From Mobula hypostoma (taxonomy: Eukaryota), in NCBI RefSeq assembly GCF_963921235.1, contig NC_086097.1, positions 126,296,001 through 126,360,000 of the forward strand: a stretch of DNA of 64,000 nucleotides. The letters are read 5' to 3'. Below are positions 1 to 64,000 of this stretch, one piece after another. Position numbers and translations under genes: made by a program. The stretch's first letter is position 1, and every line of letters starts with the position of its first letter. The notes below the pieces were generated by a model, which had not been told where the DNA came from, did no database searches, and saw nothing but the letters and a program-made list of their open reading frames with translations.

Positions 1-169
1 CTGAAAAAATAGCTGGAAGAGAATCAGTACAAAAATCAGATCATATGAAAATATTGAATAAAAGGTCGCCAGATTTCTTCAAATTTAAAGGATGTATCCA
101 ATGTCCGACTTCTTATTTTCTCTAGACTACCTCATTCTATTCCTATATTCACTGTCAAGTGGTAGTAAT

Positions 170-640
170 TAGTACCTTTGAGGCCCTGCTTTTCAACTTC
201 TTTCCTAACTGTAGTCTGTTTTCAGGACCTCCTCCCTTTTCCTACCTATGTCAATGGTACCAATATGTACCACGACCTCTGGCAATTCTCCTTCCCACTT
301 CAAGATAATGTAGATGCGATCAGAATCATCCCGGACCCTGGCACCTGGGAGGCAAACTACCATCCGTGTTTCTTTCCTGCGTCCACAGAATCACCTGTCT
401 GACCCCCTAACTATAGAGTCCCCTATCACTGCTGCCATCCTCTTCCTTTCCCTACCCTTCTGAGCCACAGAGTCAGACTCTGTGCCAGAGGTGCAATCAC
501 TGTTGCTTCCCCCAGGTAGGCTGTTTCCCCCCCTGCCCCCCAACAGTACTCAAGCAGGAATACTTATTGTTAAGGGGGACAGCCACTGGGATACTCTCTA
601 GTACCTGCTTCTTGCCCTTCGCTCTCCTGAGGAGGACCAC
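170..640 (-). mobile_element. CR1-clade LINE ORF1 (SGNH esterase-like) fragment
   Basis: Similar to 5200-5640, whose minus strand reads VIGDSIIRG...CCLPGARV...VHIGTND. Confidence 0.75.
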
Positions 641-654
641 AGACATGATTAAGG

Positions 655-1545
655 CTCAGGAGATGGAGAGTCTGCAGAGAGACTTGGATAGATTGGAAGA
701 ATGGGCAAAGAAGTGGCAAATGAAGTACAATGTTGGAAAGTGTATGGTTATGCACTTTGGCAGATGTAATAAACGGACAGACTATTATTTAAATGGAGAA
801 AGAATTCAAAGTTCTGAGATGCAATGGGACTTGGGAGTCCTTGTACAGGATACCCTTAAGGTTAACCTCCAGGTTGAGTCGGTAGTGAAGAAGGCGAATA
901 CAATATTGGCATTCATTTCTAGAGGAATAGAGTATAGGAGCAGGGATGTGATGTTGAGGCTCTATAAGGCGCTGGTGAGACCTCACTTGGAGTACTATGG
1001 GCAGTTTTGGTCTCCTTATTGAAGAAAGGATGTGCTGATGTTGGAAAGGGTACAGAGAAGATTCACTAGAATGATTCCGGGAATGAGAGGGTTAACATAT
1101 GAGGAAAGTTTGTCCGCTCTTGGACTGTATTCCTTGGAGTTTTGAAGAATGAGGGGAGACCTTATAGAAACATTTCGAATGTTGAAAGGCATGGACAGAG
1201 TGGATGTGGCAAAGTTGTTTCCCATGATGGGGGAGTCTAGTACGAGAGGGCATGATTTAAGGATTGAAGGGCGTCCATTCAGAACAGAAATGCGAAGCAA
1301 TTTTTTAGCCAGAGGGTGGTGAATCAATGGAATGTTATGCTACGGGCAGCAGTGGAGGCCAAGTCATTGGGTGTATTTAAGGCAGAGATTGATAGGTATC
1401 TGAGTAGCTAGGGCATCAAAGGTTATGGTGAAAAGGTGGGGGAGTGGGACTAAATGGGAGAATGGATCAGCTCATGATAAAATGGCGGAGCAGACTCGAT
1501 GTGCCGAATGGCCAACTTCTGCTCCTTTGTCTTATGGTCTTATGA
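655..1545 (+). mobile_element. CR1-clade LINE 3' fragment (RT C-terminus and 3' UTR)
   Basis: LQRDLDRLEEWAKKWQMKYNVGKC...[12 protein letters not shown]; tail tcttatggtcttatg. Confidence 0.9.
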
Positions 1546-2149
1546 TTCCATAATTTTACTGAGACCATCTAATTGCATTAATCATAGTTATCCTGTTGCA
1601 TAACGTCATAACTACACAAGAAATGAAGAGAATTTTTTGCCTCGGAAAAATATTAAACAATAAGAGTGACTTTTAAACATCTGATACTTAGAATTAAACA
1701 GAGACGTAACAGTCCTCCAGCAACATTCAAGGCTCTGGAGAAACTCAAAGGCTACGAAGAGAAATGGACAGTCGATGTTTTTCGTCGCGGTCCTTCATAT
1801 GCCCTCTTTCTCCAAAACGGTTCTTAGGTGCTGTCTGACCCGCTGACCTCCTCCAGTGGTTTGAGTGTTCCGGCGGTTTTCGTGCATCTGCAGTCTCTTA
1901 TGCCTTTGAAAGTCTCCATTTTCCTTTCTCACTTTAAACTTATCTGGTTCATTGAATTAAAAATTATACATTAAAAAGTAATTTAAAGTGTGTTGGGGGT
2001 AACGAACAACGTCCAATATTGCGGAGCATCAGCTATTGCGACATCCCAAGTCCGAGTATGATTTTTGATGTGCTGTTTTGCAAAGTCCTTACAGCTATTT
2101 TTCACTTGCTGTTTTGAACGAACAGCCACATGCCACTGCTAGGTGGCCC

Positions 2150-2400
2150 CAGTTGCTGTCTCTGCAGACGGTAGACTCGACGCGCCCGCCCGGTCCTGGA
2201 GACGGGCCGCTCGCGGCGATCCGGGGCGCGTTCCATCGCTGGAACGTCTGCGGCCGGTTTGTATCCGACCGTTAGGAAGGTCCGGCCTGACCCGCCAGGG
2301 CGGCGAGTGGCGCCAGCAACCCGGCTTGGCTCGGCCCGTCCAAATGGCTGAAGTAAGGCGCGTTAGACCCCTGAGGTCCCAGACCGACAATGCCCTGTAG
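2150..2400 (+). promoter_or_regulatory. CpG island / probable promoter and first exon
   Basis: GC- and CpG-rich non-repeat stretch in a CpG-depleted window. It ends at caaATGGctgaa|gtaagg (strong Kozak context plus splice donor). Confidence 0.7.
2344..2352 (+). CDS. TRP-like gene, coding part of exon 1 (MAE)
   Basis: ATG with A at -3 and G at +4, followed by a gtaagg donor. Phase 0 matches the next exon. Confidence 0.55.
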
Positions 2401-5400
2401 GAAACAATACATCCCTGGGACCCCCGAAGGCTGCATCCTCGGAGGTTCCCAACTCCGGTTAGATACCTTTCTGAAGACCACCCTACTCCTAGTCCAGCAC
2501 ACTTCCCCTACTCCCATTTTGTTTGGTATAACTAATAAGTAGAAGGTATACAATTTTTTTTTAGAATAGTGGAATTTTAAACTCCTGAGTGCCCCCACCC
2601 ACCCCTCGTTATTTTCTCTCAACTGTCTACCCGGTATCCCATTTAACGCCCTGTGAGATTACTTCCACAAGCCCACAGTTAGGAAATTCCTAATCATAAA
2701 CTTTAAACAACTAAAGTCTATTTCAATGCCTCAGAAATTTTGTTATTGTCTCTCGGGGATTGCTTGCAAGTTCAGAGACCACTCCCATTCACTCATTGGC
2801 TAGATAATCTTGTATACAGTTTATCCTATGATCGTGTTTTTACTCACCGGCCACATCCCGTAAAACGATAAATTATAGGAGCAGAATCGTGCCTTTTGGC
2901 CATGCAATGCACTTTGCCATTTAAACGTGGTTGATTTTGTTCTTGGTTCTTGATCCTCCAAAATATTCGGCATCGAATTTAAACTGGAGGTGGCGGAGAG
3001 TGGGCGGAAGGAGATTTTTGAAGGAGAATGGATTTTCTTCAACCCCATTCCTCCACCTACTCCATGTAAGTTTAACCCCCTTACTAAGCAAGAACCTATA
3101 AACATCTGCCTTAAATACAGGCAATGAGTTGACCTCTACAGCTCTCTGTGTCAGTGAATCCCATAAGACATAGGAACTGAATTAAACATTTGGCCCCTCG
3201 AGTCTGCTCCGCCATTCCATCATGGCTGATTTATTATTCCTCTCAACACCATTCTTCTGCCTTCTCCCTGTAACCTTCAAAGCCCATGCTAATCAAGAAC
3301 CTATCACCCCAGCTGCCTGTGGCAATGAATTACACAGATTCACTGCACACTGGCTAAAGAAATTCCTCCTCATCTCTGTTCTAAAGGAATGTCCATGTTT
3401 TCTGGTACTTGTGCTCTCTAGTCCTAAACTCCCCCACTATAGGAAATGTCACTCCATACCCACTCTAGGTGGGTATTTCAATATTTGTTAGGTTTCAATG
3501 GAATCCCTGTAATTCTTCTAAAATCCAGCAAGTACAGGCCCGGAGCCATCAAGTACTCCACATACGTTAACTCTTTCCTTCCCAGTATCATTCTCATGAA
3601 CTACCCCTGGACTTTCTCCAATGCCAGCATATCCTTAGGTCAGGGGCTCAAAGCGGCTCACAATTGTGACCAATGCTTTATAAGGCCTTATCGTTGCATC
3701 CTTGCTTTTATATTCCAGTCCTCTTGAAATGAACACTAACATTGCATTTGCCTTCCTTATGACCGACACAACCTGCAAGTTAACCTTTCTGGAATACTGC
3801 ATGAGAACTGCCAAATCCCCTTGCACCTTTCATTTCTGAATTTTCTCTTCACTTAGTCTACACCTTTATTCATTCCAGCAAAGCACATAGCCATACACTT
3901 CCCCAAACTATATTTCATCTGTCCACTTCTTTGCCCAATTTCCCAATCTGTCTTAGCCCTTCTACAAACTCCTTATTCCTCAACACTACCTGCCCTTCCA
4001 CCTATCTTTGTATCTTCTGCAGGGTGAATTCTATCATATTATGATCACTGCCTCCCAGGGGGTTCCTTTACCTTCAGCTCCCTAATTAATTTTGGTTCAT
4101 TACAGAATTGCCTTTTCCCTAGTAGGGTCAACTACAAGCTGCTCTAACTAGCCATCTCATAGGCATTCTACAAATTCCCTCTCTTAGGATCCAGCAGCAA
4201 CCTGATTTTTCTGATCTACCTATATACCTACATATTGAAATCCCTCAAGACTATCCCAACATTGCTCCTTTGATATGCCTTTTCTCTCTCCCGTTGTAAT
4301 TTGTACTCCACATCTGGCTACTGTTCGGAGGCCTGTATATAACTTCCACCAGGGTGTTTTTAACCACGCAAACAACAGGAATTCTGCAGATGCTGGAAAT
4401 TCAAGCAACACACATAAAAGTTGCTGGTGAACGCAGCAGGCCAGGCAGCATCTCTAGGAAGAGGTACAGTCGACGTTTCAGGCTGAGACCCTTCGTCGGG
4501 ACTAACTGAAGGAAGAGTGAGTAAGGGATTTGAAACTTTCAAATCCCATACTCACTCTTCCTTCAGTTAGTCCCGACGAAGGGTCTCAGCCTGAAACGTC
4601 GACTGTACCTCTTCCTAGAGATGCTGCCTGGCCTGCTGCGTTCACCAGCAACTTTTATGTGTGTTGCGTGTTTTTAACCATGTAGTTTCTTAACTCTACC
4701 CACAAGGATTCTACATCTTCCGATCCTATGTCACCTCTTTCTAAGGATTTGATTTCATTTTTTACCAACACAACTACCCCACCCCCTCTGCCTACCTGTC
4801 TGTCCTCCTGATACAATGTTCATCCTTTGATGTTAAATCCCAACAATGATCTTCTTTCAGCCGTGACTCTGTGATGCCTACAATGTCATACCTGTCAATT
4901 TTGAACTGTGCTACAAGATCATCTATCTTATTCCAAATACTGGGATTATTCAAATATAACCCTATCACCTGACTATTTTCCCTCACAGTCTCACTGCACA
5001 CTGCTTCTACTTGTATACTAACTGGTCCATCCTCTGTCATTTCACCCTGGTTCCCATCCCCCTAACAAATTAGTTTAAACCCTCCTCAACAGCTCTAGCA
5101 AACCTGCCCACAAGGATATTGGTCCCCTCAGTTTCAGGCAGCAATTCAATGATTACTACCCTGGAGGTTCTGCTTTTCAGTTTTCTGCCTAACTGCCGAT
5201 AGGCTCTCTTCAGGGCCTCCTACCTTTTCCTACCTACATCATTAGTACCAATATGTACCACAACTTCCAGCTGTTCATCCTCCCCCTTCAGAATGCTGTG
5301 GATGCAATCTGAGACATCCCTGACCCTGGCACCTGGGAGGCAACATACCATCTGGGTGTCTCTTTCACATCCACAAAACCTGCTTTCTGCCCCTCTAATT

Positions 5401-8400
5401 ATGGAATCTCCTATCACCACTGCACTCCCCTTCTCTTCCCTTCCCTTCTGAGCCACAGAGCCAGACTCAATTCCAGACACCTGGTCACTCTGGCTTCCCC
5501 CGGTAGGTCATCCCTCCCTCCCCCTACAGTACCCAAAGCGGTGTACTTATTATTGAGGGGAACAGCCACAGGGGTACTCTGCACTGGCTGCCTATTCCCT
5601 TTCCCTCTCCTGACAGTCATCCAGGGACCTGCCTTCTGCAACTAAGCGGTGACTACCTCCCCGTAGCACCTCTCATTCTCCCATATGAGCAGAAGGTCAT
5701 CAAGCTGCAGTTTCGGTACCTTAACATAGTCTCTATGGAGCTGCAGTTTGATGCACTGTGCAGATGTTTGTTATCGGGGGAAACTGAAGTCTCCCAAATT
5801 TTCCACATCTGACACAACATCTGGAACATACTATGACTCCAAATCCATTCTACTAGCTACGTACTAACAGTAAAAAAAAACTTACCACAAATTTTCTTTC
5901 TTACATAAAACCTCCGCCTGTGTTTGACTCAGCCTGTTGACAGAGTTGGAGAAACTGGGAGAAGGGAAAGGAGTCCTTAGAGGGAGCAGGGCAGAAGAAG
6001 TATGTTCAAGATAGATGAAGGAACCTGTAGGCTTTAATGGATGTTTGTGGCTAGCCTATCTACTGAAAAGAAAGCAGACTCACCATTTGATGGTGAGTGC
6101 ATTATGGAAAATGGTTGCAAACATAACTAAATTGTTGAACTCTAAATGAATACAGTAGCAACACCGATGCAGTTTGCCAATGTACCAGAAAATCAGTTGA
6201 GAAATGGGCCAAGAATGATTTCTACAAAGACAGTTCCATTTATCCCACACAAAAAATAGGCATAATTTAGAATTATGGGAGTGTCCATAGCTATCCTTTG
6301 ATCTAAGGAATGTGAGTACAGTTGAAGGAGAAATTGTTTAATGTGGGAATAAGTTAAATCAGGTGAATGATTGCGTTGCTTGGACCTTCCTATTATTTTC
6401 ATCCCAGAAGTTAATCTGGTTCCCTTGTAAACTATGACAGGTATATTAGTTAAGGTGTACAATTGTACAACAGTAAAAAAAAAACACAACCACTTACTGA
6501 TACTGACATACAGTAGATCTGGATGTTTTCTATCAGGGTGCAATCAAATTAGTTTCACAAAATCACATGGAAATGGTTGACAAAGTTTTCTATATTGCTT
6601 TTAGAAAAAATCTGGAGCAAAAGTTAAATCTATACAAACTGAACAAGATCAATACGAAAGCACGCAAAGGATGCGAACGGATGATAAAGATGGTAGGTAA
6701 AATCCTGATAATGGTTTAGCTTCCACAAAAAATCATTGACAATTGAATTGAATTGACTTTATTTGTTACATCCTTCTCATACATGAAGTAAAAATCTTTA
6801 CATTATGTCTCCGTCTGAATGTGCAATATGCAATTTATAGTAATTTGTAATAAATAGTATGTACAACAGGACAGTCAGTATGGCATAGAAATACAATTGT
6901 ATCAGTGAATTAATCAGTCTGATGGCCTGGTGGAAGAACCTGTCCCGAAGCCTGTTGGTCCTGGCTTTTATGCTGCAGTACCGTTTCCTGGATGGTAGCA
7001 GCTGGAACAGTTTGTGGTTGGGTGACTCGGGTCCCTAATCGTTGATGTTTACTACAGCTGAATGTAATGGCTTGAATCAGTAATTTCAATGGACACTTAT
7101 TATTGGAGATCTGAATGATTGTGTATACTATAAACAGTCCCTCAGAATCAAGCATGCTTTGCTTCCAGTTCAGTTTTGTGGTTTCTGAGATGCTAATGAG
7201 GCCAAAGTGTGAACGGCAGCTTTTCCATAGATGGGCCAGAACGTGGCTGAGAGTGGAAAAAGTGATTAACTAGTGACTCTCCTTTCCTGATGATTAAGCA
7301 GGGCTTCATTCGGCTGCTAGTAGTCTCAAGGGTCTCAACCATTTTGAATGCTCCTCCTCCAATTTCCGTTGTCATGGGCCAGAGTCATTTATATGTTCCG
7401 CTTATTCAAAGAAGCTTTGAGCATTTTGAATCTTTTTTTCTCTGTTTGCCGAGTAACCCCGTATGGTATAGCTCAGAAAAGAGTCCCTAGTTCAGGGATT
7501 TTCTGTCAGGCATGAGATTAATTGGCCAGCCCAACATAATAGACAGTTCTTTGGATGTTAATCTAGGAAACGTAGTTGACTTATCCTTCTTCTGAAAGTT
7601 GGAGGATATTGTGTACACCAATAGTGGTATCTTGCCCGTGTTTCAAATACCTTCTATAGGTAGTAATGTTCTCAGAAGCATGTAGAAAGGCAGGGGACAC
7701 TGCTGCATTGTAAACTAGGAGCTTCGTGCCAGGTCTGAGATCTTGACTTTCAACTACTTCTATTCCATAGTCATTCAGTGGCTATGAAGATGGTACTGAG
7801 TTTCATTGTTGATGCCTTCCTTAGAGGAAGCGGTCCATGTTTTCCAAGATCTTGTTGTAAATATTTATTACTGAAGTGCGATATAGTGCATTTGGAGCAG
7901 GCTGGTGGGGGCCTTGTAATTGCTACTATTGAGTGTAAGGCTATTCTGGCAATCTTTGGTGAGTGATTTGTTTTGGAGCTTGTCCTCTGAGTATGAGCAA
8001 GCACATGTATTATCTGCAGACTGCAGATCAAACACTAAAGGTTTGGATAACTTTGGTACTAGAGTGTAATTGCCACAGGATGAACAGGTTCTCATTAGTT
8101 TTGAACATAAGAACATAAGAAATAGGAGCAGGAGTAGGCTATCTGGCCCATCGAGCCTGCCCCGCCATTCAGTAAGATTCAATCTGTCCATAAACTCAGC
8201 TCCATCTACCTGCCTTTTCCCCATAATCCTTAATTCCCCTACTATGTAACAATCTTTCTAACTGTATCTTAAATATATTTAGTGAAGGAGCCTCAACTGC
8301 TTCCCTGGGCAGAGAATTCTACAGATTCACCACTCTCTGGGAAAAACAGTTTCTCCTCATCTCCGTCCTAAATCTTCTCCCCTGAATCTTGAGGCAATGT

Positions 8401-11400
8401 CCCCTAGTTCTAGTCTCACCTACCAATGGAAACAACTTTGCTACTTCTATCTAATCTATCCCTTTCAAAATTTTGTATGTTTCTATAAGATCCCCTCTCA
8501 TTCTTCTGAACTCCAGAGAGTATAGTCCCAGGTGACTCAATCTCTCCTCATAGGTTAACCCCTTCATCCCTGGAATCAACCTGGTGAACCTCCTCTACAC
8601 TGCCTCCAAAGCCAGAATATCCTTCCTCAAATATGGAGACCAGAACTGCACACAGTACTCCAGGTGTGGCCACACCAGTACCCTGTATAGTTGCAGCATG
8701 ACCTCCCTGCTCTTGAATTCAATCCCTCTAGCAATGAAGGCCAACATTCCGTTTGCCTTCTTAATAACCTGTTGTACCTGCAAGCTAACTTTTTGTGATT
8801 CATACACAAGCACTCCCAAGTCCCTCTGCACAACAGCATGCTGCAACCTTTCACCATTTAAATAATAATCTGCTCTTCTATTATTCCTTCTAAAGTGGAT
8901 GATCTTGCATTTACCAACGTTGTATTCCATCTGCCAGACCTTGGTCCACTTAATTAACCTATCTATATCCCTCTGCAGACTTTCCACATCCTCTGTACAA
9001 TTTGCTTTTCCGCTCAGTTTAGTGTCATCAGCTTATTTTGCTACGCTACACTCAGTCCCCTCTTCCAAATCATCAATGTAAATGGTAAACAGCTGTGGGC
9101 CCAGCACCGACCCCTGCAGCACCCCACTCACCACTTACTGCCAACCGGAGAAACACCCATTTATATCAACTCTCTGCCTTCTATCGGTTAACCAATCCAC
9201 ATCCATGCCAATACATTTCCTCCGACTCCATGAATCCGTATCTTATTTATAAGTCTCTTGTGCGGCACCTTATCGAACGCCTTCTGGAAATCCAAGTATA
9301 CGACATCCACCTGTTCCCTTCTATCCACTGCACTCATTATGTCCTCAAAGAACTCCAGTAAGTTTGTCAAACAGGACGTGCCCTTTCTGAATTCATGCTG
9401 TGTCTGTCTAATAGAACTACTCCTTTCTAAATGTTTCGCTATTTCTTCTTTAATGACAGCTTCAAACATTTTCCCCACTACAGATGTTAAGCTAACTGGC
9501 CTATAGTTGCCCGTCTTTTGCTTACATCTTTTTTAAAAAGGTGGGTGATATTTGCTGTCTTCCAATCCGCCGGGATCTGCCCAGAGTCTAGAGAATTTTG
9601 GTAAATGATTACCAACGTGTCTACTATAACCTCTGCCAATTCCCTCAGCACTCTGGGAAGCATCCCATCAGGACCAGGAGACTTATCTACCTTCAGGCCC
9701 TCTAGTTTTCTCATCATTATTCTTTAGTGACAATGATTTTATCAAGGTCCTCACCTCCCATTTCGTCCATAACATCATTCTTTGGCACATTAGACATGTC
9801 CTCCACAGTGAAGACCGACACAAAATAGTCGTTCAATGCCTCAGCCATTTCCTTATCATCCAATATCAATTTCCCCTTCTCGTCTTCCAAGGGACCTACG
9901 TTGATTTTAGCCACCCTCTTCCGCTTTATTTATTTATAAAAACTTTTGCTATCTTTTTTATATTTTGTGCTAAATTACTTCCATACTCTATCTTCCCTTT
10001 CCTTATTTCTTGTTTAGTTGTTGAAGACTAGTTCTATTTCCACTGGAAGTTTATTGAAGGTGAAGTAATATGGCTTGACGAAAAAAAAGAAAGAAGTGTT
10101 GGCGGCCTTATTTGACTCTAGCTCTTGGGCATCTACATATTGGAGGATCTATCCTGGGCCCAACACATTGATGCAATTGTGAAGAATTGCCAGCAGCATT
10201 TGAGGAGATTTGCTACGTCTCCAAAGGCTCTAACACTTACAGCTGAGAGCATTCTAATGAGTTGCATCACTGCCTGAAGTGGAGGCTACAATGTGAAGGA
10301 TCAAAAGAGGCTGCAGAGGATTGCAGACTCAGCCACTGAGGACCATCACCAACTAAGACATGCTCTCTTCTCTTCACTACCTTCAGTGAGGAGGTACAGG
10401 TGCATGAACACCCACACATAATATTTAGAAACAGTTTCTTCCCCTCTGCCATCAGATTTCTGTACAGTTGATGAATCCATGAGCATTACCCTGCTATTCC
10501 TCTTTGGCAACATTTATTTATTTATTTATTTTCAAGATGTCCATTTATTGCTTTTTACAGTAGTACAAATATTAAATCCTGTTCAGGCAAATATCCAAGA
10601 ACAGTATAAAAAATGGAAAATAACCAATAACAGTACTCAAATTAAGTATTGTATAGCCATACAAGATCAAAACCCTATTTACTTTTGCACTGTACTGCTA
10701 CCACAAAACCACAAATTCAATGATATGTCAATGATAATAAACTAGATTCTGATTCTGTGTTCACTGAGAACTATTGCTTAAGTATTACAACTTGCACACT
10801 GTCATGGAGCAAACATAAGATGCACTCTGATTTCTATGTCTGTATTAATGGAGTTAAAGGCTTTAGTGAGGTTTAAGAAAGCCAGAAGAAAGATAGTAGT
10901 TGATGTAGATCATGCTATTTTCTTGGAGGAGTTGTATTGAAAATCATATGTACTATACACTCAGTGGCTACTTTATTAGGTAGCTTCTGTACCTAATAAA
11001 ATGATCACCGAGGCTATGTTTGTCGTCTAGCCTATCCACTTCAAGGTTCGGTATCATTTGGGTTTAGAGATGCTCTTCTGCACACCACTGTTGTAACATG
11101 TGTTTATTTGAGTTTCTGCTGCCTTCTTGTCAGTTTGAACTGGTCTGGTCAGTCTCCTCTGAAATCTCTCATTAACATGATGCTTTCACCCACAGAACTG
11201 CTGCTCACTGGATGTCTTTTGTTTTTCACATTATTCTCTCTAAACTCTAGAGACTGTTGTGCATGAAAATGCCAGAAGATCAGCAGTTTCTGAGATACTC
11301 AGACAAACCTGTCTGACACCAACAATCACTTAGATCACATTTCTTCCCCATTTGGATGTTTGGCTTGAACATCAACTGAACTTCTTGACCGTGTCTGCCT

Positions 11401-14400
11401 GCTTTTATGCACTGAGTTGCTGCCACATGATTGGCTGATTAGATATTTACATTAACGAGCAGGTGTACGGATGTACCTAATGAAGTGGCTACATGAGTGT
11501 ATGTCCAGATGGATGGCATTCATACTGTGAGCAAATGCTGTCAACCACTAGGAGGAAACAGGTGAGAAGAACCCTGGCCATTACTTTCTTCCTGTGGCAA
11601 ACATCGGGGGACCCTTCTATAGTTACAATTGTCAGACCTGTCTCCAGTTAACAAAGGAAGCAGCAAAATATCTGGGGCAACAAAGTCACCAGAATAGTTC
11701 AATTATGTTGTTTGTTCTTAAGCATGTAGAGACGATGTAGATCTTTTCTGAGGATTAAGACTTCAATATTACTTTCAGTCTTTTACCTGAAGCAGATCAG
11801 AGCCATTTTTTAAAAGAATTGTAAGTGGCATAATTTAAGGCAGCGAGTTGCACTGCGCTGGGCTTGATGTTTCCCAATTCAGTTAAATGGAAGGGAATTG
11901 CTGTAAATCGCTATGTCAGTGTCAGTGAAGTTGTTTTTTTACTCCTATTTAGACCTTTCTTTCTCAGCCTTATATATACTCAATCACTCCATCTCCACAG
12001 CTTTCTGACCTAGAGAATTCCAGAACGTTAAGAGAAGAAATTCTTCCTTATTTCTGCTTTAAGTGGGGAAAAGAGCTTTATCCTAAAGCTTTCAAATTCA
12101 GTTATTGTCAGGCATACCTACCCAGGGTACGAATGCATGAAAATTAGCTTTGTGCAGCAGCACAGTACATTACAAACACAACAATATAAGTTAACATAAA
12201 TTTAAATTAACCTACTTTATGCATAATTTACTTAACAAGATAAACAAAAGAGTCTAGTAGTTCCAGATTCTTCTACAAAGTGAAATATCCTTTCAGTATG
12301 TAACCTGTGAATTCCCTTTAAATCTTATATTTCAATTAAATAACCTCATTCCAGTGGCGGTGCCAGAGATTTTTCTTGCTGGTGCTACGGAGGGACTGAA
12401 TGATTCAGTGATGGTGCTGAGGGGTTGTGCACTGTGTGGTCTAATATAGAAGTGAACTGTTACAGTGTCAACAGCATCTCGGACAACCTGAGCTCCACAG
12501 AGCATAAACAAAAAAAACAAACAGAGCATCCAAGCAACAGCAGACAATGTGAATCATGCACCCATCCTGCAATCAGCGTCAAATGCGTGCTTTTCAACTG
12601 AAAAACACAAAATGAACCCACTGCTATTCGCATTACATAGACAGCTATGCCAAAAGATACACCGTTATTAAAGTCAAATAAGGCAAACAACAGATGCAAG
12701 GCTTTACCAGGAGTTGGACAAATCGTACTCTGACCATGCAATACCTCAATTAATTCGGCTATTGAATTTAAAACAAAAATCAACAAAATCACCGCTTGCA
12801 AGTCTAAGCAAAACCAGTAGGCTTAATAGCAGTAAATATAATATTTTAGGATTTGCAGGAAACATAAGGACTATGGGGTATCCACCACAAAATAATAATA
12901 ATAATCAGCATTAATCTTGGCCCAAATTTTTAAAAAATCAACTGCACTCACCATTAATGTTTTCAGAGAAGCTCAATCCATCTGTTGTTGTGATTGGTTG
13001 CGAAAGCATCAATGATTTTCTGGATGTCAAGTGCTTTGGTCCTCCAGCTGTTTATTGCCAACAGGGTCAAGTTGCTGTTCCGAGCATCGCCACTGCTATT
13101 CCTTAAGTAGTTTTTGAGGCGTCTGAGGCAAGGGAAACTCCATTTGCCTGAGGCAGATGTAACAGGCAGAGTCAGTGATATGCAGGTTAGTTTGTATAAA
13201 TCTATAAATGCATTGCGGTAGGGTCTCATTAGAGCTAGACATTCCACTGTGTCATTCACTGTCTGTCTTTGCTTTTGTTTTGTTTCCAGCAGACGCCGAA
13301 CCTGATGTAGCTCTACAGTTAGCTTCACTTTGGAGTGATAGTATTGGGCCATTGGCCAAAGACAATTCTTGTCTAGGAAGAACTTGTGTTTGGGACTCAA
13401 TGCTGAGTCTCCAGTCAGAACACCCCCGTCTCAATTGAGAACCGCGTTTTCATTTCAGTCAGAAGTCTCTCTATAACTGGTAGAAACAGTGGTTGCGAAG
13501 GTCATCAGAGGATGTGACAGGTGTGCGTTCAGTTTGGGCCTCAACAACAAAATTATGTAGGCGGCGGGGTGGCTGGGCCTATCTCCTTTCATGTGGCCTG
13601 CTCTGTATTCTGGCCCTGACGCACAGGTCCCTAGCTCTTGCCTGAATTTCACTCCATGATTCCTCTCCCCATTTTGCTGAGAGTGCATCGATAACAGACT
13701 GAGCCAAGTCCACAGCGGATGAAAGCTCCAAACTGGGAGATTGTAGCTGGTCTGACATGAACTTGGTGACTCGGAATAAATCCTCAAACAGAGTGAGAAG
13801 TAAAGCAAACTGCTTGTCAATCAGTCCATTTACAGCTCTGGCCTCCGTTTTCCTCCTTGCATTTGGTTGACCCATAATATCCTGTAGTGTAGCTAGAATG
13901 GCAGGGAGTGATTTCCTTATAGCTCACAAAGCTGTATACTGCCAAGCCCAGCGTGTATCTGACAATTTCTTCAACTCCATGGGCTGTGCAGTTGATTCCG
14001 GTTCTCTCCGTTTCTTCATGAAAAGATCATGGGCAACAGAGTTTGAAAAGAAGTTGTAAAGCAGCTGCACAGTTTCAAAAAATTCACCCACCTGCTTGTG
14101 GTACATTGCTCACAACATCCACGGAAACAAGGTTAAGTCTGTAAGCATGGCAGCGTGTATATAGTGCCTGCGGGACCTCTTTCCTGAACCTCTCTTGTAC
14201 CCTGTTATTGCACCCGGACATCACTGCTGCCCCGTCATAACACTGACCTATACACACGTTCTTATCAATAACACACTGGGCGAGTGTCTGTTCAATGCTT
14301 TTAAGAACCGACTCTGCGTTCAACCCTTCTGCTGGAGTGAAGGGCAAGAATTCTTCAAGCACTGTTTTGTTATTCAAATACTGCACCACCACTGATATTT

Positions 14401-17400
14401 GCTCCTTTTTACTCAAGTCTTTACTTCCATCCACCATGATGGCAAAATATCCAGCCTCCTTTGATTTCTGCACTTATTTGACGTCTGACCATATCTGCCA
14501 TAATACCTATAATTTCATTTTGGATATCGTGATGGGTGTTTTTTGCATTTCCAGGATTGTCCTCTATTTTTTTAGCTACAGTCTTATCAAACTTCCCAAT
14601 TACACTGAGCAACTCAACAAAGTTTCCCCTATTGCCAGATCCATCATTCTCCTGGTGTCCTCACTGGGCAATGCCTTGGCACGCAGTATAGCTTAGAGAC
14701 TCAACCACTGCTCTCATATACTCACGATTTTCTTGGACAATCTTTGCATGTCCTTTATCAAGCATATTTCCCAATCTTGAACCGTCTTGTTTTCTCAATC
14801 AGAATTCGGCCCATGCCTCCATAGCAAACTTATGAGCTGCACTTACATGGTGGGTTTTGAAAGCTGTTGTAGCTTTCCGCCAGTTGCGGTAACCGGTGAC
14901 AGTGAAGGTAGACTCAGAATGGAACCCATGTCCTCCACACAGGAAATGCCTGCATGCGAAGCAGAATGTAGCATCTTTTGTGATTGAATATTCCAGCCAG
15001 GAGTACAGGTCAAACCAGCGACAAATACTCCTTTGCTGATTGCCAAACTGTTGCGAAGGGTACTTTTTCAATGCTGGCCGATGGGGTCCTTCCTCAGGCT
15101 GCTGGCTAACATCGCTAACAGTACTCCCACTAGCACTAAGAGCAGCTTCATCCACGTTCTCTTCCAAATCCCGCTCCATTTCTTGTTCTTCTATTTCGCC
15201 CTCACACTCCTTCGATGAACTGCTGTCGTCCTCATCCCCACTTACTTCTTTCTGCAGGTCACTTTCAACTAAGACAGGCTCAGGGTGAGACACCACTGAT
15301 TCCTCTGGATGAGGTCGTTTTCTGACTAAAAATCGATCCATTTTTCATGCCGGCCAAAATAACGCACGTTCCAGGCCCACGCTCGCTTGTAAAAGCACAA
15401 CGTGCGCGTGTGGCATTCTTTAGTCCCGCGAGACCATGAATCTGCGCCTGGATGTATACTGTCAGTCTCTCGCGTGAGTGAGAGTGAGTGACATCACCAC
15501 CTTAAGTGATCTTAGATCAGCTTAACTGATCTGAGGACAGCAACAGCAAAACATTGACAATGAAGGAGTAAGCAGAAGTGTAGAGTGGATCTGACAGAGT
15601 TTATAACTTTATTGCTGTGTGGGTGCTATGGTAATTGGGGGCGCTGTTTCACTAGATCAACTGGAGAAACAAGCTGTATTCAAAACTATACAGAGAAAGC
15701 AAAGCAGCTGCAGTTAATTTCTTGGTGGTGCTATGGTGGTGCTATTGCAATTTCTGCTGGGGCTATAGCCCCAGCTAGCACCACCTTAGTGCTGCACCTG
15801 CCTCATTCCTCTAAATTCTAATAAGCATAGGCTCAAGTTGTTCAGTGTTTCCTCAGAAGACAACCCCCTTCATCAATCTAGTGAACCTTCTTTGAATTGT
15901 TTCAGGTGCAGGTTCATTCCCTCCTTAAATAAGGATATCAAAATTCCATGCAATAATTTGAGGTAAGGTCTAATTAGTAACTTGTAAAACAGGCTACATT
16001 CTATTTAATTTCTTAATTAAGGGTATGCTGCACTTTTGTAGTTATATTCTAACATAGATCCCTCTATATAATTGATTTAGCTGGACCATATCTATTTAAA
16101 TAATATTCAGCTTTTTTATTTTTCTAACAAAGTCTTTAACCTAAGTCCTGATGCAGAGTTTTATCGCAACATGACAGTAATCCTTTTCCTCCCACAGATA
16201 CTGCTGAATCTGCTGAGTTCCTCCAACAGATTATTTGAAATCTTACATTCCAATGTATTTGCCAATTTTTTTTATTAAGTCACTTAACCTATCTGGGTCC
16301 TTTGAAAATTCTTTGTCTTCATCACAACTTGCTTTTCCTCCTATTTATATATTCTTGGCACAATTGGTTACATTACACTTGGTCTCTGTAACTGAGCCTG
16401 TGGACTGTATAATAACTATTGGAAAAATGATTAAAGTAAAAAGATCAGGTTTGATCATCCACTCAGTTATGCAGATAAATGTGAGTAATGTTGTGTTGTT
16501 TACTGTCATCCGAGGTTTGTACTAAACTGATTAACATTTTTTTTGTGACAGATTCTAGACATCCGTCTCTGGCCTTTGTAGGTTTAGAATGGATAAACTT
16601 CACTGGCGATGATTTCGATATTGATGTTGAGAAGTTTTCTGAAACCGTGGATTCAGTACATCTTCTGAGTGAAATTTTGATTAAACATTTTATTTCTATT
16701 TCAAAATCAAATCGTCCAGAACTAACGGTATGATTAAAAAGCAGGCATTTGTAATAGACAATACATGGAGGTATTGGTATGACATTGTAACACATGATAA
16801 TATAACCTGAGACTCAAGTGTTTTACAACGAGCAAAGCCACATGTTTAATACAGACAGGTAGATACTGTATTTGTATATTTGCTGGTAAAGTTTAAATAT
16901 GGTTGCTTTTATTTGACTTTCTTTAAAATCGCTAGATTGACACAAACTCTTTGTGTAATTCACAGGCACTGATTCTGATTCATGGAACTGGACTGATGAC
17001 AGGAAAATCACTCAAGTTTGCTGATGTTGTAACTCTGGGAATACCCTTCCCCCTTGCTGATCAGCAAAGACATACACAATACAGTGTTTTAGATCTATAG
17101 GTAGTTGGCATTGGTGCTGAATTTCACTGTAGGGTATTTTTATCAGAGTTGGAGAAGGCTAGGAAGAGGCTGGATATTAAAGACTTAGCTCGGAAAGACT
17201 AGAGAAACATCAAGTTAGGGGGTGCTGGAGATTGGGAGAGTTGGAGAAGGTTAGTAGAATGCTAGCACCTTTGGAGCTGGATTTTGATACGTTCAGTTTA
17301 AAGATCATGACTGAAATAACATTCAGATCCTTGTACCCACGTACATCCACAGTCTAAAATATAAGACAATGCACATATGTAATTCAATTATTATTCCATC

Positions 17401-20400
17401 AGAAACAGTATTTACTCATGCAAATTTTCACAAAACATGGATATCTTGTAGGTGAAGAGTTTGCTGGTTCATTTCCATGATGTTTCAGCAACTGATAGTC
17501 AAAGGGCTCTGTCAGCAAAGAGCCTGAGACATTTCATTGCGATATTGTGCTTTGTGGAAAGTATAACATCACAGCTAAATGTCCTGCTGGACTGATAGAA
17601 AGCCAAACAAGAAACAACCAATTGGACACATACGCCTATCTTCCAGTAAGAAAAGGTCATAAGTACTCACAGCTAAGAGAGAACTTGCTGGTAAGATATG
17701 ACAAAAAATGCCACAATCTCTTTGGAAGAGAATTTTATGATGTCATACCAGAGAGAAGTTTTTTTTGAGTATTTTGTACAAATATGATGATGACATCGAC
17801 TCAGGCCTGAGAGGCCAGCATCCGGCATTTTCATGCCTTACAAGGCGCGGAACGAGAGACTGTGTGGCACGCCACTCCTCATACAGACGTAAAGCTATTT
17901 GTACAAATAGCTGTAAAGTTAGCACAGCTAAAAAGCATTTGGATTGGAGCTCCTTCACTTTAATGTCCATTATGTGCTACAAATTAGATTTGATATAAAA
18001 TAGGGCCTTTGATACACATTGTTCATGTCCAGAACTCCAAACTAGTTCCCCCATGTATTGCAGGTGAGGTTGCATAGTAACTTCAAATGTCATAATTTTC
18101 ACTAAGCCTACAAGCATCATTGGCTATTCATTCTGAAGTAGACAAAATAAAAAGCTGAATCTTGTTTCACCATCAGGAAAAAAATATAAGCTTGCCTTCT
18201 GTGGAGTCAGAAAGATTACCTCATAGCAGTACCTCCTGCTTGAAGTTTGTTTCTCAGTGTTCTGTTCCTAACCTATTCTGCTCCCTCTAAGTACCCCTTG
18301 TCCCACCCTGTTGCTGATGTCTTTGGACTCTCACTTGAATGCCTGGCTAGCCCCGCTAATTTTCATGCCATTGATCCATACTCCTTTAAGTACCTGCAGC
18401 CCAACCCAAATGAATCCTGTCTCGCCCTCAGATTTGGCCCCCAAAACTCCCATTCTTCAGTGGAAACTAACTACCATGATGTCATATCTGACTATCTTTG
18501 TTCGCTACATTTAATGCTGTCAACATCTTTGGGCACCCACACTTGTGTGTATAGCTTATGTTTTGATCAAGATAAAGAGTTCAATATTATTTTCTCCTTC
18601 AAAACCTTAGAAAATATTAAAGTGACCTCTTAAAATTGAACAGTCTATGAACTCAAGTTTATTTTTCATATGTTAATTCAGAAGTACCAAGACCAATTAC
18701 ATTTTCTTTTTATTCTGAGTGGGATTGGAGAACAAAGTGAATATAGATTGATTCATAAACTTTGTGTGTAACCCAAGGTTATTCAAGCTCCTAAAATAAT
18801 AGCTGAAGTTACTGATACAGCAGGGGATTTAACATATCGTTTTGGCTATAAAAATGTCAAGTAGTCTCCTCACTTTTTTATTAAAGATCTTAATAGATTT
18901 ATTTTATGTAATAAACACAAGTCAGTTCCTTTTTTAAAAGTCTCGTTTTAAAAATTTGGACTGATATGTGAAGAAAGAATATTTATTGTATTTTAGGTAA
19001 ACCTCAATGTGGTACAAAAGTTAATACAAAAAGGAGCTAAAGTTGACACCATGGACAAGCATGGACAATCATTGCTTCATGAGGTATTTATTGATTCTTT
19101 TCAATTGTTGAAGTCACTCCACTCTTTAAGAAGGGGAAGGGGCAAAAGTCAGGAAATTATAAGGCTGACTTCTGTGGTTGGGAAGATTTTGGAGTCCAGT
19201 ATTAATGTAGGATCCATGTTTCTGTTTCCTATCTGCATTGTATTTTGTGTTGCACATTTATTATGGTAGTTAGTCACATGGGCTGAGGTGTGGTTGAAGT
19301 GAAGAGTTCAGTTATAGGTTCATGCTTTGTCTTTAGGGTCAATCTAGAGCTAAGGGAGTGAGCTGGGGGTGATATCATCTTTTTGTTGACCACTTAATTA
19401 TGTGTAATTACATTGAAGAAAGCTTAAGTATGTTTATTTTGCTATATTGCTAGTTTTAGTTTCATTAGTTTTTATGGCTTCAAGATTGTTTGTTTTGCTC
19501 GATTCTTAACAAAAGGTTGAATGATTCTTTGACTTTGGAACCCTGTTATTGGACTGGATTGGAAGGCATGTAATACAGGATCAAACCACCCCACCCCTTG
19601 CTTAGTCTCTGAGCGGTGTTGGTTTGTTCAAGTAGCTGCTACATTTTGTCAACAAAAAAGATTCAATAGATTTGATACCAAACGAACATTATTCTTCTGC
19701 AAGGACTACATTTGCACTTGTCAATGAAATTAGAATTGCAGCATGGAGAAACCGGAGAAGACCATTCTCACTCAGCCTGGGGTAAGCACTTTACTAAAGT
19801 CCTGGAGGTGCTCTGCATCACTCTTGCCAGTTACAATGATGTCATCGAGATCACATTCCATTGCTCTTTGCCAAATTGCTGGAGCTGATGCAATGCCAAA
19901 GACAAAATGATTATACTGGAACTGTACCATATAACCTACTGTATAATATAAGACTACTTTATGTTGTACCAATACATCGTATTGAGCATGCACTATTAGG
20001 TGCGTATTGATCTGTATATATGCGTTTGGTTCGGGTTCCGTAAGTAAAAAGCCCCTGTTAACTTAGCTTCAGTCTCTAGCATTCTTATTTATAGTTTTGA
20101 TGTGTAACCCGGCCACATACACAACAAATTGGCGACAAGGTCAATGAACCTGCATCGTATCAGAATGCTGTGTTTTAATTGATAACGGCACTCAGAAGAG
20201 GCAGAGTAAGGCCGCGAGTCTGAAAAGAAGCAAGAGTTCAGCCGGAGTTGGGAATGTCGGGAGACTGAAAGACATAGTAGGAGCCACGGCGTGTCCAGGC
20301 GAGACCACAGCCGGCGCTGAACTCCAGGGCTGAGGGTCTGCCGCCTCAGAAGGGAGATAAAAAAAAAGGAGTAACACACGCATCTAGCTAGAGTTCGCTC

Positions 20401-23400
20401 GTGACGCTAGCAAAAAAAAGGTCACGTGAGTCAAAAAGAAAACAAGGGACTGGGTTTAAATTAACAAGGGACTGGGGCTAAATTCACATTACAAGGATAA
20501 ATTAACATAACAAGGATGGTGTTAATTGGAGCCATTACAGCATTTGATAGTGGCATTGAAGACTGGGCAACTTATTTTGAAAGATTAGAGTTATATTGTG
20601 ATGCTAACGACGTTAATGAAGAAAAGAAAGCCAGCGTTTTACTTAGGCTACGTCTTCACTATGCCGGATAATTTTGAAAACAAAGCTTTTTCTCTTTGTT
20701 TTGACCCTCCGTCCACATTGAAACGTCATTTTCATTCCCCGAAAATGGAGCTTTTCTAAAACACTCGCCAGAGTGTGTAAATTTGAAAACGATTGTTGCG
20801 CGTTGTAGTGTGGATGGGGTAAATGGAAATATTTAAAAATGCTGTTATGACAACACCAAACAACAATGCTTTTTCTGCTTCTGCTTGGTACTGCGCAAGC
20901 ACTGCTGGACGGCTGTTATAACACGCAGTCGATGTGAATGGCGTGAGAGTTAAATTGTAAAGTGAGCTTTTTTGACTAGATCCCCTAAATTGATTTGATT
21001 GAGTCTATCTTTAAAAATATTAATGTCAGAAATACTGCGCAGGTCTGGCGGCACTCCTTGTTGATCTTGGGTAGAGGACGGCTTCATGCATGTGTTGTTT
21101 ACTTTATTATCTATGTTAATAGCTTGTTTGGAGTTAAACATCTCCATGTTCTCCACTGCTTTGCTGACTTTGTAGTTATTTGTAACTCACCGGAACAGCT
21201 CGACTTCATTGTCTGTCTAAACAAAGAAGTCCGGTCTGCTTTTTCCAGCGGAGGTTTTCTTTGTATTCCTCGAAGACATTGTTGAAACCTTTCTTTCGCT
21301 GTTGTTGTTGGTACTGTAGTTTTTGAACAATGGAAATAGCACAACACCGCCGCGGAAACGTAAATATTACACTGTTTCCTCTTCGCTTGTTTTCTGTAGA
21401 TGTGTCTGCGTGTGCCCAGTAGGAGTAGATTCACTCAAATATACGTTTTAATGAGGACAGAGATATTTTGAAAAATGCCTAGTGTGGACACCTGTTGTTT
21501 TTACTCGAAACCAGCGTTTTCAAAATTATCTGGTCTAGTGTGGACGTAGCCTTAGTGTAATGGGCGCGAAAACATACGGCCTGCTATGGAGCTTGTTAGC
21601 CCCTGAAAAGCCAGTTGACAAAACGTTCAAGCAAATAGTAGACACTCTCCAACAACATTTAAACCCAAACCGCTGGTTATTGCTGAAAGATTTAAATTCC
21701 ATAAACAGAATCAGAGCAAAGATGAAAGCATTTCTGAATATTGTGCTGAATAGTGCAAATTATCAGAACATTGTCAATTTGGATCTGGTCTATCAGACGC
21801 ATTGAGGGATAGGTTAGTGTGTGGCATGCACTGTGAAACCACGCAGAAGCTCCTGTGTGAAAAAGACCTTACATTCGAGAAAGCGCTAAATATCTCAATA
21901 TCATTAGAAATAGCCGCACGAGGTGCTTCAGAGATACAACAAAAATCTCTGGAATATTTTTCGAATAAAATGTCACTGCGCAGAAATGAAGGAAAGAAAT
22001 GTTACCGTTGTGGGAACAGGTCACATGACCCTGATGGGTTAAAGATAAAGAATGCTGAAATTGTGGCAAACAGGGCCACACTGGCAGAGTATGCAAAGCT
22101 AGTAAACAGCAGGAAAAGGGCATAATACAGAGAAACAAGAAACCCCAGAAAGGAAAATACAACAATGTGCACAAAATGAAAGAAAGCAAATCTGATGAAA
22201 ATGACTCAGACAAAAGTGAATTGTCTTGTCTGCAACTTCACAGCGTGGAAGAGGCAGATGATCGAAGAGTAATATGGATCACTCCACAAGTGGCAGGCGT
22301 GAGACTGAAAATGGAGTTGGACACAGGCTCAGCCTTAACAGTGATCACTGTATGCGACTACAAACGACTGTTTTCGCACTTACCTCTGAAACGAACTAAA
22401 CTACTGCTGAAGACTTACACAGGACAGAAAGTGCATCCCGAAGGCAAAATTAAAGTGACAGTGACCCACGGAGGTAAAACACAGCAACTGAACCTTTATG
22501 TACTGAAAAATGGAGGACCACCATTGCTGGGATATGAATGGCTCAGGAAAATCCAGTTGGATTGGCACACCATCAAGGCACTAGATGTGTCAACAAAGGA
22601 GGGCAGCTCGGCAGGGAAGATGTCTGCAGCTCTCCTCTCACCCATTGTCAACTATTACAATGACGAGGAGGAGCTAGATAGCGTCGACAATGAGGACGAA
22701 CGCAGTATCCGTGGCCATGACTCAGATGAAGATACAGAGGGTGCAAGGGAGACAGATATTGCCAATAAGCAGGATAATGAAGACTACCTGGAAGTAAAAC
22801 AGCAGATGTACCAGGAGAAATTGACATCTCTCAAAAGACAGCTACAGCAGTTACAGGAAGGCACTTTGCAGGAGTATCAGAAAAGGATGAAGAAACTAGA
22901 TTAACAATACAAGGAAAGAATACGAAATGCAGAGCTTTTCTGCAACTGGAGACGAAAAAGTGGGAAGGAATTATATTAGAGAGAAGAAAGAAGCAGAGAG
23001 AGTGCAGGAGCCCCCACCTCAGACCAGCCCGAGCCACAACCACCTCACGCAGCCTGTCAACACCATGAGCGAGGCCGAGACGGAGCAGCAATCCAAACAG
23101 CAGCAGTGGCAACAGCCAGACAAACCCAAATCCCCCGGGGAGAAGAAAGTCATCGCAGCAAAGGTTCTTGGAACAGTAAGGTGGTTCAACGTACGAAATG
23201 GATACGGATTCATCAACAAGAATGATACAAAGGAAGATGTGTTTGTACATCAGACTGCTATAAAAACGAATAGCCCATGGAAATACCTCTGCAGGGTTGG
23301 AGACGGTAAAACTGTGGAGTTCGACGTAGTGGAAGGCAAAAAGGGTGCAGACACAGCAAACGTAACTGGTCCCGGAGGAGTTCCAGTCCAAGGAAGCCGA

Positions 23401-26400
23401 TATACCGTGGACAGAAATTGTTATCGTCGCTACAACCCTCACCGCCGTCGTCCACCATGTAATTACCAATAGAACATTGAAGATAGAGAGAAAGGAGATG
23501 GAGCAGAGACAGCAACAGATAGAGAAAACCAAGATGATCAAGATCAGCAACATCGCCCTCCTTACAGAAGACAGCGTTACCCACCTTACTTTGTTCATTG
23601 TCGCTATGGTCGCTACCCACAGTATAGCAACCAGCCTCAGGGAGAAACTGCTGAGGGTGGTGAAATAAATGAAAACCAGGTTGCCAGGGGAGAAGGTAAA
23701 CCTAACAGAAGACAAAATCAATTCCATTCAAACCGAACAGCTTTCACACAAGGTAAATCTTGAACCAATCATTTCCTCCATTGAGAATCATACACTTATT
23801 CTTTTGCAGGGAAGTTTCTTTTGCAAGTACATACTTTGAATCCTCAGCCAATGTGTTTGGCAACAAAATAGGATACATACAAAGAGCACGTCAGGCAGAC
23901 AAAACTACATGGACAAAAATAAATGGGATGCACAGGGAAGAGAAAAAGATAAAAAGATAAAAAGATAAAATGGTTTCAAACAGAGCACTAATTTGCATGC
24001 TGTTGATGAAAAATTTGATAATGGTAAGAGTGACACAGGACTGGGTAGCCTTGGGATTTACATTGTAAAACCTAACAATAGACAAACAATATGGCTTACA
24101 CCAGAAGTGAACGACAAATTAATTACAATGGAATTGGACACTGGCTCAGCTGTTTCAGTCATTCCACAAAATGAGATTGAATGGTATTTCAAAGATACTG
24201 AACTGAAACCTGCAGATATCCAACTAAGAACTTATACTGGAGAAAAGGTAACTCCGGTGGTTATGTCATTGTAGCAAGAAATATAACAACCAACATTGGG
24301 TTTTTATGTGGTAAAACAGGAGGGCCAGCATTATGAGGTCATCAGCGGCTGAGACAAATACAAGTTCTTTGGAGATCCATTCACCATTTGTATGCCACAA
24401 TCCTGCAAAAGAGTCAACAAAAAGCAATTTAAAAAAGTACCGATGATGCCAAGGCAGTTTTCAGGGATGGCATTGGAAAGCTAAAGCATCTCAAGGATGA
24501 AATAGTGTTAAATTAAAATGGCACATCTAAGTTTTACAAAGACTGTTCGGTTCCTTATACCATCTTTATAAAGTAGCTGGTAAGCTAGATTGCATGGAGG
24601 CTGAAGGGATTCTTTCCAAGACTGAGTGGAGTCTATGGGCAATACCAGTTACCCCAATAGCCAAGAAGAATGAGTTTATCAGGAAATGTAGTGATTTTAA
24701 GGTCACCATCAACCCAGTAGTGAAAGTAGATCAATACCCCCATGTCCAGGATAGAGGATATCTTTGCAAAACTTTCGGGAGGCAAACACTCCAGCAAAGT
24801 GGATTTAGCTGAGGCTTACCAGCGGATGGAGATGGAAGAAAAGTCCAGTGTTTCTCACCATCAACACTCAGAAAGGGCTTTATTGCTATAATAGGCTTAT
24901 TTTTGGAGTAACATCTGCACCTGCAGCCTGGCAGAAAGTTATGGACCAGGTGCTGCAAGGCTGCTCAGGTACTCAGTATTAATGATATCATTTTACTGGT
25001 AAAGATGACAAGGAATATCTTCAAAATCTCAAGAGAGTATTAAAGAGATTGGAATATTGTGGGCTCAGATCATAATGCAACAAGTGTGAATTTTTTTAAA
25101 CCAAGCATCCACTTATTGTAGTCACACCATTCATGCTCAAGGATTACATAAGTGTGCTGAGAAAATTCAAGTATTGGTGGATGCCTTAAGGCCAAAGGAC
25201 GTGTCACTGTTGTGGTCCTTGTTAGGATTTGTCAGTTAGGTATTAAAGATTCCTGTCAAACCTGCTTAAGGTGTTCCACCTCTTGAACTTATTACTACAG
25301 ATCAGAAAGAAATGGCAATATTCGAAGCAATGTGAGGTGGCTTTCTAAAAAGTAAAGGAAATGGTCAGACACTGTACTCACACATTATGATCCACGCCGA
25401 TCAGTGAAGCTTGCCGTGCACTGTTCGGGATACCAACACGTTCATGAAGAAAGGTTTCCAGAGCTGTCAGAACCACTTCCTGCAGTCCCAGAGTCAACTT
25501 CTACAACCACCATGGAGGAATCCCCAGAACCTGAGATTATATATATACAAGCCCCATTTCCAGAAAAGTTGGGATATTTTCCAAAATAACAATCTGTGAT
25601 ATGTTAATTCACGTGAACCTTTATTAAACTGACAAAAGTACAAAGAAAAGATTTTCAATAGTTTTACTGACCAACTTAATTGTATTTTGTAAATATACAC
25701 AAATTTAGAATTTGATGGCTGCAACACACTCAACAAAAGTTGGGACAGAGTTAAAATAAGATTGAAAAGTGCACAGAATATTCAAGTAACACTGGTTTGG
25801 AAGACTCCACATTAAGCAGGCTAATTGGTAGCAGGTGAGGTATCATGACTGGGTATAAAAATAGCATCCATCAAAGGCTCAGTCTTTGCAAGCAAGGATG
25901 GGTCGTGGCTCACCCCTTTGTGCCAAAGTTCGTGAGAGAATTGTTAGTCAGTTCAAAAGGAACATTTCTCAATGCAAGATTGCAGAGAATTTAGGTCTTT
26001 CAATATCTACAGTACATAATATTGTGAAAAGATTCAGAGAATTCAGAGACATCTCAGTGCGTAAAGGGCAAGGTTGGAAACCACTATTGAATGTGCGTGA
26101 TCTTTGAGCCCTCAGGCGGCACTGCCTAAGAAATCGTCATGCTACTGTGACAATTATAGCCACCTGGGCTCGGGAGTACTTCGGAAAACCATTGTCACTC
26201 AACACAGTCCATCGCTGCATCCAGAAATGCAACTTGAAACTGTATTATGCAAGGAGGAAGCCATACATCAACTCTATGCAGAAATGCCGGCGAGTTCTCC
26301 GGGTCTGAGCTCATCTCAGATGGTACGAAAGACTGTGGAACCATGTGCTGTGGTCAGATGAATCCACATTTCAGCTAATTTTCGGAAAAAACGGGCGTCG

Positions 26401-29400
26401 AGTTCTCCATGCCAAAGATGAAAACGACCATGCAGATTGTTATCAGCGAAAGATGCAAAAGCCAGCATCTGTGATGGTATGGGGGTGCATCAGTGCCCAC
26501 GGCATGGGTGAGTTGCATGTATGTGAAGGTACCATTGACTCTGAGGCGTATATTAGGATTTTAGAGAGACATATGTTGCCATCAAGGCGACGTCTCTTCC
26601 CGGGACGACCATGCTTATTTCAGCAGGACAATGCCAGACCACATTCTGCGCGGGCTACAACAGCGTGGCTTTGTAGACACAGAGTGTGTGTGCTTGACTG
26701 GCCTGCTGCCAGTCCAGATCTATCTCCTATTGAAAATGTATGGCGCATCATGAAGAGGAGTATCAGACAACGGAGACCACAGACTGTTGAGCAGCTGAAG
26801 TCTTATATCAAGCAAGAATGGACAAAATTTCCAATTGCAAATCTACTACAATTAGTATCCTCAGTTCCAAAATGATTAAAAAGTGTTAAAAGGAAAGGTG
26901 ATGTAACTCAATGGTAAATTTGCCTCTGTCCCAACTTTTGTTGAGTATGTTGCAGCCATCAAATTCTAAATTTGTGTATGTTTACAACATACAATTAAGT
27001 TGGTCAGTAAAACCATTGAAAATCTTTTCTTTGTACTTTTGTCAGTTAAATAAAGGTTCACGTGAATTAACATATCACAGATTTTTGTTTTTATTGCATT
27101 TTGGAAAATATCCCAACTTTTCTGGAAATGGGGTTTGTATAATATTTATAGGCAACCTAGCTATATATATTTGCCTTAAGACTTTTACACAGTTCTCTAT
27201 TTGACAACATGGTGCATAGAGCGAGTTTGTAAACCTGGCGGGATCTTTTGGAATCAAAGAATGTTGGGAATGGCAAGGATTAAGCATTCCTTGTTAACTG
27301 CATTGTAGGTTATATGTACAAGTGCATAAACATCAAACACATCAAACGTGCCACATCAAACACGTGTGCCTTGCTTAAAGTAAAGTTGAACGTACACAAG
27401 TTATCCTTTGGCTCCTTAATTTTTTTCATTACCTTCATGTTTTGGAGTTACAAAACTTAACACCTTTGATGGGATACTGCACATGAGGCTGCTGAACAAA
27501 ATATGAGCCCATAGTATGACAGAAAGATACTAGCATGGGGAGAAGATATGCCAACTAGTGGAGTGGTATAACGGCAACAACCTTGCACTCGACATCCGAA
27601 AGACGAAGGAGCTGATTGTGGACTTCAGGAAGAGTAAGACAAAGGAACACATACCAAACCTCATAGAGGGATCTGAAGTGGAAAGAGTGAACAGTTTCAA
27701 GTTCTAGGGTGTCAAGATCTCTGAGGGCCTAACCTGGTCCCAACATATTGATGCACTTATAAAGAAGGCAAGAGAGCGACTATACTTCAATAGGAGTTTG
27801 AAGAGATTTGGTATGTAAACAAAAACACTCAAAAACTTCTATAGATTTACCATGGAGAGCATTCTGACAGGCTGCATCATTGTCTGGTATGGGGTGGTGG
27901 GGGGGGGGGCGGGGTTCTACCGCACAGAACCAAAAGAAGCTGCAGAGGATTGTAAATTTAGTCGGCTCCATCTCGGGTACTAGCCTACAAAGTACCTAGG
28001 ACATCTTCAAGGAGCGGTGTCTCAGAAAGGCAGCGTCCATTATTAAGAACCTCCAGCACCAAGGGCATGCCCTTTCTCACTGTTACCATCAGGTAGGAGG
28101 TACAGAAGCCTGAAGGCACACACTCAGCGATTCAGGAACAGCTTCTTCCCCTCTGCCATCTGATTCCTAAATAGATATTGAACCCGTGAACACTACCTCA
28201 CTTTTTTTAATATATATTCTGTTTATTTGCACAATTTTTAATCTATTCAATATACATAAAATTTATTTATTTATTTAATTATTGTTATTATTTTTCCTTC
28301 TTCTTCTATATTATATATTGCATTGAACTGCTGCTGCTAAATTAACAAATTTCATGATACATGTCGGTGATAATAAACCTGATTCTGAGATTGGCTGATT
28401 GGCAGGGGGCAAAGAGTGGGAACAAGTGGTGGCCTTTTCTGGTTGGCTGGCGGTGACTAGTGGTGTTCTGCAGGGTTGATGTTGGAACTGCTTCTTTTCA
28501 CCTTATATATCAGTGATTTGGATGACAGAATTAATGGCTTTGTGGCCAAGTTTGTGGGTGATATGAAGATAGGTGAGGGAGCAGGTAGTTTTGAGGAAAC
28601 AGAGTCTGCAAAAGCAAAAGGACTTAGGAGAATAGACAAAAATGTGGTAGGTCGAATGCAGTGTAGGGAAGTGTATGGTTATGCACTTTGGTAGAACGAA
28701 TAAAGGTGTACACTATTTTCTAAACAGTATGCAAATTCAGAAAGCAGAAGTGCAAAGGGACTTGAAAGTTCTCGTGCAGGATTCCCTAAAGGTTAACTTG
28801 CAGGCTGAATCAGTGGTAAGGAAGCCAAATGCAATCTTAGCATTCATTTCAAGAATACTAGAATATGAAAGCAACAATGTAATGCTGAGGCTTTATAAGG
28901 CATTGTTTAGAATGCACTTAGAGTATTGTGAGCAGTTTTGGGCCCCTTATACTGTATATGAAAGGCATTGGAGAGGGCCAGAGGAGTTTCTTGAGAATTA
29001 TGCTGGGAATGAAAGGGTTAGTGTATGAGGAACATCTGTTGGGTCTTGGCCTGTACTTGCTGGAGTTTAGAAGAATGAGAGGGAATCTCATTGAAACCTA
29101 AAGCATATTGAAATGCCTGGACGGAGTGGATGTGAAGCGGATGTGGAGCTGATGTTTCCCATAGTAGGGAAGTCTAGGACCATAGGACACAGCATCAGAA
29201 TGCAAAGTTGACCCTTTAGAACAGGGATGAGGAAGAATTTCTTTCGCCAAAGGGTGGTGAATCTGTGGAATTCATTGCCACATAATGGAAGAAAAGTCAT
29301 TGAGTATATTTAAAGTAGAGGTTGATAGTTTCTTGATTAGTAAGGGCATCAAAGGTTACAGCGATGTGAAGTTTATCTGGTGGCATCAGATTGTTATGAC

Positions 29401-32400
29401 TCTTACACTAAAGTCATTTTGTTTTGTATCGTTGCTTACATTTTATATTGCAAGTACAATATTTGAGCAGAACCTTGATGTTTAGACTTAATACTCTTCC
29501 CTTTCATTATGGGTCTACTACTACTACTACTACTATGTCAACTCAGGCCTAGGGGGCCGGCGTTGGGCAGAATGGGTCTGTTAATATCAGTCTTATGTAA
29601 AAGCAAGTATAAAGTGCAGAGACAATTTAAAAGGTATTAATGGGAAAATAAATAAGGATTAGGGAAGTAAAAATAGGACGATATCCATTAAATAGACTCT
29701 TCCTCTTAAACCCATCCTTACTTCAGCACAGGCTGCCATCGGATCCCTCTCCCAGGGATGGGGTCTTTAGAGCTTCTGTTGGCATTTCTGTAGCTCTAGC
29801 TTTTTACAGGATGCCCCATAGAGTAGTGCTAACAAGACTTAAGGTTCTGTTCAAGAGAAATATTGAATATAAGTTTAGTTAACGTGGGCAAACTGGAATG
29901 GCCATTGCAACATACAACAGTGCGCTGAAGCTAACAGAGGTTGTGAGGTAACTTTGTTTCCACAAATTTCCACAAAGTGGTAGAAATTATTCCAGTGCTG
30001 AGACATATTGCAAAATTTGACTTTTGACATTGCAGTGAATGAGTCCTCCATTTTTCCCATATTTCAAGAGACAACTCTCACCGAAGGCCTCCATAATGTT
30101 TCCCTGGCCCACGTGTGAAGAAAGAGTATTTTGGATGACACTGACAGCTTCAAATCCATACAACAGGAGTACAGAGCAGCTCAGCATAAATGGTGGAAGG
30201 AGTGCAGTGGTTCTTATGGTAGATCTGCTAGTACTACATTGTATTCGTCAGCCACCTCATATCTCAGAGACTTAGAATCCAGGCAATTCAATCTCAATCC
30301 AAAGGGATGGCTTAAAAACAAGAGAAAAGAGAGAGGAGGGGAGATGCGTTCTACCCATGTGTCATATAAATAATGATATATATTAGTTGGCTCAGTTGGC
30401 TCCAATGTATGTAGTCCTGGAGGAGGGACCTGGCTTGAAATGTTGGCTATCTATTCATTGCTGCTTGACCTGCTTTCCTCAGGCATTTTGTGTGTGTTCC
30501 AATGTATGTATGCTTAATTGGTTTCACCAAATTCAAGAAGTATCATGATCCATGGCTATAATAGATAAATCCAGTCATTTATTATCTATTATGTGATGGG
30601 GAGATCATAACTAATATCTGGATGACTGCCAAGGAAGTGGGTACTCTTGCAGATGATTTTATCCTTATGGATTTGAAATCTGAATATCAACTAAGTAAAA
30701 TTACAACTGGTTTATGTATTGACCACAATGAGGAGCTAAATGCACCTTAAGTGGTGATGTGGAACTAATGATATTTACACTTATTCATCCTATTGTGATC
30801 CATGCAGAATTTTTTAAAAATGTAAAAAGGATTAGATGAGAATAGCTCCTTAGTTTTCATGTTTTTGTTAATGCATTTGGTAATTTATTTTATCCATGAT
30901 CAATTCATCCAGCAAATGTGTAATTTGAAAGATAAAACTTGCAAGAAGAAAAGTTGAAACCAATGTTTAGCCATGTAGAAAAATCTCTTTTATTTGTTTT
31001 TATTCTGTATCTTTTTTAGGTTGCTCGCTATTGGCATGTCGATGTTGCCACCTTTTTAATAGAGCATGGAGCTGATGTAAACCATGCTGATATATATGGC
31101 CGAACTCCACTACATGTCGCTGCGTCTTTGAACTACACTACAATGATTGAACTGTTATTACAACATAATGGTAAGTAACTTCTGCATGTAAAATGCAGAT
31201 TTCATACCTAATTAATTGGATGTAAAGTGTTCTTGTTTTGCAATACTTTGTGAAGATAAAATGAATGTCATTGTGCTACTTTCTTTATAAATGTTAGTTG
31301 GAATACTGAATTGAATTGAATTGGCTTTATTATTTACATCCTTCACATACATGAGGAGTAAAAATCTTTACATTACATCTCAGTCTAAATGTACAATGTG
31401 CAATTTATAGTAATTTGTAATAAATAGTATGTACAACAGGACAGTCAGTATAACATAGAAATACAATTGTATCAGTGTGAATTAATAATAATAACTAAAA
31501 TTATAAGAATAAATTCAAGAGTAGGATTTCTAGATTCAAAAGAATACTGCGTACAAAAATGATCAACATACTCTGTGCAAAAGAGAATGTAACAGTATCC
31601 AGCTAATGTGTGATCATTAGCACTGAATCATGCAGGTTATGGTTATATACAGTAGATGCTTGCACAATACCTTCATCAGAATCAGAATCAGGTTTATTAT
31701 CATTGGCATGTTACGTGAAATTTGTTATCTTAGCAGCAGCAGTTCAATGCAATCCATAATCTAGCAGAGAGAGAAGAAAATAATAATAATAGTAAAAAAT
31801 AAAACATAAATAAACAAGTAAATCAAATATGTATATTGAATAGATTTTTTAAAAATGTGCAAAAACAGAAGTACTGTATATTAAAAAAAGTGAGGTAGTG
31901 TCCAGAGCTTCAATGTCCATTTAGGAATCTGATGGCAGAGGGGAAGAATCTGTTCCTGAGTCGCTGAGGCCTTCTGAATCACAGAAACTTGAGGCTTCTG
32001 TATCTCCTACCCGATAGTAATAGTGAGAAAAGGGCATTCCCTGGGTGCCGGAAATCCTTAATAATGGACGCTGCCTTTTTGAGACACCGCTCCCTAAAGA
32101 TGTCCTGGGTACTTTGTAGGCTAATGCCCAAGATGGAGCTGACTAGATTTACAACCTTCTGCAGGTTCTTTTGGTCCTGTGCAGTAGCCCCTCCGTAACG
32201 AACAGTGATGCAGCCTGTCAGAATGCTCTCCACGGTACAACTATAGAAGTTTTTGAGTGTATTTGTTGACATGCCAAATCTCTTCAAACTCCTAATAACT
32301 GTCTTGCCTTCTTTATGACTACATCAATATGTTGGGACCAGGTTAGATCCTCAGAGATCTTGACACCCAGGAACTTGAAGCTGCTCACTCTCTCCACTTC

Positions 32401-35400
32401 TGATCCCTCTATGAGGATTGGTATGTGTTCCTTCGTCTTACCCTTCCTGAAGTCCACAATCAGATCTTTCGTCTTACTGACGTTGAGTGCCAGGTTGTTG
32501 CTGCGGCACTACTCCACCATTTGGCATATCTCGCTCCTGTACGCCCTCTCGTCACCATCTGAGATTCTCCCAACAATGGTTGTATCGTCAGCAAATTTAT
32601 AGATGGTATTTGAGCTATGCCTAGTTGCACCATCATGTGTATGCAGAGAGTAGAGCAGTGGGCTAAACACGCACCCCTGAGGTGTGCCAGTATTGATCAT
32701 CAGCGAGGAGGATATGTTATCACCAATCCACACAGACTGTGGTTTTCTGGTTAGGAAGTCAAGGATCCAATTGCAGAAGGAGGTACAGAGGCCCAAGTTC
32801 TGCAACTTCTCATCAGGATTGTGGGAATGATGGTATTAAATGCTGAGCTATAGTCAATGAACAGCATTCTGACATAAGTGTTTGTGTTGTCTAGGTGGTC
32901 TAAAGCTGTGTGGCGAGCCATTGAGATTGTGTCTGCCGTTGCCCTATTGTGGCGATAGGCAAATTGCAATGGGTCCATGTCCTTGCTGAAGCAGGAGTTC
33001 AGTTTTGTCATAACCAACCTCTCAAAGCATTTCATCACTGTTGATGTGAGTGCTACCGGGCAATAGTCATTAAGGCAGCTCACATTATTCTTCTTAGGCA
33101 TTGATATAATTGTTGCCTTTTTGAAGCAAGTGGGAACTTCCGCCCGTAGGTTGAAAATGTCCTTGAGTACTCCTGCGAGTTGGCTGGCACAGGTTTTCAG
33201 AGACTTACCAGGTACTCCATCGGGACCTTCCGCCTTGCGTGGGTTCACTCTCTTTAAAGACTGTCTAACATCAGTCTCTGAGACAGAGATCACAGGGTCA
33301 TCAGGTGCAGCAGGGATCTTCACAGATGTAGTTGTGTTCTCCCTTTGAAAGCCTGCATAGAAGGTGTTGAGTTCATCTGGTAGTGAAGCACCGCAGCCAT
33401 TCATATTATTGGGTTTTGCTTTGTAGAAAGTAATGTCTTGCAGTCCCTGCCAGAGTTGCCGTGCATCTGATATCACCTCCAACCTAATTTGAAATTGTCT
33501 CTTCGCCCTTGAAATAGCCCTCCGCAAATCATACCTGGTTTTCTGGTACAGACCTGGGTTGCCAGACAAATGCCACAAATCTAGCCTTCAGCAGATGAGG
33601 TACCTTCTGGTTCAGCCACGGCTTTTGGTTTGGGAATGTGCAGAAAGTCTTTGTGGGCACACACTCATCCACACAGGTTTTATTAAAGCCGGTAACAACT
33701 GCAGCATACTCATCGAGATTCAAAGATGAATCCCTGAATAGAGTCCAGTCCACCAATTCAAAGCAGTCCTAAAGGCACTCTTGTGCTTCCCTTGTCCATA
33801 CTTTCTTCGTCCTCACTGCTGTTGTTGCAGTCTTCAGACTCTGTCTATACGCAGGGAGTAGAAGTGCAGCTAGGTAATCAGACTTCCCAAAGTGAGGGCG
33901 TGGAATAGCACGGTAGGCATTCTTGATGGTGGTGTAACAATGGTCTAGTGTGTTATTTCCTCTGGTATTGCAAGTGATCTGTTGATGGTAATTGCATAGT
34001 GATTTTTTTTCAGACTGGCCTTGTTAAAATCTCCCAAAACGATGGTGAAAGCATTAGGGTGCGCTGTTCTGTGCATGTTGATCCCATCTAAAGCCTGCTT
34101 GACATTGGCCTGAAGTGGAATGTAAACTGCTACCAGAATGACCCCAGAGAACTCCCGTGGTAGGTAAAAAGGACAACACTTTACTGCTAGATATTCCAGG
34201 TCTGGTGAGCACAATTGGGACAGCACTGATATATTTGTGCACCAAGAAGAGTTGATCATGAAGCATGCTCCTCTACCTCTGCTTTTGAGAGACTCTATAG
34301 ATCTATTCATTTTAAGGTAATTCAATTGGTGAACTTGAACTGAAGTGAGAGGATGATTGAAAACTTGGTTAATGAAAGACAGATTAAGACACTTCTTGGC
34401 AAACATTTTATACTGTATGTGGCATCCTTTTACAAACTAAGAATAGAGCACACTAAATACTGATGGTCTTGTAACCGAGTTTATTATCAAATGTGTGTCA
34501 TTGTGATTGAAAGCAGAGATTTATTTGAGTTTATTTGATTTCTCGAACTTCTGGTAATGACCCCCCTTCCCACCTCTCCTCCACCATTTCTCATCCCCTT
34601 TTCCCTCTCTCACCTTATCTCCTTGCCCACCCATTGCCTCCCTCTGGTGCTCCTCCCCCATTTTTCTTTCTTCCATGGACTTCTGTCTCTTTCACCAGTC
34701 CACTTTCCAGCTCTTTACTTCATCCCTCCCCCTTTGAGTTTCACCTATCACCTTGTGTTTTTCTCTCTCCCCCCAACCCCACCTTTTAAATCTCCTCCTC
34801 AGCTTTTCCTTCTCCAGTCCTGCTGAAGGGTTTTGGCTCAAAGTTGACTGTACTCTTTTCCATAGATGCTGAGTTCCTCCAGCATTTTGTGTGTTGCTCA
34901 GATTTCCAGCATCTGCAGATTTTCTCTTGTTCGTAGTTTATTTGAATCTGTCATTTCTACTTTGTTTATGGAGTTTGCAGCAACTTTCAGTCTGCTGCAT
35001 GCCTTATTATGAACCCCAGCAGAAACAGAATAATGAAGTTGTGACATAGGAATGAAATACATAGCCACTAGCAAAGCATGAATTAATGTACCAAGCAGGA
35101 TCTTCTTTCTATAATCAAATTGCTCTTTAGTTGTTGTCTTCAGATTTTGTTTTGCTTTTAATTAGCATAAAATTAAAATTATATTTGCATTTTAGTGTAT
35201 GTTATGATTACTTGAAGACCAATCTTTTTGTGCTATTTCTGTAGGTCATGAAATAACTCTTTAAGTGATTATGAAAGACATAGTGTGTCAGTTGCCCGCA
35301 GGTTTTAATTGCCAATCTTCTGCTATCAGTCGACTTGTTGCCATCTGACAACAAATTTCATGACATATGCCACTGATATTAAACCTGATTCTCACAGAAA

Positions 35401-38400
35401 TTGCTGGAGGAATTCAGCAGGCTTGACAGCATTTATGGAAAAGAGTAAACAGTTAATATTTTCGACTGATGAAGAATCTCAGCCCGAAATGTCAACTGTT
35501 TACTCTTTTCCATGGATATCACCTGGCCTGCTGAATTCTTTCAGCATTTTGTGTGCGTTGCTTGAATGTCCAGTATCTGCTGATTTTCTTGTCTCTGCTA
35601 AACCTGATTCTGCAGTTTGAGATAGACTTTCCAAAGGTCCTTTATTGGAAAGCCACATGATTTTTCAGGTTTTGAGGATGCCTGCTTCCATCTGTTTACT
35701 GCTTGCTCCACCCACTTGCTCCACCCACGTGTGATGATGCAGATGTTGGATTGCTATGTGACGGGAGTAAAGATAAACATAGGCATTGTACAAAATTTAG
35801 GAATTCAGATTTACCTCGACAAAAGCCCAAACTTAGTTGTGATTTGGTTTGGTATTTTTATACATTTACTTTAATTTGAGTTTTCAGAATTGGGGTGATG
35901 GAAGCATTTATCAATGACAGTACTGGAATAAAAGTTTTATGTTGCTGTTAAAAATATTGACAGTGAATGTGCATGAAGCAATACTATATATGTTTTCCTG
36001 CTTTAAATCATTGTATTCACTTCTCAAGACCATTGATGTGCTGTCACGGTGCGTGCTGGCAATGGTGGAATGGCAGACTCCCATGTAGGGATGGAAACAA
36101 GAGGTTATACATAGGAATTCTAACAGAATATCAATGGCATGACTGAGTAACACTGCGAGACAAATCATTCTAAACAGAAGGACCCCGCGATGAGCCCTAA
36201 TTGGGAGTCCACTCTAAATAATCACAGCATTCGGAAAACCCGTGCCAGTAACAATTGCCTTAATGAGATGAAACAGAAAGCATAAGAGCTTAATGACTCT
36301 TGTTAAGCCAACAATTAGTAAATGCAGGTTCTTGAGAAACGTAGAAGCCCAACACTCTATGGCACACCGCAGAGGACCACAGGGCTCATGACATGTGCTG
36401 ACTGCTGCGTGGCAGTTGCCTCCATTTTATTATAATCAGAGCATCAATTAAATTGGGGAAAGTGCAGCGAGTTGAAAGTTTTCTGGAAATACTGGAATTT
36501 GTTTTGGGCCTCCCCTTTTCAGTACCAGGAGGCTGGCAACTCACAACATGGATCTGGCTTGCAAAGGATAGGAATAAAGTCAGGAAGCATCTGATGTATC
36601 TTTTTTGTTGCAGGGCGCTGCTTCCACCTTGGAGAGGCCAAATAGTTCATTGAGGCCCATTCCCAACTACCTAATGATCATGTGCTGATCTGAGATCAGT
36701 CTGTTTCATTTTAAAATTGTATCTGCATGTTGATTTACTAGTGGATTCCATCAAACAGTAGTCCTTGTGCAACAGACATTTGATACCTGTTATGCTAAAT
36801 TGTTAGGATGTTGTGAAGGTGAAGTAGGAAGTAAGGTTGCTCTTAGAGATGCCCCTCTTCTGGAAGTATTTCTAGCTGTTTCCTAGTCTTTTTTTCCCTT
36901 TATTTGTTTGTTTTACATAAATGTGTACATTATTAGCTATGCTAGTATTTATTATCCTTGAAATTAGTGATAAGCCCCGTTCTTGAACCAACGCAGTCTT
37001 CGGGTAAGATATTCCCTCCTTGTTGGAAAGGGAGTTCTGGGACTTAAAGTGCCACACCATCCAGACTTGGAAGTATATTTCTGCTCTTTCATCATTATTG
37101 TGTGTCGAGGGAACTTGCAGGAGATCATGTTCCAACATTGGTTCCACTTGGAATGTATTTGCAAGGTGCTCTCAAGGTAGCCTAGGTAAATAACTGCAGT
37201 GCAGTTTCTGATGCACCCATCTGGACATTGCACTGATTAAAATATATCTGGATAGCTAATTGGATAACAAGGGCATAGAGGGATCTGTTCTTTGCTTCAA
37301 AGTATCTCAACACTGTGGACAGAGGCCTTGTTTTGATTAATCAGGAGGACGAAAAGGAAGGAAACAACAAATTGAAAGCCTTGCTGAATTTGACATCAGG
37401 GATCACCTAATCCCCCTGATATTCTATTGAAGACCTGACTCCACTAAATTAGGCAGCGAAACAGGCTGTGCCTGATTACACGAAGACTTCGGCATCAATC
37501 AGATGAGGAATGACAAGTGTTACGTACCCCGTAACGGGTTAAAGAACCAGCAGAAATGGAAAAACACCTGCAGTCTGGTATTGCTGTTAGCTAAAGCTAT
37601 TTTATTAGTAACTATGTAATACAGTAATATATAACCAGATAAATCAAACAAGTTAGCAAAATTCATGCATATATAAGTGTGGAAATATATAAAAGCCCAG
37701 CTTTTTCAAGCTTAGGAGGTAAATGGATACAGTCTTACGATGATGGGTAAATGAAGTCAGTTTAGTTCGTGTTATTGAGTTGAGTAGTGTTGGAGAGAGA
37801 GAGAGAGAGAGATGTGTGGTGGTTGTCCGAGTAAGCCGATGCCATCAATCCTCCGTTGTCCTCTGAAATCCCTTAAAAGTCACCAAATGTGACCACAAAA
37901 AGGAGACCGTCTTCTGTGGTAAAGTTATCAAACCAGGCAAGGGTTGGAAACACTGATAACTTCCCACTGGTCACACCTTTTCCACACTGCGAGAGCCACT
38001 GATCGATTCTCCTGATTGATCCTCTAAAACCCACCTTTCTGTGGGCACACAAAGCTCATGCAGTGTCCAAAACCATGTGTGTCTGTCTAACAACCAGCTG
38101 ACCTTGTATTTATCTAAGCATGCTGAACACCAGCCGTCCATCACATAATGCCGCCCTCGGTCACCATGGCGACCCAGGAGCTGCTTGTTGCTCTCTCTCT
38201 CTCTCTCTCTCCAAGTCTCTCTTTAAAGGTACGGTCCATAAGGGATAATTCAGGATATCATCACACAAGTGACATTTTCCCACATTTATTCCTACCAAGA
38301 TTGTTTAATTTAAGATTAAAGATTAGTTAATGTATTTTCCGGTACATAAGTGTAAAGGAGAACAAAATAATTGTTACTCTGGATCCAATGCAGTACAAAA

Positions 38401-41400
38401 AACACAGTAAGATAAAGAACACAATAATAAAAAATACAATAAATATAAATACATGAGATAACATAAATTATATATAGACCTCAGGAGAGGGAAACCAGGG
38501 GTCCGTGCACCAGTCCTGACTGGAGGATCAGAAGTGAAAGAGGGTTAGCAACTTTAAATTTCTAGATGTTACTATTTCAGAGGGCCTGTCCTGGGCCTGG
38601 CACATAAGTGCAATTATGAAGAAAGCACGGCAGTGCCTCCACTTGCTTAGGGGTTTGCAGAGATTCGGCATGACATCTAAAACTTTGACAAACTTCTTTA
38701 TGTATAGTGGAGAACACATACAGGTATATTGGCTGTATCACAGGCTGGTATGGAAACACCAATGCCCTTGAATAGAAAATCCTACAAAAAGTAATGGAAA
38801 TGGGCCGGTCCATCACAGGTAATCCCTACCAATCATTGAGCATATCTGCATGAAACACTGTTGCAGGAAAGTAGCATCCATCACTAGAGTCCCTCACCAC
38901 CGAGGACATGCTCTCTTCTTGCTACTGCCATCAGAAAGAAAGTACGTGAGCCTCATGACTTGTACCACCAGGTTCAGGAACATTTACTTTGCCATCAGGC
39001 TGTTGAACAAAGAGAATAACTTCACTTGCCCCATCATTGAAATGTTTCCGCAACCAACGGACTCACTTTCAAGGACTCTTCATCTCATGTTCTCGTTGCT
39101 TATTTATTTATATTATTTTTCTTTGTATTTACGCAGTTTGTTGTCTTCTGCACTCTGGTTGAATGCTCTAGTTAGGGGGCCTTTCATTGGTTCTGTTATA
39201 GTTACTATTCTATAGATTTGTTGAGGATGCCCACAAGAAAATGAATCTCAGGGTTGTATATGGTGACATATACTGTATGCGATAATAAAATGTACTTTGA
39301 ATTTTGAACTTTGAACTTTAGGTTGATTGTATCTTCATAAAGTGACTCTAAGCACTGGAGTGTCTGTATATAAGGTGACTCCGACAGGAAATGATAAAGT
39401 AGTGTTGGTGGGTGTTATGGTGGAGTGGGTTTGTAGGTAGAACCATTGATCAGCCTTACTGCCTGGGGAAAGTAACTGTTTTTGAGTCTGGTGGTCCTAG
39501 TATGGATGCTACATAGCCTCTTTCCTGATGGCCAGATTTTACTCTGTTGCACTTTGTCTGCAGAGATCCTTACAAAGTTTTGGAGTGCTGTTCAGCTGTA
39601 GCTGAAGGTAGTAAGTATCTCACCTTTACAGGATGTACATTGTTCCCTTCAGCGGCAGCTATCTTCAGATAGTTCTACCCATGCACATAGTTGCACCCTG
39701 TGAATATATGCTGTTGTGAGAAGCAGTTTAGGTGCACCTGGCTACAGTAGTGGTAATTAATAGTGTTATTCCTGTACCACTCAGTTAGCCGCACCCACAT
39801 GGGAGGCATTCACATACTGTCCAAGCTGGGTTATCAATAAAGTTCAGTAGAGAATCCTGCATGCTGGCATCCCGGTGTGTTCTGCACGATCCCTCAATAA
39901 CAAACACAGTATGGTATCAGATGTGGTTAATTGTCAATGAATCGGTGCTACAGACCAAGTGAGATCCCTAACAAGAAAGAATTTACAGTAAGACTCTTCT
40001 TGTTTTCATATATCTATGAAAAATATTCAGAGACTTATCAACCTAAACTGCCTATGTTAGTTTGCTAACTGCATACACAACGAGGCAAGAGCTGAGAAAG
40101 GGCCAGAGTTGTCAGGCAACACCTTCAAGCTACATCCAGAAGTGAATACATAGTAGTAATCGGTGGGACACCAGCCTGTGAAAGTGCACAGAGACACAGA
40201 CACAGCAGAGAAGTCAGTCAAACTCCCAAGGAGAGTATAGAAGACTTTTGCAGTCCAAATAAATAAAATAATTAATAAACAAACAGAAAATGGTGCAAGT
40301 ACCTGCAGTACCTACATCTACATACTTTTGAGAGATAGCTCAGATGCTTTGAGAGACTTAGGGTTGCAAGCAAAATCATACAAGCTTCAGAAGAGTACTA
40401 ACTAACTGCAATGATAGACTGCATGGGCGATAAAGCAGAAGACATCATGGGTGGTTTGGACTGACAGATGCTCAGAAAAAGCAGTACAAAACCATGCAGA
40501 ACAAATTCAAAGAATATTTCACAGGAAAGTGAAATGTGATATTAGAGGGCAAAGTTCAACTCCATAAAACAAGAGCTAGAAGAAAGTGTAATTGACTTCA
40601 TCAGAGCATTGTATGTCTTTTCAGACAGCTATGCATATGGTAATCTGAGAAATCAGCTCATTGGGGTTGTTGTCAGGCTAGTAGACACCAAATTGTCAAG
40701 GCGATTTCAGTTGTAGACTAATCTCTCACTAGAGAAAGCTATTACTATGGTCAGGCAGAGTGAAAATGTTTGTTAGCAACAGGCAGAACTCAGGCACGAA
40801 ATCAATGCCGAGGTAAAGCTAGAAGCTATACAAAAATAAGAATACAAACAAGATGCAGTTAGAATGCCTACAGAAAGTGATGACAGTAGAGCTCAGCTCA
40901 AACAAAACAGATAAGTGAAATTTAAGAGCAGGTAAAATGTCCAGCTGCAGGAGATGCGACAAGTCTCGAGTCCAGGTCAAAGAGCTCTGTCCAGTAAAAG
41001 AAGTGAAATGCCACCAATGTAATAGAGTTGGCCATTATAAAACCCAGTGTCAATCAAAAACAGTTCTTCAGGTGCTCAAAGAAGGCCATGATTCTGATGA
41101 AGAGAGAACTTTCCTTGGGGCTCTAGATTCAAACAGACAAGGCTAGTGTTCAGTTGCAAAATGAGGCAGTGACCTTCAAAATAGACACTGGGGCAGATGT
41201 CACATTCATCCTTGAATGACTGTTCACAAAACTGTTGGAGACAACAGGAATTACGCTAAATCCAACGAAGAAAGTGCTCATGGGGCCAAGGAAACGTAAA
41301 CTCAGTGTGAAAGAAATGTTTACTACTTCTATCTGTAAAATTGAATTGAATTGATTTTATTTTTTACATCCTTCACATACATGAGGAGTAAAAATCTTAA

Positions 41401-44400
41401 CATTATGTCTCCGTCTAAATGTGCAATGTGCAATTATAGTAATTTTTAATAATTTATAATAAATAGAACAGTCAATGTAATATAGAGTACACTCAAATCA
41501 GCGTGAGTTAATCACTGATGGCCTAGTGGAAGAAGCCGTCCCAGAGTCTGTTGGTTCTGGCTTTTATGCTGTGGTACCGTTTTCCGGATGGTAGCAGCTG
41601 GGATAGATTGTGGTTGGGGTGTTTCGGGTCCCCAATGATCCTACGGGTACTTTTCACACACCTGTCCTTGTAAATGTCCTGAATCATAGGAAGTTCACGA
41701 CTACAGATGCACTGGGCTGTCTGGACCACTCTCTGTAGAGTCCTGCGATTAAGGGAGGTACAGTTCCCATACCAGGCAGTGATGCAGCCAGTCAGAATGC
41801 TCTCAATGATGTCCCTGTCAAAAGTTCTTAGGATTTGGGGCCCATACCAAACTTGCTTAACCCTCTGAGGTGAAAGTAGCACTGTTGTGTGGTGAAAAAG
41901 GCACAGCTGGTGTGTACAGACCACGTGAGATCCTCGGTGATGTGGATGCCGAGGAACTTAAAGCTGTTACCCTCTCAACCCCAGATCCATTAATGTCAAT
42001 AGGGGTTAGCCCGTCTCCATTCCTCCTGTAATCCACAACCAGCTCCTTTGTTTTTGCGATAATTGAGGGAGAGGTTGTTTGCTTAACACCACTGTGTCAG
42101 AGAGATGACTCCTTCCCTGTAGGCCACCTCGTTATTGTTTGAGATAAGGCCAATCAATATACTGTCATTGGCAAATTTAATTAGCAGATTGGAGCTGTAG
42201 GTGGTGATACAGTCATGGGTATACAGGGATTAAAGGAGGGGACTCAGTACACAGCCCTGAGGGGCTCCTGTATTGAGAGTCAGAGGGGTGGAGGTGAGGG
42301 AGCCCACTCTTACCACCTGCTGGCGATCTGACAGGAAGTCTAGGATTCAGCTGCACAACGCAGGGTCAAGGCCGAGGTCCCTGAGCTTCTTGTCGAGCCC
42401 GGATGGAACTATGGTGTTGAATGGTGAACTGTATTTGAAGAACAGCATTCTCACATAAACATCCTTCTTCTCCAGATGTGTAAAAATGGTATATAGAGCA
42501 GTGGCTGTTGCATCATCTGTCAATCGGTTGTGTCAGTAGGTGAATTTTAGGGGGTCCAGTTTGGATTGTTGCAAGCTGCAGATGTAATCCTTGACCAGCC
42601 TCTCAAAGCATTTGCTTATTATTGAGGTGAGTGCGACAGTGCGACAGTACGCCAGTTGTTCAGGTATGTTACCTTTAAATGAGAAATAGTTAAGAGAGGG
42701 TGTCTATGTTGTTCAGAATCTCTTCTCACCACTACTGGGATGACATACCATTGAGAAGCTGAACCTCATTGCAAGGTTGGATTTGTTAAACAATGTTCAG
42801 TAGCAGAAGAAGTAGCTGGAATTGTTCACAGGCCTGGGAGTACAGAAAGAAGAGTACCTTATCCAGTGGAGGCCAGGATTGATACCTTACTCATTGACAC
42901 AGTGAGGTATACACCAGTCCCATTGATGAACAAAGACAAAGCTGAACTTGAGAGACTGGAGACACTTGACCTCATAACTAGAGTGAATGGACCCCCGGAC
43001 TAGTGTGTGTGTGTGGGCATTGTTCCTGTTCCCAAGTCAGATGGCACAGTGAGGATCTGTGTTAATCTGATAAAACACTGGGCAGATGTCATGGTCATCC
43101 TCAAATGACTGTTCACAAAACTGGCAAGAAAAACAGGCATCAGAGACCCATTGTTTCCTTGGCATGGTAACCCAGCTGGGAAAGTTCATTCTGGATTTGA
43201 CAGAGAAAAGGAAGCCACTACGTGACCTCCCCTCTCAGAGAAATGTATGGACTTGGGACTCACCACGAGAGAAATCATTCTCATCACTTAAGACAGTGCT
43301 TATCTCTCCTCCAACACTGGCATTCTTTATCCAAACAAAGCAACCAAAATCTCAGCAGACACTTCTTCCTTTGGTCTCGGGGAGTGCTCATGCAACACTT
43401 AAGTGCTGTATGGAAACTCCGATTGAACAGCGTTATGCCCAAATCGAAAAGGGGATTTGGGCTCTTGTGTGGGCTTGTGAATGCTTCAGCTGCTACATGA
43501 TAGGCTGTAAATTCCTACCTGAAACAGACCACAAGCCACTTTTCAGCCTCCTTAGCTCGAAACACTTGGATGACTTAGCTCCACATCGCCAAAGATTCAG
43601 AATGAGGCTTATGTGATACTCTTATGATATTGAACATGTCCCCGGCAAGTCTTTCACAACATCAGACACTCTGTCAAGGACAGAAGCTGACTCCATCCTC
43701 ATGGAAGATCCAATATCTACATAGCGCAGGTATGTGAAAGCTTTCCTGCATCACAGAATAAACTGGATGAAATTTGTGCTGAGTTGAATAAGGACCAAAT
43801 CTGCAGCAAGGTCTTACAATACTGTGAGCATGGATGGCCAGTTGTTCCAAAATGAACTCGGACCTTACTGGCTTGAAAGAGACACATTCACCATTCTCAA
43901 TAGTTTGCAGCTAAGAGGCTCCAGACTCGTCATTCCTGCTTCTGTGCACACTAAAATCATCAGTCAAATCCACCAAGGACATCAAGGCATTGAAAAATAT
44001 TGCCTAAGAGCAAAGCAGTCCAGGTGTGAGCACACAGCTGGGAGATCTACAGGCATGTAAAACATCCTGAAGAAGGCCCCCAAATCCTAAGAATTTTCGA
44101 CAAGGGCACAATTGAGAGCATCCTGACTGGCTGCATCACTGCCTGGTATGGGAACTGTACCTCCCTTTATTGCAGGACTCTGCAGAGAGTGGTGTGGACA
44201 GCCCAGCACATCTGTAGATGTGAACTTCCCACGATTCAGGATATTTACAAAGACAGGTGTGTATAAAGGGCCCGAAGGATCACTGGGGACTTGAGTCACC
44301 CCAACCACAAACTGTTCCAGCTGCTACATCCGGGAAACGGTACCGCAGCATAAAAGCCAGGACCAACAGGCTCCGGGACCGCTTCTTCCACTAGGCCATC

Positions 44401-47400
44401 AGACTAATTAATACATGCTGATACAATTGTATTTCTATGTTATGTTGACTGTTGTATACTATTTATTATAAATTACTGTAAATTGCACATTTATACAGCG
44501 ACATCACGTAAAGATTTTTACTCCTCATGTATAGAAGGATGTAAGTAATAAAGTCAATTCAGTCAATTCAATTTAATTCAATGTGAGGCTTGGAGAAAAC
44601 TGCACAAAAATCATGCTGAATCTGTCTGTTCCACAGAATTCCCAGACTTCCTATGGCGAATTGCAGTTACAGATATTTTCAAGCTGAAAAGAGACTATTA
44701 TCTTTCACTGTGGATTACTACTCATGGAATGTTCAGGTGTCCAAGTTGTCCTTCACATCCTTAGCAGCAGTTATACAGTACCTGAAAGCTGTATTCACTT
44801 GCTATGGAATACCAGAGACACTTGTGTCAGACAGAATTCGGCTGCTCAGAATTCAAACCCTTTGCTAGGGACTATGAGTTCAAACATCATGCAAGCAGTC
44901 GCCAGTACCCACTGACAAATGGAGAAGCAGAAATAGCAGTGCAATCTGTTAAGATTCTCCTACTGAAGGCAAAAGCACTGCTGGCTTATTGCTCCACACC
45001 TCTTACAAATGGCTACAGTCCAATAGAGCTGTCAGTGGGCTGGAGACTGAGAACAAGCCTGCTTGTTCTTCCTTCCCTTCTCCAACCTCACTGGACTTAG
45101 TCAAAGTGAGAAATTTTGAGACAAGACAGCATGAGAAAATGATCTCTGAATTGCTCAGTTTTAGTGACTATAATTTCAATGCCCTTCTATGGGCAAGAAG
45201 TACATAACTAGTTTTTCTTTTTCTTCGGGAAGGAAAGATGTAGTGGTACTTAATAGTATTATTCCTATGCCACTCAGTTAGCCAGTCCCACATGGGAGGA
45301 GTTCACATACTGGACAAGTTGGGTTATCAGTAAATTTCAATGGAGTATCCTGCATGCTGACATCCTTGTGTGCTCTGCACTATCCCTCAATAACGAACAA
45401 CAGCCACTATTGTGATAAAGAGGTGGGTGAATGAATGTTATGTGCAAATCTACACTAGGACAATTTGATACTGGTTAATTATGGACTACATGCTTTCTGG
45501 TATATTCCTATTCACAATAAATGACATATTTCATTGCCAATTTCTGGATCATCATATTTAAATTCAGCATAACTATGAATCCTTTTAATTGAAAAATCAT
45601 ATTATATTAACGAATCATAACTGTTCTCTGAAATACCAAGTTCATGGAAATTTTTGACACCTATACAGGATATATTAGGCCTTAATGTTTATGAATAAGA
45701 GAAAGTTTCTACATTGAATGAAACTATAGCTATAAATCTTATGTATGTACATATGAGCATTAGTCTACGGCCCTTCAAGTCTACTCTGTCATTTAATGGT
45801 CTATCAACTTCACATTCCTGCCTGCTTGAAGTAACCTTGCTTAATTGAGAACTTATCTATGTCTGTCTTAAAATAGTCAAAGGTTTTGCATTCATTTGTC
45901 ATTTGAGAGAGTTCCGAAGATTCATGATCCTGTTATAGAACAAAAAAATGTTGTAATCTTTTCTTAAATCGTGACTCCTTACTTTAATCCAGTCATTCCA
46001 GGTTCTCCCATATGTGGAAATACTGTCTCCATATTCACCTTAACAAGATGTCTTAGGTTCTTTCTTGTTTCAATTAAGTCCTAATAGATGCAGACCTAGT
46101 GTGTCTAACATTTACTCATAAAATAACCCATCCATTTCCAGGTATTAGTCCAGTAAGTTTTTTTCAGAACTTCTCCCATAGTATTAACATCATTCCTTAA
46201 ATAAGAAGACCAATTTTGTATACAGTTCTCCAGATGTTGCCTCACTAGTGTCCTACAAATCTGGGAATTTTATTCAATTCCCCATCCAAAAAAATCTTTT
46301 AGCTTTCCTAATTAATTGCATTAACTGCATATGAATGTTTTGTGAATTATTTGTTACGATGCCCTCTACATCTCGGAGCTCAGCTGTCTTCCACTACTTT
46401 TCTTAGCAAAATGAAAATTTCAGTTTTACCACATCTTATTCCATTGGACAAATTTTTGTCTACTCACTTAGCCTATGTGCATCATTTATGGCCTTTATGT
46501 CCTCTAAAACTTAGGTTTTTTCTGACCTTCCATTGTGTCATCAGCAATTTTATGCCCATATCTTATATAAATTGTAAAATGTTGAGGCCTGAGCAGTTAT
46601 CTTCGTAGAATGCTGCTTGTAACATTTACTAAGCAAAGGTCTTTTTATTTCAACTCTGTTTCATATTAGCTATTCAATCCATGAGTTTTTATTGTGAAAA
46701 ATAATATTTGATCTAGCAATGATCAAATTCCTTCTGGAAATCTAAGTTTAAGATTTTCATTGGTTCCCCTTTATCTGCGCAATATGTTACTTCTTCAAGG
46801 AACACTAACAACTTGGTTAAACCTGATTTCATTTTCACAAGATGGTATTGATTTTGTCTGATTATCTTGAATTTTTAAGATGCCTTGCCATAGGGTTTTA
46901 GTAATAGCTTTTAACATTTCCCTAATGACAAATGTTGTTAACTGTCTTACAGTTTCCTGATTTTTGTCTCCCACTCATAAAGGATTTACATCTGATCTTT
47001 TCAAATCTACTCAAATCTTCTCCAAATCCAGGGAAACCACTTATTCACCATTTCCTTGAAGGTTCAAGAATTAGATCTGTTAGAACCTAGAGACTTGCCA
47101 TCTCACACTACCTAATATTCACTTGATAACTTTTCTGAGTCCCCCTCTTTCCTACTTGTACTTCTGTTCTGATTTTAACTCTTCTTGTGATTTTACCTCT
47201 AGCAAATCTTGAAGTACGGACAATTGAAGAACGTCAGACTCCATTCCATTTTGCAGCTAAGTATGGTACAGTAAGTGCTCTTAAGTGCTTACATGAACAT
47301 GGTGCGAATATTCATGTGGTGGATTACAAAGAACGAACACCATTGTATCTTGCAGCACTACATGGTAAATGTCAAGATAAATATAGATGTTGAGAAATGT

Positions 47401-50400
47401 ATGTATGCTCATGATTAGATAAGATATTGTTATTAAGTAAAAATTAGTAAATGTATCACCTCCACTTTACAGCAACCAAAGAGAAAATTCTGGAAATAAT
47501 TTATGTAGCACTTCATGGATCTTTAGCAATACTAGGACACTGATGAGAGAAAAAAAAATGAAAGGGAAGGCAACAGACATTAAACATAAAAAAGATTAAA
47601 GATGCAGGGCAAAAAGAACTAGTTATGGGTTGTAAAGAAACAAAAGATGGGGTCAGGATTATAACCAACTTCTACTGCCCAACAGATTCAGGTTCAGCAT
47701 TGCAGCTGGAAAGCTTTAATGTGCTTAGTTGAAGAAAACAACAGTTAAACTGGAGATAATGGTTTTCTGGGCAACTTTGAGATTGGTCCATTGCATATAT
47801 TTGGTATAGGATATAAACCTAGATAGGAAAATCAGATTTTAGGAGATAAATAATATAACAAATATTACATAGATAACTTACATTTGCCAATGTTTCTAAA
47901 ATGAGGTATGAGACTCATAGAACTGCCCTGAAAAGCTGACCCTTTATTTCTCTCCATAGATGCTGCCTGACCTGTTGAGTTCCTCCAGCATTTTGTGTGC
48001 ACTACCCTTAACTTTAGAGGCTGTAATTACACACACACACACATTAGAGTTCTATAATGCATTTTTGATCTAGGTATAGACAGATCACAGGAATCTGTGT
48101 ATTCATGTGTATAGTGGATTTCCTAAACTTGTTAAGATTGGGGATTATTGCTTCTTATTCTCATTACTCATCCTGATTTAACTCCCACATTTCACCTTTG
48201 GTGTTACTTTAATCTTCATCGATCTGGTTGGAGAATATGTGGAGGAAGAAGAGATTGGCATGTCCCTTGGTAAACGTGAGTAACACATGCATTTCAGTTT
48301 TGCAAAAAAGAAGATTTTGCAGTAAATTGCTGGTTCTTTTAAAACTAAGTCATATTCTTTGCTGCAATAAATGTATTCAATAGAGTCATTTGACCAGGAA
48401 AATATTGAACCTTCCAATGAGCCAAAAATTTAGTTTCTTTATAGATCCTGCATGACCTGCTAGCATTTCCAGCATTTTCTCCTTTTATTGAAAATTTCAG
48501 TCTCTGTATAGCACTTAAATGTGATAACTCTCCTCAGCCTCAGATAGTCTTAATGACTGTGTATTTAACTCAGGGGAGTTAATCCAGCCAGATGTGAGAT
48601 CAGGCAGGAAGTGGTCAGCCCGTGTAGCAGTTGATGAGGCAGAGTCTAGATTGTTGCACAAAGAGACAGTTGGGGCTACCCAGCTAGGCCGCCAGGGACT
48701 TGGATGGGCAACCCACAAGTGGTGGTCATCTTCTACAGATAAGGAGCGACGTGAGCTTGTAACGCAAGAAATACGAGAGGTAGAAGAGGAGAAGAGGTTA
48801 GCTAAAACAGCTGGCCTGGCCAAACAAGGGGCTTGGACCTGGTGGGAAAGTGTTGAACAATGACACTTATCTTGGAATGTTCTGTGGCAGATGGAACCGC
48901 TCCGCATTTCTTTTCTATACAGAGCAGCGTACGATCTGCTCCCAACACCTGCCAACCTCAGCACCTGGTATGAAGATAAGACAGACAGGTGTGCTGTGTG
49001 TGGCGAGAAGGGAACACTTCAACATATTTTGAGTGCATGCAAGTCAATCTTGCCAGCGGCATGTAGACTTGGAGACATAACAATGTTCTCAAAGTTGTAA
49101 CAGAAGTGGTTGAGCAGAGGGTACTGCAGCACAACTTATCTCATGCCCCATGCTGCACAGAACATCGCATATCATTTGTGAAAGAAGGCTCCAAGTCAAG
49201 GGTGTACAGCACAGGCTCACGATCAAGCATACTTTCTTCAGCCAATGATTGGTGTGTCAAGGCTGACCTGGATGGGAAAGGCAGTTTCCCGGAGCAAATA
49301 GCTTTCACCACATTGCATCCAGATATAATCTTATGGTCTGACACCAGTAAAGAAGTGGTTATTGGTGAACTCACAGTCCCCTGGGAAGACAACATCGACG
49401 AAGCCCATGAGTGCAAGCTAACCAAGTATGCAGAATTAAGATCAGAGTGCAGAGACAGAGGGTGGAAGGTCTCATGCTATCCATTCGAAGCAGGTTGCCG
49501 TGGGTTTATTGCGTTCACTTTCCAGAAGTGGCTACGTGACCTTGGCTTCACTAGAAGAGAGATCAAGTCAACCAGCAGGGCTGTAGCTGAGGCAGCAGAG
49601 ACAGGATCATCATGGGTGTGGACCAAGTACGTCCAGAGGGGCAGATAGTCAGACAGAGTATCCATCTTTTGCAAACCCTTCAGTAGTTGCATAGACACCT
49701 GAAGAGTAGACTATCTGTTGGATGGAAGCAACCAACAACTCTGATAGAGGCAGATGCCAAGTTTTTAAGCTCACCAGTGGGAGGTGGTGCTTTAGCACTG
49801 CTGGCCCACTACCTCAAGGGAGTCTTGATCATAAGCGGGCCAAAACTCTTGAAGACAGATGGCAGATCAACTGATGATCCCACTGGTGATAGCACAGGAC
49901 AGTTAACATCTTAGTCCAAGTGTATTTTCAATTCAATTCTAAAAATAAAAGAAAGGTTGTATTTTGAATCACCTTTCAGATTGCACAATTCTTTTACAGG
50001 CAATAAGTACTTTCCAATTGTGAGAAGTGTGGCAGGAAATTCTCATTCTCTCTCTCTCTCTCTCACTCACTCACTGTGATAAATGAAAATATGCTTTAGG
50101 ATAAATAATGCTATACAATATTAGATTAGATTAAATTATGAGGACACGCAGTCCTCTTTTATTGTCATTTAGTAATGCATGCATTAAGAAATGATACAAT
50201 ATTCCTCCGGTGTGATATCACAGAAACACAGAACAGACCAAGAGTGAAAAACTGACAAAAACCACATAATTATAACATATAGTTACAACAGTGCAAGCAA
50301 TACCGTAACTTGATAAAGAACAGGCTGTGAGCACGGTAAAAAAAGTTCAAAGTCTCTCGAAAGTCCCACATCTCACGCGGACAGGAGAAGGAAGAAAAAT

Positions 50401-53400
50401 CTCCATGCCATACCCGACCACAGTCCAACTCTGAGTTGTCTGAAAACTTCGAGCTCCGACCAGCCCTCCGATGCCAAGTACCGAGCACCATCTCTGCCGA
50501 ATGCTTTGACTCCAGCCCGGGTCACCAGCAGCAGAAGAAATTTTCTTTGCATCCATAAGGAAAAAAGGAAGCAGATTATAATTCAGGGTCTCATTCAAAA
50601 GTAGGTAGCTCAAGTATTCCCTTGATGCTTAATCGAAGTTGAACTATTTTTGTGTTAAGTCCTCTGGGATGGAACTTGACTGACAAAAATATAGCTATCT
50701 AATTAATCACAGTTATCTATTTTAATAAATATATACAAATGTTATTATGTACTTAGTGTGTAATCAAGTTGGCAGAAAACAGTACATATTGATGGTTTTA
50801 CCTTCTCTCATAATCTTTATCCCTAAAGGGAAATATGCCCTGCTGGGTTGTTTTCCATACCTTCCAGCAAAGACATTTTGACTTATGTAACATGCCTTGT
50901 ATTCCTTTCAGCAGATGATAAAGAAAATAATTCAATGTTAAAAGCTAAGTGTATTTTTCTGACGATAGAAAACTATTAGGTCAAACTAGAATTCGACCTT
51001 TAGGAGCAAAATCAGTAAGTTTATTTTCATCCAAAGTCTCTCTTCGAACATGTCCTAACAAAGATGGCTATCTGTTTAACACTGTTGATAAGAAATATAA
51101 TGAAATCTAAATTAACGAAAAGAAGAACATTTAGAGGAGAAAAGTACTATAACAAATAATCAGTGTGGATTTCAAAAGGGAAATTTTGGTTGACCAGCTT
51201 TAAACTCTTTGGAGGGGTCACAGGGAGTCTAAATAATGGTTCTGCTCTTGGTGCAATTTATCCAGATTTTCAGGCCTTCAGTAAAATAAAATTTACCAAT
51301 AATGGCCTAATGATTAAAGAAGATCAAAGGAAAAATCAAAGAAGATGGAGTGAGGGAGGTGCAGTTGAATGGATTGCTAGCTGGCTTCGTGATAGAAGGC
51401 ATGGGTAGTAGTAAAAGATATATACAGTATTTGCAGTGGGAGATGTTGGTGTTCCACAGAACAGTATTTTGGGATCACTGTTGACAATGTGTAACAGAAC
51501 TTTAGGCACTGTGTCTAAAACAGTTTCTAAATTACCAAATTGGGGTGATAGTCAGTACTTGGATGACTGCAATTGATTACAGGACGTTTCCTTGCACAAT
51601 GGGCAAATGAATTTCAACACAGAAACAGGAAGATTATTACCTAAAAGATGCTGTGAAGAAACCAAAGTATCTTGGAGTACAAGTACAATTAAGACAAATA
51701 AAAATGCAAACCAAGCATTTGAGTTTAATTCTGGAATAATAGATTTAAAAATGTGGAATGATATGCTGAACCTTGAATGAACATTGAATGATCACACTTA
51801 ACATATTGGGTATTGTTCTAGTTACCATATTATAGAAATAATGTGCAGAGAAGATATACATGGGTGGTACCAGAAATGAAAAGGGTAGTCATGGTAGAAA
51901 AGTATGAACACACTGTCTCTCTGCTTTTGAGTAAAGAAGACAAATGATTTGCATCTCAGAGATCCTGAGATTAAGAAAGATTTTGCTAGAATTGGATTCA
52001 GGGTATAATTAGAGGTCTTCAACATAATATAGTCACTTGGAAATGGAAAAGAACATTTAGATAAAAAAGAATGTGGAATAATTTTTTAAAATGCTGAACA
52101 TCAGGAAACTCGAGGGTTATGTTGATAGATGTACATGAAGAAAGACAGGAGCAGAGTTACTGTGATATGTATCCTATGTAATATAACTTCTGTATATCAG
52201 ACAAGATGTAATTGAATGAAAAAGCAGCCTGAGGACTAAATGTTTTATGCCTGTTATACAGCATGTAGAATGTTCAGGTGTGTAATGCTATGGGTAAATA
52301 CTTGTTTCATAGCCCTCATTCTATTTCTTCAGTCATAATAACACTAGGTGAATGAGAAGAAGCTGTTTAATTACTCAAGCACAGGATATGTAAAATCTAA
52401 TAATGATTACCAAAACATCTCATTTTGTCTAGAAAAATTAATTGAATGGAACTTTAGGTCCAATATTTACAAAATTATTCTCTTCATTTAAAGGCAGTTA
52501 TACAAACATCAAAATATTCAACAGGAATTCTGCAGATGCTGGAAATTCAAGCAACATACATCAAAGTTGCTGGTGAACGCAGCAGGCCAGGCAGCATCTA
52601 TAGGAAGAGGTGCAGTCGACGTTGCCTGGCGAAGGGTCTCGGCCTGAAACGTCGACTGCACCTCTTCCTATAGATGCTGCCCGGCCTGCTGCGTTCACCA
52701 GCAACTTTGATGTATGTTGATCAAAATATTCAGGAGTGTTTACTTTGCAATAAAACAACATGTGAATGATGCTGGCCTTTGTTAATGTGTAGTTCAGCTT
52801 GTGGAGAAAATAGTTCTGTGAATTGCAAATTTCCATATGTTGTTAGCTGATGTGCACCACTCTAAATTTACAAAAGTGATATTACATATTTAATCTCCTT
52901 CAGTTGAGAGACAAATGAGAGTCAGTGGATGTTGTTTACTTGACAATTTTTAGAAGGCCCTTGACAAGGGGCCACACGTGACAATGCAAAACCAAATTAG
53001 AACCCGTGATATTACAGGAAAGGTACTAGTATAGATAAAACGTTGGCTGACAGACATGAGGCAAAAAGTGGAAATAAAGGGGCCTTTTCTGGTTGGCTGC
53101 TGGTGACAAATATTCTTTCACAGGGGTCAGTGTTGGGATCGTTTCTTTTCACGTTATTTGTCAATAAATTGTATGATGGCTTTGTGGCCAAGTTGAAGAT
53201 GATATGACAATAAGTAGAGGGGAAGGAAGGTAGGTTGAGGAAGTAGGGAGTCTGCCGAAGGGCATGGGCAAATTAGGAGAATGGGGAAAGAAGTGGTTGA
53301 TGAAATATAGTAAATGGTCATGCACTTTGGTAGAAAGAATAAAGGCATAAACTATTTTCTAAATGGGGAGAAAATTCAGTATTCAGAGCTGCAAAGGGAA

Positions 53401-56400
53401 TTGGGAATCCTTGTGCAGGATTCCCTAAGGGTTATTTTTGTCCATGTTGCTTTTAAGTAAAACGTACTGACAGGATCACAAAGGATCCATTTTGGAACAT
53501 AAATCAGATTGATCACAAAGATGGAAATTGTTTTTAAAAGCTGCTGATGCCAGAATTATGAGATAAAAATAGATAATACTAGAAACTCACAACAGGTCAA
53601 AAAGCATCTGTAGAAAAAGAAACAGTGTTAATATCTTCAAACTGAAACGGTAACTTTATTTCTCTTCCCATTAAAACTGCTGACCTACTGACTGTTTCCA
53701 GCATTGTATGGTGATCATTAGAGTAAGGAGATCCTTAGAGATCAAATATTGACCTATTCCAAATATTATCCATGGTGATCTGGATTCATGGTGATGATAT
53801 AAGAGCATGAGACCACAAGATAGAGGAGCAGAATTAGGCCATTTGGCCCATCGAGTCTGCTCCGCCATTTCATCATGGCTGATCCATTTTCCCTCTCAGC
53901 CCCAATCTCCAGCCTTCTCCCCATATCCCTTCATGCCCTGACCAATCTAGAATCTATCAACTTCTGCCTTAAATATACATAAACACTTTGCTACCATGCC
54001 GCATGTGGCAACGAATTCGACAGGTTCATCACTCTCTGGCTAAAGAAATTCCTTGTCATCTCCATTCTAAAACAATGCTTCTCTATTCTGAGACTGTGTT
54101 CTGTTGTCCTAGACTCTCCCACTATTGGAAACAACCTCTCCAGATCCACTCCATTCAGGCTTTCCAGCATTCAATAGGTTTCAATTACATCACCTCTCAT
54201 TCTTCTGGATTCCATGAATACAGGCCCACAGCCATCAAACGCTCTTCATATGACAAGCCATTCAATCTTGGTTTGAGAAACTCCTTTGAATCCTCTCCAG
54301 TGTCAGCAAATCCTTTTGAAGATAAGGGGCCCAAATCCATTCACAATACTCCAAGTGAGGCCTCACCAGTGCTTTATTAAGCCTCAACATTACATCCTTG
54401 CTTTTATATACTCGTCCTCCTGAAATGATTAGTAACATCACATTTAGAGTTTTGAATTTTTGCTACATTTAGAAAATAGTCTACCCTTTTATTTCTTCTA
54501 CCAAAGTGCATAACCATACACTTTCTGACACTGTATTCCATCTGCCACTTCTTTCTCCTTCTCCTAATCTGTCTAAGTCCTTCTGTAGCCTCTTTACATC
54601 CTTAAAACTACATGCCCCTCCACTTGTCTTCGTATCATCTGCAAAAAACCATCAATTCCATCATCCAAGTCATTGACATATAATGTAAAAAGAAGCGGTC
54701 CCAACACAGACCCCTATGGAACACCACCAGTCATAGGCAGTTAACCAGAAAAGGTCCCCTTTATTCCCGCTCTTTACCTCCTGCCAATCAGCTACTACTT
54801 TATCCATACTAGAACCTTTCAAGGTAAAGATCTCTCATGAAAATTATAAGGGATTTTGGTGAGACTGAACCTGGAATATTATGTAGTTTTTTTGGTCTAC
54901 ACCTAAAGAGGGGTTATACTTCACGCGAACAGGATACAGTGAGAATAAACTGGATTGTTTCATGGGATTTGACATTTGATAACAGATTGAGTGTTCCAAA
55001 CCTGTATTATTGAGAACCAGGGCAACAATCTGAAAAAAGGGGCAAACCATTAAGAGATTAGTGAATAGATACTGTGTGGAAGCTTATTAGATTTCTGGTT
55101 GTTAGGAATAAAGGAAAGTTCAGGAAAAAGGTGTCGAGGTAGAAGATCTTGATGAATGTCATATCAGTGCTGTAGGGTAGGAAATCTATCATTCTTACCA
55201 TGTCTGGCCTACTTGTGACTCTAAATCCACAGCAATATAGTTATGACCTGCCCTCTAAAAAGGCCTAGTATGAGAGGTGATTGATAAGTTCATGGCTTAA
55301 GGTAGAAGGAGTCAGTTTTAGAAAACCTAACACATTTATTTTTCAACATAGTCCCCTCCTACATGTACATACTTAGTCCAGTGGTCGTGGCACATATAGA
55401 TCCCTTCTTTGTAGAAGTGGTCCACAACAGGGGTGCTTGATAAGTTCGTGGCCTAAAGTAGAAGGAGATGAGTTATTAATTTCAAACTTTCTGCATTATC
55501 ACTCAGAGTTGAACTGTAGGTGCATGTAACGAGAACGTCTTGGACCTCCAGGTGGTCCACAGCAGGGGTGATTGATAAGTTCGTGGCCTTAGGTAGACGG
55601 CGATACAGCTCTTGTTACATGCATTGGTGGTTCAACTCTTTGAGTGAAAATGCAGAAAGTTTGAAGTTAAAAACTCATCTCCTTCCACCTTAGGCCATGA
55701 ACTTATCAATCACCCCTGCTGTGGTCCACTTACTGGAGGTCCAAGATGCCGACTTCTACAAAGAAGGGATCCGGATGCTCCACGACTGCTGGGCTAAGTG
55801 TGTAAATGTAGGAAAAATAAATGTGCTAGGTTTTCTAAAAATGACTCCTTCTACCTTAGGCCACGAACTTATCAATCTCCCCTCGTAAGATCACTTGGAA
55901 TCCATCTGGAAAAATTGCCCTGTTAATCTGTACCTCTACTTGCTGGAAGGACATTGACTATAAAAGCCTGCAATCACAATCACAGAAGTTTTCTTCCAAG
56001 CAACACAGCATCCTAATTTAGAAATATATTTGAGTTCATTCACCGTCAATAGGTCAGGATCCTGGAATTCCATCCCTACCAACATTGTGGGTGTACCCAT
56101 AACTCAAGGATTGCAGCAGTTTAAGAAGGCAACTCACCTTCACCTTCTCTAGAGCAATTAGGGATTGGCAGTTAATTGCTGGCTCAGTCACTTCCCTTGA
56201 ATAAACAAAGAAGGGTCCAATATCTTATTCCTGCTGGCAGTTCTAGTGTTCTGAATATAACTCTGTAAATACATTGATGTGCTAAGTGTGATATATGTAA
56301 TGAAGAAAGCTTCAAAAGATAAATTATGATAAAGGTGTAATAACATTTTTTTTCATTTTAAGGTCAAAATGAAGCGGCAATGTTTCTCTTGAATCTTGGT

Positions 56401-59400
56401 TGTGATGCTGGTGCTTTGGATGCTTTTGATCAAAGTTCTTTGAATATAATGTTGCTCAACATGCCTGAAGTGGTAAAATACTTACTAAAATTACTTAGAT
56501 TTTCTGTAAAAGATATTAGCTTTATGGAATATGCTTAATTTTACCCCATAGCCATCTAGTACGGTGGGATATTTTTCAGTATGGTAAAACAAAATCTGCC
56601 ATAGTGTTTTTGCTTAGGGTGTCATTTGCAAACCTGACACAAATTGTTTATGTTTCAATTGTAGTCTGTTGCTTTTGATGGAACCTATTTTTACAGTGGG
56701 GAGCAATCAGCAATTGGTACATGTATTTAGCATTAGTGATTGAAAGTTATTTTTCTGAACCCAGGATAATTTCTATGCATAATGACAGTTGAACATCTTA
56801 CAGAGTGACTCATCCAGTCTGTTACTTTTGATTCCAACTGACAAAAAGTGCATTTGATGCTTCTGTTAGTCACATTTTCTATTTGATCTATTCTTAGTGA
56901 ATCTGCCATATACTGCTGTGCAAATCTTGGCAATGATGAACCAGAATTAAATCTCATAAAGGAGAACATTTCACTAACGTTATGAACTTGTGAAATAGTC
57001 AGCTTATTTTTACGGTTACATTATATTAGCTTATAATTGACCCCTGAAAGAAATTTTCCCTTTGTTGTTAAAAAAGATTCTTCTGTTATCACTTCTCTGC
57101 AGATTGCCTGAATCAGCTCCTACTGAATACTTTAAATTCTCAGCATCCACATTGTTTTACAGTTTTCAACCTACTAGTGCCTCTTTTGATTTTGGACTAA
57201 TCAAATGTCTTCTGGAAGCACAACCTTTTCCCTCTGACTTTGAATCTAGATCTTTTTCCTTAGTCACTGGCTGATTCAACCCAACCTTAACTTTTTCCTT
57301 CAACTAATGCAGCCTTCTGGCCCTCAGCCAATTCATGATAAATTGACCATATTATTCAATTGAGTATTGTGGAAGTGGAATGGGAGGCAACTGCAGAACC
57401 TCCAGGAACCTTATTGTGAACAACTTTGATCTTCAGAATCATGTTTAGAACATATAACATAGAACATAGATATCTACAGCACATTACAGCCCCTTTGGCC
57501 TACAATGTTGTGCTGACCATGTAACCTATTCTAGAAGCTGCTTAGAATTACCCTACCGCATAGTGTTATATTTCTCTAAGCTCCATGTACCTATCTAACA
57601 GTCTCTTAAAAGACCCTATTGTATCTGCCTCCACCACCATCGCTGGCAGAACATTCCATGCACCCACCACTTACTCCTGACATCCCCTCTGTATCTGCTT
57701 CCAAGCACCTTAAAACTATGCCCCTCATGTTAGCCATTTTATCCCTGTGTAAAAGCCTCTGGCTATCCACATGATCAATGCTTCTCATCATCTTATACAC
57801 CTGTATCAGGTCACCTCTCCTCCATCGCTCCAAGGAGAAAAGGCAAAGTTCACTCAACTTGTTTTCATAAGGCATACTCTCCAATTCAGGTAACATCCTT
57901 GTAAATCTCCTCTGCACTTGCTATAGTATCCACATCCTTCCTGTAGTTAGGTTACCAGAACTGAACACAGTACTCCAAGTGGGGTCTAATTAAGGTCTTA
58001 TGTAGGTGTAACATTACCTCAGGGCTCTTGTTCTCAATCCCACAGTTGATGAATGCCAACACACCATACGCCTTCTGAACAATACTGTCAACCTGCGCAG
58101 CATCTTTGAGTGTCCTATGGACGCAGACCCCAAAATCTCTCTGATCCTCCACTGTGCCAAGACTCTTACCATTAATACTTTATTCTGTCTTCATATTTGA
58201 CATACCAAAATGGGTTGAACTCCATTTGCCACTTCTCAGCCCAGTTCTGCATCCTATGCCCTGCTATAACCCTGATAACACTCCAGACTATCCACAACAC
58301 CCCAACCTTTGTGTCATCAGCAGACTTTCTAACCCACCCTTCCATTTCTTCATCCAGGTCATTTATGAAAATCACAAAGAGTGGTGGGGGTGTTCCCAGA
58401 ACAAATCCCTGTGGAACACCACTGGCCACCAACCTCCATGCAGAATATGAACCATCTACTGCCACCCTTTGCCTTCTGTGAGCAAGTCAATTCTGGATCC
58501 ACAGTGCAAGGTCTCCTTGGATCCTATGCCTCCTTACTTTCTGAATGACCCTTGCATGGGGAACCTTATCAAATGTCTTACTAAAACCCATATACACTGC
58601 ATCCACAGCTCTACTTTCATCAATGTGTTTTGTTACAACCTCAAAGAATTCAATCAGACTCATAAGGCACGATCTGCCCTTGACAAAGCCGTGCTGCTAA
58701 TCAGATTATGCCTCTCCAAATGCTCATAAATCCTGCCTCTCAGGGTCTTCTCCAACAACTTGCCCACCACTGAAATAAGACTCACAGGTCTATAATTTTC
58801 TGGGTTATCTCTATACCCTTTCTTGAACAAGTGGACAACATTTGCAACCCTCCAGTCCTCCGGTACTTCTCCCATCCCCATTGATTATTGCAAAGGTAAT
58901 TGTCAAAGGCTCAACAGTCTCCTCCCTCACTTCCCACAGTAGCCTGGGGTATATCTTGTCTGGTTCTGGTTACTTATCTAATTTAATGCTTCTCAAAAGC
59001 TCCAACATATACTCTTTCTTAATGTTTATATGCTCAAGCTTTTCTGCCACTGTAAGTCATTCCCAGAATTGCCAAGGTCCTTTTCCCCTTTGACAGATAT
59101 TAATATTAATCTGTTTTGTTTTTACTAATTACAAGCAAGAGAAAATCTGCAGATGCTGGAAATCCAAACAACACACACAAAATGCTGGAGAAACTCAGCA
59201 GGCCAAGCAGCATCCATGGAAAAAAGTACAGTTGACATTTCAGGCCCAGACCCAGCATTTTGTGTGTTGCTTTGTTTTTACTAATTTTGTCTTTGGCAAC
59301 ATTTTATGTGATACCAATTGTTTCTGGGGCTTTCTGGAGTTGTCATTGTAGTTTTATCACAAAAGCAGTAGGTAAGGTCAGTAGAAATGGAAAGGGATAG

Positions 59401-62400
59401 AGTGGATAGGTGATTCTTCAGAAATAGAATGAAGAATCTGTAGAATTTCTCTATCTGTAGAATGTTAAAATAGTTGGAGAAAATAAACAGAATCAATTGT
59501 TCTGGCATCATGTAAAGGAAGAAGCTACTATGTGTGTTGAAATCCATCAATCCTTTCAGGAAAGTCAAAATAGTGAAAGACATTGTTCTCTTATTCATTA
59601 GAAGACTATCAGAATATGTTATATATTATTGTTTTTTACTTCCATGACCACTAATGATTTTCTACCAGCCCTTTTTAGTCCATCTCTTTTCCTTCTATGG
59701 AAAGAATTCAGAATGTCCCGGGATAACCACAAAACAAAGAAAAACATCAACCCTGCCACAATAAACTAACAAAAGTACAATTAGCAACACTCTCCCCACA
59801 TGAGAAGAAAAGAGATTGCATAACGGCAACAAGAGCAACAACTGCCCCACACAGAAAAACAAATCATGCTAACTCATTCTCTGACTTACACTTGAACTGC
59901 TCAGTTTTTTAACTCAATACATTTTTCACAGCAGTCAAATAGACTTTTCCCATTGCTATTATATTTTTTTAGAAAAATCTGCAAATATCAAATGACAAAT
60001 ATTTAATCCTTTACAGGCATATTAAACATTGTGCACTGGATGCTTATGGTAAGCACGTTCTATAAAAATCAGATCAGATTTTGAAAATATTGGCTGAGAA
60101 AAAGAAACAGCAGCTTAAGGTTGATATTGAAGAACAATTTCTGAACATGTAGTTTGTGAGTACGTATCTACAAAACAGCTTTGAAAATATGGTTTCTGTC
60201 ATATCTGCACTAGGAAACTATGTGGTGATATTGCTTACATTTCTCTTTGAGTGATAACTTCAGGTCAAGTGACAGAGGTATCACAGGAATTTGTTTTATT
60301 ATTTATTTAGGGATACAGTACAGTAACAGGCCCTTCCAGCCCAATGAACTTGCACTACCCAATTATACCCATGTGACCAATTAACCTGCTAACTCATATT
60401 TCCTTGGTGTATTGGTAGAAATTGGAGCACCCAGAAGAAGCCCAGGTGGTCATGGGGTGAACATACAGGCTTCTTACAGACAATGGCTGAATTGCACCCA
60501 GATTGCAAGCATTGTAATAGTGTTATGCTAACCACTATGCTACCCATTAGAACTTTTATAGAGGAAGCATAGAAATGCTCACGTTCAAAAACTATGTACG
60601 CATACAGTCTTCAATGATGCCCACACTTATCTTGATGGCTTTGAGGAATTGTTTAGAACCAGATGATTTTTCTAGTCTGCTGATCTGCCTCCAGACAAAT
60701 TCATTTGTCCGTTGATGTCAAGATCGTCACCCTCAACTACCTAATTTCAGGATTATTTCAGGCATTTCCTGAATTTATATAATATCTCACAGTTTGCTTC
60801 TCACAGCAGCAATAGGGAGGCCTTTAATGGTTCATACTCAAGGACAAGGATTAACTCTGTTACAAAAGAAGTTGAGGTGAAGCAAACATATGGACTTTCT
60901 AACATGGCTGGCTTCTCTGAAGTTAAGACAATACACTGGTCTGCAAGCAATTAGGTCTCCCTTTCTGAAGTCAGTACATTATGATCCATGAGTTTCTGCT
61001 CCTTCAGTCTTCAAATTGTGATTGACCATTTGTGGTATCTCAATTTTCCAGAAAGCTTGCATAGGACTCTTATCCTCAATGAGTCCAATTTGATGGGATT
61101 CTTTGGGACCAACACTGCCCTAACTGCTGAACCTATTCATCATTCCCAGGCTTCGACACCCTGGCCATGCTTCAATAACAAGCCAGGGTAGCACCAGGGG
61201 TCTAGTGGAGAATGCCCTTATCTCTTGGATGAGATTTTGTTGTTTGCATCAGTATGTCAACATATAGAGGAGGTAGCCTCTGCATCCAACATATCTGTTA
61301 GTTCCATAATTTTGCCAAAAGGTCTTCAGCCCGAAGTGCTAAAATTGTTTCGCTTTCTACTGATGTTGCCTGATCTGCTGAGTATTTTCAGCATTTTTTC
61401 TGTTTTAGTTCAGATTTCCAGTATCTGAAAATACTTTAATTTTATTTACATTCTCCAGAGACAACTGTTGGGACCTGAAAACGATGTGCCTCTAGTTGAA
61501 GAAACTATATGGTTGTGACTCTGTTCCTGATCAAACTGCTTTTGGCTATTGCATTTATGTAAGGTGTGCATAACCTAAAAGTGACTATGTAGTGACTGGT
61601 CTCCTTTGAATAATCACACCACATCTCATCATGGATCCGTGTAAATACTAATAGCAATTCACCCTATTCACTGTTTTAGTCATGAAATCATGAAGTTATA
61701 AAGAGGCAATAGTGCATCCTTGCTTAATAGTTTTACACAAGACATTCTTTACAAATGATTACCTTTATTATGAGGAGGCTTAGTTCATTAACAGCTGTGG
61801 CTTAACAGTTTAAATAAAACAGCCATTTGGTAGTTATATTAATGTCTTTTACAATGCAAATGTTGGAGTGATGGAAAAGGACTGGATGATGTTTGAGAAT
61901 AAGACTAATGGATTTTTGCTGGGTTTACTATTAAAGAGCTATAGAAAAAAAGTTGGGTAATAATACATAGCATGAACTCAAAGAATGGTGAGACCATATT
62001 GTTTTTATGTAATTATGCCAACAATATGGTAGAAGCTGTTACTGACCATTAGTCAGACCAGAATATAACTAACAAGAATGACCAATTTGTTTCAATGTTA
62101 TATACTAATCGTTTTATAAATTCTCCCCCTCTGAAGGCATTTGATGCATTAAATCAGTTCTACCTACTTGATCATTCAAACCAAGTACAGTTCTTTTACC
62201 TGAAATACCTGGAGCCAGATATCTTTGAAGGTGGGATTTATTTTAATATATGAACCGACGATTGTTGTGAGCAGATCTAATTAAAGTGGTAATTGATTAT
62301 TGTGTATCATTTTCTGGATATTCACTGGCACTTCTGTGTGAAAGTATCGCATTAGATAAAAATGCTTGGAAGTCCTTTTCATTGCTTTCTTTGGAAGGGC

Positions 62401-63877
62401 CATCATTGGAAACTTGAGTCATGTAGTAAAATTTCAACAATTTGCTTGTGGGGCCAGGAACATTGGAAATGCTCCTCCAATTTCCACAATAACATCCTGG
62501 GATGCTGCTATATTGGTTTACTTCCTCTCCTCAGAATGTCCTCCTTCCCTCTAGACTTGCCTCAGTGGTATGCCCTAGGAAACAATCTGATTATCTGTTT
62601 GCATCCTACAAACCACGTGATATTGTAGTCATGCACTAATAATGGCTGGGCCTCCTGTAAGGGTGTTCAAGCAATCACCCACGCAAAATGCTGTGCTGTA
62701 TTTCTTCTTAAGGAGAGTCATACTAAAGCTTTGATTTAAGCCAGTACTGTTTGGATTTTAATTAAGGAGCTACCACAAAAGGATCAATTTCTCTAATGTT
62801 TATTTACTAGTGGGGGTAATGCACATTTTTATGTGCGTTGCTTAAGAATAAAGCCAACAGTTCTAATACTGAGACATGACTTGTTGCTCTTTGGGACAAA
62901 ATTAATTTATATCTTTGTCATTCTGCTCTTACTTTTAGAGCAAGAAAAAGACAGAAAACAAGCGGTAAGCATTTGGCAAAGAAATGGTAGATAAATTGCA
63001 TTCAGGTCAAGGATTCAGTAATTTACAATATTATTGATATTAACCTACTGTAAATGCAACAGAACTTCCCCTTCATTTGCTGTTGCTGGCTATCTCCCCT
63101 CTATCTTTCAATCCAGATGAGGAGTCTCAACCCGAAATGTCTATTTCTTTCTACAGATGCTATCTAACTCATTGAGTTCCTCCAGCTGTTTATTTTTTGA
63201 TTGAGGTTCCAATTTCTGCTGTCTCTTTGAAACTGAACTGGTCATTCCTATCCATAATTCAGTGTAACTACTTGTTTGCATTCTTCTAAATTTTAACTCT
63301 GTTTTATAGTTGTGGAGAAATATTCTTTAATCTTAAAAATGTAAATCATTGCAACACAAAAACTGTACTTTATTTTATGTTAATTGCATTTCAATGTACA
63401 ATTTAGGCAAGCAAATTTTGTCCCAGAAAAGCTGTGAAGAAATCTTCTCTACCATTATAAAGCCTCTCCCCCAACTCTCAACCTATATACCCCCATAATA
63501 AGTAGCAGTAGTCCTACACCTCTGAGTTTCTTGTTTCTATGCTCTGATGAACTCAGAGCAGCTTAGGCTGAAAATTATTGACATCACATTTAATATATTA
63601 AAGATGTGAATAAGAAGAATGCAATTCACAAAAGAAACTAGTGCAAAACTGTCACATACTACTTAAGGCCAACAACCACAAAGGTCTGAGGACTGGGACT
63701 CAGTAGGTCTTGGTAAGGAGGATGGATAAAGTGTGACCTCTAATTAAATTGTTTTTAAAAATATTGCTTTTTTGTTTCTTATTAGATTGACCTGATAGTG
63801 AAGCATCAGATATTTAATGTCTTAAAACACCCTGTTATTCAGCATTTCATTGACTTGAAATGGAAAAGATATGGATT
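2344..63877 (+). CDS. Multi-exon ankyrin-repeat TRP channel-like gene, 5' part (exons 2344-2352, 6605-6692, 16552-16727, 18997-19083, 31020-31170, 47203-47364, 56363-56472, 62137-62230, 62939-62964, 63786-63877); continues beyond the window
   Basis: Manual splicing with AG/GT boundaries gives end phases 0,1,0,0,1,1,0,1,0,2, all compatible, and 995 nt without a stop: MAEKKSGAK...[39 protein letters not shown]...[11 protein letters not shown]...[11 protein letters not shown]...FYLKYLEP...[16 protein letters not shown]. Confidence 0.85.
2860..5830 (-). mobile_element. CR1-clade LINE copies: a short 3' tail fragment plus an internally deleted copy with ORF1, endonuclease and RT-end remnants
   Basis: ORF1 esterase (5220..5641), endonuclease start YDIVGITES (4792..5040), RT end (3635..3826), cataagacatagg tail near 3165. 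Confidence 0.85.
4367..4667. mobile_element. Penelope-like (PLE) terminal-repeat-derived palindromic insertion
   Basis: 131-bp inverted arms (4405-4535 and 4537-4667), 13-bp TSD gtgtttttaacca (4354-4366 and 4668-4680), hammerhead-like core. Confidence 0.8.
6605..6692 (+). CDS. TRP-like gene exon 2 ([29 protein letters not shown])
   Basis: Pyrimidine tract with ttttag acceptor and gtaggt donor. The 88 nt are open and end in phase 1, matching the exon at 16552. Confidence 0.6.
6742..7040 (-). mobile_element. Rex1/Babar-type LINE 3' fragment
   Basis: (aattg)n tail; same family as 41340-42672 and 44060-44581. Confidence 0.75.
7170..8030 (-). mobile_element. Degenerate RTE-type LINE 3' fragment
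   Basis: Minus strand carries frameshifted remnants of ...KRFK..LKASL..., typical of the RTE ORF C-terminus. Confidence 0.5.
8104..10020 (-). mobile_element. CR1-clade LINE, 5'-truncated, RT domain
   Basis: [32 protein letters not shown] and LQRDIDRL motifs; gaacataagaacataag tail. Confidence 0.92.
10110..10756 (+). mobile_element. Rex1/Babar-type LINE 3' fragment
   Basis: Similar to 27550-28387; aataaactagattctgattctg tail. Confidence 0.7.
10958..11499. mobile_element. Non-autonomous Tc1-like element (MITE)
   Basis: TA flanks; TIRs cactcagtggctactttattaggta and tacctaatgaagtggctacatgagtg. Confidence 0.8.
12352..15800 (-). mobile_element. Full-length decayed hAT DNA transposon (ZMYM1-like transposase)
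   Basis: Perfect 8-bp TSD cctcattc (12344-12351 and 15801-15808), CAG...CTG ends, ggtgct subterminal repeats. Broken ORF 15341..12963 has a TTF-type zinc finger ([13 protein letters not shown]), [28 protein letters not shown] and a hAT dimerisation motif ([15 protein letters not shown]). Confidence 0.93.
16552..16727 (+). CDS. TRP-like gene exon 3 (DSRHPSLAF...SKSNRPELT)
   Basis: T-rich acceptor ending gacag and gtatga donor. Lies within ORF 16488..16733; phase 1 to 0. Confidence 0.75.
17785..17897 (-). mobile_element. Short 5'-truncated non-LTR retroelement tail
   Basis: 12-bp TSD tttgtacaaata (17773-17784 and 17898-17909); (tga)n tail. A related end with (cta)n occurs near 29515-29570. 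Confidence 0.6.
18997..19083 (+). CDS. TRP-like gene exon 4 ([29 protein letters not shown]), ankyrin
   Basis: ttttag acceptor, gtattt donor, ankyrin consensus. Confidence 0.9.
19206..19643 (+). mobile_element. LTR-like segment
   Basis: Begins tgtag and ends ctaca (5-bp inverted termini). Starts exactly where the CR1 sequence is interrupted. Confidence 0.5.
19770..19920 (-). mobile_element. Inverted Gypsy RT fragment
   Basis: [26 protein letters not shown] on the minus strand. Confidence 0.8.
19924..22605 (+). mobile_element. Gypsy LTR retrotransposon A: 5' LTR, PBS, gag and protease
   Basis: LTR ends ...cacaaca at 20126; PBS-like tggcgacaagg at 20130-20140. gag starts at ~20516 ([25 protein letters not shown] knuckle); protease [12 protein letters not shown]...LLGYEWL. 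Confidence 0.9.
20646..21551 (-). mobile_element. Non-autonomous PIF/Harbinger transposon inserted in gag
   Basis: TTA TSD (20643-45 and 21552-54); TIRs ggctacgtcttcacta and tagtgtggacgtagcc. Removing it restores gag [11 protein letters not shown]. Contains a Myb/SANT-like remnant (FFV*TDNEVEL) on the minus strand. Confidence 0.88.
22620..23000 (+). pseudogene. SUDS3: Intronless 5' retrocopy of SUDS3 (Sin3-HDAC subunit)
   Basis: MSAALL...SDEDTE..ETD...[53 protein letters not shown]; one stop and two inferred 1-nt deletions. Confidence 0.92.
23065..23725 (+). pseudogene. YBX1: Intronless 5' retrocopy of a Y-box cold-shock gene (YBX1-like)
   Basis: MSEAETEQQ...[40 protein letters not shown]...[12 protein letters not shown]...[12 protein letters not shown]...YSN; stop at 23470-72. 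YBX3 is not fully excluded. Confidence 0.88.
23860..27462 (+). mobile_element. Gypsy element B: gag end, protease, decayed RT, deleted integrase, 3' LTR-like end
   Basis: [31 protein letters not shown] and [20 protein letters not shown] motifs. Ends ...caaaacttaaca, where the CR1 sequence resumes. Confidence 0.85.
25548..27137 (+). mobile_element. Full-length Tc1 transposon (DD34E)
   Basis: TA flanks and ~200-bp TIRs with internal aaaagttggga direct repeats. Transposase from 25898 has [18 protein letters not shown] and [11 protein letters not shown]; 34 residues between D and E. Confidence 0.95.
27550..28387 (+). mobile_element. Rex1/Babar-type LINE 3' fragment
   Basis: [11 protein letters not shown]...ESILTGCI motifs; aataaacctgattctga tail. 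Confidence 0.85.
31020..31170 (+). CDS. TRP-like gene exon 5 ([50 protein letters not shown]), ankyrin
   Basis: Long pyrimidine tract acceptor, gtaagt donor, GRTPLH ankyrin motif. Not in the supplied ORF track. Confidence 0.92.
31310..31485 (-). mobile_element. Rex1/Babar-type LINE 3' UTR fragment
   Basis: Near-copy of 6742-6915 with (aattg)n tail. Confidence 0.75.
31677..34310 (-). mobile_element. Rex1/Babar LINE, long decayed copy (endonuclease and RT)
   Basis: [55 protein letters not shown] and [10 protein letters not shown] motifs; (aatcag)n tail. Confidence 0.93.
34539..34934 (+). mobile_element. Penelope-like element 3' fragment
   Basis: TSD agtttatttga (34528-38 and 34935-45); pyrimidine-rich UTR followed by the same terminal repeat as the hairpins. 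Confidence 0.7.
35393..35598. mobile_element. Penelope-derived inverted-repeat insertion
   Basis: 13-bp TSD taaacctgattct (35380-92 and 35599-611); ctgatga...gaaa core at 35466-35489. Confidence 0.75.
37518..38265 (-). mobile_element. Solo LTR
   Basis: TG...CA ends, 4-bp TSD caag on both sides, 748 bp, AATAAA on the minus strand near 37600. Confidence 0.8.
38525..39318 (+). mobile_element. Rex1/Babar-type LINE 3' fragment
   Basis: ERVSNFKFL and HALFLLLPS motifs; (ttgaac)n tail. Confidence 0.8.
41340..42672 (-). mobile_element. Rex1/Babar LINE nested in the Gypsy element
   Basis: [13 protein letters not shown] and [10 protein letters not shown] motifs; (aattg)n tail. Confidence 0.85.
44060..44581 (+). 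mobile_element. Rex1/Babar LINE 3' fragment nested in the Gypsy integrase
   Basis: Inverted relative of 41340-41850; (aattc)n tail. Confidence 0.85.
45750..47150 (-). mobile_element. Highly degenerate CR1-clade LINE
   Basis: Residual similarity to 8104-10020 (ccttctggaaatctaag = LDFQK on the minus strand). Confidence 0.6.
47203..47364 (+). CDS. TRP-like gene exon 6 ([22 protein letters not shown]...[10 protein letters not shown]), ankyrin
   Basis: ctctag acceptor, gtaaat donor, two TP(F/L) ankyrin motifs; phase 1 to 1. Confidence 0.92.
48575..49938 (+). mobile_element. HERO-clade (restriction-like endonuclease) non-LTR retrotransposon, 5'-truncated
   Basis: [33 protein letters not shown] knuckle, [28 protein letters not shown] motifs; (ttcaa)n tail. 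Confidence 0.85.
50120..50535 (-). mobile_element. Non-LTR retroelement 3' UTR fragment, family unresolved
   Basis: (ttaga)n tail followed by ttttattg (AATAAA on the minus strand) and a CpG-retaining body. Confidence 0.45.
51080..52260 (+). mobile_element. Highly degenerate CR1-clade LINE
   Basis: Remnants Y.DFQAFSK, WIASWL and GQMNFN. Confidence 0.6.
52521..52719. mobile_element. Penelope-derived palindromic insertion
   Basis: 72-bp inverted arms (52552-52623 and 52648-52719), 13-bp TSD atcaaaatattca (52508-20 and 52720-32); same subfamily as 4367-4667. Confidence 0.8.
52905..53435 (+). mobile_element. CR1-clade LINE RT fragment
   Basis: VDVVYL, QGSVLG and MHFGRKN remnants. Confidence 0.7.
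53805..54820 (-). mobile_element. CR1-clade LINE 3' fragment
   Basis: catgagaccacaagatagagg tail; [12 protein letters not shown] on the minus strand. Confidence 0.8.
55271..55885. mobile_element. Mariner-derived non-autonomous element with reiterated termini
   Basis: TA flanks; TIR ...gtgattgataagttcgtggcctaaggtagaaggag; transposase C-terminus [13 protein letters not shown]. Confidence 0.82.
56363..56472 (+). CDS. TRP-like gene exon 7 ([37 protein letters not shown])
   Basis: ttttaag acceptor and gtaaaa donor. Completes an ankyrin repeat; phase 1 to 0. Confidence 0.88.
57445..59095 (-). mobile_element. CR1-clade (HER1-like) LINE, 5'-truncated
   Basis: [39 protein letters not shown] and QRRFTRMLP motifs; (aacatag)n tail. 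Confidence 0.9.
59135..59272. repeat. Penelope terminal-repeat fragment with inverted ends
   Basis: aatctgcagatgctggaaatcc...aaatgctgg paired with ccagcattttgtgtgttg. Confidence 0.65.
60295..60545 (-). mobile_element. tRNA-derived V-domain SINE (HE1-like)
   Basis: Minus strand starts ggtagcatagtggttagca (A box), has a V-domain-like tctgggtgctcc core and a (taaa)n tail. Confidence 0.7.
62137..62230 (+). CDS. TRP-like gene exon 8 ([31 protein letters not shown])
   Basis: Pyrimidine tract with aag acceptor and gtggga donor. Resembles the TRP linker between ankyrins and pre-S1. Confidence 0.82.
62939..62964 (+). CDS. TRP-like gene 26-nt micro-exon 9 (EQEKDRKQA)
   Basis: ctcttacttttag acceptor and gtaagc donor. 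Needed to convert phase 1 to phase 0. Confidence 0.65.
63786..63877 (+). CDS. TRP-like gene exon 10 ([30 protein letters not shown]), pre-S1 helix
   Basis: ttcttattag acceptor and gtaagt donor. The HPV...LKWKRYG motif is typical of the TRPA/TRPV pre-S1 region. Confidence 0.88.
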
Positions 63878-64000
63878 GTAAGTAGATACTATGTTATCTT
63901 TCATCATTGCCTTATTGAGATTTTCTGTTTTTCTTACAAGCCTGCAATAGTTATGCCTGTTCAATGATTTTTTTTAAGGGTAGAGCTAGTTTAGAGAGCT

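Follow-up and report, generated by a model that had tools for sequence, protein, structure and literature searches.

The locus analyzed here raises the question of which TRP channel family a gene with unusually few ankyrin repeats belongs to, and whether it represents an invertebrate-type lineage retained in a cartilaginous fish. We examined a stretch of 64,000 nucleotides from the ray Mobula hypostoma (the window; positions are numbered from its first letter), for which a sequence-only reading had proposed a non-canonical short-ankyrin TRP channel gene. All motifs cited in that reading lie on the + strand. The window very probably holds the 5' half (exons 1–10) of an intact, transcribed gene of the TRPVL family, called Trpw in vertebrates, and specifically of its Trpw2 sub-clade.

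Ten exons between positions 2344 and 63877 join in phase, with AG before and GT after the exon at all internal junctions, into 995 nt that encode 331 aa without a stop (Table 1). Exons 2–10 were placed by tblastn with related proteins, and exon 1 was read directly from the sequence. The 331-aa product ends where S1 begins; the transmembrane (TM) exons sit past the right edge of the window, and the six-TM domain is taken from orthologues. The CpG island over exon 1 is the only one of 319 200-nt intervals to reach both values given in Table 1, and no in-frame ATG precedes exon 1 in the window sequence before a stop is met. The tripeptide MAE of exon 1 occupies the matching place in the Narcine protein (P0012).

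Table 1. Coding exons and promoter-associated feature of the Mobula gene within the window
Feature	Position	Strand	Evidence
CpG island over coding exon 1, probable promoter / 5' end	2201..2400		GC at least 0.6 and CpG o/e at least 0.6
Coding exon 1: start codon, 3 codons (MAE), GT donor	2344..2352	+	MAE also opens the catshark protein (P0014)
Coding exon 2, N-terminal low-confidence region	6605..6692	+	tblastn 70% to Narcine; AG/GT
Coding exon 3, pre-ankyrin helix / cap	16552..16727	+	tblastn 79% to Narcine, E 7e-25
Coding exon 4, partial ankyrin and beginning of repeat 1	18997..19083	+	tblastn 80%; weak ankyrin HMM match
Coding exon 5, ankyrin repeats 1–2	31020..31170	+	tblastn 82%; ankyrin HMM
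Coding exon 6, ankyrin repeats 3–4	47203..47364	+	100% to M. birostris XP_072105122.1, 53 aa
Coding exon 7, last part of repeat 4 plus degenerate fifth helix pair	56363..56472	+	tblastn 97% to M. birostris, 78% to Narcine; orthologue model
Coding exon 8, linker with beta-hairpin	62137..62230	+	tblastn; spliced contig; strands 315–326 in orthologue model
Coding exon 9, 26-nt micro-exon	62939..62964	+	both sides joined in one contig, run X5
Coding exon 10, pre-S1 helix (HPV...KW motif)	63786..63877	+	tblastn, AG junction and frame, contig; gene runs past the window

A 183-nt contig (depth 3.2) from run X5, presumably an RNA run, links exons 8, 9 and 10 directly, leaving out the introns between them, and its 708-nt skip reads GT..AG. 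At position 62963 this contig reads T against C in the window, so that the codon specifies Val, the residue of the M. birostris model, instead of Ala; this is an allele or species difference. Between 61400 and 64000, the other three of the four runs gave no exon cover, only short repeat or chance matches, and such contigs show presence, not absence. A lookup with exon 3 listed no RNA run containing that exon.

We counted ankyrin repeats with a generic HMM, which was trained on 124 repeats from 10 proteins that do not belong to the TRPVL/Trpw family. It finds four clear repeats in the product (residues 122–144, 146–176, 181–211 and 214–239; scores 13–28) and a weak N-terminal piece at residues 93–112 (score 5.5). 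The AlphaFold model of the Narcine orthologue contains four canonical ankyrin helix pairs flanked by one degenerate pair on each side. A count of four complete and two partial repeats, as in the sequence-only reading, is therefore fair, and its estimate that pre-S1 is reached after about 330 aa agrees with the spliced product. That reading had named additional ankyrin exons as one observation that would speak against it; none was detected in 3338 six-frame segments of the window, where E < 0.01 is reached by the known exons at 31020 and 47203 alone. With the same HMM, catshark trpw1, zebrafish and Capitella rows also have four repeats, whereas a TRPA-like control gives 15 matches against the four or five of the window product. 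TRPV5 and TRPV6 have six ankyrin repeats, TRPA1 about 14–18 and TRPN about 29, an array of the last kind being absent from the window product.

Orthologues supply the remainder of the protein. The M. birostris protein XP_072105122.1 is identical to the window product at 158 of 160 shared residues. The orthologue of Narcine bancroftii (863 aa) is 80% identical and colinear, with 1 gap in 325 columns, and that of the catshark Scyliorhinus canicula (XP_038666132.1, 825 aa) is 56% identical over the window part, with 5 gaps in 333 columns. Frog, lamprey, tunicate and bivalve proteins are 37–43% identical. Among the best 120 of 266 matches in the protein search, 25 cover at least 70% of the query and the others are ankyrin-only. 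The Pfam Ion_trans family scores above its cut-off of 25 in the M. birostris protein (P0001, 26.3) and the catshark protein (P0014, 32.7); the Narcine orthologue does not reach this threshold. The Narcine protein was modelled with AlphaFold (mean pLDDT 68.9, 19 sequences); besides the ankyrin stack, the model contains a linker with a beta-hairpin, pre-S1, six long helices plus a pore helix, and helices at the C-terminus. The six TM helices and pore that the sequence-only reading expected downstream, and that characterize TRPVL/Trpw proteins, are thus seen in orthologues, in part by Ion_trans and in part by the model. The complete Mobula protein would measure about 820–870 aa and comprise a short ankyrin domain, the linker, pre-S1, S1–S6 with a pore loop, a TRP-like helix without the TRP-box Trp, and C-terminal helices.

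The public M. birostris model opens with 65 aa from a segment corresponding to window positions 43830–44024 (intron 5), which replace five true upstream exons. The corrected exon structure repairs this model, which misses exons 1–5. In 43830–44024 no Pfam match was found; we take the segment to be retroelement pol-like, presumably together with RT/RNase H- and integrase-like ORFs at 43074–43616 and 44786–45100.

Because several database models are truncated, with that of M. birostris stopping just after S6 (508 aa) and those of Callorhinchus, Heterodontus, Pristiophorus and S. torazame being fragments, the gene might be decaying or non-conducting in Mobula, either as a pseudogene in its downstream part or as a modulatory subunit only. 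Ion_trans scores that are weak or missing, low RNA depth, and ray Trpw2 branches about three times longer than those of Trpw1 (tree 1, below) would fit such a state. We nevertheless regard it as unlikely. Ten intact exons with canonical splice sites are maintained across 61 kb of repeat-filled introns, the product remains close to that of Narcine, full-length ORFs are present in the Narcine and catshark orthologues, and Trpw2 keeps the pore R and D, the S4–S5 Gly and the pre-S1 Trp.

The introns contain numerous remnants of mobile elements. On the + strand of intron 4, at about 20520–25200, two tandem intronless mRNA-like pieces break up a decayed Gypsy-type element that has an aspartyl protease (Pfam E 1e-5). 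The first, which shares the frame of the protease ORF, is an Sds3-like coding start (about 22620–23005, E 5e-5), and the second, at about 23010–23740, carries a cold-shock domain (E 3e-20) and is presumably YBX1-like. A second protease-like stretch follows at about 23970. The element looks as if it had captured two host transcripts. A broken hAT-like transposase (DUF4371, E 1e-6) lies on the - strand of intron 2 at 12963–15344, and a Tc1/mariner-type DDE_3 transposase remnant (E 2e-18) on the + strand at 26309–26875. LINE reverse-transcriptase remnants, which we take to be CR1/L2-like, are found at 417–1544, 8100–9530, 28390–29360, 31680–34440, 48515–49650, 53000–54820 and 57600–58490.

To which family does the intact gene belong? 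We assign it with high confidence to TRPVL/Trpw, sub-clade Trpw2. The vertebrate branch of TRPVL was renamed Trpw by Mayeur et al. in 2024 (PMC11979771). Passages of that paper report Trpw in chondrichthyans, lamprey, frog, lungfish and fish, and trpw1 in chondrichthyans, Xenopus, lungfish, zebrafish and gar; they describe all trpw1 and trpw2 proteins as having four ankyrin repeats and six TM helices, and their tree places Trpw as sister to Trpa, with a separate Trpa in catshark. The window product has the four ankyrin repeats before the membrane domain by which these passages define the family, as do catshark trpw2.1–2.3. Domain order and ankyrin count are likewise shared with the Trpw1/TRPVL proteins of Xenopus (XP_012809940.1), zebrafish (si:ch73-193i2.2), Capitella, molluscs and cnidarians.

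A hemichordate TM-region query returned, among the best 120 of 315 matches, echinoderms, hemichordates, amphioxus, tunicates, molluscs, annelids and a sea anemone, and, from the vertebrates, sharks, rays, chimaera, coelacanth, amphibians (frogs and salamanders) and teleosts; lamprey members also appeared in our protein searches. No amniote occurs among the 110 named rows of these best 120 of 315 matches, in agreement with the earlier suggestion of a lineage not known from mammals. The suggested kinship with marine-invertebrate TRPVL or "pyrexia-like" proteins is borne out as well: the 42 family rows of tree 1, which include invertebrate TRPVL-type proteins, split from four TRPA-like outgroups at SH-aLRT 100. 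Two parts of the sequence-only reading fall away. The gene is not a relic peculiar to cartilaginous fish, given the frogs, salamanders, coelacanth, teleosts and lamprey above and the published Trpw (PMC11979771, in the passages cited), and it is not the invertebrate-type copy, being the divergent vertebrate paralogue Trpw2 rather than trpw1. The literature already contains both the family and its cartilaginous-fish members; the ray gene is neither invertebrate-only nor new to vertebrates, and its occurrence in a ray is unsurprising because the family has been published for sharks.

The family has been hidden by misleading database names, Trpw1-type genes being called TRPA1-like, TRPV3/5/6-like, pyrexia-like, XCAT2 or si:ch73-193i2.2. 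In one table of PMC12980990, the Capitella member (protein 184604) appears as "Ctel-TRPV3" and a scallop member as "TRPV6-like-2". The lists in the parts of PMC12980990 and PMC9242649 that we consulted share no TRPVL-labelled accession with our rows, and lists sought in parts of bioRxiv 2021.11.14.466824 and PMC7306681 matched no row to a published TRPVL accession. The choanoflagellate TRPW of bioRxiv 10.64898/2026.06.15.732144 and.732245, described in passages there as defined by WD40 and lost in animals, shares the name only; in Pfam the orthologues analyzed here have just ankyrin and Ion_trans families and no WD40.

The TRPVL fingerprint has A at the position of the TRP-box Trp (Table 1 of PMC9242649, a source seen in part). 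In our alignments, all 120 Trpw1-type rows have A or S here, and the 10 Trpw2 rows have I, L or V (8), E (1) or a gap (1). Both groups thus show the published Trp-less TRP box, W never occurring, although Trpw2 does not keep the fingerprint A.

Solved TRPA1, TRPV and NOMPC chains are 15–20% identical to the orthologue model in Foldseek, consistent with a short-ankyrin TRP outside TRPA1, TRPV, TRPC and TRPN as originally proposed. Foldseek ranks TRPA1 first, with TRPV5/6, TRPV3, Nanchung-Inactive and NOMPC close behind, while a profile of mostly TM fragments searched against the PDB puts TRPV6 and TRPV5 on top (E about 1e-26 to 1e-24); we therefore place the family about equally far from TRPA1 and TRPV. 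Full-length PDB sequence searches, most representative-search rows and most VIA second-look rows were dominated by ankyrin proteins.

The profile result, in which pre-S1 LKWK.YG, GPF, the S4–S5 linker and the filter Asp align with TRPV5 and TRPV6, together with the extra TRPVs of chondrichthyans (passages of PMC9664204), could be taken to indicate a divergent TRPV5/6-type (TRPV7/8/9) epithelial calcium channel. We consider this very improbable. Identity to TRPV5/6 chains is 16–20%, against 33–42% to invertebrate and frog TRPVL; TRPA1 comes first in the whole-model Foldseek comparison; and Trpw2, with its four canonical ankyrins and 15–20% identity to solved TRPVs, has neither the TRP-box Trp nor the 12-residue fingerprint of TRPV1–9, the Trp being part of the TRPV fingerprint in the passages of PMC9242649. 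Equally remote is a shortened TRPA1 or pyrexia-like channel, as the NCBI names of the orthologues imply: TRPA1 is the best whole-model TRP match (Foldseek E 2e-16; VIA Z 21.6, 513 aligned, rmsd 8.3), shares the canonical ankyrin stack leading into a beta-hairpin linker and pre-S1 as well as the TRP-like helix without Trp, and has Trpw as its published sister, but Trpw2 has about a quarter of its ankyrin repeats and no long array, reads N-L-L-[IL]-A in S6 where TRPA1 has N..IG, is 15–18% identical, and stands apart, together with its family, from the TRPA-like rows on a long branch (support 100), in addition to the catshark's own Trpa (passages of PMC11979771).

Within the family, the paralogue was assigned from three trees. 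Tree 1 comprised 46 rows (the 42 family rows and four TRPA-like outgroups; no TRPV, TRPC or full TRPN) and was a quick search under a mixture model with long branches. The window row falls into a chondrichthyan clade of eight rows (the window, M. birostris, Narcine, two catsharks, Heterodontus, Pristiophorus and Callorhinchus XP_007901655) with SH-aLRT 100, and an enclosing clade of 12 rows, supported at 99, adds a second Narcine gene and three lamprey paralogues. The Trpw1 group contains Danio, Xenopus, coelacanth, other shark and ray genes, and invertebrates. Two later outgroup-free trees drew on the 46 rows with outgroups and near-duplicates left out (27 rows) and additionally without fragments, the window and Callorhinchus rows among them (22 rows, mixture model); both recover the Trpw1/Trpw2 split at 100/100. 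According to passages of PMC11979771, published trpw2 comprises three catshark genes (trpw2.1–2.3), one of Callorhinchus and three of Petromyzon, and trpw1 comprises Xenopus, Danio, chondrichthyans and invertebrates. Our Trpw2 clade matches this make-up.

These results bear on whether the window gene could be Trpw1 itself, which is the conserved, invertebrate-like TRPVL and is expressed in olfactory neurons of the catshark. The same architecture and ankyrin motif, and the identity to frog, tunicate and bivalve members given above, would suit that assignment. Against it, rays and sharks (Hypanus, Pristis, catshark P0345, Callorhinchus XP_007901656) have a separate Trpw1, the catshark orthologue of the window gene is just 35% identical to P0345, and the window gene's clade shows neither orthology with Xenopus, Danio or catshark trpw1 nor the invariant pore signature RxTLVD[DE]Y, which is altered. 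The 100/100 split refutes identity with Trpw1 unless the published trpw1 label denotes XP_038666132, and we give this explanation hardly any weight. The window gene is the divergent, fast-evolving vertebrate paralogue Trpw2, and not the conserved invertebrate-like trpw1.

In both outgroup-free trees, all vertebrate Trpw1 and Trpw2 rows lie on one side of a branch (93/87 with 27 rows, 97/92 with 22 rows), with tunicates next. An AU test on the 27 rows (LG+G4) rejected an old, cnidarian-branch origin of Trpw2 (p 0.003); the group had been named after the trees had been seen, branches are long and, of the two "cnidarian-type" rows, one has no name. From the shared side of the branch and this rejection, Trpw2 is probably a vertebrate duplicate. 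Rooted tree 1 instead puts Trpw2 outside all Trpw1, with the invertebrates as one clade, at a support of just 85; this looks like long-branch pull to the outgroup. Consecutive accessions of the Callorhinchus Trpw2 and Trpw1 proteins (XP_007901655 and XP_007901656) and the location of both genes on contigs of equal size in catshark and in Heterodontus suggest, from accession order and contig size rather than coordinates, that Trpw2 probably adjoins trpw1 on the chromosome. Separately, Narcine has a second, very divergent Trpw2 paralogue (XP_069752421.1, P0213) on another chromosome, in which HEQW replaces the filter Asp motif.

The pore loop distinguishes the two paralogues. Across Trpw1-type rows, R, T, D, D/E and Y of RxTLVD[DE]Y are invariant (120/120), the second filter acid being D or E throughout. 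The 10 Trpw2 rows keep R (10/10) and the first acid (10/10; nine D, one E), whereas the second acid is present in one. Both types share the pore pattern R..[ST]..D and the Trp-less TRP box; in Trpw2 the second filter acid is lost, DTFQRVYDNA after S6 is replaced and evolution is faster. HMMER aligns isvvD of the family with LTIID of TRPV6; the alignment is weak, and a two-residue gap immediately precedes the aligned residue. The filter Asp of TRPV5 and TRPV6 is their main Ca2+-selectivity site, and the filters of TRPV1–4 and TRPA1 contain glycine. An aspartate at the TRPV5/6 position (D in 9/10 Trpw2 rows) bears on mechanism, not on family membership. Since the Trpw2 filter has no glycine and its Asp aligns with the Asp of TIID in TRPV5/6, a single residue, we infer a preference for Ca2+; since the next acidic residue is lost, Trpw2 probably selects less strongly than Trpw1. 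It is reasonably likely that Trpw2 forms a functional Ca2+-permeable channel.

We hypothesize that the protein would assemble as a tetramer, alone or with its paralogue, by analogy with other group-1 TRPs, and that cations would pass through this tetramer with a preference for Ca2+. Some chemical or physical stimulus could then admit Ca2+ into a limited set of cells belonging to a sensory or ion-transporting epithelium. The short ankyrin stack could not be a gating spring of the TRPN type and would more likely serve assembly and ligand or lipid regulation. Passages of PMC11979771 report trpw1 expression in catshark olfactory neurons and name trpw1 as the sole Trpw in their catshark sensory-organ enrichment list; a sensory role is in print there for trpw1 only. 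For the Trpw2 paralogue a sensory role is conceivable, although we lean slightly against it.

On Trpw2, the passages of PMC11979771 give expression just for trpw1 and contain no Mobula or Narcine gene, no linkage to trpw1 and no pore analysis; the vertebrate-duplicate origin, the probable linkage and the pore comparison go beyond that account. Our PDB sequence, profile and Foldseek searches found no solved TRPVL/Trpw structure. The literature search, judged mostly by titles and abstract openings and with subscription papers outside its scope, found no functional study of an animal TRPVL/Trpw channel, nor any literature under the zebrafish name si:ch73-193i2.2. The value of the gene lies in this group-1 TRP family, for which our searches found neither structure nor functional study. 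Tentatively, and with doubt as to whether all its parts hold together, Trpw2 may be a local duplicate of trpw1 from early vertebrates, kept in lampreys and cartilaginous fishes and still beside trpw1, whose retuned filter would prefer Ca2+ and serve a job of its own in sensory or ion-transporting cells of sharks and rays. The TRPV6-like filter Asp gives a specific, testable prediction, and the difference between an acidic (D/E) residue in Trpw1 and a neutral one in Trpw2 offers a ready-made natural comparison.

Follow-up and report, generated by a model that had tools for sequence, protein, structure and literature searches.

The window analysed here, a stretch of 64,000 nucleotides from the genome of the ray Mobula hypostoma, carries between positions 19923 and 23856 a single, 3'-truncated copy of a non-autonomous LTR retrotransposon of the Ty3/Gypsy type, about 3.9 kb in length (Table 1). 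LTR, gag and protease follow each other in this order, and the place usually taken by reverse transcriptase (RT), RNase H and integrase (IN) is occupied by host cDNA. A search for direct repeats found none in the window, nor was a 3' LTR present there; the window copy has its 5' LTR only. Behind the 5' LTR, a primer binding site (PBS)-like motif starting with AATTGGCGA, a conserved stretch containing TGG, was found in all eight copies inspected. A natural gag open reading frame gave weak Pfam matches to DUF7083, PNMA and Retrotrans_gag, every one of them below cutoff. In most other copies the repeat lying inside gag of the window copy is missing and position 20646 is joined directly to 21551. 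Segment X is a stretch of about 0.5-0.9 kb; loose ends before 23860 were seen in 20-38 contigs per run.

Table 1. Features of the window copy and of its 3' neighbour (positions within the window)
Feature	Position	Strand	Basis or remark
5' LTR, about 204 bp, TG..CA ends	19923..20126	+	matches both LTRs of other copies
Leader with PBS-like stretch immediately 3' of the LTR	20127..20515	+	collinear with other copies
Start of gag	20516..20646	+	reading frame
Unrelated repeat of about 0.9 kb inside gag	20647..21550	.	private to the window copy, foreign to the family
Remaining gag, two CCHC knuckles and linker	21551..22262	+	reading frames, other copies
Protease (DTG at 22320-22328) and final Gypsy-derived bases	22263..22607	+	Pfam; identity to P0392 and L042
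SUDS3 cDNA, 12 nt of 5'UTR and codons 1-120	22608..22977	+	one private stop, two private 1-nt deletions
SUDS3/YBX1 crossover, 17 nt	22978..22994	+	15/17 match SUDS3 codons 121-126; carries the YBX1 5'UTR version
YBX1 cDNA, 87 nt of 5'UTR and codons 1-218, ATG 23065	22978..23719	+	host exons 1-7, one private stop
YBX1/X crossover, 10-nt microhomology	23710..23719	+	GGACAAAATC in the host gene and in the longer X of L041
Segment X, first 137 nt	23720..23856	+	window copy stops here; X also in SUDS3-only variants
Separate Gypsy fragment (protease and RT) adjoining the truncated copy	23857..25500	+	outside the finding

From 22059 to 22904 one frame, read from stop to stop, encodes a CCHC knuckle, the protease and then a stretch beginning MSAALLSP that matches Sds3-like (PF08598). 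The protease was recognized as Pfam gag-asp_proteas (aa 77-163) with 26 bits, just under the cutoff of 28.2. With the protease/SUDS3 junction at 22607/22608, the element retains just 12 nt of SUDS3 5'UTR ahead of the start codon (ATG, 22620). The frame 22900-23472 leads from RNYIREKK through an untranslated-looking stretch to the YBX1 ATG and the cold-shock domain (PF00313, 72.4 bits, E 3e-20), and the frame 23473-23763 encodes the YBX1 tail. In comparisons with named ray proteins, the SUDS3 part reached 93% identity to SDS3, and the YBX1 part 70-94% identity to entries called 'YBX1-like'. Against the Sds3 profile PF08598 (cutoff 25.4 bits) a natural full-length copy scored 28.7 bits and the window fragment 23.9 bits. 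The initial annotation had obtained one continuous frame by repairing two stops (22902 and 23470) and two 1-nt deletions. These lesions proved to be private to the window copy, as both the remaining genomic copies and contigs from four further runs differ at these positions, and the passages from protease into SUDS3 and from SUDS3 through the 5'UTR into YBX1 are still open in natural copies. The single gag-PR-SUDS3(-YBX1) frame is ancestral, and the founder had the two junctions in frame, as had been supposed. Two in-frame captures would occur by chance in about 1 of 9 cases.

That the captured sequences derive from spliced mRNAs, taken up behind the protease, had been claimed before and was borne out. 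The YBX1 part of the window copy corresponds to exons 1-7 of the host gene on contig C75, matching it exon by exon at 92.6-100%, while the six introns between them are absent; homology stops at 23719, within host exon 7. Two SUDS3 exons separated by 1.16 kb in the host gene directly adjoin each other in the element, which lacks at least one SUDS3 intron. Both cDNAs sit between gag-PR and the 3' LTR, with breaks that fall inside exons and UTRs. Searching this genome with 22500-23800, a check that the initial annotation had suggested, returned 17 other loci on 14 contigs that match the entire segment at 86-92%, which makes the structure neither a chance product nor a misassembly. The junctions are common to the copies: protease/SUDS3 was identical in 27/27, SUDS3/YBX1 was present in all 18 copies of the YBX1-bearing subfamily B (17 of them spanning it) and YBX1/X in 17/18, and all three recur in copies with their own, differing 5-bp target site duplications (TSDs). 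The suggested look for microhomology was likewise rewarding, with 15 of 17 nt matching at SUDS3/YBX1 and 10 nt at YBX1/X. Short homologies of this kind at both YBX1 junctions are the signature of template switching by reverse transcriptase.

A misassembly, or two LINE-made retrocopies that landed in one Gypsy copy which was later segmentally duplicated, might be thought to yield a similar arrangement. The machinery for retrocopies is indeed present, since a true LINE-type YBX1 processed pseudogene (L033), flanked by a 16-bp TSD, exists elsewhere in the genome. We regard the probability of this explanation as negligible, however. Identical junctions recur on many contigs, the SUDS3/YBX1 junction is spanned by contigs from two further runs, and copies carry a 5-bp TSD of their own outside their LTRs; together these observations rule it out. 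Separate TSDs or poly(A) tails around each gene piece had been named as signs against a propagating fusion, and neither a poly(A) nor an internal TSD was found at any junction of the element, which is multicopy. The poly(A) and 7-20 bp TSD around the cDNA that mark a LINE-made processed pseudogene are accordingly absent at every element junction.

The double capture was found in 29 copies (all 40 candidates were scored). It is a minor branch, of some 30 copies, of a far larger family that carries only SUDS3, with its whole coding sequence, and for which the first look gave 1,700-1,900 candidates. We scored 125 of 1,703 and 150 of 441 SUDS3-bearing candidates and obtained 1,942 with a 2.16-kb probe; candidate and motif counts are lower bounds, and the analysis used the best-scoring copies, not a random sample. 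The SUDS3-only family, the absence of RT, RNase H and integrase and the truncation at 23856 had escaped the initial annotation. LTR pairs of about 204 bp with TG..CA ends were present in 15 of 20 fetched copies, and the nine pairs of at least 183 bp were 80-95% identical. Among eight copies examined for TSDs, four had an exact 5-bp duplication, three one with a single mismatch and one had none, in agreement with the earlier proposal of propagation as a defective LTR family. The purine tract AAAAGGGGAGGAG adjoins the 3' LTR in all eight copies inspected. With a length of 3.3-3.9 kb the elements have no room for RT or IN; all three enzymes, RT, RNase H and integrase, are missing from them, though present in the parental copy L042, which is why we file the family as a non-autonomous derivative. 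In a tree of 25 of the 27 copies (L012 and L024 were dropped), subfamily B was set apart by a branch with 100/98 support, pointing to a single origin. Terminal branches had a median length of 0.051, inner ones measured at most 0.011.

A relative in which protease leads into RT is present in the same genome. The parental Gypsy copy L042 shares 88.6% nucleotide identity with the window copy over 500 nt, ending exactly at 22607, and beyond this point goes on into an RT with YLDD. Its linker motif gave 179 genomic matches, and the reversed motif, used as a control, gave 0. In L042, the single parental copy examined, the LTRs share only about 75% identity with those of the family. At the protein level, the protease region of the window copy was 58% identical over 178 aa, ending in ALDVS, to the autonomous polyprotein P0392, in which Pfam places PR at 290-378, RT at 505-645, RNase H at 708-839 and IN at 951-1149.

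Taken together, we favor, with a probability of about 80%, a replication-defective Ty3/Gypsy-type LTR family in which spliced SUDS3 and then YBX1 replaced RT, RNase H and integrase, and which was amplified with a passive cargo. Reverse transcription would first have jumped from the element RNA to SUDS3 mRNA and back, giving rise to subfamily A, in which a nearly complete SUDS3 cDNA would replace the stretch from just past the protease to the last pol codons. The founder of A would have had SUDS3 in frame with Gag-PR, in an open reading frame of about 700 aa. A variant would then have gained segment X within SUDS3 (subfamily A'); three A' copies have three different SUDS3/X junctions. On an A'-like RNA, minus-strand synthesis may have jumped at the 10-nt homology into exon 7 of YBX1 mRNA, copied YBX1 into its 5'UTR and returned at the 15-of-17-nt homology to SUDS3 codons 121-126, which would create subfamily B, with the window copy as a member. 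The order A, A', B is inferred. An autonomous relative still in the genome presumably supplied, in trans, the enzymes for copying and integrating all subfamilies.

Constraint in shared substitutions was detected on gag only. In its N-terminal part, replacement and silent changes (N/S) numbered 91/60 among shared variants versus 186/57 among singletons (OR 0.46, CI 0.30-0.72, p = 7e-4), whereas the protease looked neutral (OR 1.08). We saw no sign of purifying selection on the captured YBX1 in 18 copies, neither in N:S (272:78, or 3.49, versus 3.57 for neutrality) nor in the comparison of shared with singleton variants (OR 1.21, CI 0.71-2.05), where the shared ones were no poorer in replacements; the interval excludes a gag-like constraint for YBX1. 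In 17 of these 18 B copies the YBX1 part is broken. Our data thus did not confirm the idea that the fusion had been kept by selection. For SUDS3, whose C-terminal two thirds entered the test with 7 copies, an OR of 0.76 (CI 0.43-1.36) fits neutrality as well as gag-like constraint. Sixty full-length SUDS3 copies had a mean of 2.97 stops, and 4 of them were stop-free where a Poisson distribution predicts 3.1.

These values bear on whether the cargo worked for the element, in that a Gag-PR-SDS3 (later -YBX1) polyprotein was translated and its host part aided transposition or reduced silencing. The SDS3 coiled coil, contacts with Sin3-HDAC or a YB-1 RNA-chaperone domain in particle assembly are possible routes. 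YB-1 has been reported to occur alongside Gag in MMTV particles and to act as a cofactor of HIV (PMC4486188, PMC6040738), and purifying selection is reported for genes captured by crocodilian ERVs (PMC4299795) and for 9 of 24 testable incorporations (37%) by Abrusan et al. 2013 (PMC3597677). Both founder junctions are in frame, the SUDS3 OR is compatible with constraint, and the 1,700-1,900 SUDS3 candidates exceed the 179 parental motif matches about tenfold, although the measures differ in kind and each is a lower bound; if the cargo brought a benefit, this would account for the in-frame captures as well as for the larger count. Against it stand the neutral values for YBX1, the small size of its subfamily (29 copies), a protease that would be needed to free the cargo and itself looks unconstrained, and a stop-free SUDS3 fraction equal to the Poisson expectation. 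We therefore consider a working cargo unlikely. Equally doubtful is the more specific idea that the SDS3 moiety, as a C-terminal extension of Gag-PR, gave the defective element an edge. Such an edge, through coiled-coil dimerisation or Sin3-HDAC contacts, would explain the apparent tenfold excess over the autonomous parent (again in unlike, lower-bound measures) and the presence in stingray protein models, and would make this a retrotransposon thriving by means of a chromatin-corepressor subunit. Most likely, SUDS3 and YBX1 are passengers and not working parts.

That the host adopted some copies as new SDS3-like or YBX1-like genes, which would make the family in part a gene family, appears very improbable to us. 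Public models do look whole, among them SDS3-like proteins 311-321 aa long and a YBX1-like open reading frame of 278 aa that starts in the SUDS3 remnant, and besides the stop-free SUDS3 copies one B copy of 18 is unbroken in YBX1. The number of unbroken copies is, however, what neutral decay predicts, and the models are automatic predictions. The element family explains why ray genomes contain so many gene models labelled "SDS3-like" or "YBX1-like".

Acutely transforming retroviruses transduce host genes as gag-onc fusions, for example gag-myb-ets in avian E26. As in these viruses, the LTR unit encloses spliced host mRNA joined in frame to Gag, genes for replication have been lost, a helper would be needed and more than one host gene per element is possible. 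The ray family differs in being endogenous to the germ line and of the Ty3/Gypsy type, without env, in having hundreds or thousands of copies, and in a cargo that shows no sign of selection or of action on the host. The LTR family is genuine, has been amplified and has transduced host genes twice, and as such is a new example of a known phenomenon.

The maize LTR retrotransposon Bs1, too, is described as a non-autonomous element with three serial transductions of host gene segments and a chimeric reading frame (PMC13317346). Bs1, from a plant, contains nothing but fragments, and its chimeric gene is reported to be transcribed and translated (PMC13317346), whereas in the ray family one capture spans nearly all of a coding sequence and the switch points are seen at base level. 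A further parallel is offered by crocodilian ERVs with captured mRNAs of KIT-ligand and nectin3; these vertebrate endogenous elements likewise hold intron-less host cDNA, with nectin3 replacing a viral gene (PMC4299795). They are ERV4-like retroviruses with six insertions in the nectin3 lineage and reported purifying selection (PMC4299795), in contrast to the Gypsy type, the roughly 30 and 10^3 copies and the apparently neutral YBX1 found here. The same general phenomenon underlies the 51 cases of host fragments in TE consensus sequences, Gypsy included, that Abrusan et al. 2013 list, often inside an element's own open reading frame and on the same strand (PMC3597677). According to that report, genes of yeast and fly served as queries, and searching its main text turned up no Sds3 or cold-shock case (PMC3597677).

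In cartilaginous fishes, SUDS3 is one of the five top retrocopy parents according to a 2026 preprint (10.64898/2026.06.26.734816); the available text of that preprint links retrocopy numbers to non-LTR elements and selective filtering, with no mention there of an LTR carrier. Like LINE-made retrocopies, intron-less SUDS3 and YBX1 copies are dispersed through the ray genome. Unlike them, they lack a poly(A) and lie between LTRs, behind gag-PR, with 5-bp TSDs outside the LTRs.

The stretch bearing SUDS3 and YBX1 is one copy of a Gypsy family that is dispersed over the genome. When the same 3.48-Gb genome was searched with 22500-23800, as suggested in the initial annotation, 17 further loci on 14 contigs matched over the full length at 86-92% identity. 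The structure proposed there, a Gypsy element with captured SUDS3 and YBX1, and its propagation are confirmed by the junctions shared between copies, their own target-site duplications and their multiplicity. The SUDS3 part of the window showed 93% identity with Mobula and Pristis SDS3, and the nearest relatives of the YBX1 part were ray "Y-box-binding protein 1-like" models, which confirms the identity of both host genes. The peptide of 22990-23064 was also seen in a skate YBX1 isoform whose model extends into the 5'UTR, and this stretch is therefore YBX1 5'UTR.

The window copy terminates at 23856 and gives way there to another Gypsy fragment. Because of this 3' truncation, neither a repeat search nor a self-BLAST of the window found an LTR pair. 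Gypsy fragments on both flanks indicate that the copy is nested among older Gypsy debris. Pieces of the foreign repeat within gag were also present near other copies, for example at locus L009, in reverse orientation.

Features of the window copy and its surroundings (window-relative positions)
Feature	Position	Strand	Content
RT piece	19772-19922	-	..[21 protein letters not shown]..; immediately upstream of the 5' LTR
5' LTR	19923-20126		sole LTR of the window copy
Foreign insertion	20647-21550		~0.9 kb, within gag
gag-end/protease/SUDS3-start frame	22059-22904	+	CCHC knuckle, aspartic protease (DTG at 22320), then MSAALLSP... (SDS3 start); stop-to-stop reading
Next frame	22900-23472	+	..RNYIREKK, 70-odd bases of non-coding look, ATG at 23065, cold-shock domain (PF00313, E 3e-20)
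YBX1 tail frame	23473-23763	+	stop-to-stop reading
Gypsy piece	23860-25500	+	protease and RT; downstream of the window copy

The unit was defined from twenty fetched loci of 10 kb each. An LTR of ~204 bp with TG..CA ends is followed by a leader, gag with two CCHC knuckles, protease, SUDS3, YBX1, a segment of 0.5 kb (X), ~280 bp including the last pol codons, a purine tract and the 3' LTR. The whole unit measures ~3.9 kb and is devoid of RT, RNase H and integrase. Nine LTR pairs of at least 183 bp were 80-95% identical. Target-site duplications of 5 bp were exact in four of the eight copies examined, carried one mismatch in three and were missing in one. Subfamily A contains nearly the whole SUDS3 coding sequence (~311 codons) with ~100 nt of 3'UTR, no YBX1, and lacks eight codons (KENLIAEL) that sit within a host exon. 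In subfamily A', SUDS3 is cut around codon 221-230 and joined to X, with three different joints in three copies, and in subfamily B, the window's kind, SUDS3 codons 1-120 lead into YBX1 and then X.

When the YBX1 part alone served as probe and 40 of 40 candidates were scored, 29 copies proved to be borne by the element, and the host gene and a single ordinary processed pseudogene were also recovered. With SUDS3 probes, first-look candidates numbered at least 1,703, 441 and 1,942, fragments being counted among them. As a rough guide, contigs of four other runs were tens of times deeper for protease and SUDS3 than for YBX1. In a tree of gag-protease-SUDS3 from 25 of 27 copies (L012 and L024 were dropped), a branch with 100/98 support set subfamily B apart from the other copies. 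Terminal branches had a median length of 0.051 and inner branches did not exceed 0.011, a burst-like pattern.

The cargo is spliced mRNA. Window 22978-23719 corresponds at 92.6-100% identity to exons 1-7 of the host YBX1 gene on contig C75, without any of the six intervening introns, and the break falls within exon 7. Two exons of the host SUDS3 gene, which is located on the minus strand of contig C78 near 8.40 Mb, are 1.16 kb apart there and contiguous in the element. Separate target-site duplications or poly(A) tails around each gene piece had been named in the initial annotation as evidence against a propagating fusion, and neither was seen at any element junction. A LINE-type processed pseudogene of YBX1 with a 16-bp flanking duplication was observed at locus L033 (G000:C1:203888968-203892216, minus strand). 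It extends from exon 1 through the C-terminal exons into 3' sequence and starts 21 nt 5' of the element's YBX1 start, which places the 5' end of the YBX1 mRNA upstream of the capture point.

The protease-SUDS3 junction was the same in all 27 copies. Contigs from three other runs track the window up to 22607 and then diverge, and the divergent continuation occurred 179 times in the genome as compared with 0 for a reversed control. The best full-length autonomous relatives among public proteins were 38-58% identical; the parental element came instead from the divergent contig ends. Over window 22108-22607 its copy L042 shows 88.6% identity, after which it continues via ..KATSERLSKIL.. into an RT with YLDD, in agreement with the protease-RT linker of autonomous relatives. 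The first capture thus begins at 22608, 12 nt 5' of the SUDS3 ATG.

Microhomology, which the initial annotation had advised looking for, was found at both YBX1 junctions. Between SUDS3 and YBX1, the 17 nt of 22978-22994 are of the YBX1 5'UTR version and agree with SUDS3 codons 121-126 at 15 positions, and SUDS3-specific bases start directly 5' of them. All 18 B copies have this junction, and 17 span it. Contigs of two other coded runs, X19 and X20, bridge it; among the contigs listed for X21 and X22 no bridge was seen, which does not speak for absence. The YBX1-X junction, found in 17 of the 18, has 10 nt common to X and YBX1 exon 7 at the joint, as shown by a copy with a longer X. An alternative reading, in which a remnant of SUDS3 and a 3-nt filler make up the joint, was dropped in favor of this microhomology.

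Minus-strand template switching between co-packaged RNAs is established in retroviral recombination. It predicts that donor sequence is kept over a short homology, with the acceptor starting just upstream, and the two YBX1 junctions may be read in the same way. The family would have arisen by serial template switching onto host mRNAs, with subsequent mobilisation in trans. For the YBX1 step this scheme has good support, and for the rest we infer it. The second capture, that of YBX1, can be read to the base at both switch points, and the same genome contains the parental element.

Gag, protease and SUDS3 share one frame. The passage from protease to SUDS3 is still open in several natural copies, and one is open from SUDS3 across the 5'UTR and YBX1 into X. 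The in-frame fusion surmised in the initial annotation is hence ancestral. Decay is widespread. In all but one of the 18 B copies the YBX1 part is disrupted by a stop or a frameshift, and 60 full-length SUDS3 copies had on average 2.97 stops, four being stop-free versus 3.1 expected from a Poisson distribution. Substitutions were sorted into replacement (N) and silent (S) and into those private to one copy and those shared, without building a consensus; the YBX1 part was compared with the host coding sequence, and the other parts with single natural open copies.

Replacement and silent substitutions along the reading frame (OR, shared N/S relative to singleton N/S)
Part	Shared N/S	Singleton N/S	OR (95% CI)	p
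gag-N	91/60	186/57	0.46 (0.30-0.72)	7e-4
Protease	52/22	116/53	1.08 (0.60-1.96)	0.88
SUDS3 (N-terminal part and rest; small sample)	45/22	180/67	0.76 (0.43-1.36)	0.36
YBX1	107/27	164/50	1.21 (0.71-2.05)	0.51

The element could not do without its own Gag, whereas YBX1 and protease drifted. The open reading frame thereby contains a built-in control: of these three, gag alone is constrained and is thus the part that a defective element has to provide for itself. The idea that the fusion was retained as a functional protein found no support in the YBX1 part, where the overall N/S was 3.49 versus 3.57 at neutral sites, and a cargo function for YBX1 is not supported. The SUDS3 interval is compatible with drift as well as with constraint.

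Capture of mRNA by LTR retroelements is already established. Acutely transforming retroviruses capture host mRNA. Maize Bs1 is described as an LTR retroelement with mRNA capture (PMC13317346), crocodilian ERVs as having captured KIT-ligand and nectin3 (PMC4299795), and 51 host fragments were reported in consensus sequences of transposable elements (PMC3597677). The present family is a clear vertebrate case of two serial transductions of host mRNA by a Ty3/Gypsy-type element, and not by a retrovirus. The literature searched contained no publication that describes SUDS3 or YBX1 as LTR-element cargo in rays. A 2026 preprint (10.64898/2026.06.26.734816) places SUDS3 among the five leading retrocopy parents in cartilaginous fishes, next to MIPOL1, SDF2L1, SLU7 and ZNF276, and reads the ranking via non-LTR machinery and selective filtering. 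The rank of SUDS3 may be explained by the LTR family described here, and the other four might likewise be mobile-element cargo instead of independent retrocopies. A single LTR family carries both the 1,700-1,900 first-look intron-less SUDS3 candidates and the approximately 30 YBX1 copies as its cargo, which corrects annotation and retrocopy statistics.

Public protein models of Mobula birostris, Mobula hypostoma, Hemitrygon akajei and Hypanus sabinus bear marks of the family. Models named "SDS3-like" lack the eight codons, and the ..GQNQFHSN.. end and the ..[14 protein letters not shown].. joint are the other marks. Sawfish and skate entries of the same lists resemble true genes. Judged from these sequences, the family would extend at least over devil rays and stingrays. 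Element copies are annotated as 'Y-box-binding protein 1-like' or 'SDS3-like' in several ray genomes (P0001-P0009, P0125-P0131, P0223), and some of these models join gag or flanking sequence to cargo by splicing. Contig depth over 23031-23091 (YBX1 5'UTR/start) was ~1e5 in run X22 and 1.4e4 in run X20, with joints that go back about 52; a tandem array with a ~52-bp unit from the YBX1 5'UTR/ATG region seems to exist in some organisms.

Segment X was absent from the parental pieces L042 and L043. A search gave 148 candidates; the 40 scored were all full-length at 88-90%, with no standout source copy among them. Its antisense strand showed RING-finger-like bits below threshold (Pfam RING models, E 5e-4). 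Locus L027 (G000:C50:105071071-105081070) contains a long form of X, 932 bp at 4303-5234 on the + strand, which lies within SUDS3 between the copies of a 10-bp direct repeat. The antisense of this form has RING-finger-like remnants (..CTICLGEL..PCDHV.., ..CPLCR..), and the long X may be a third acquisition, by capture or by insertion.
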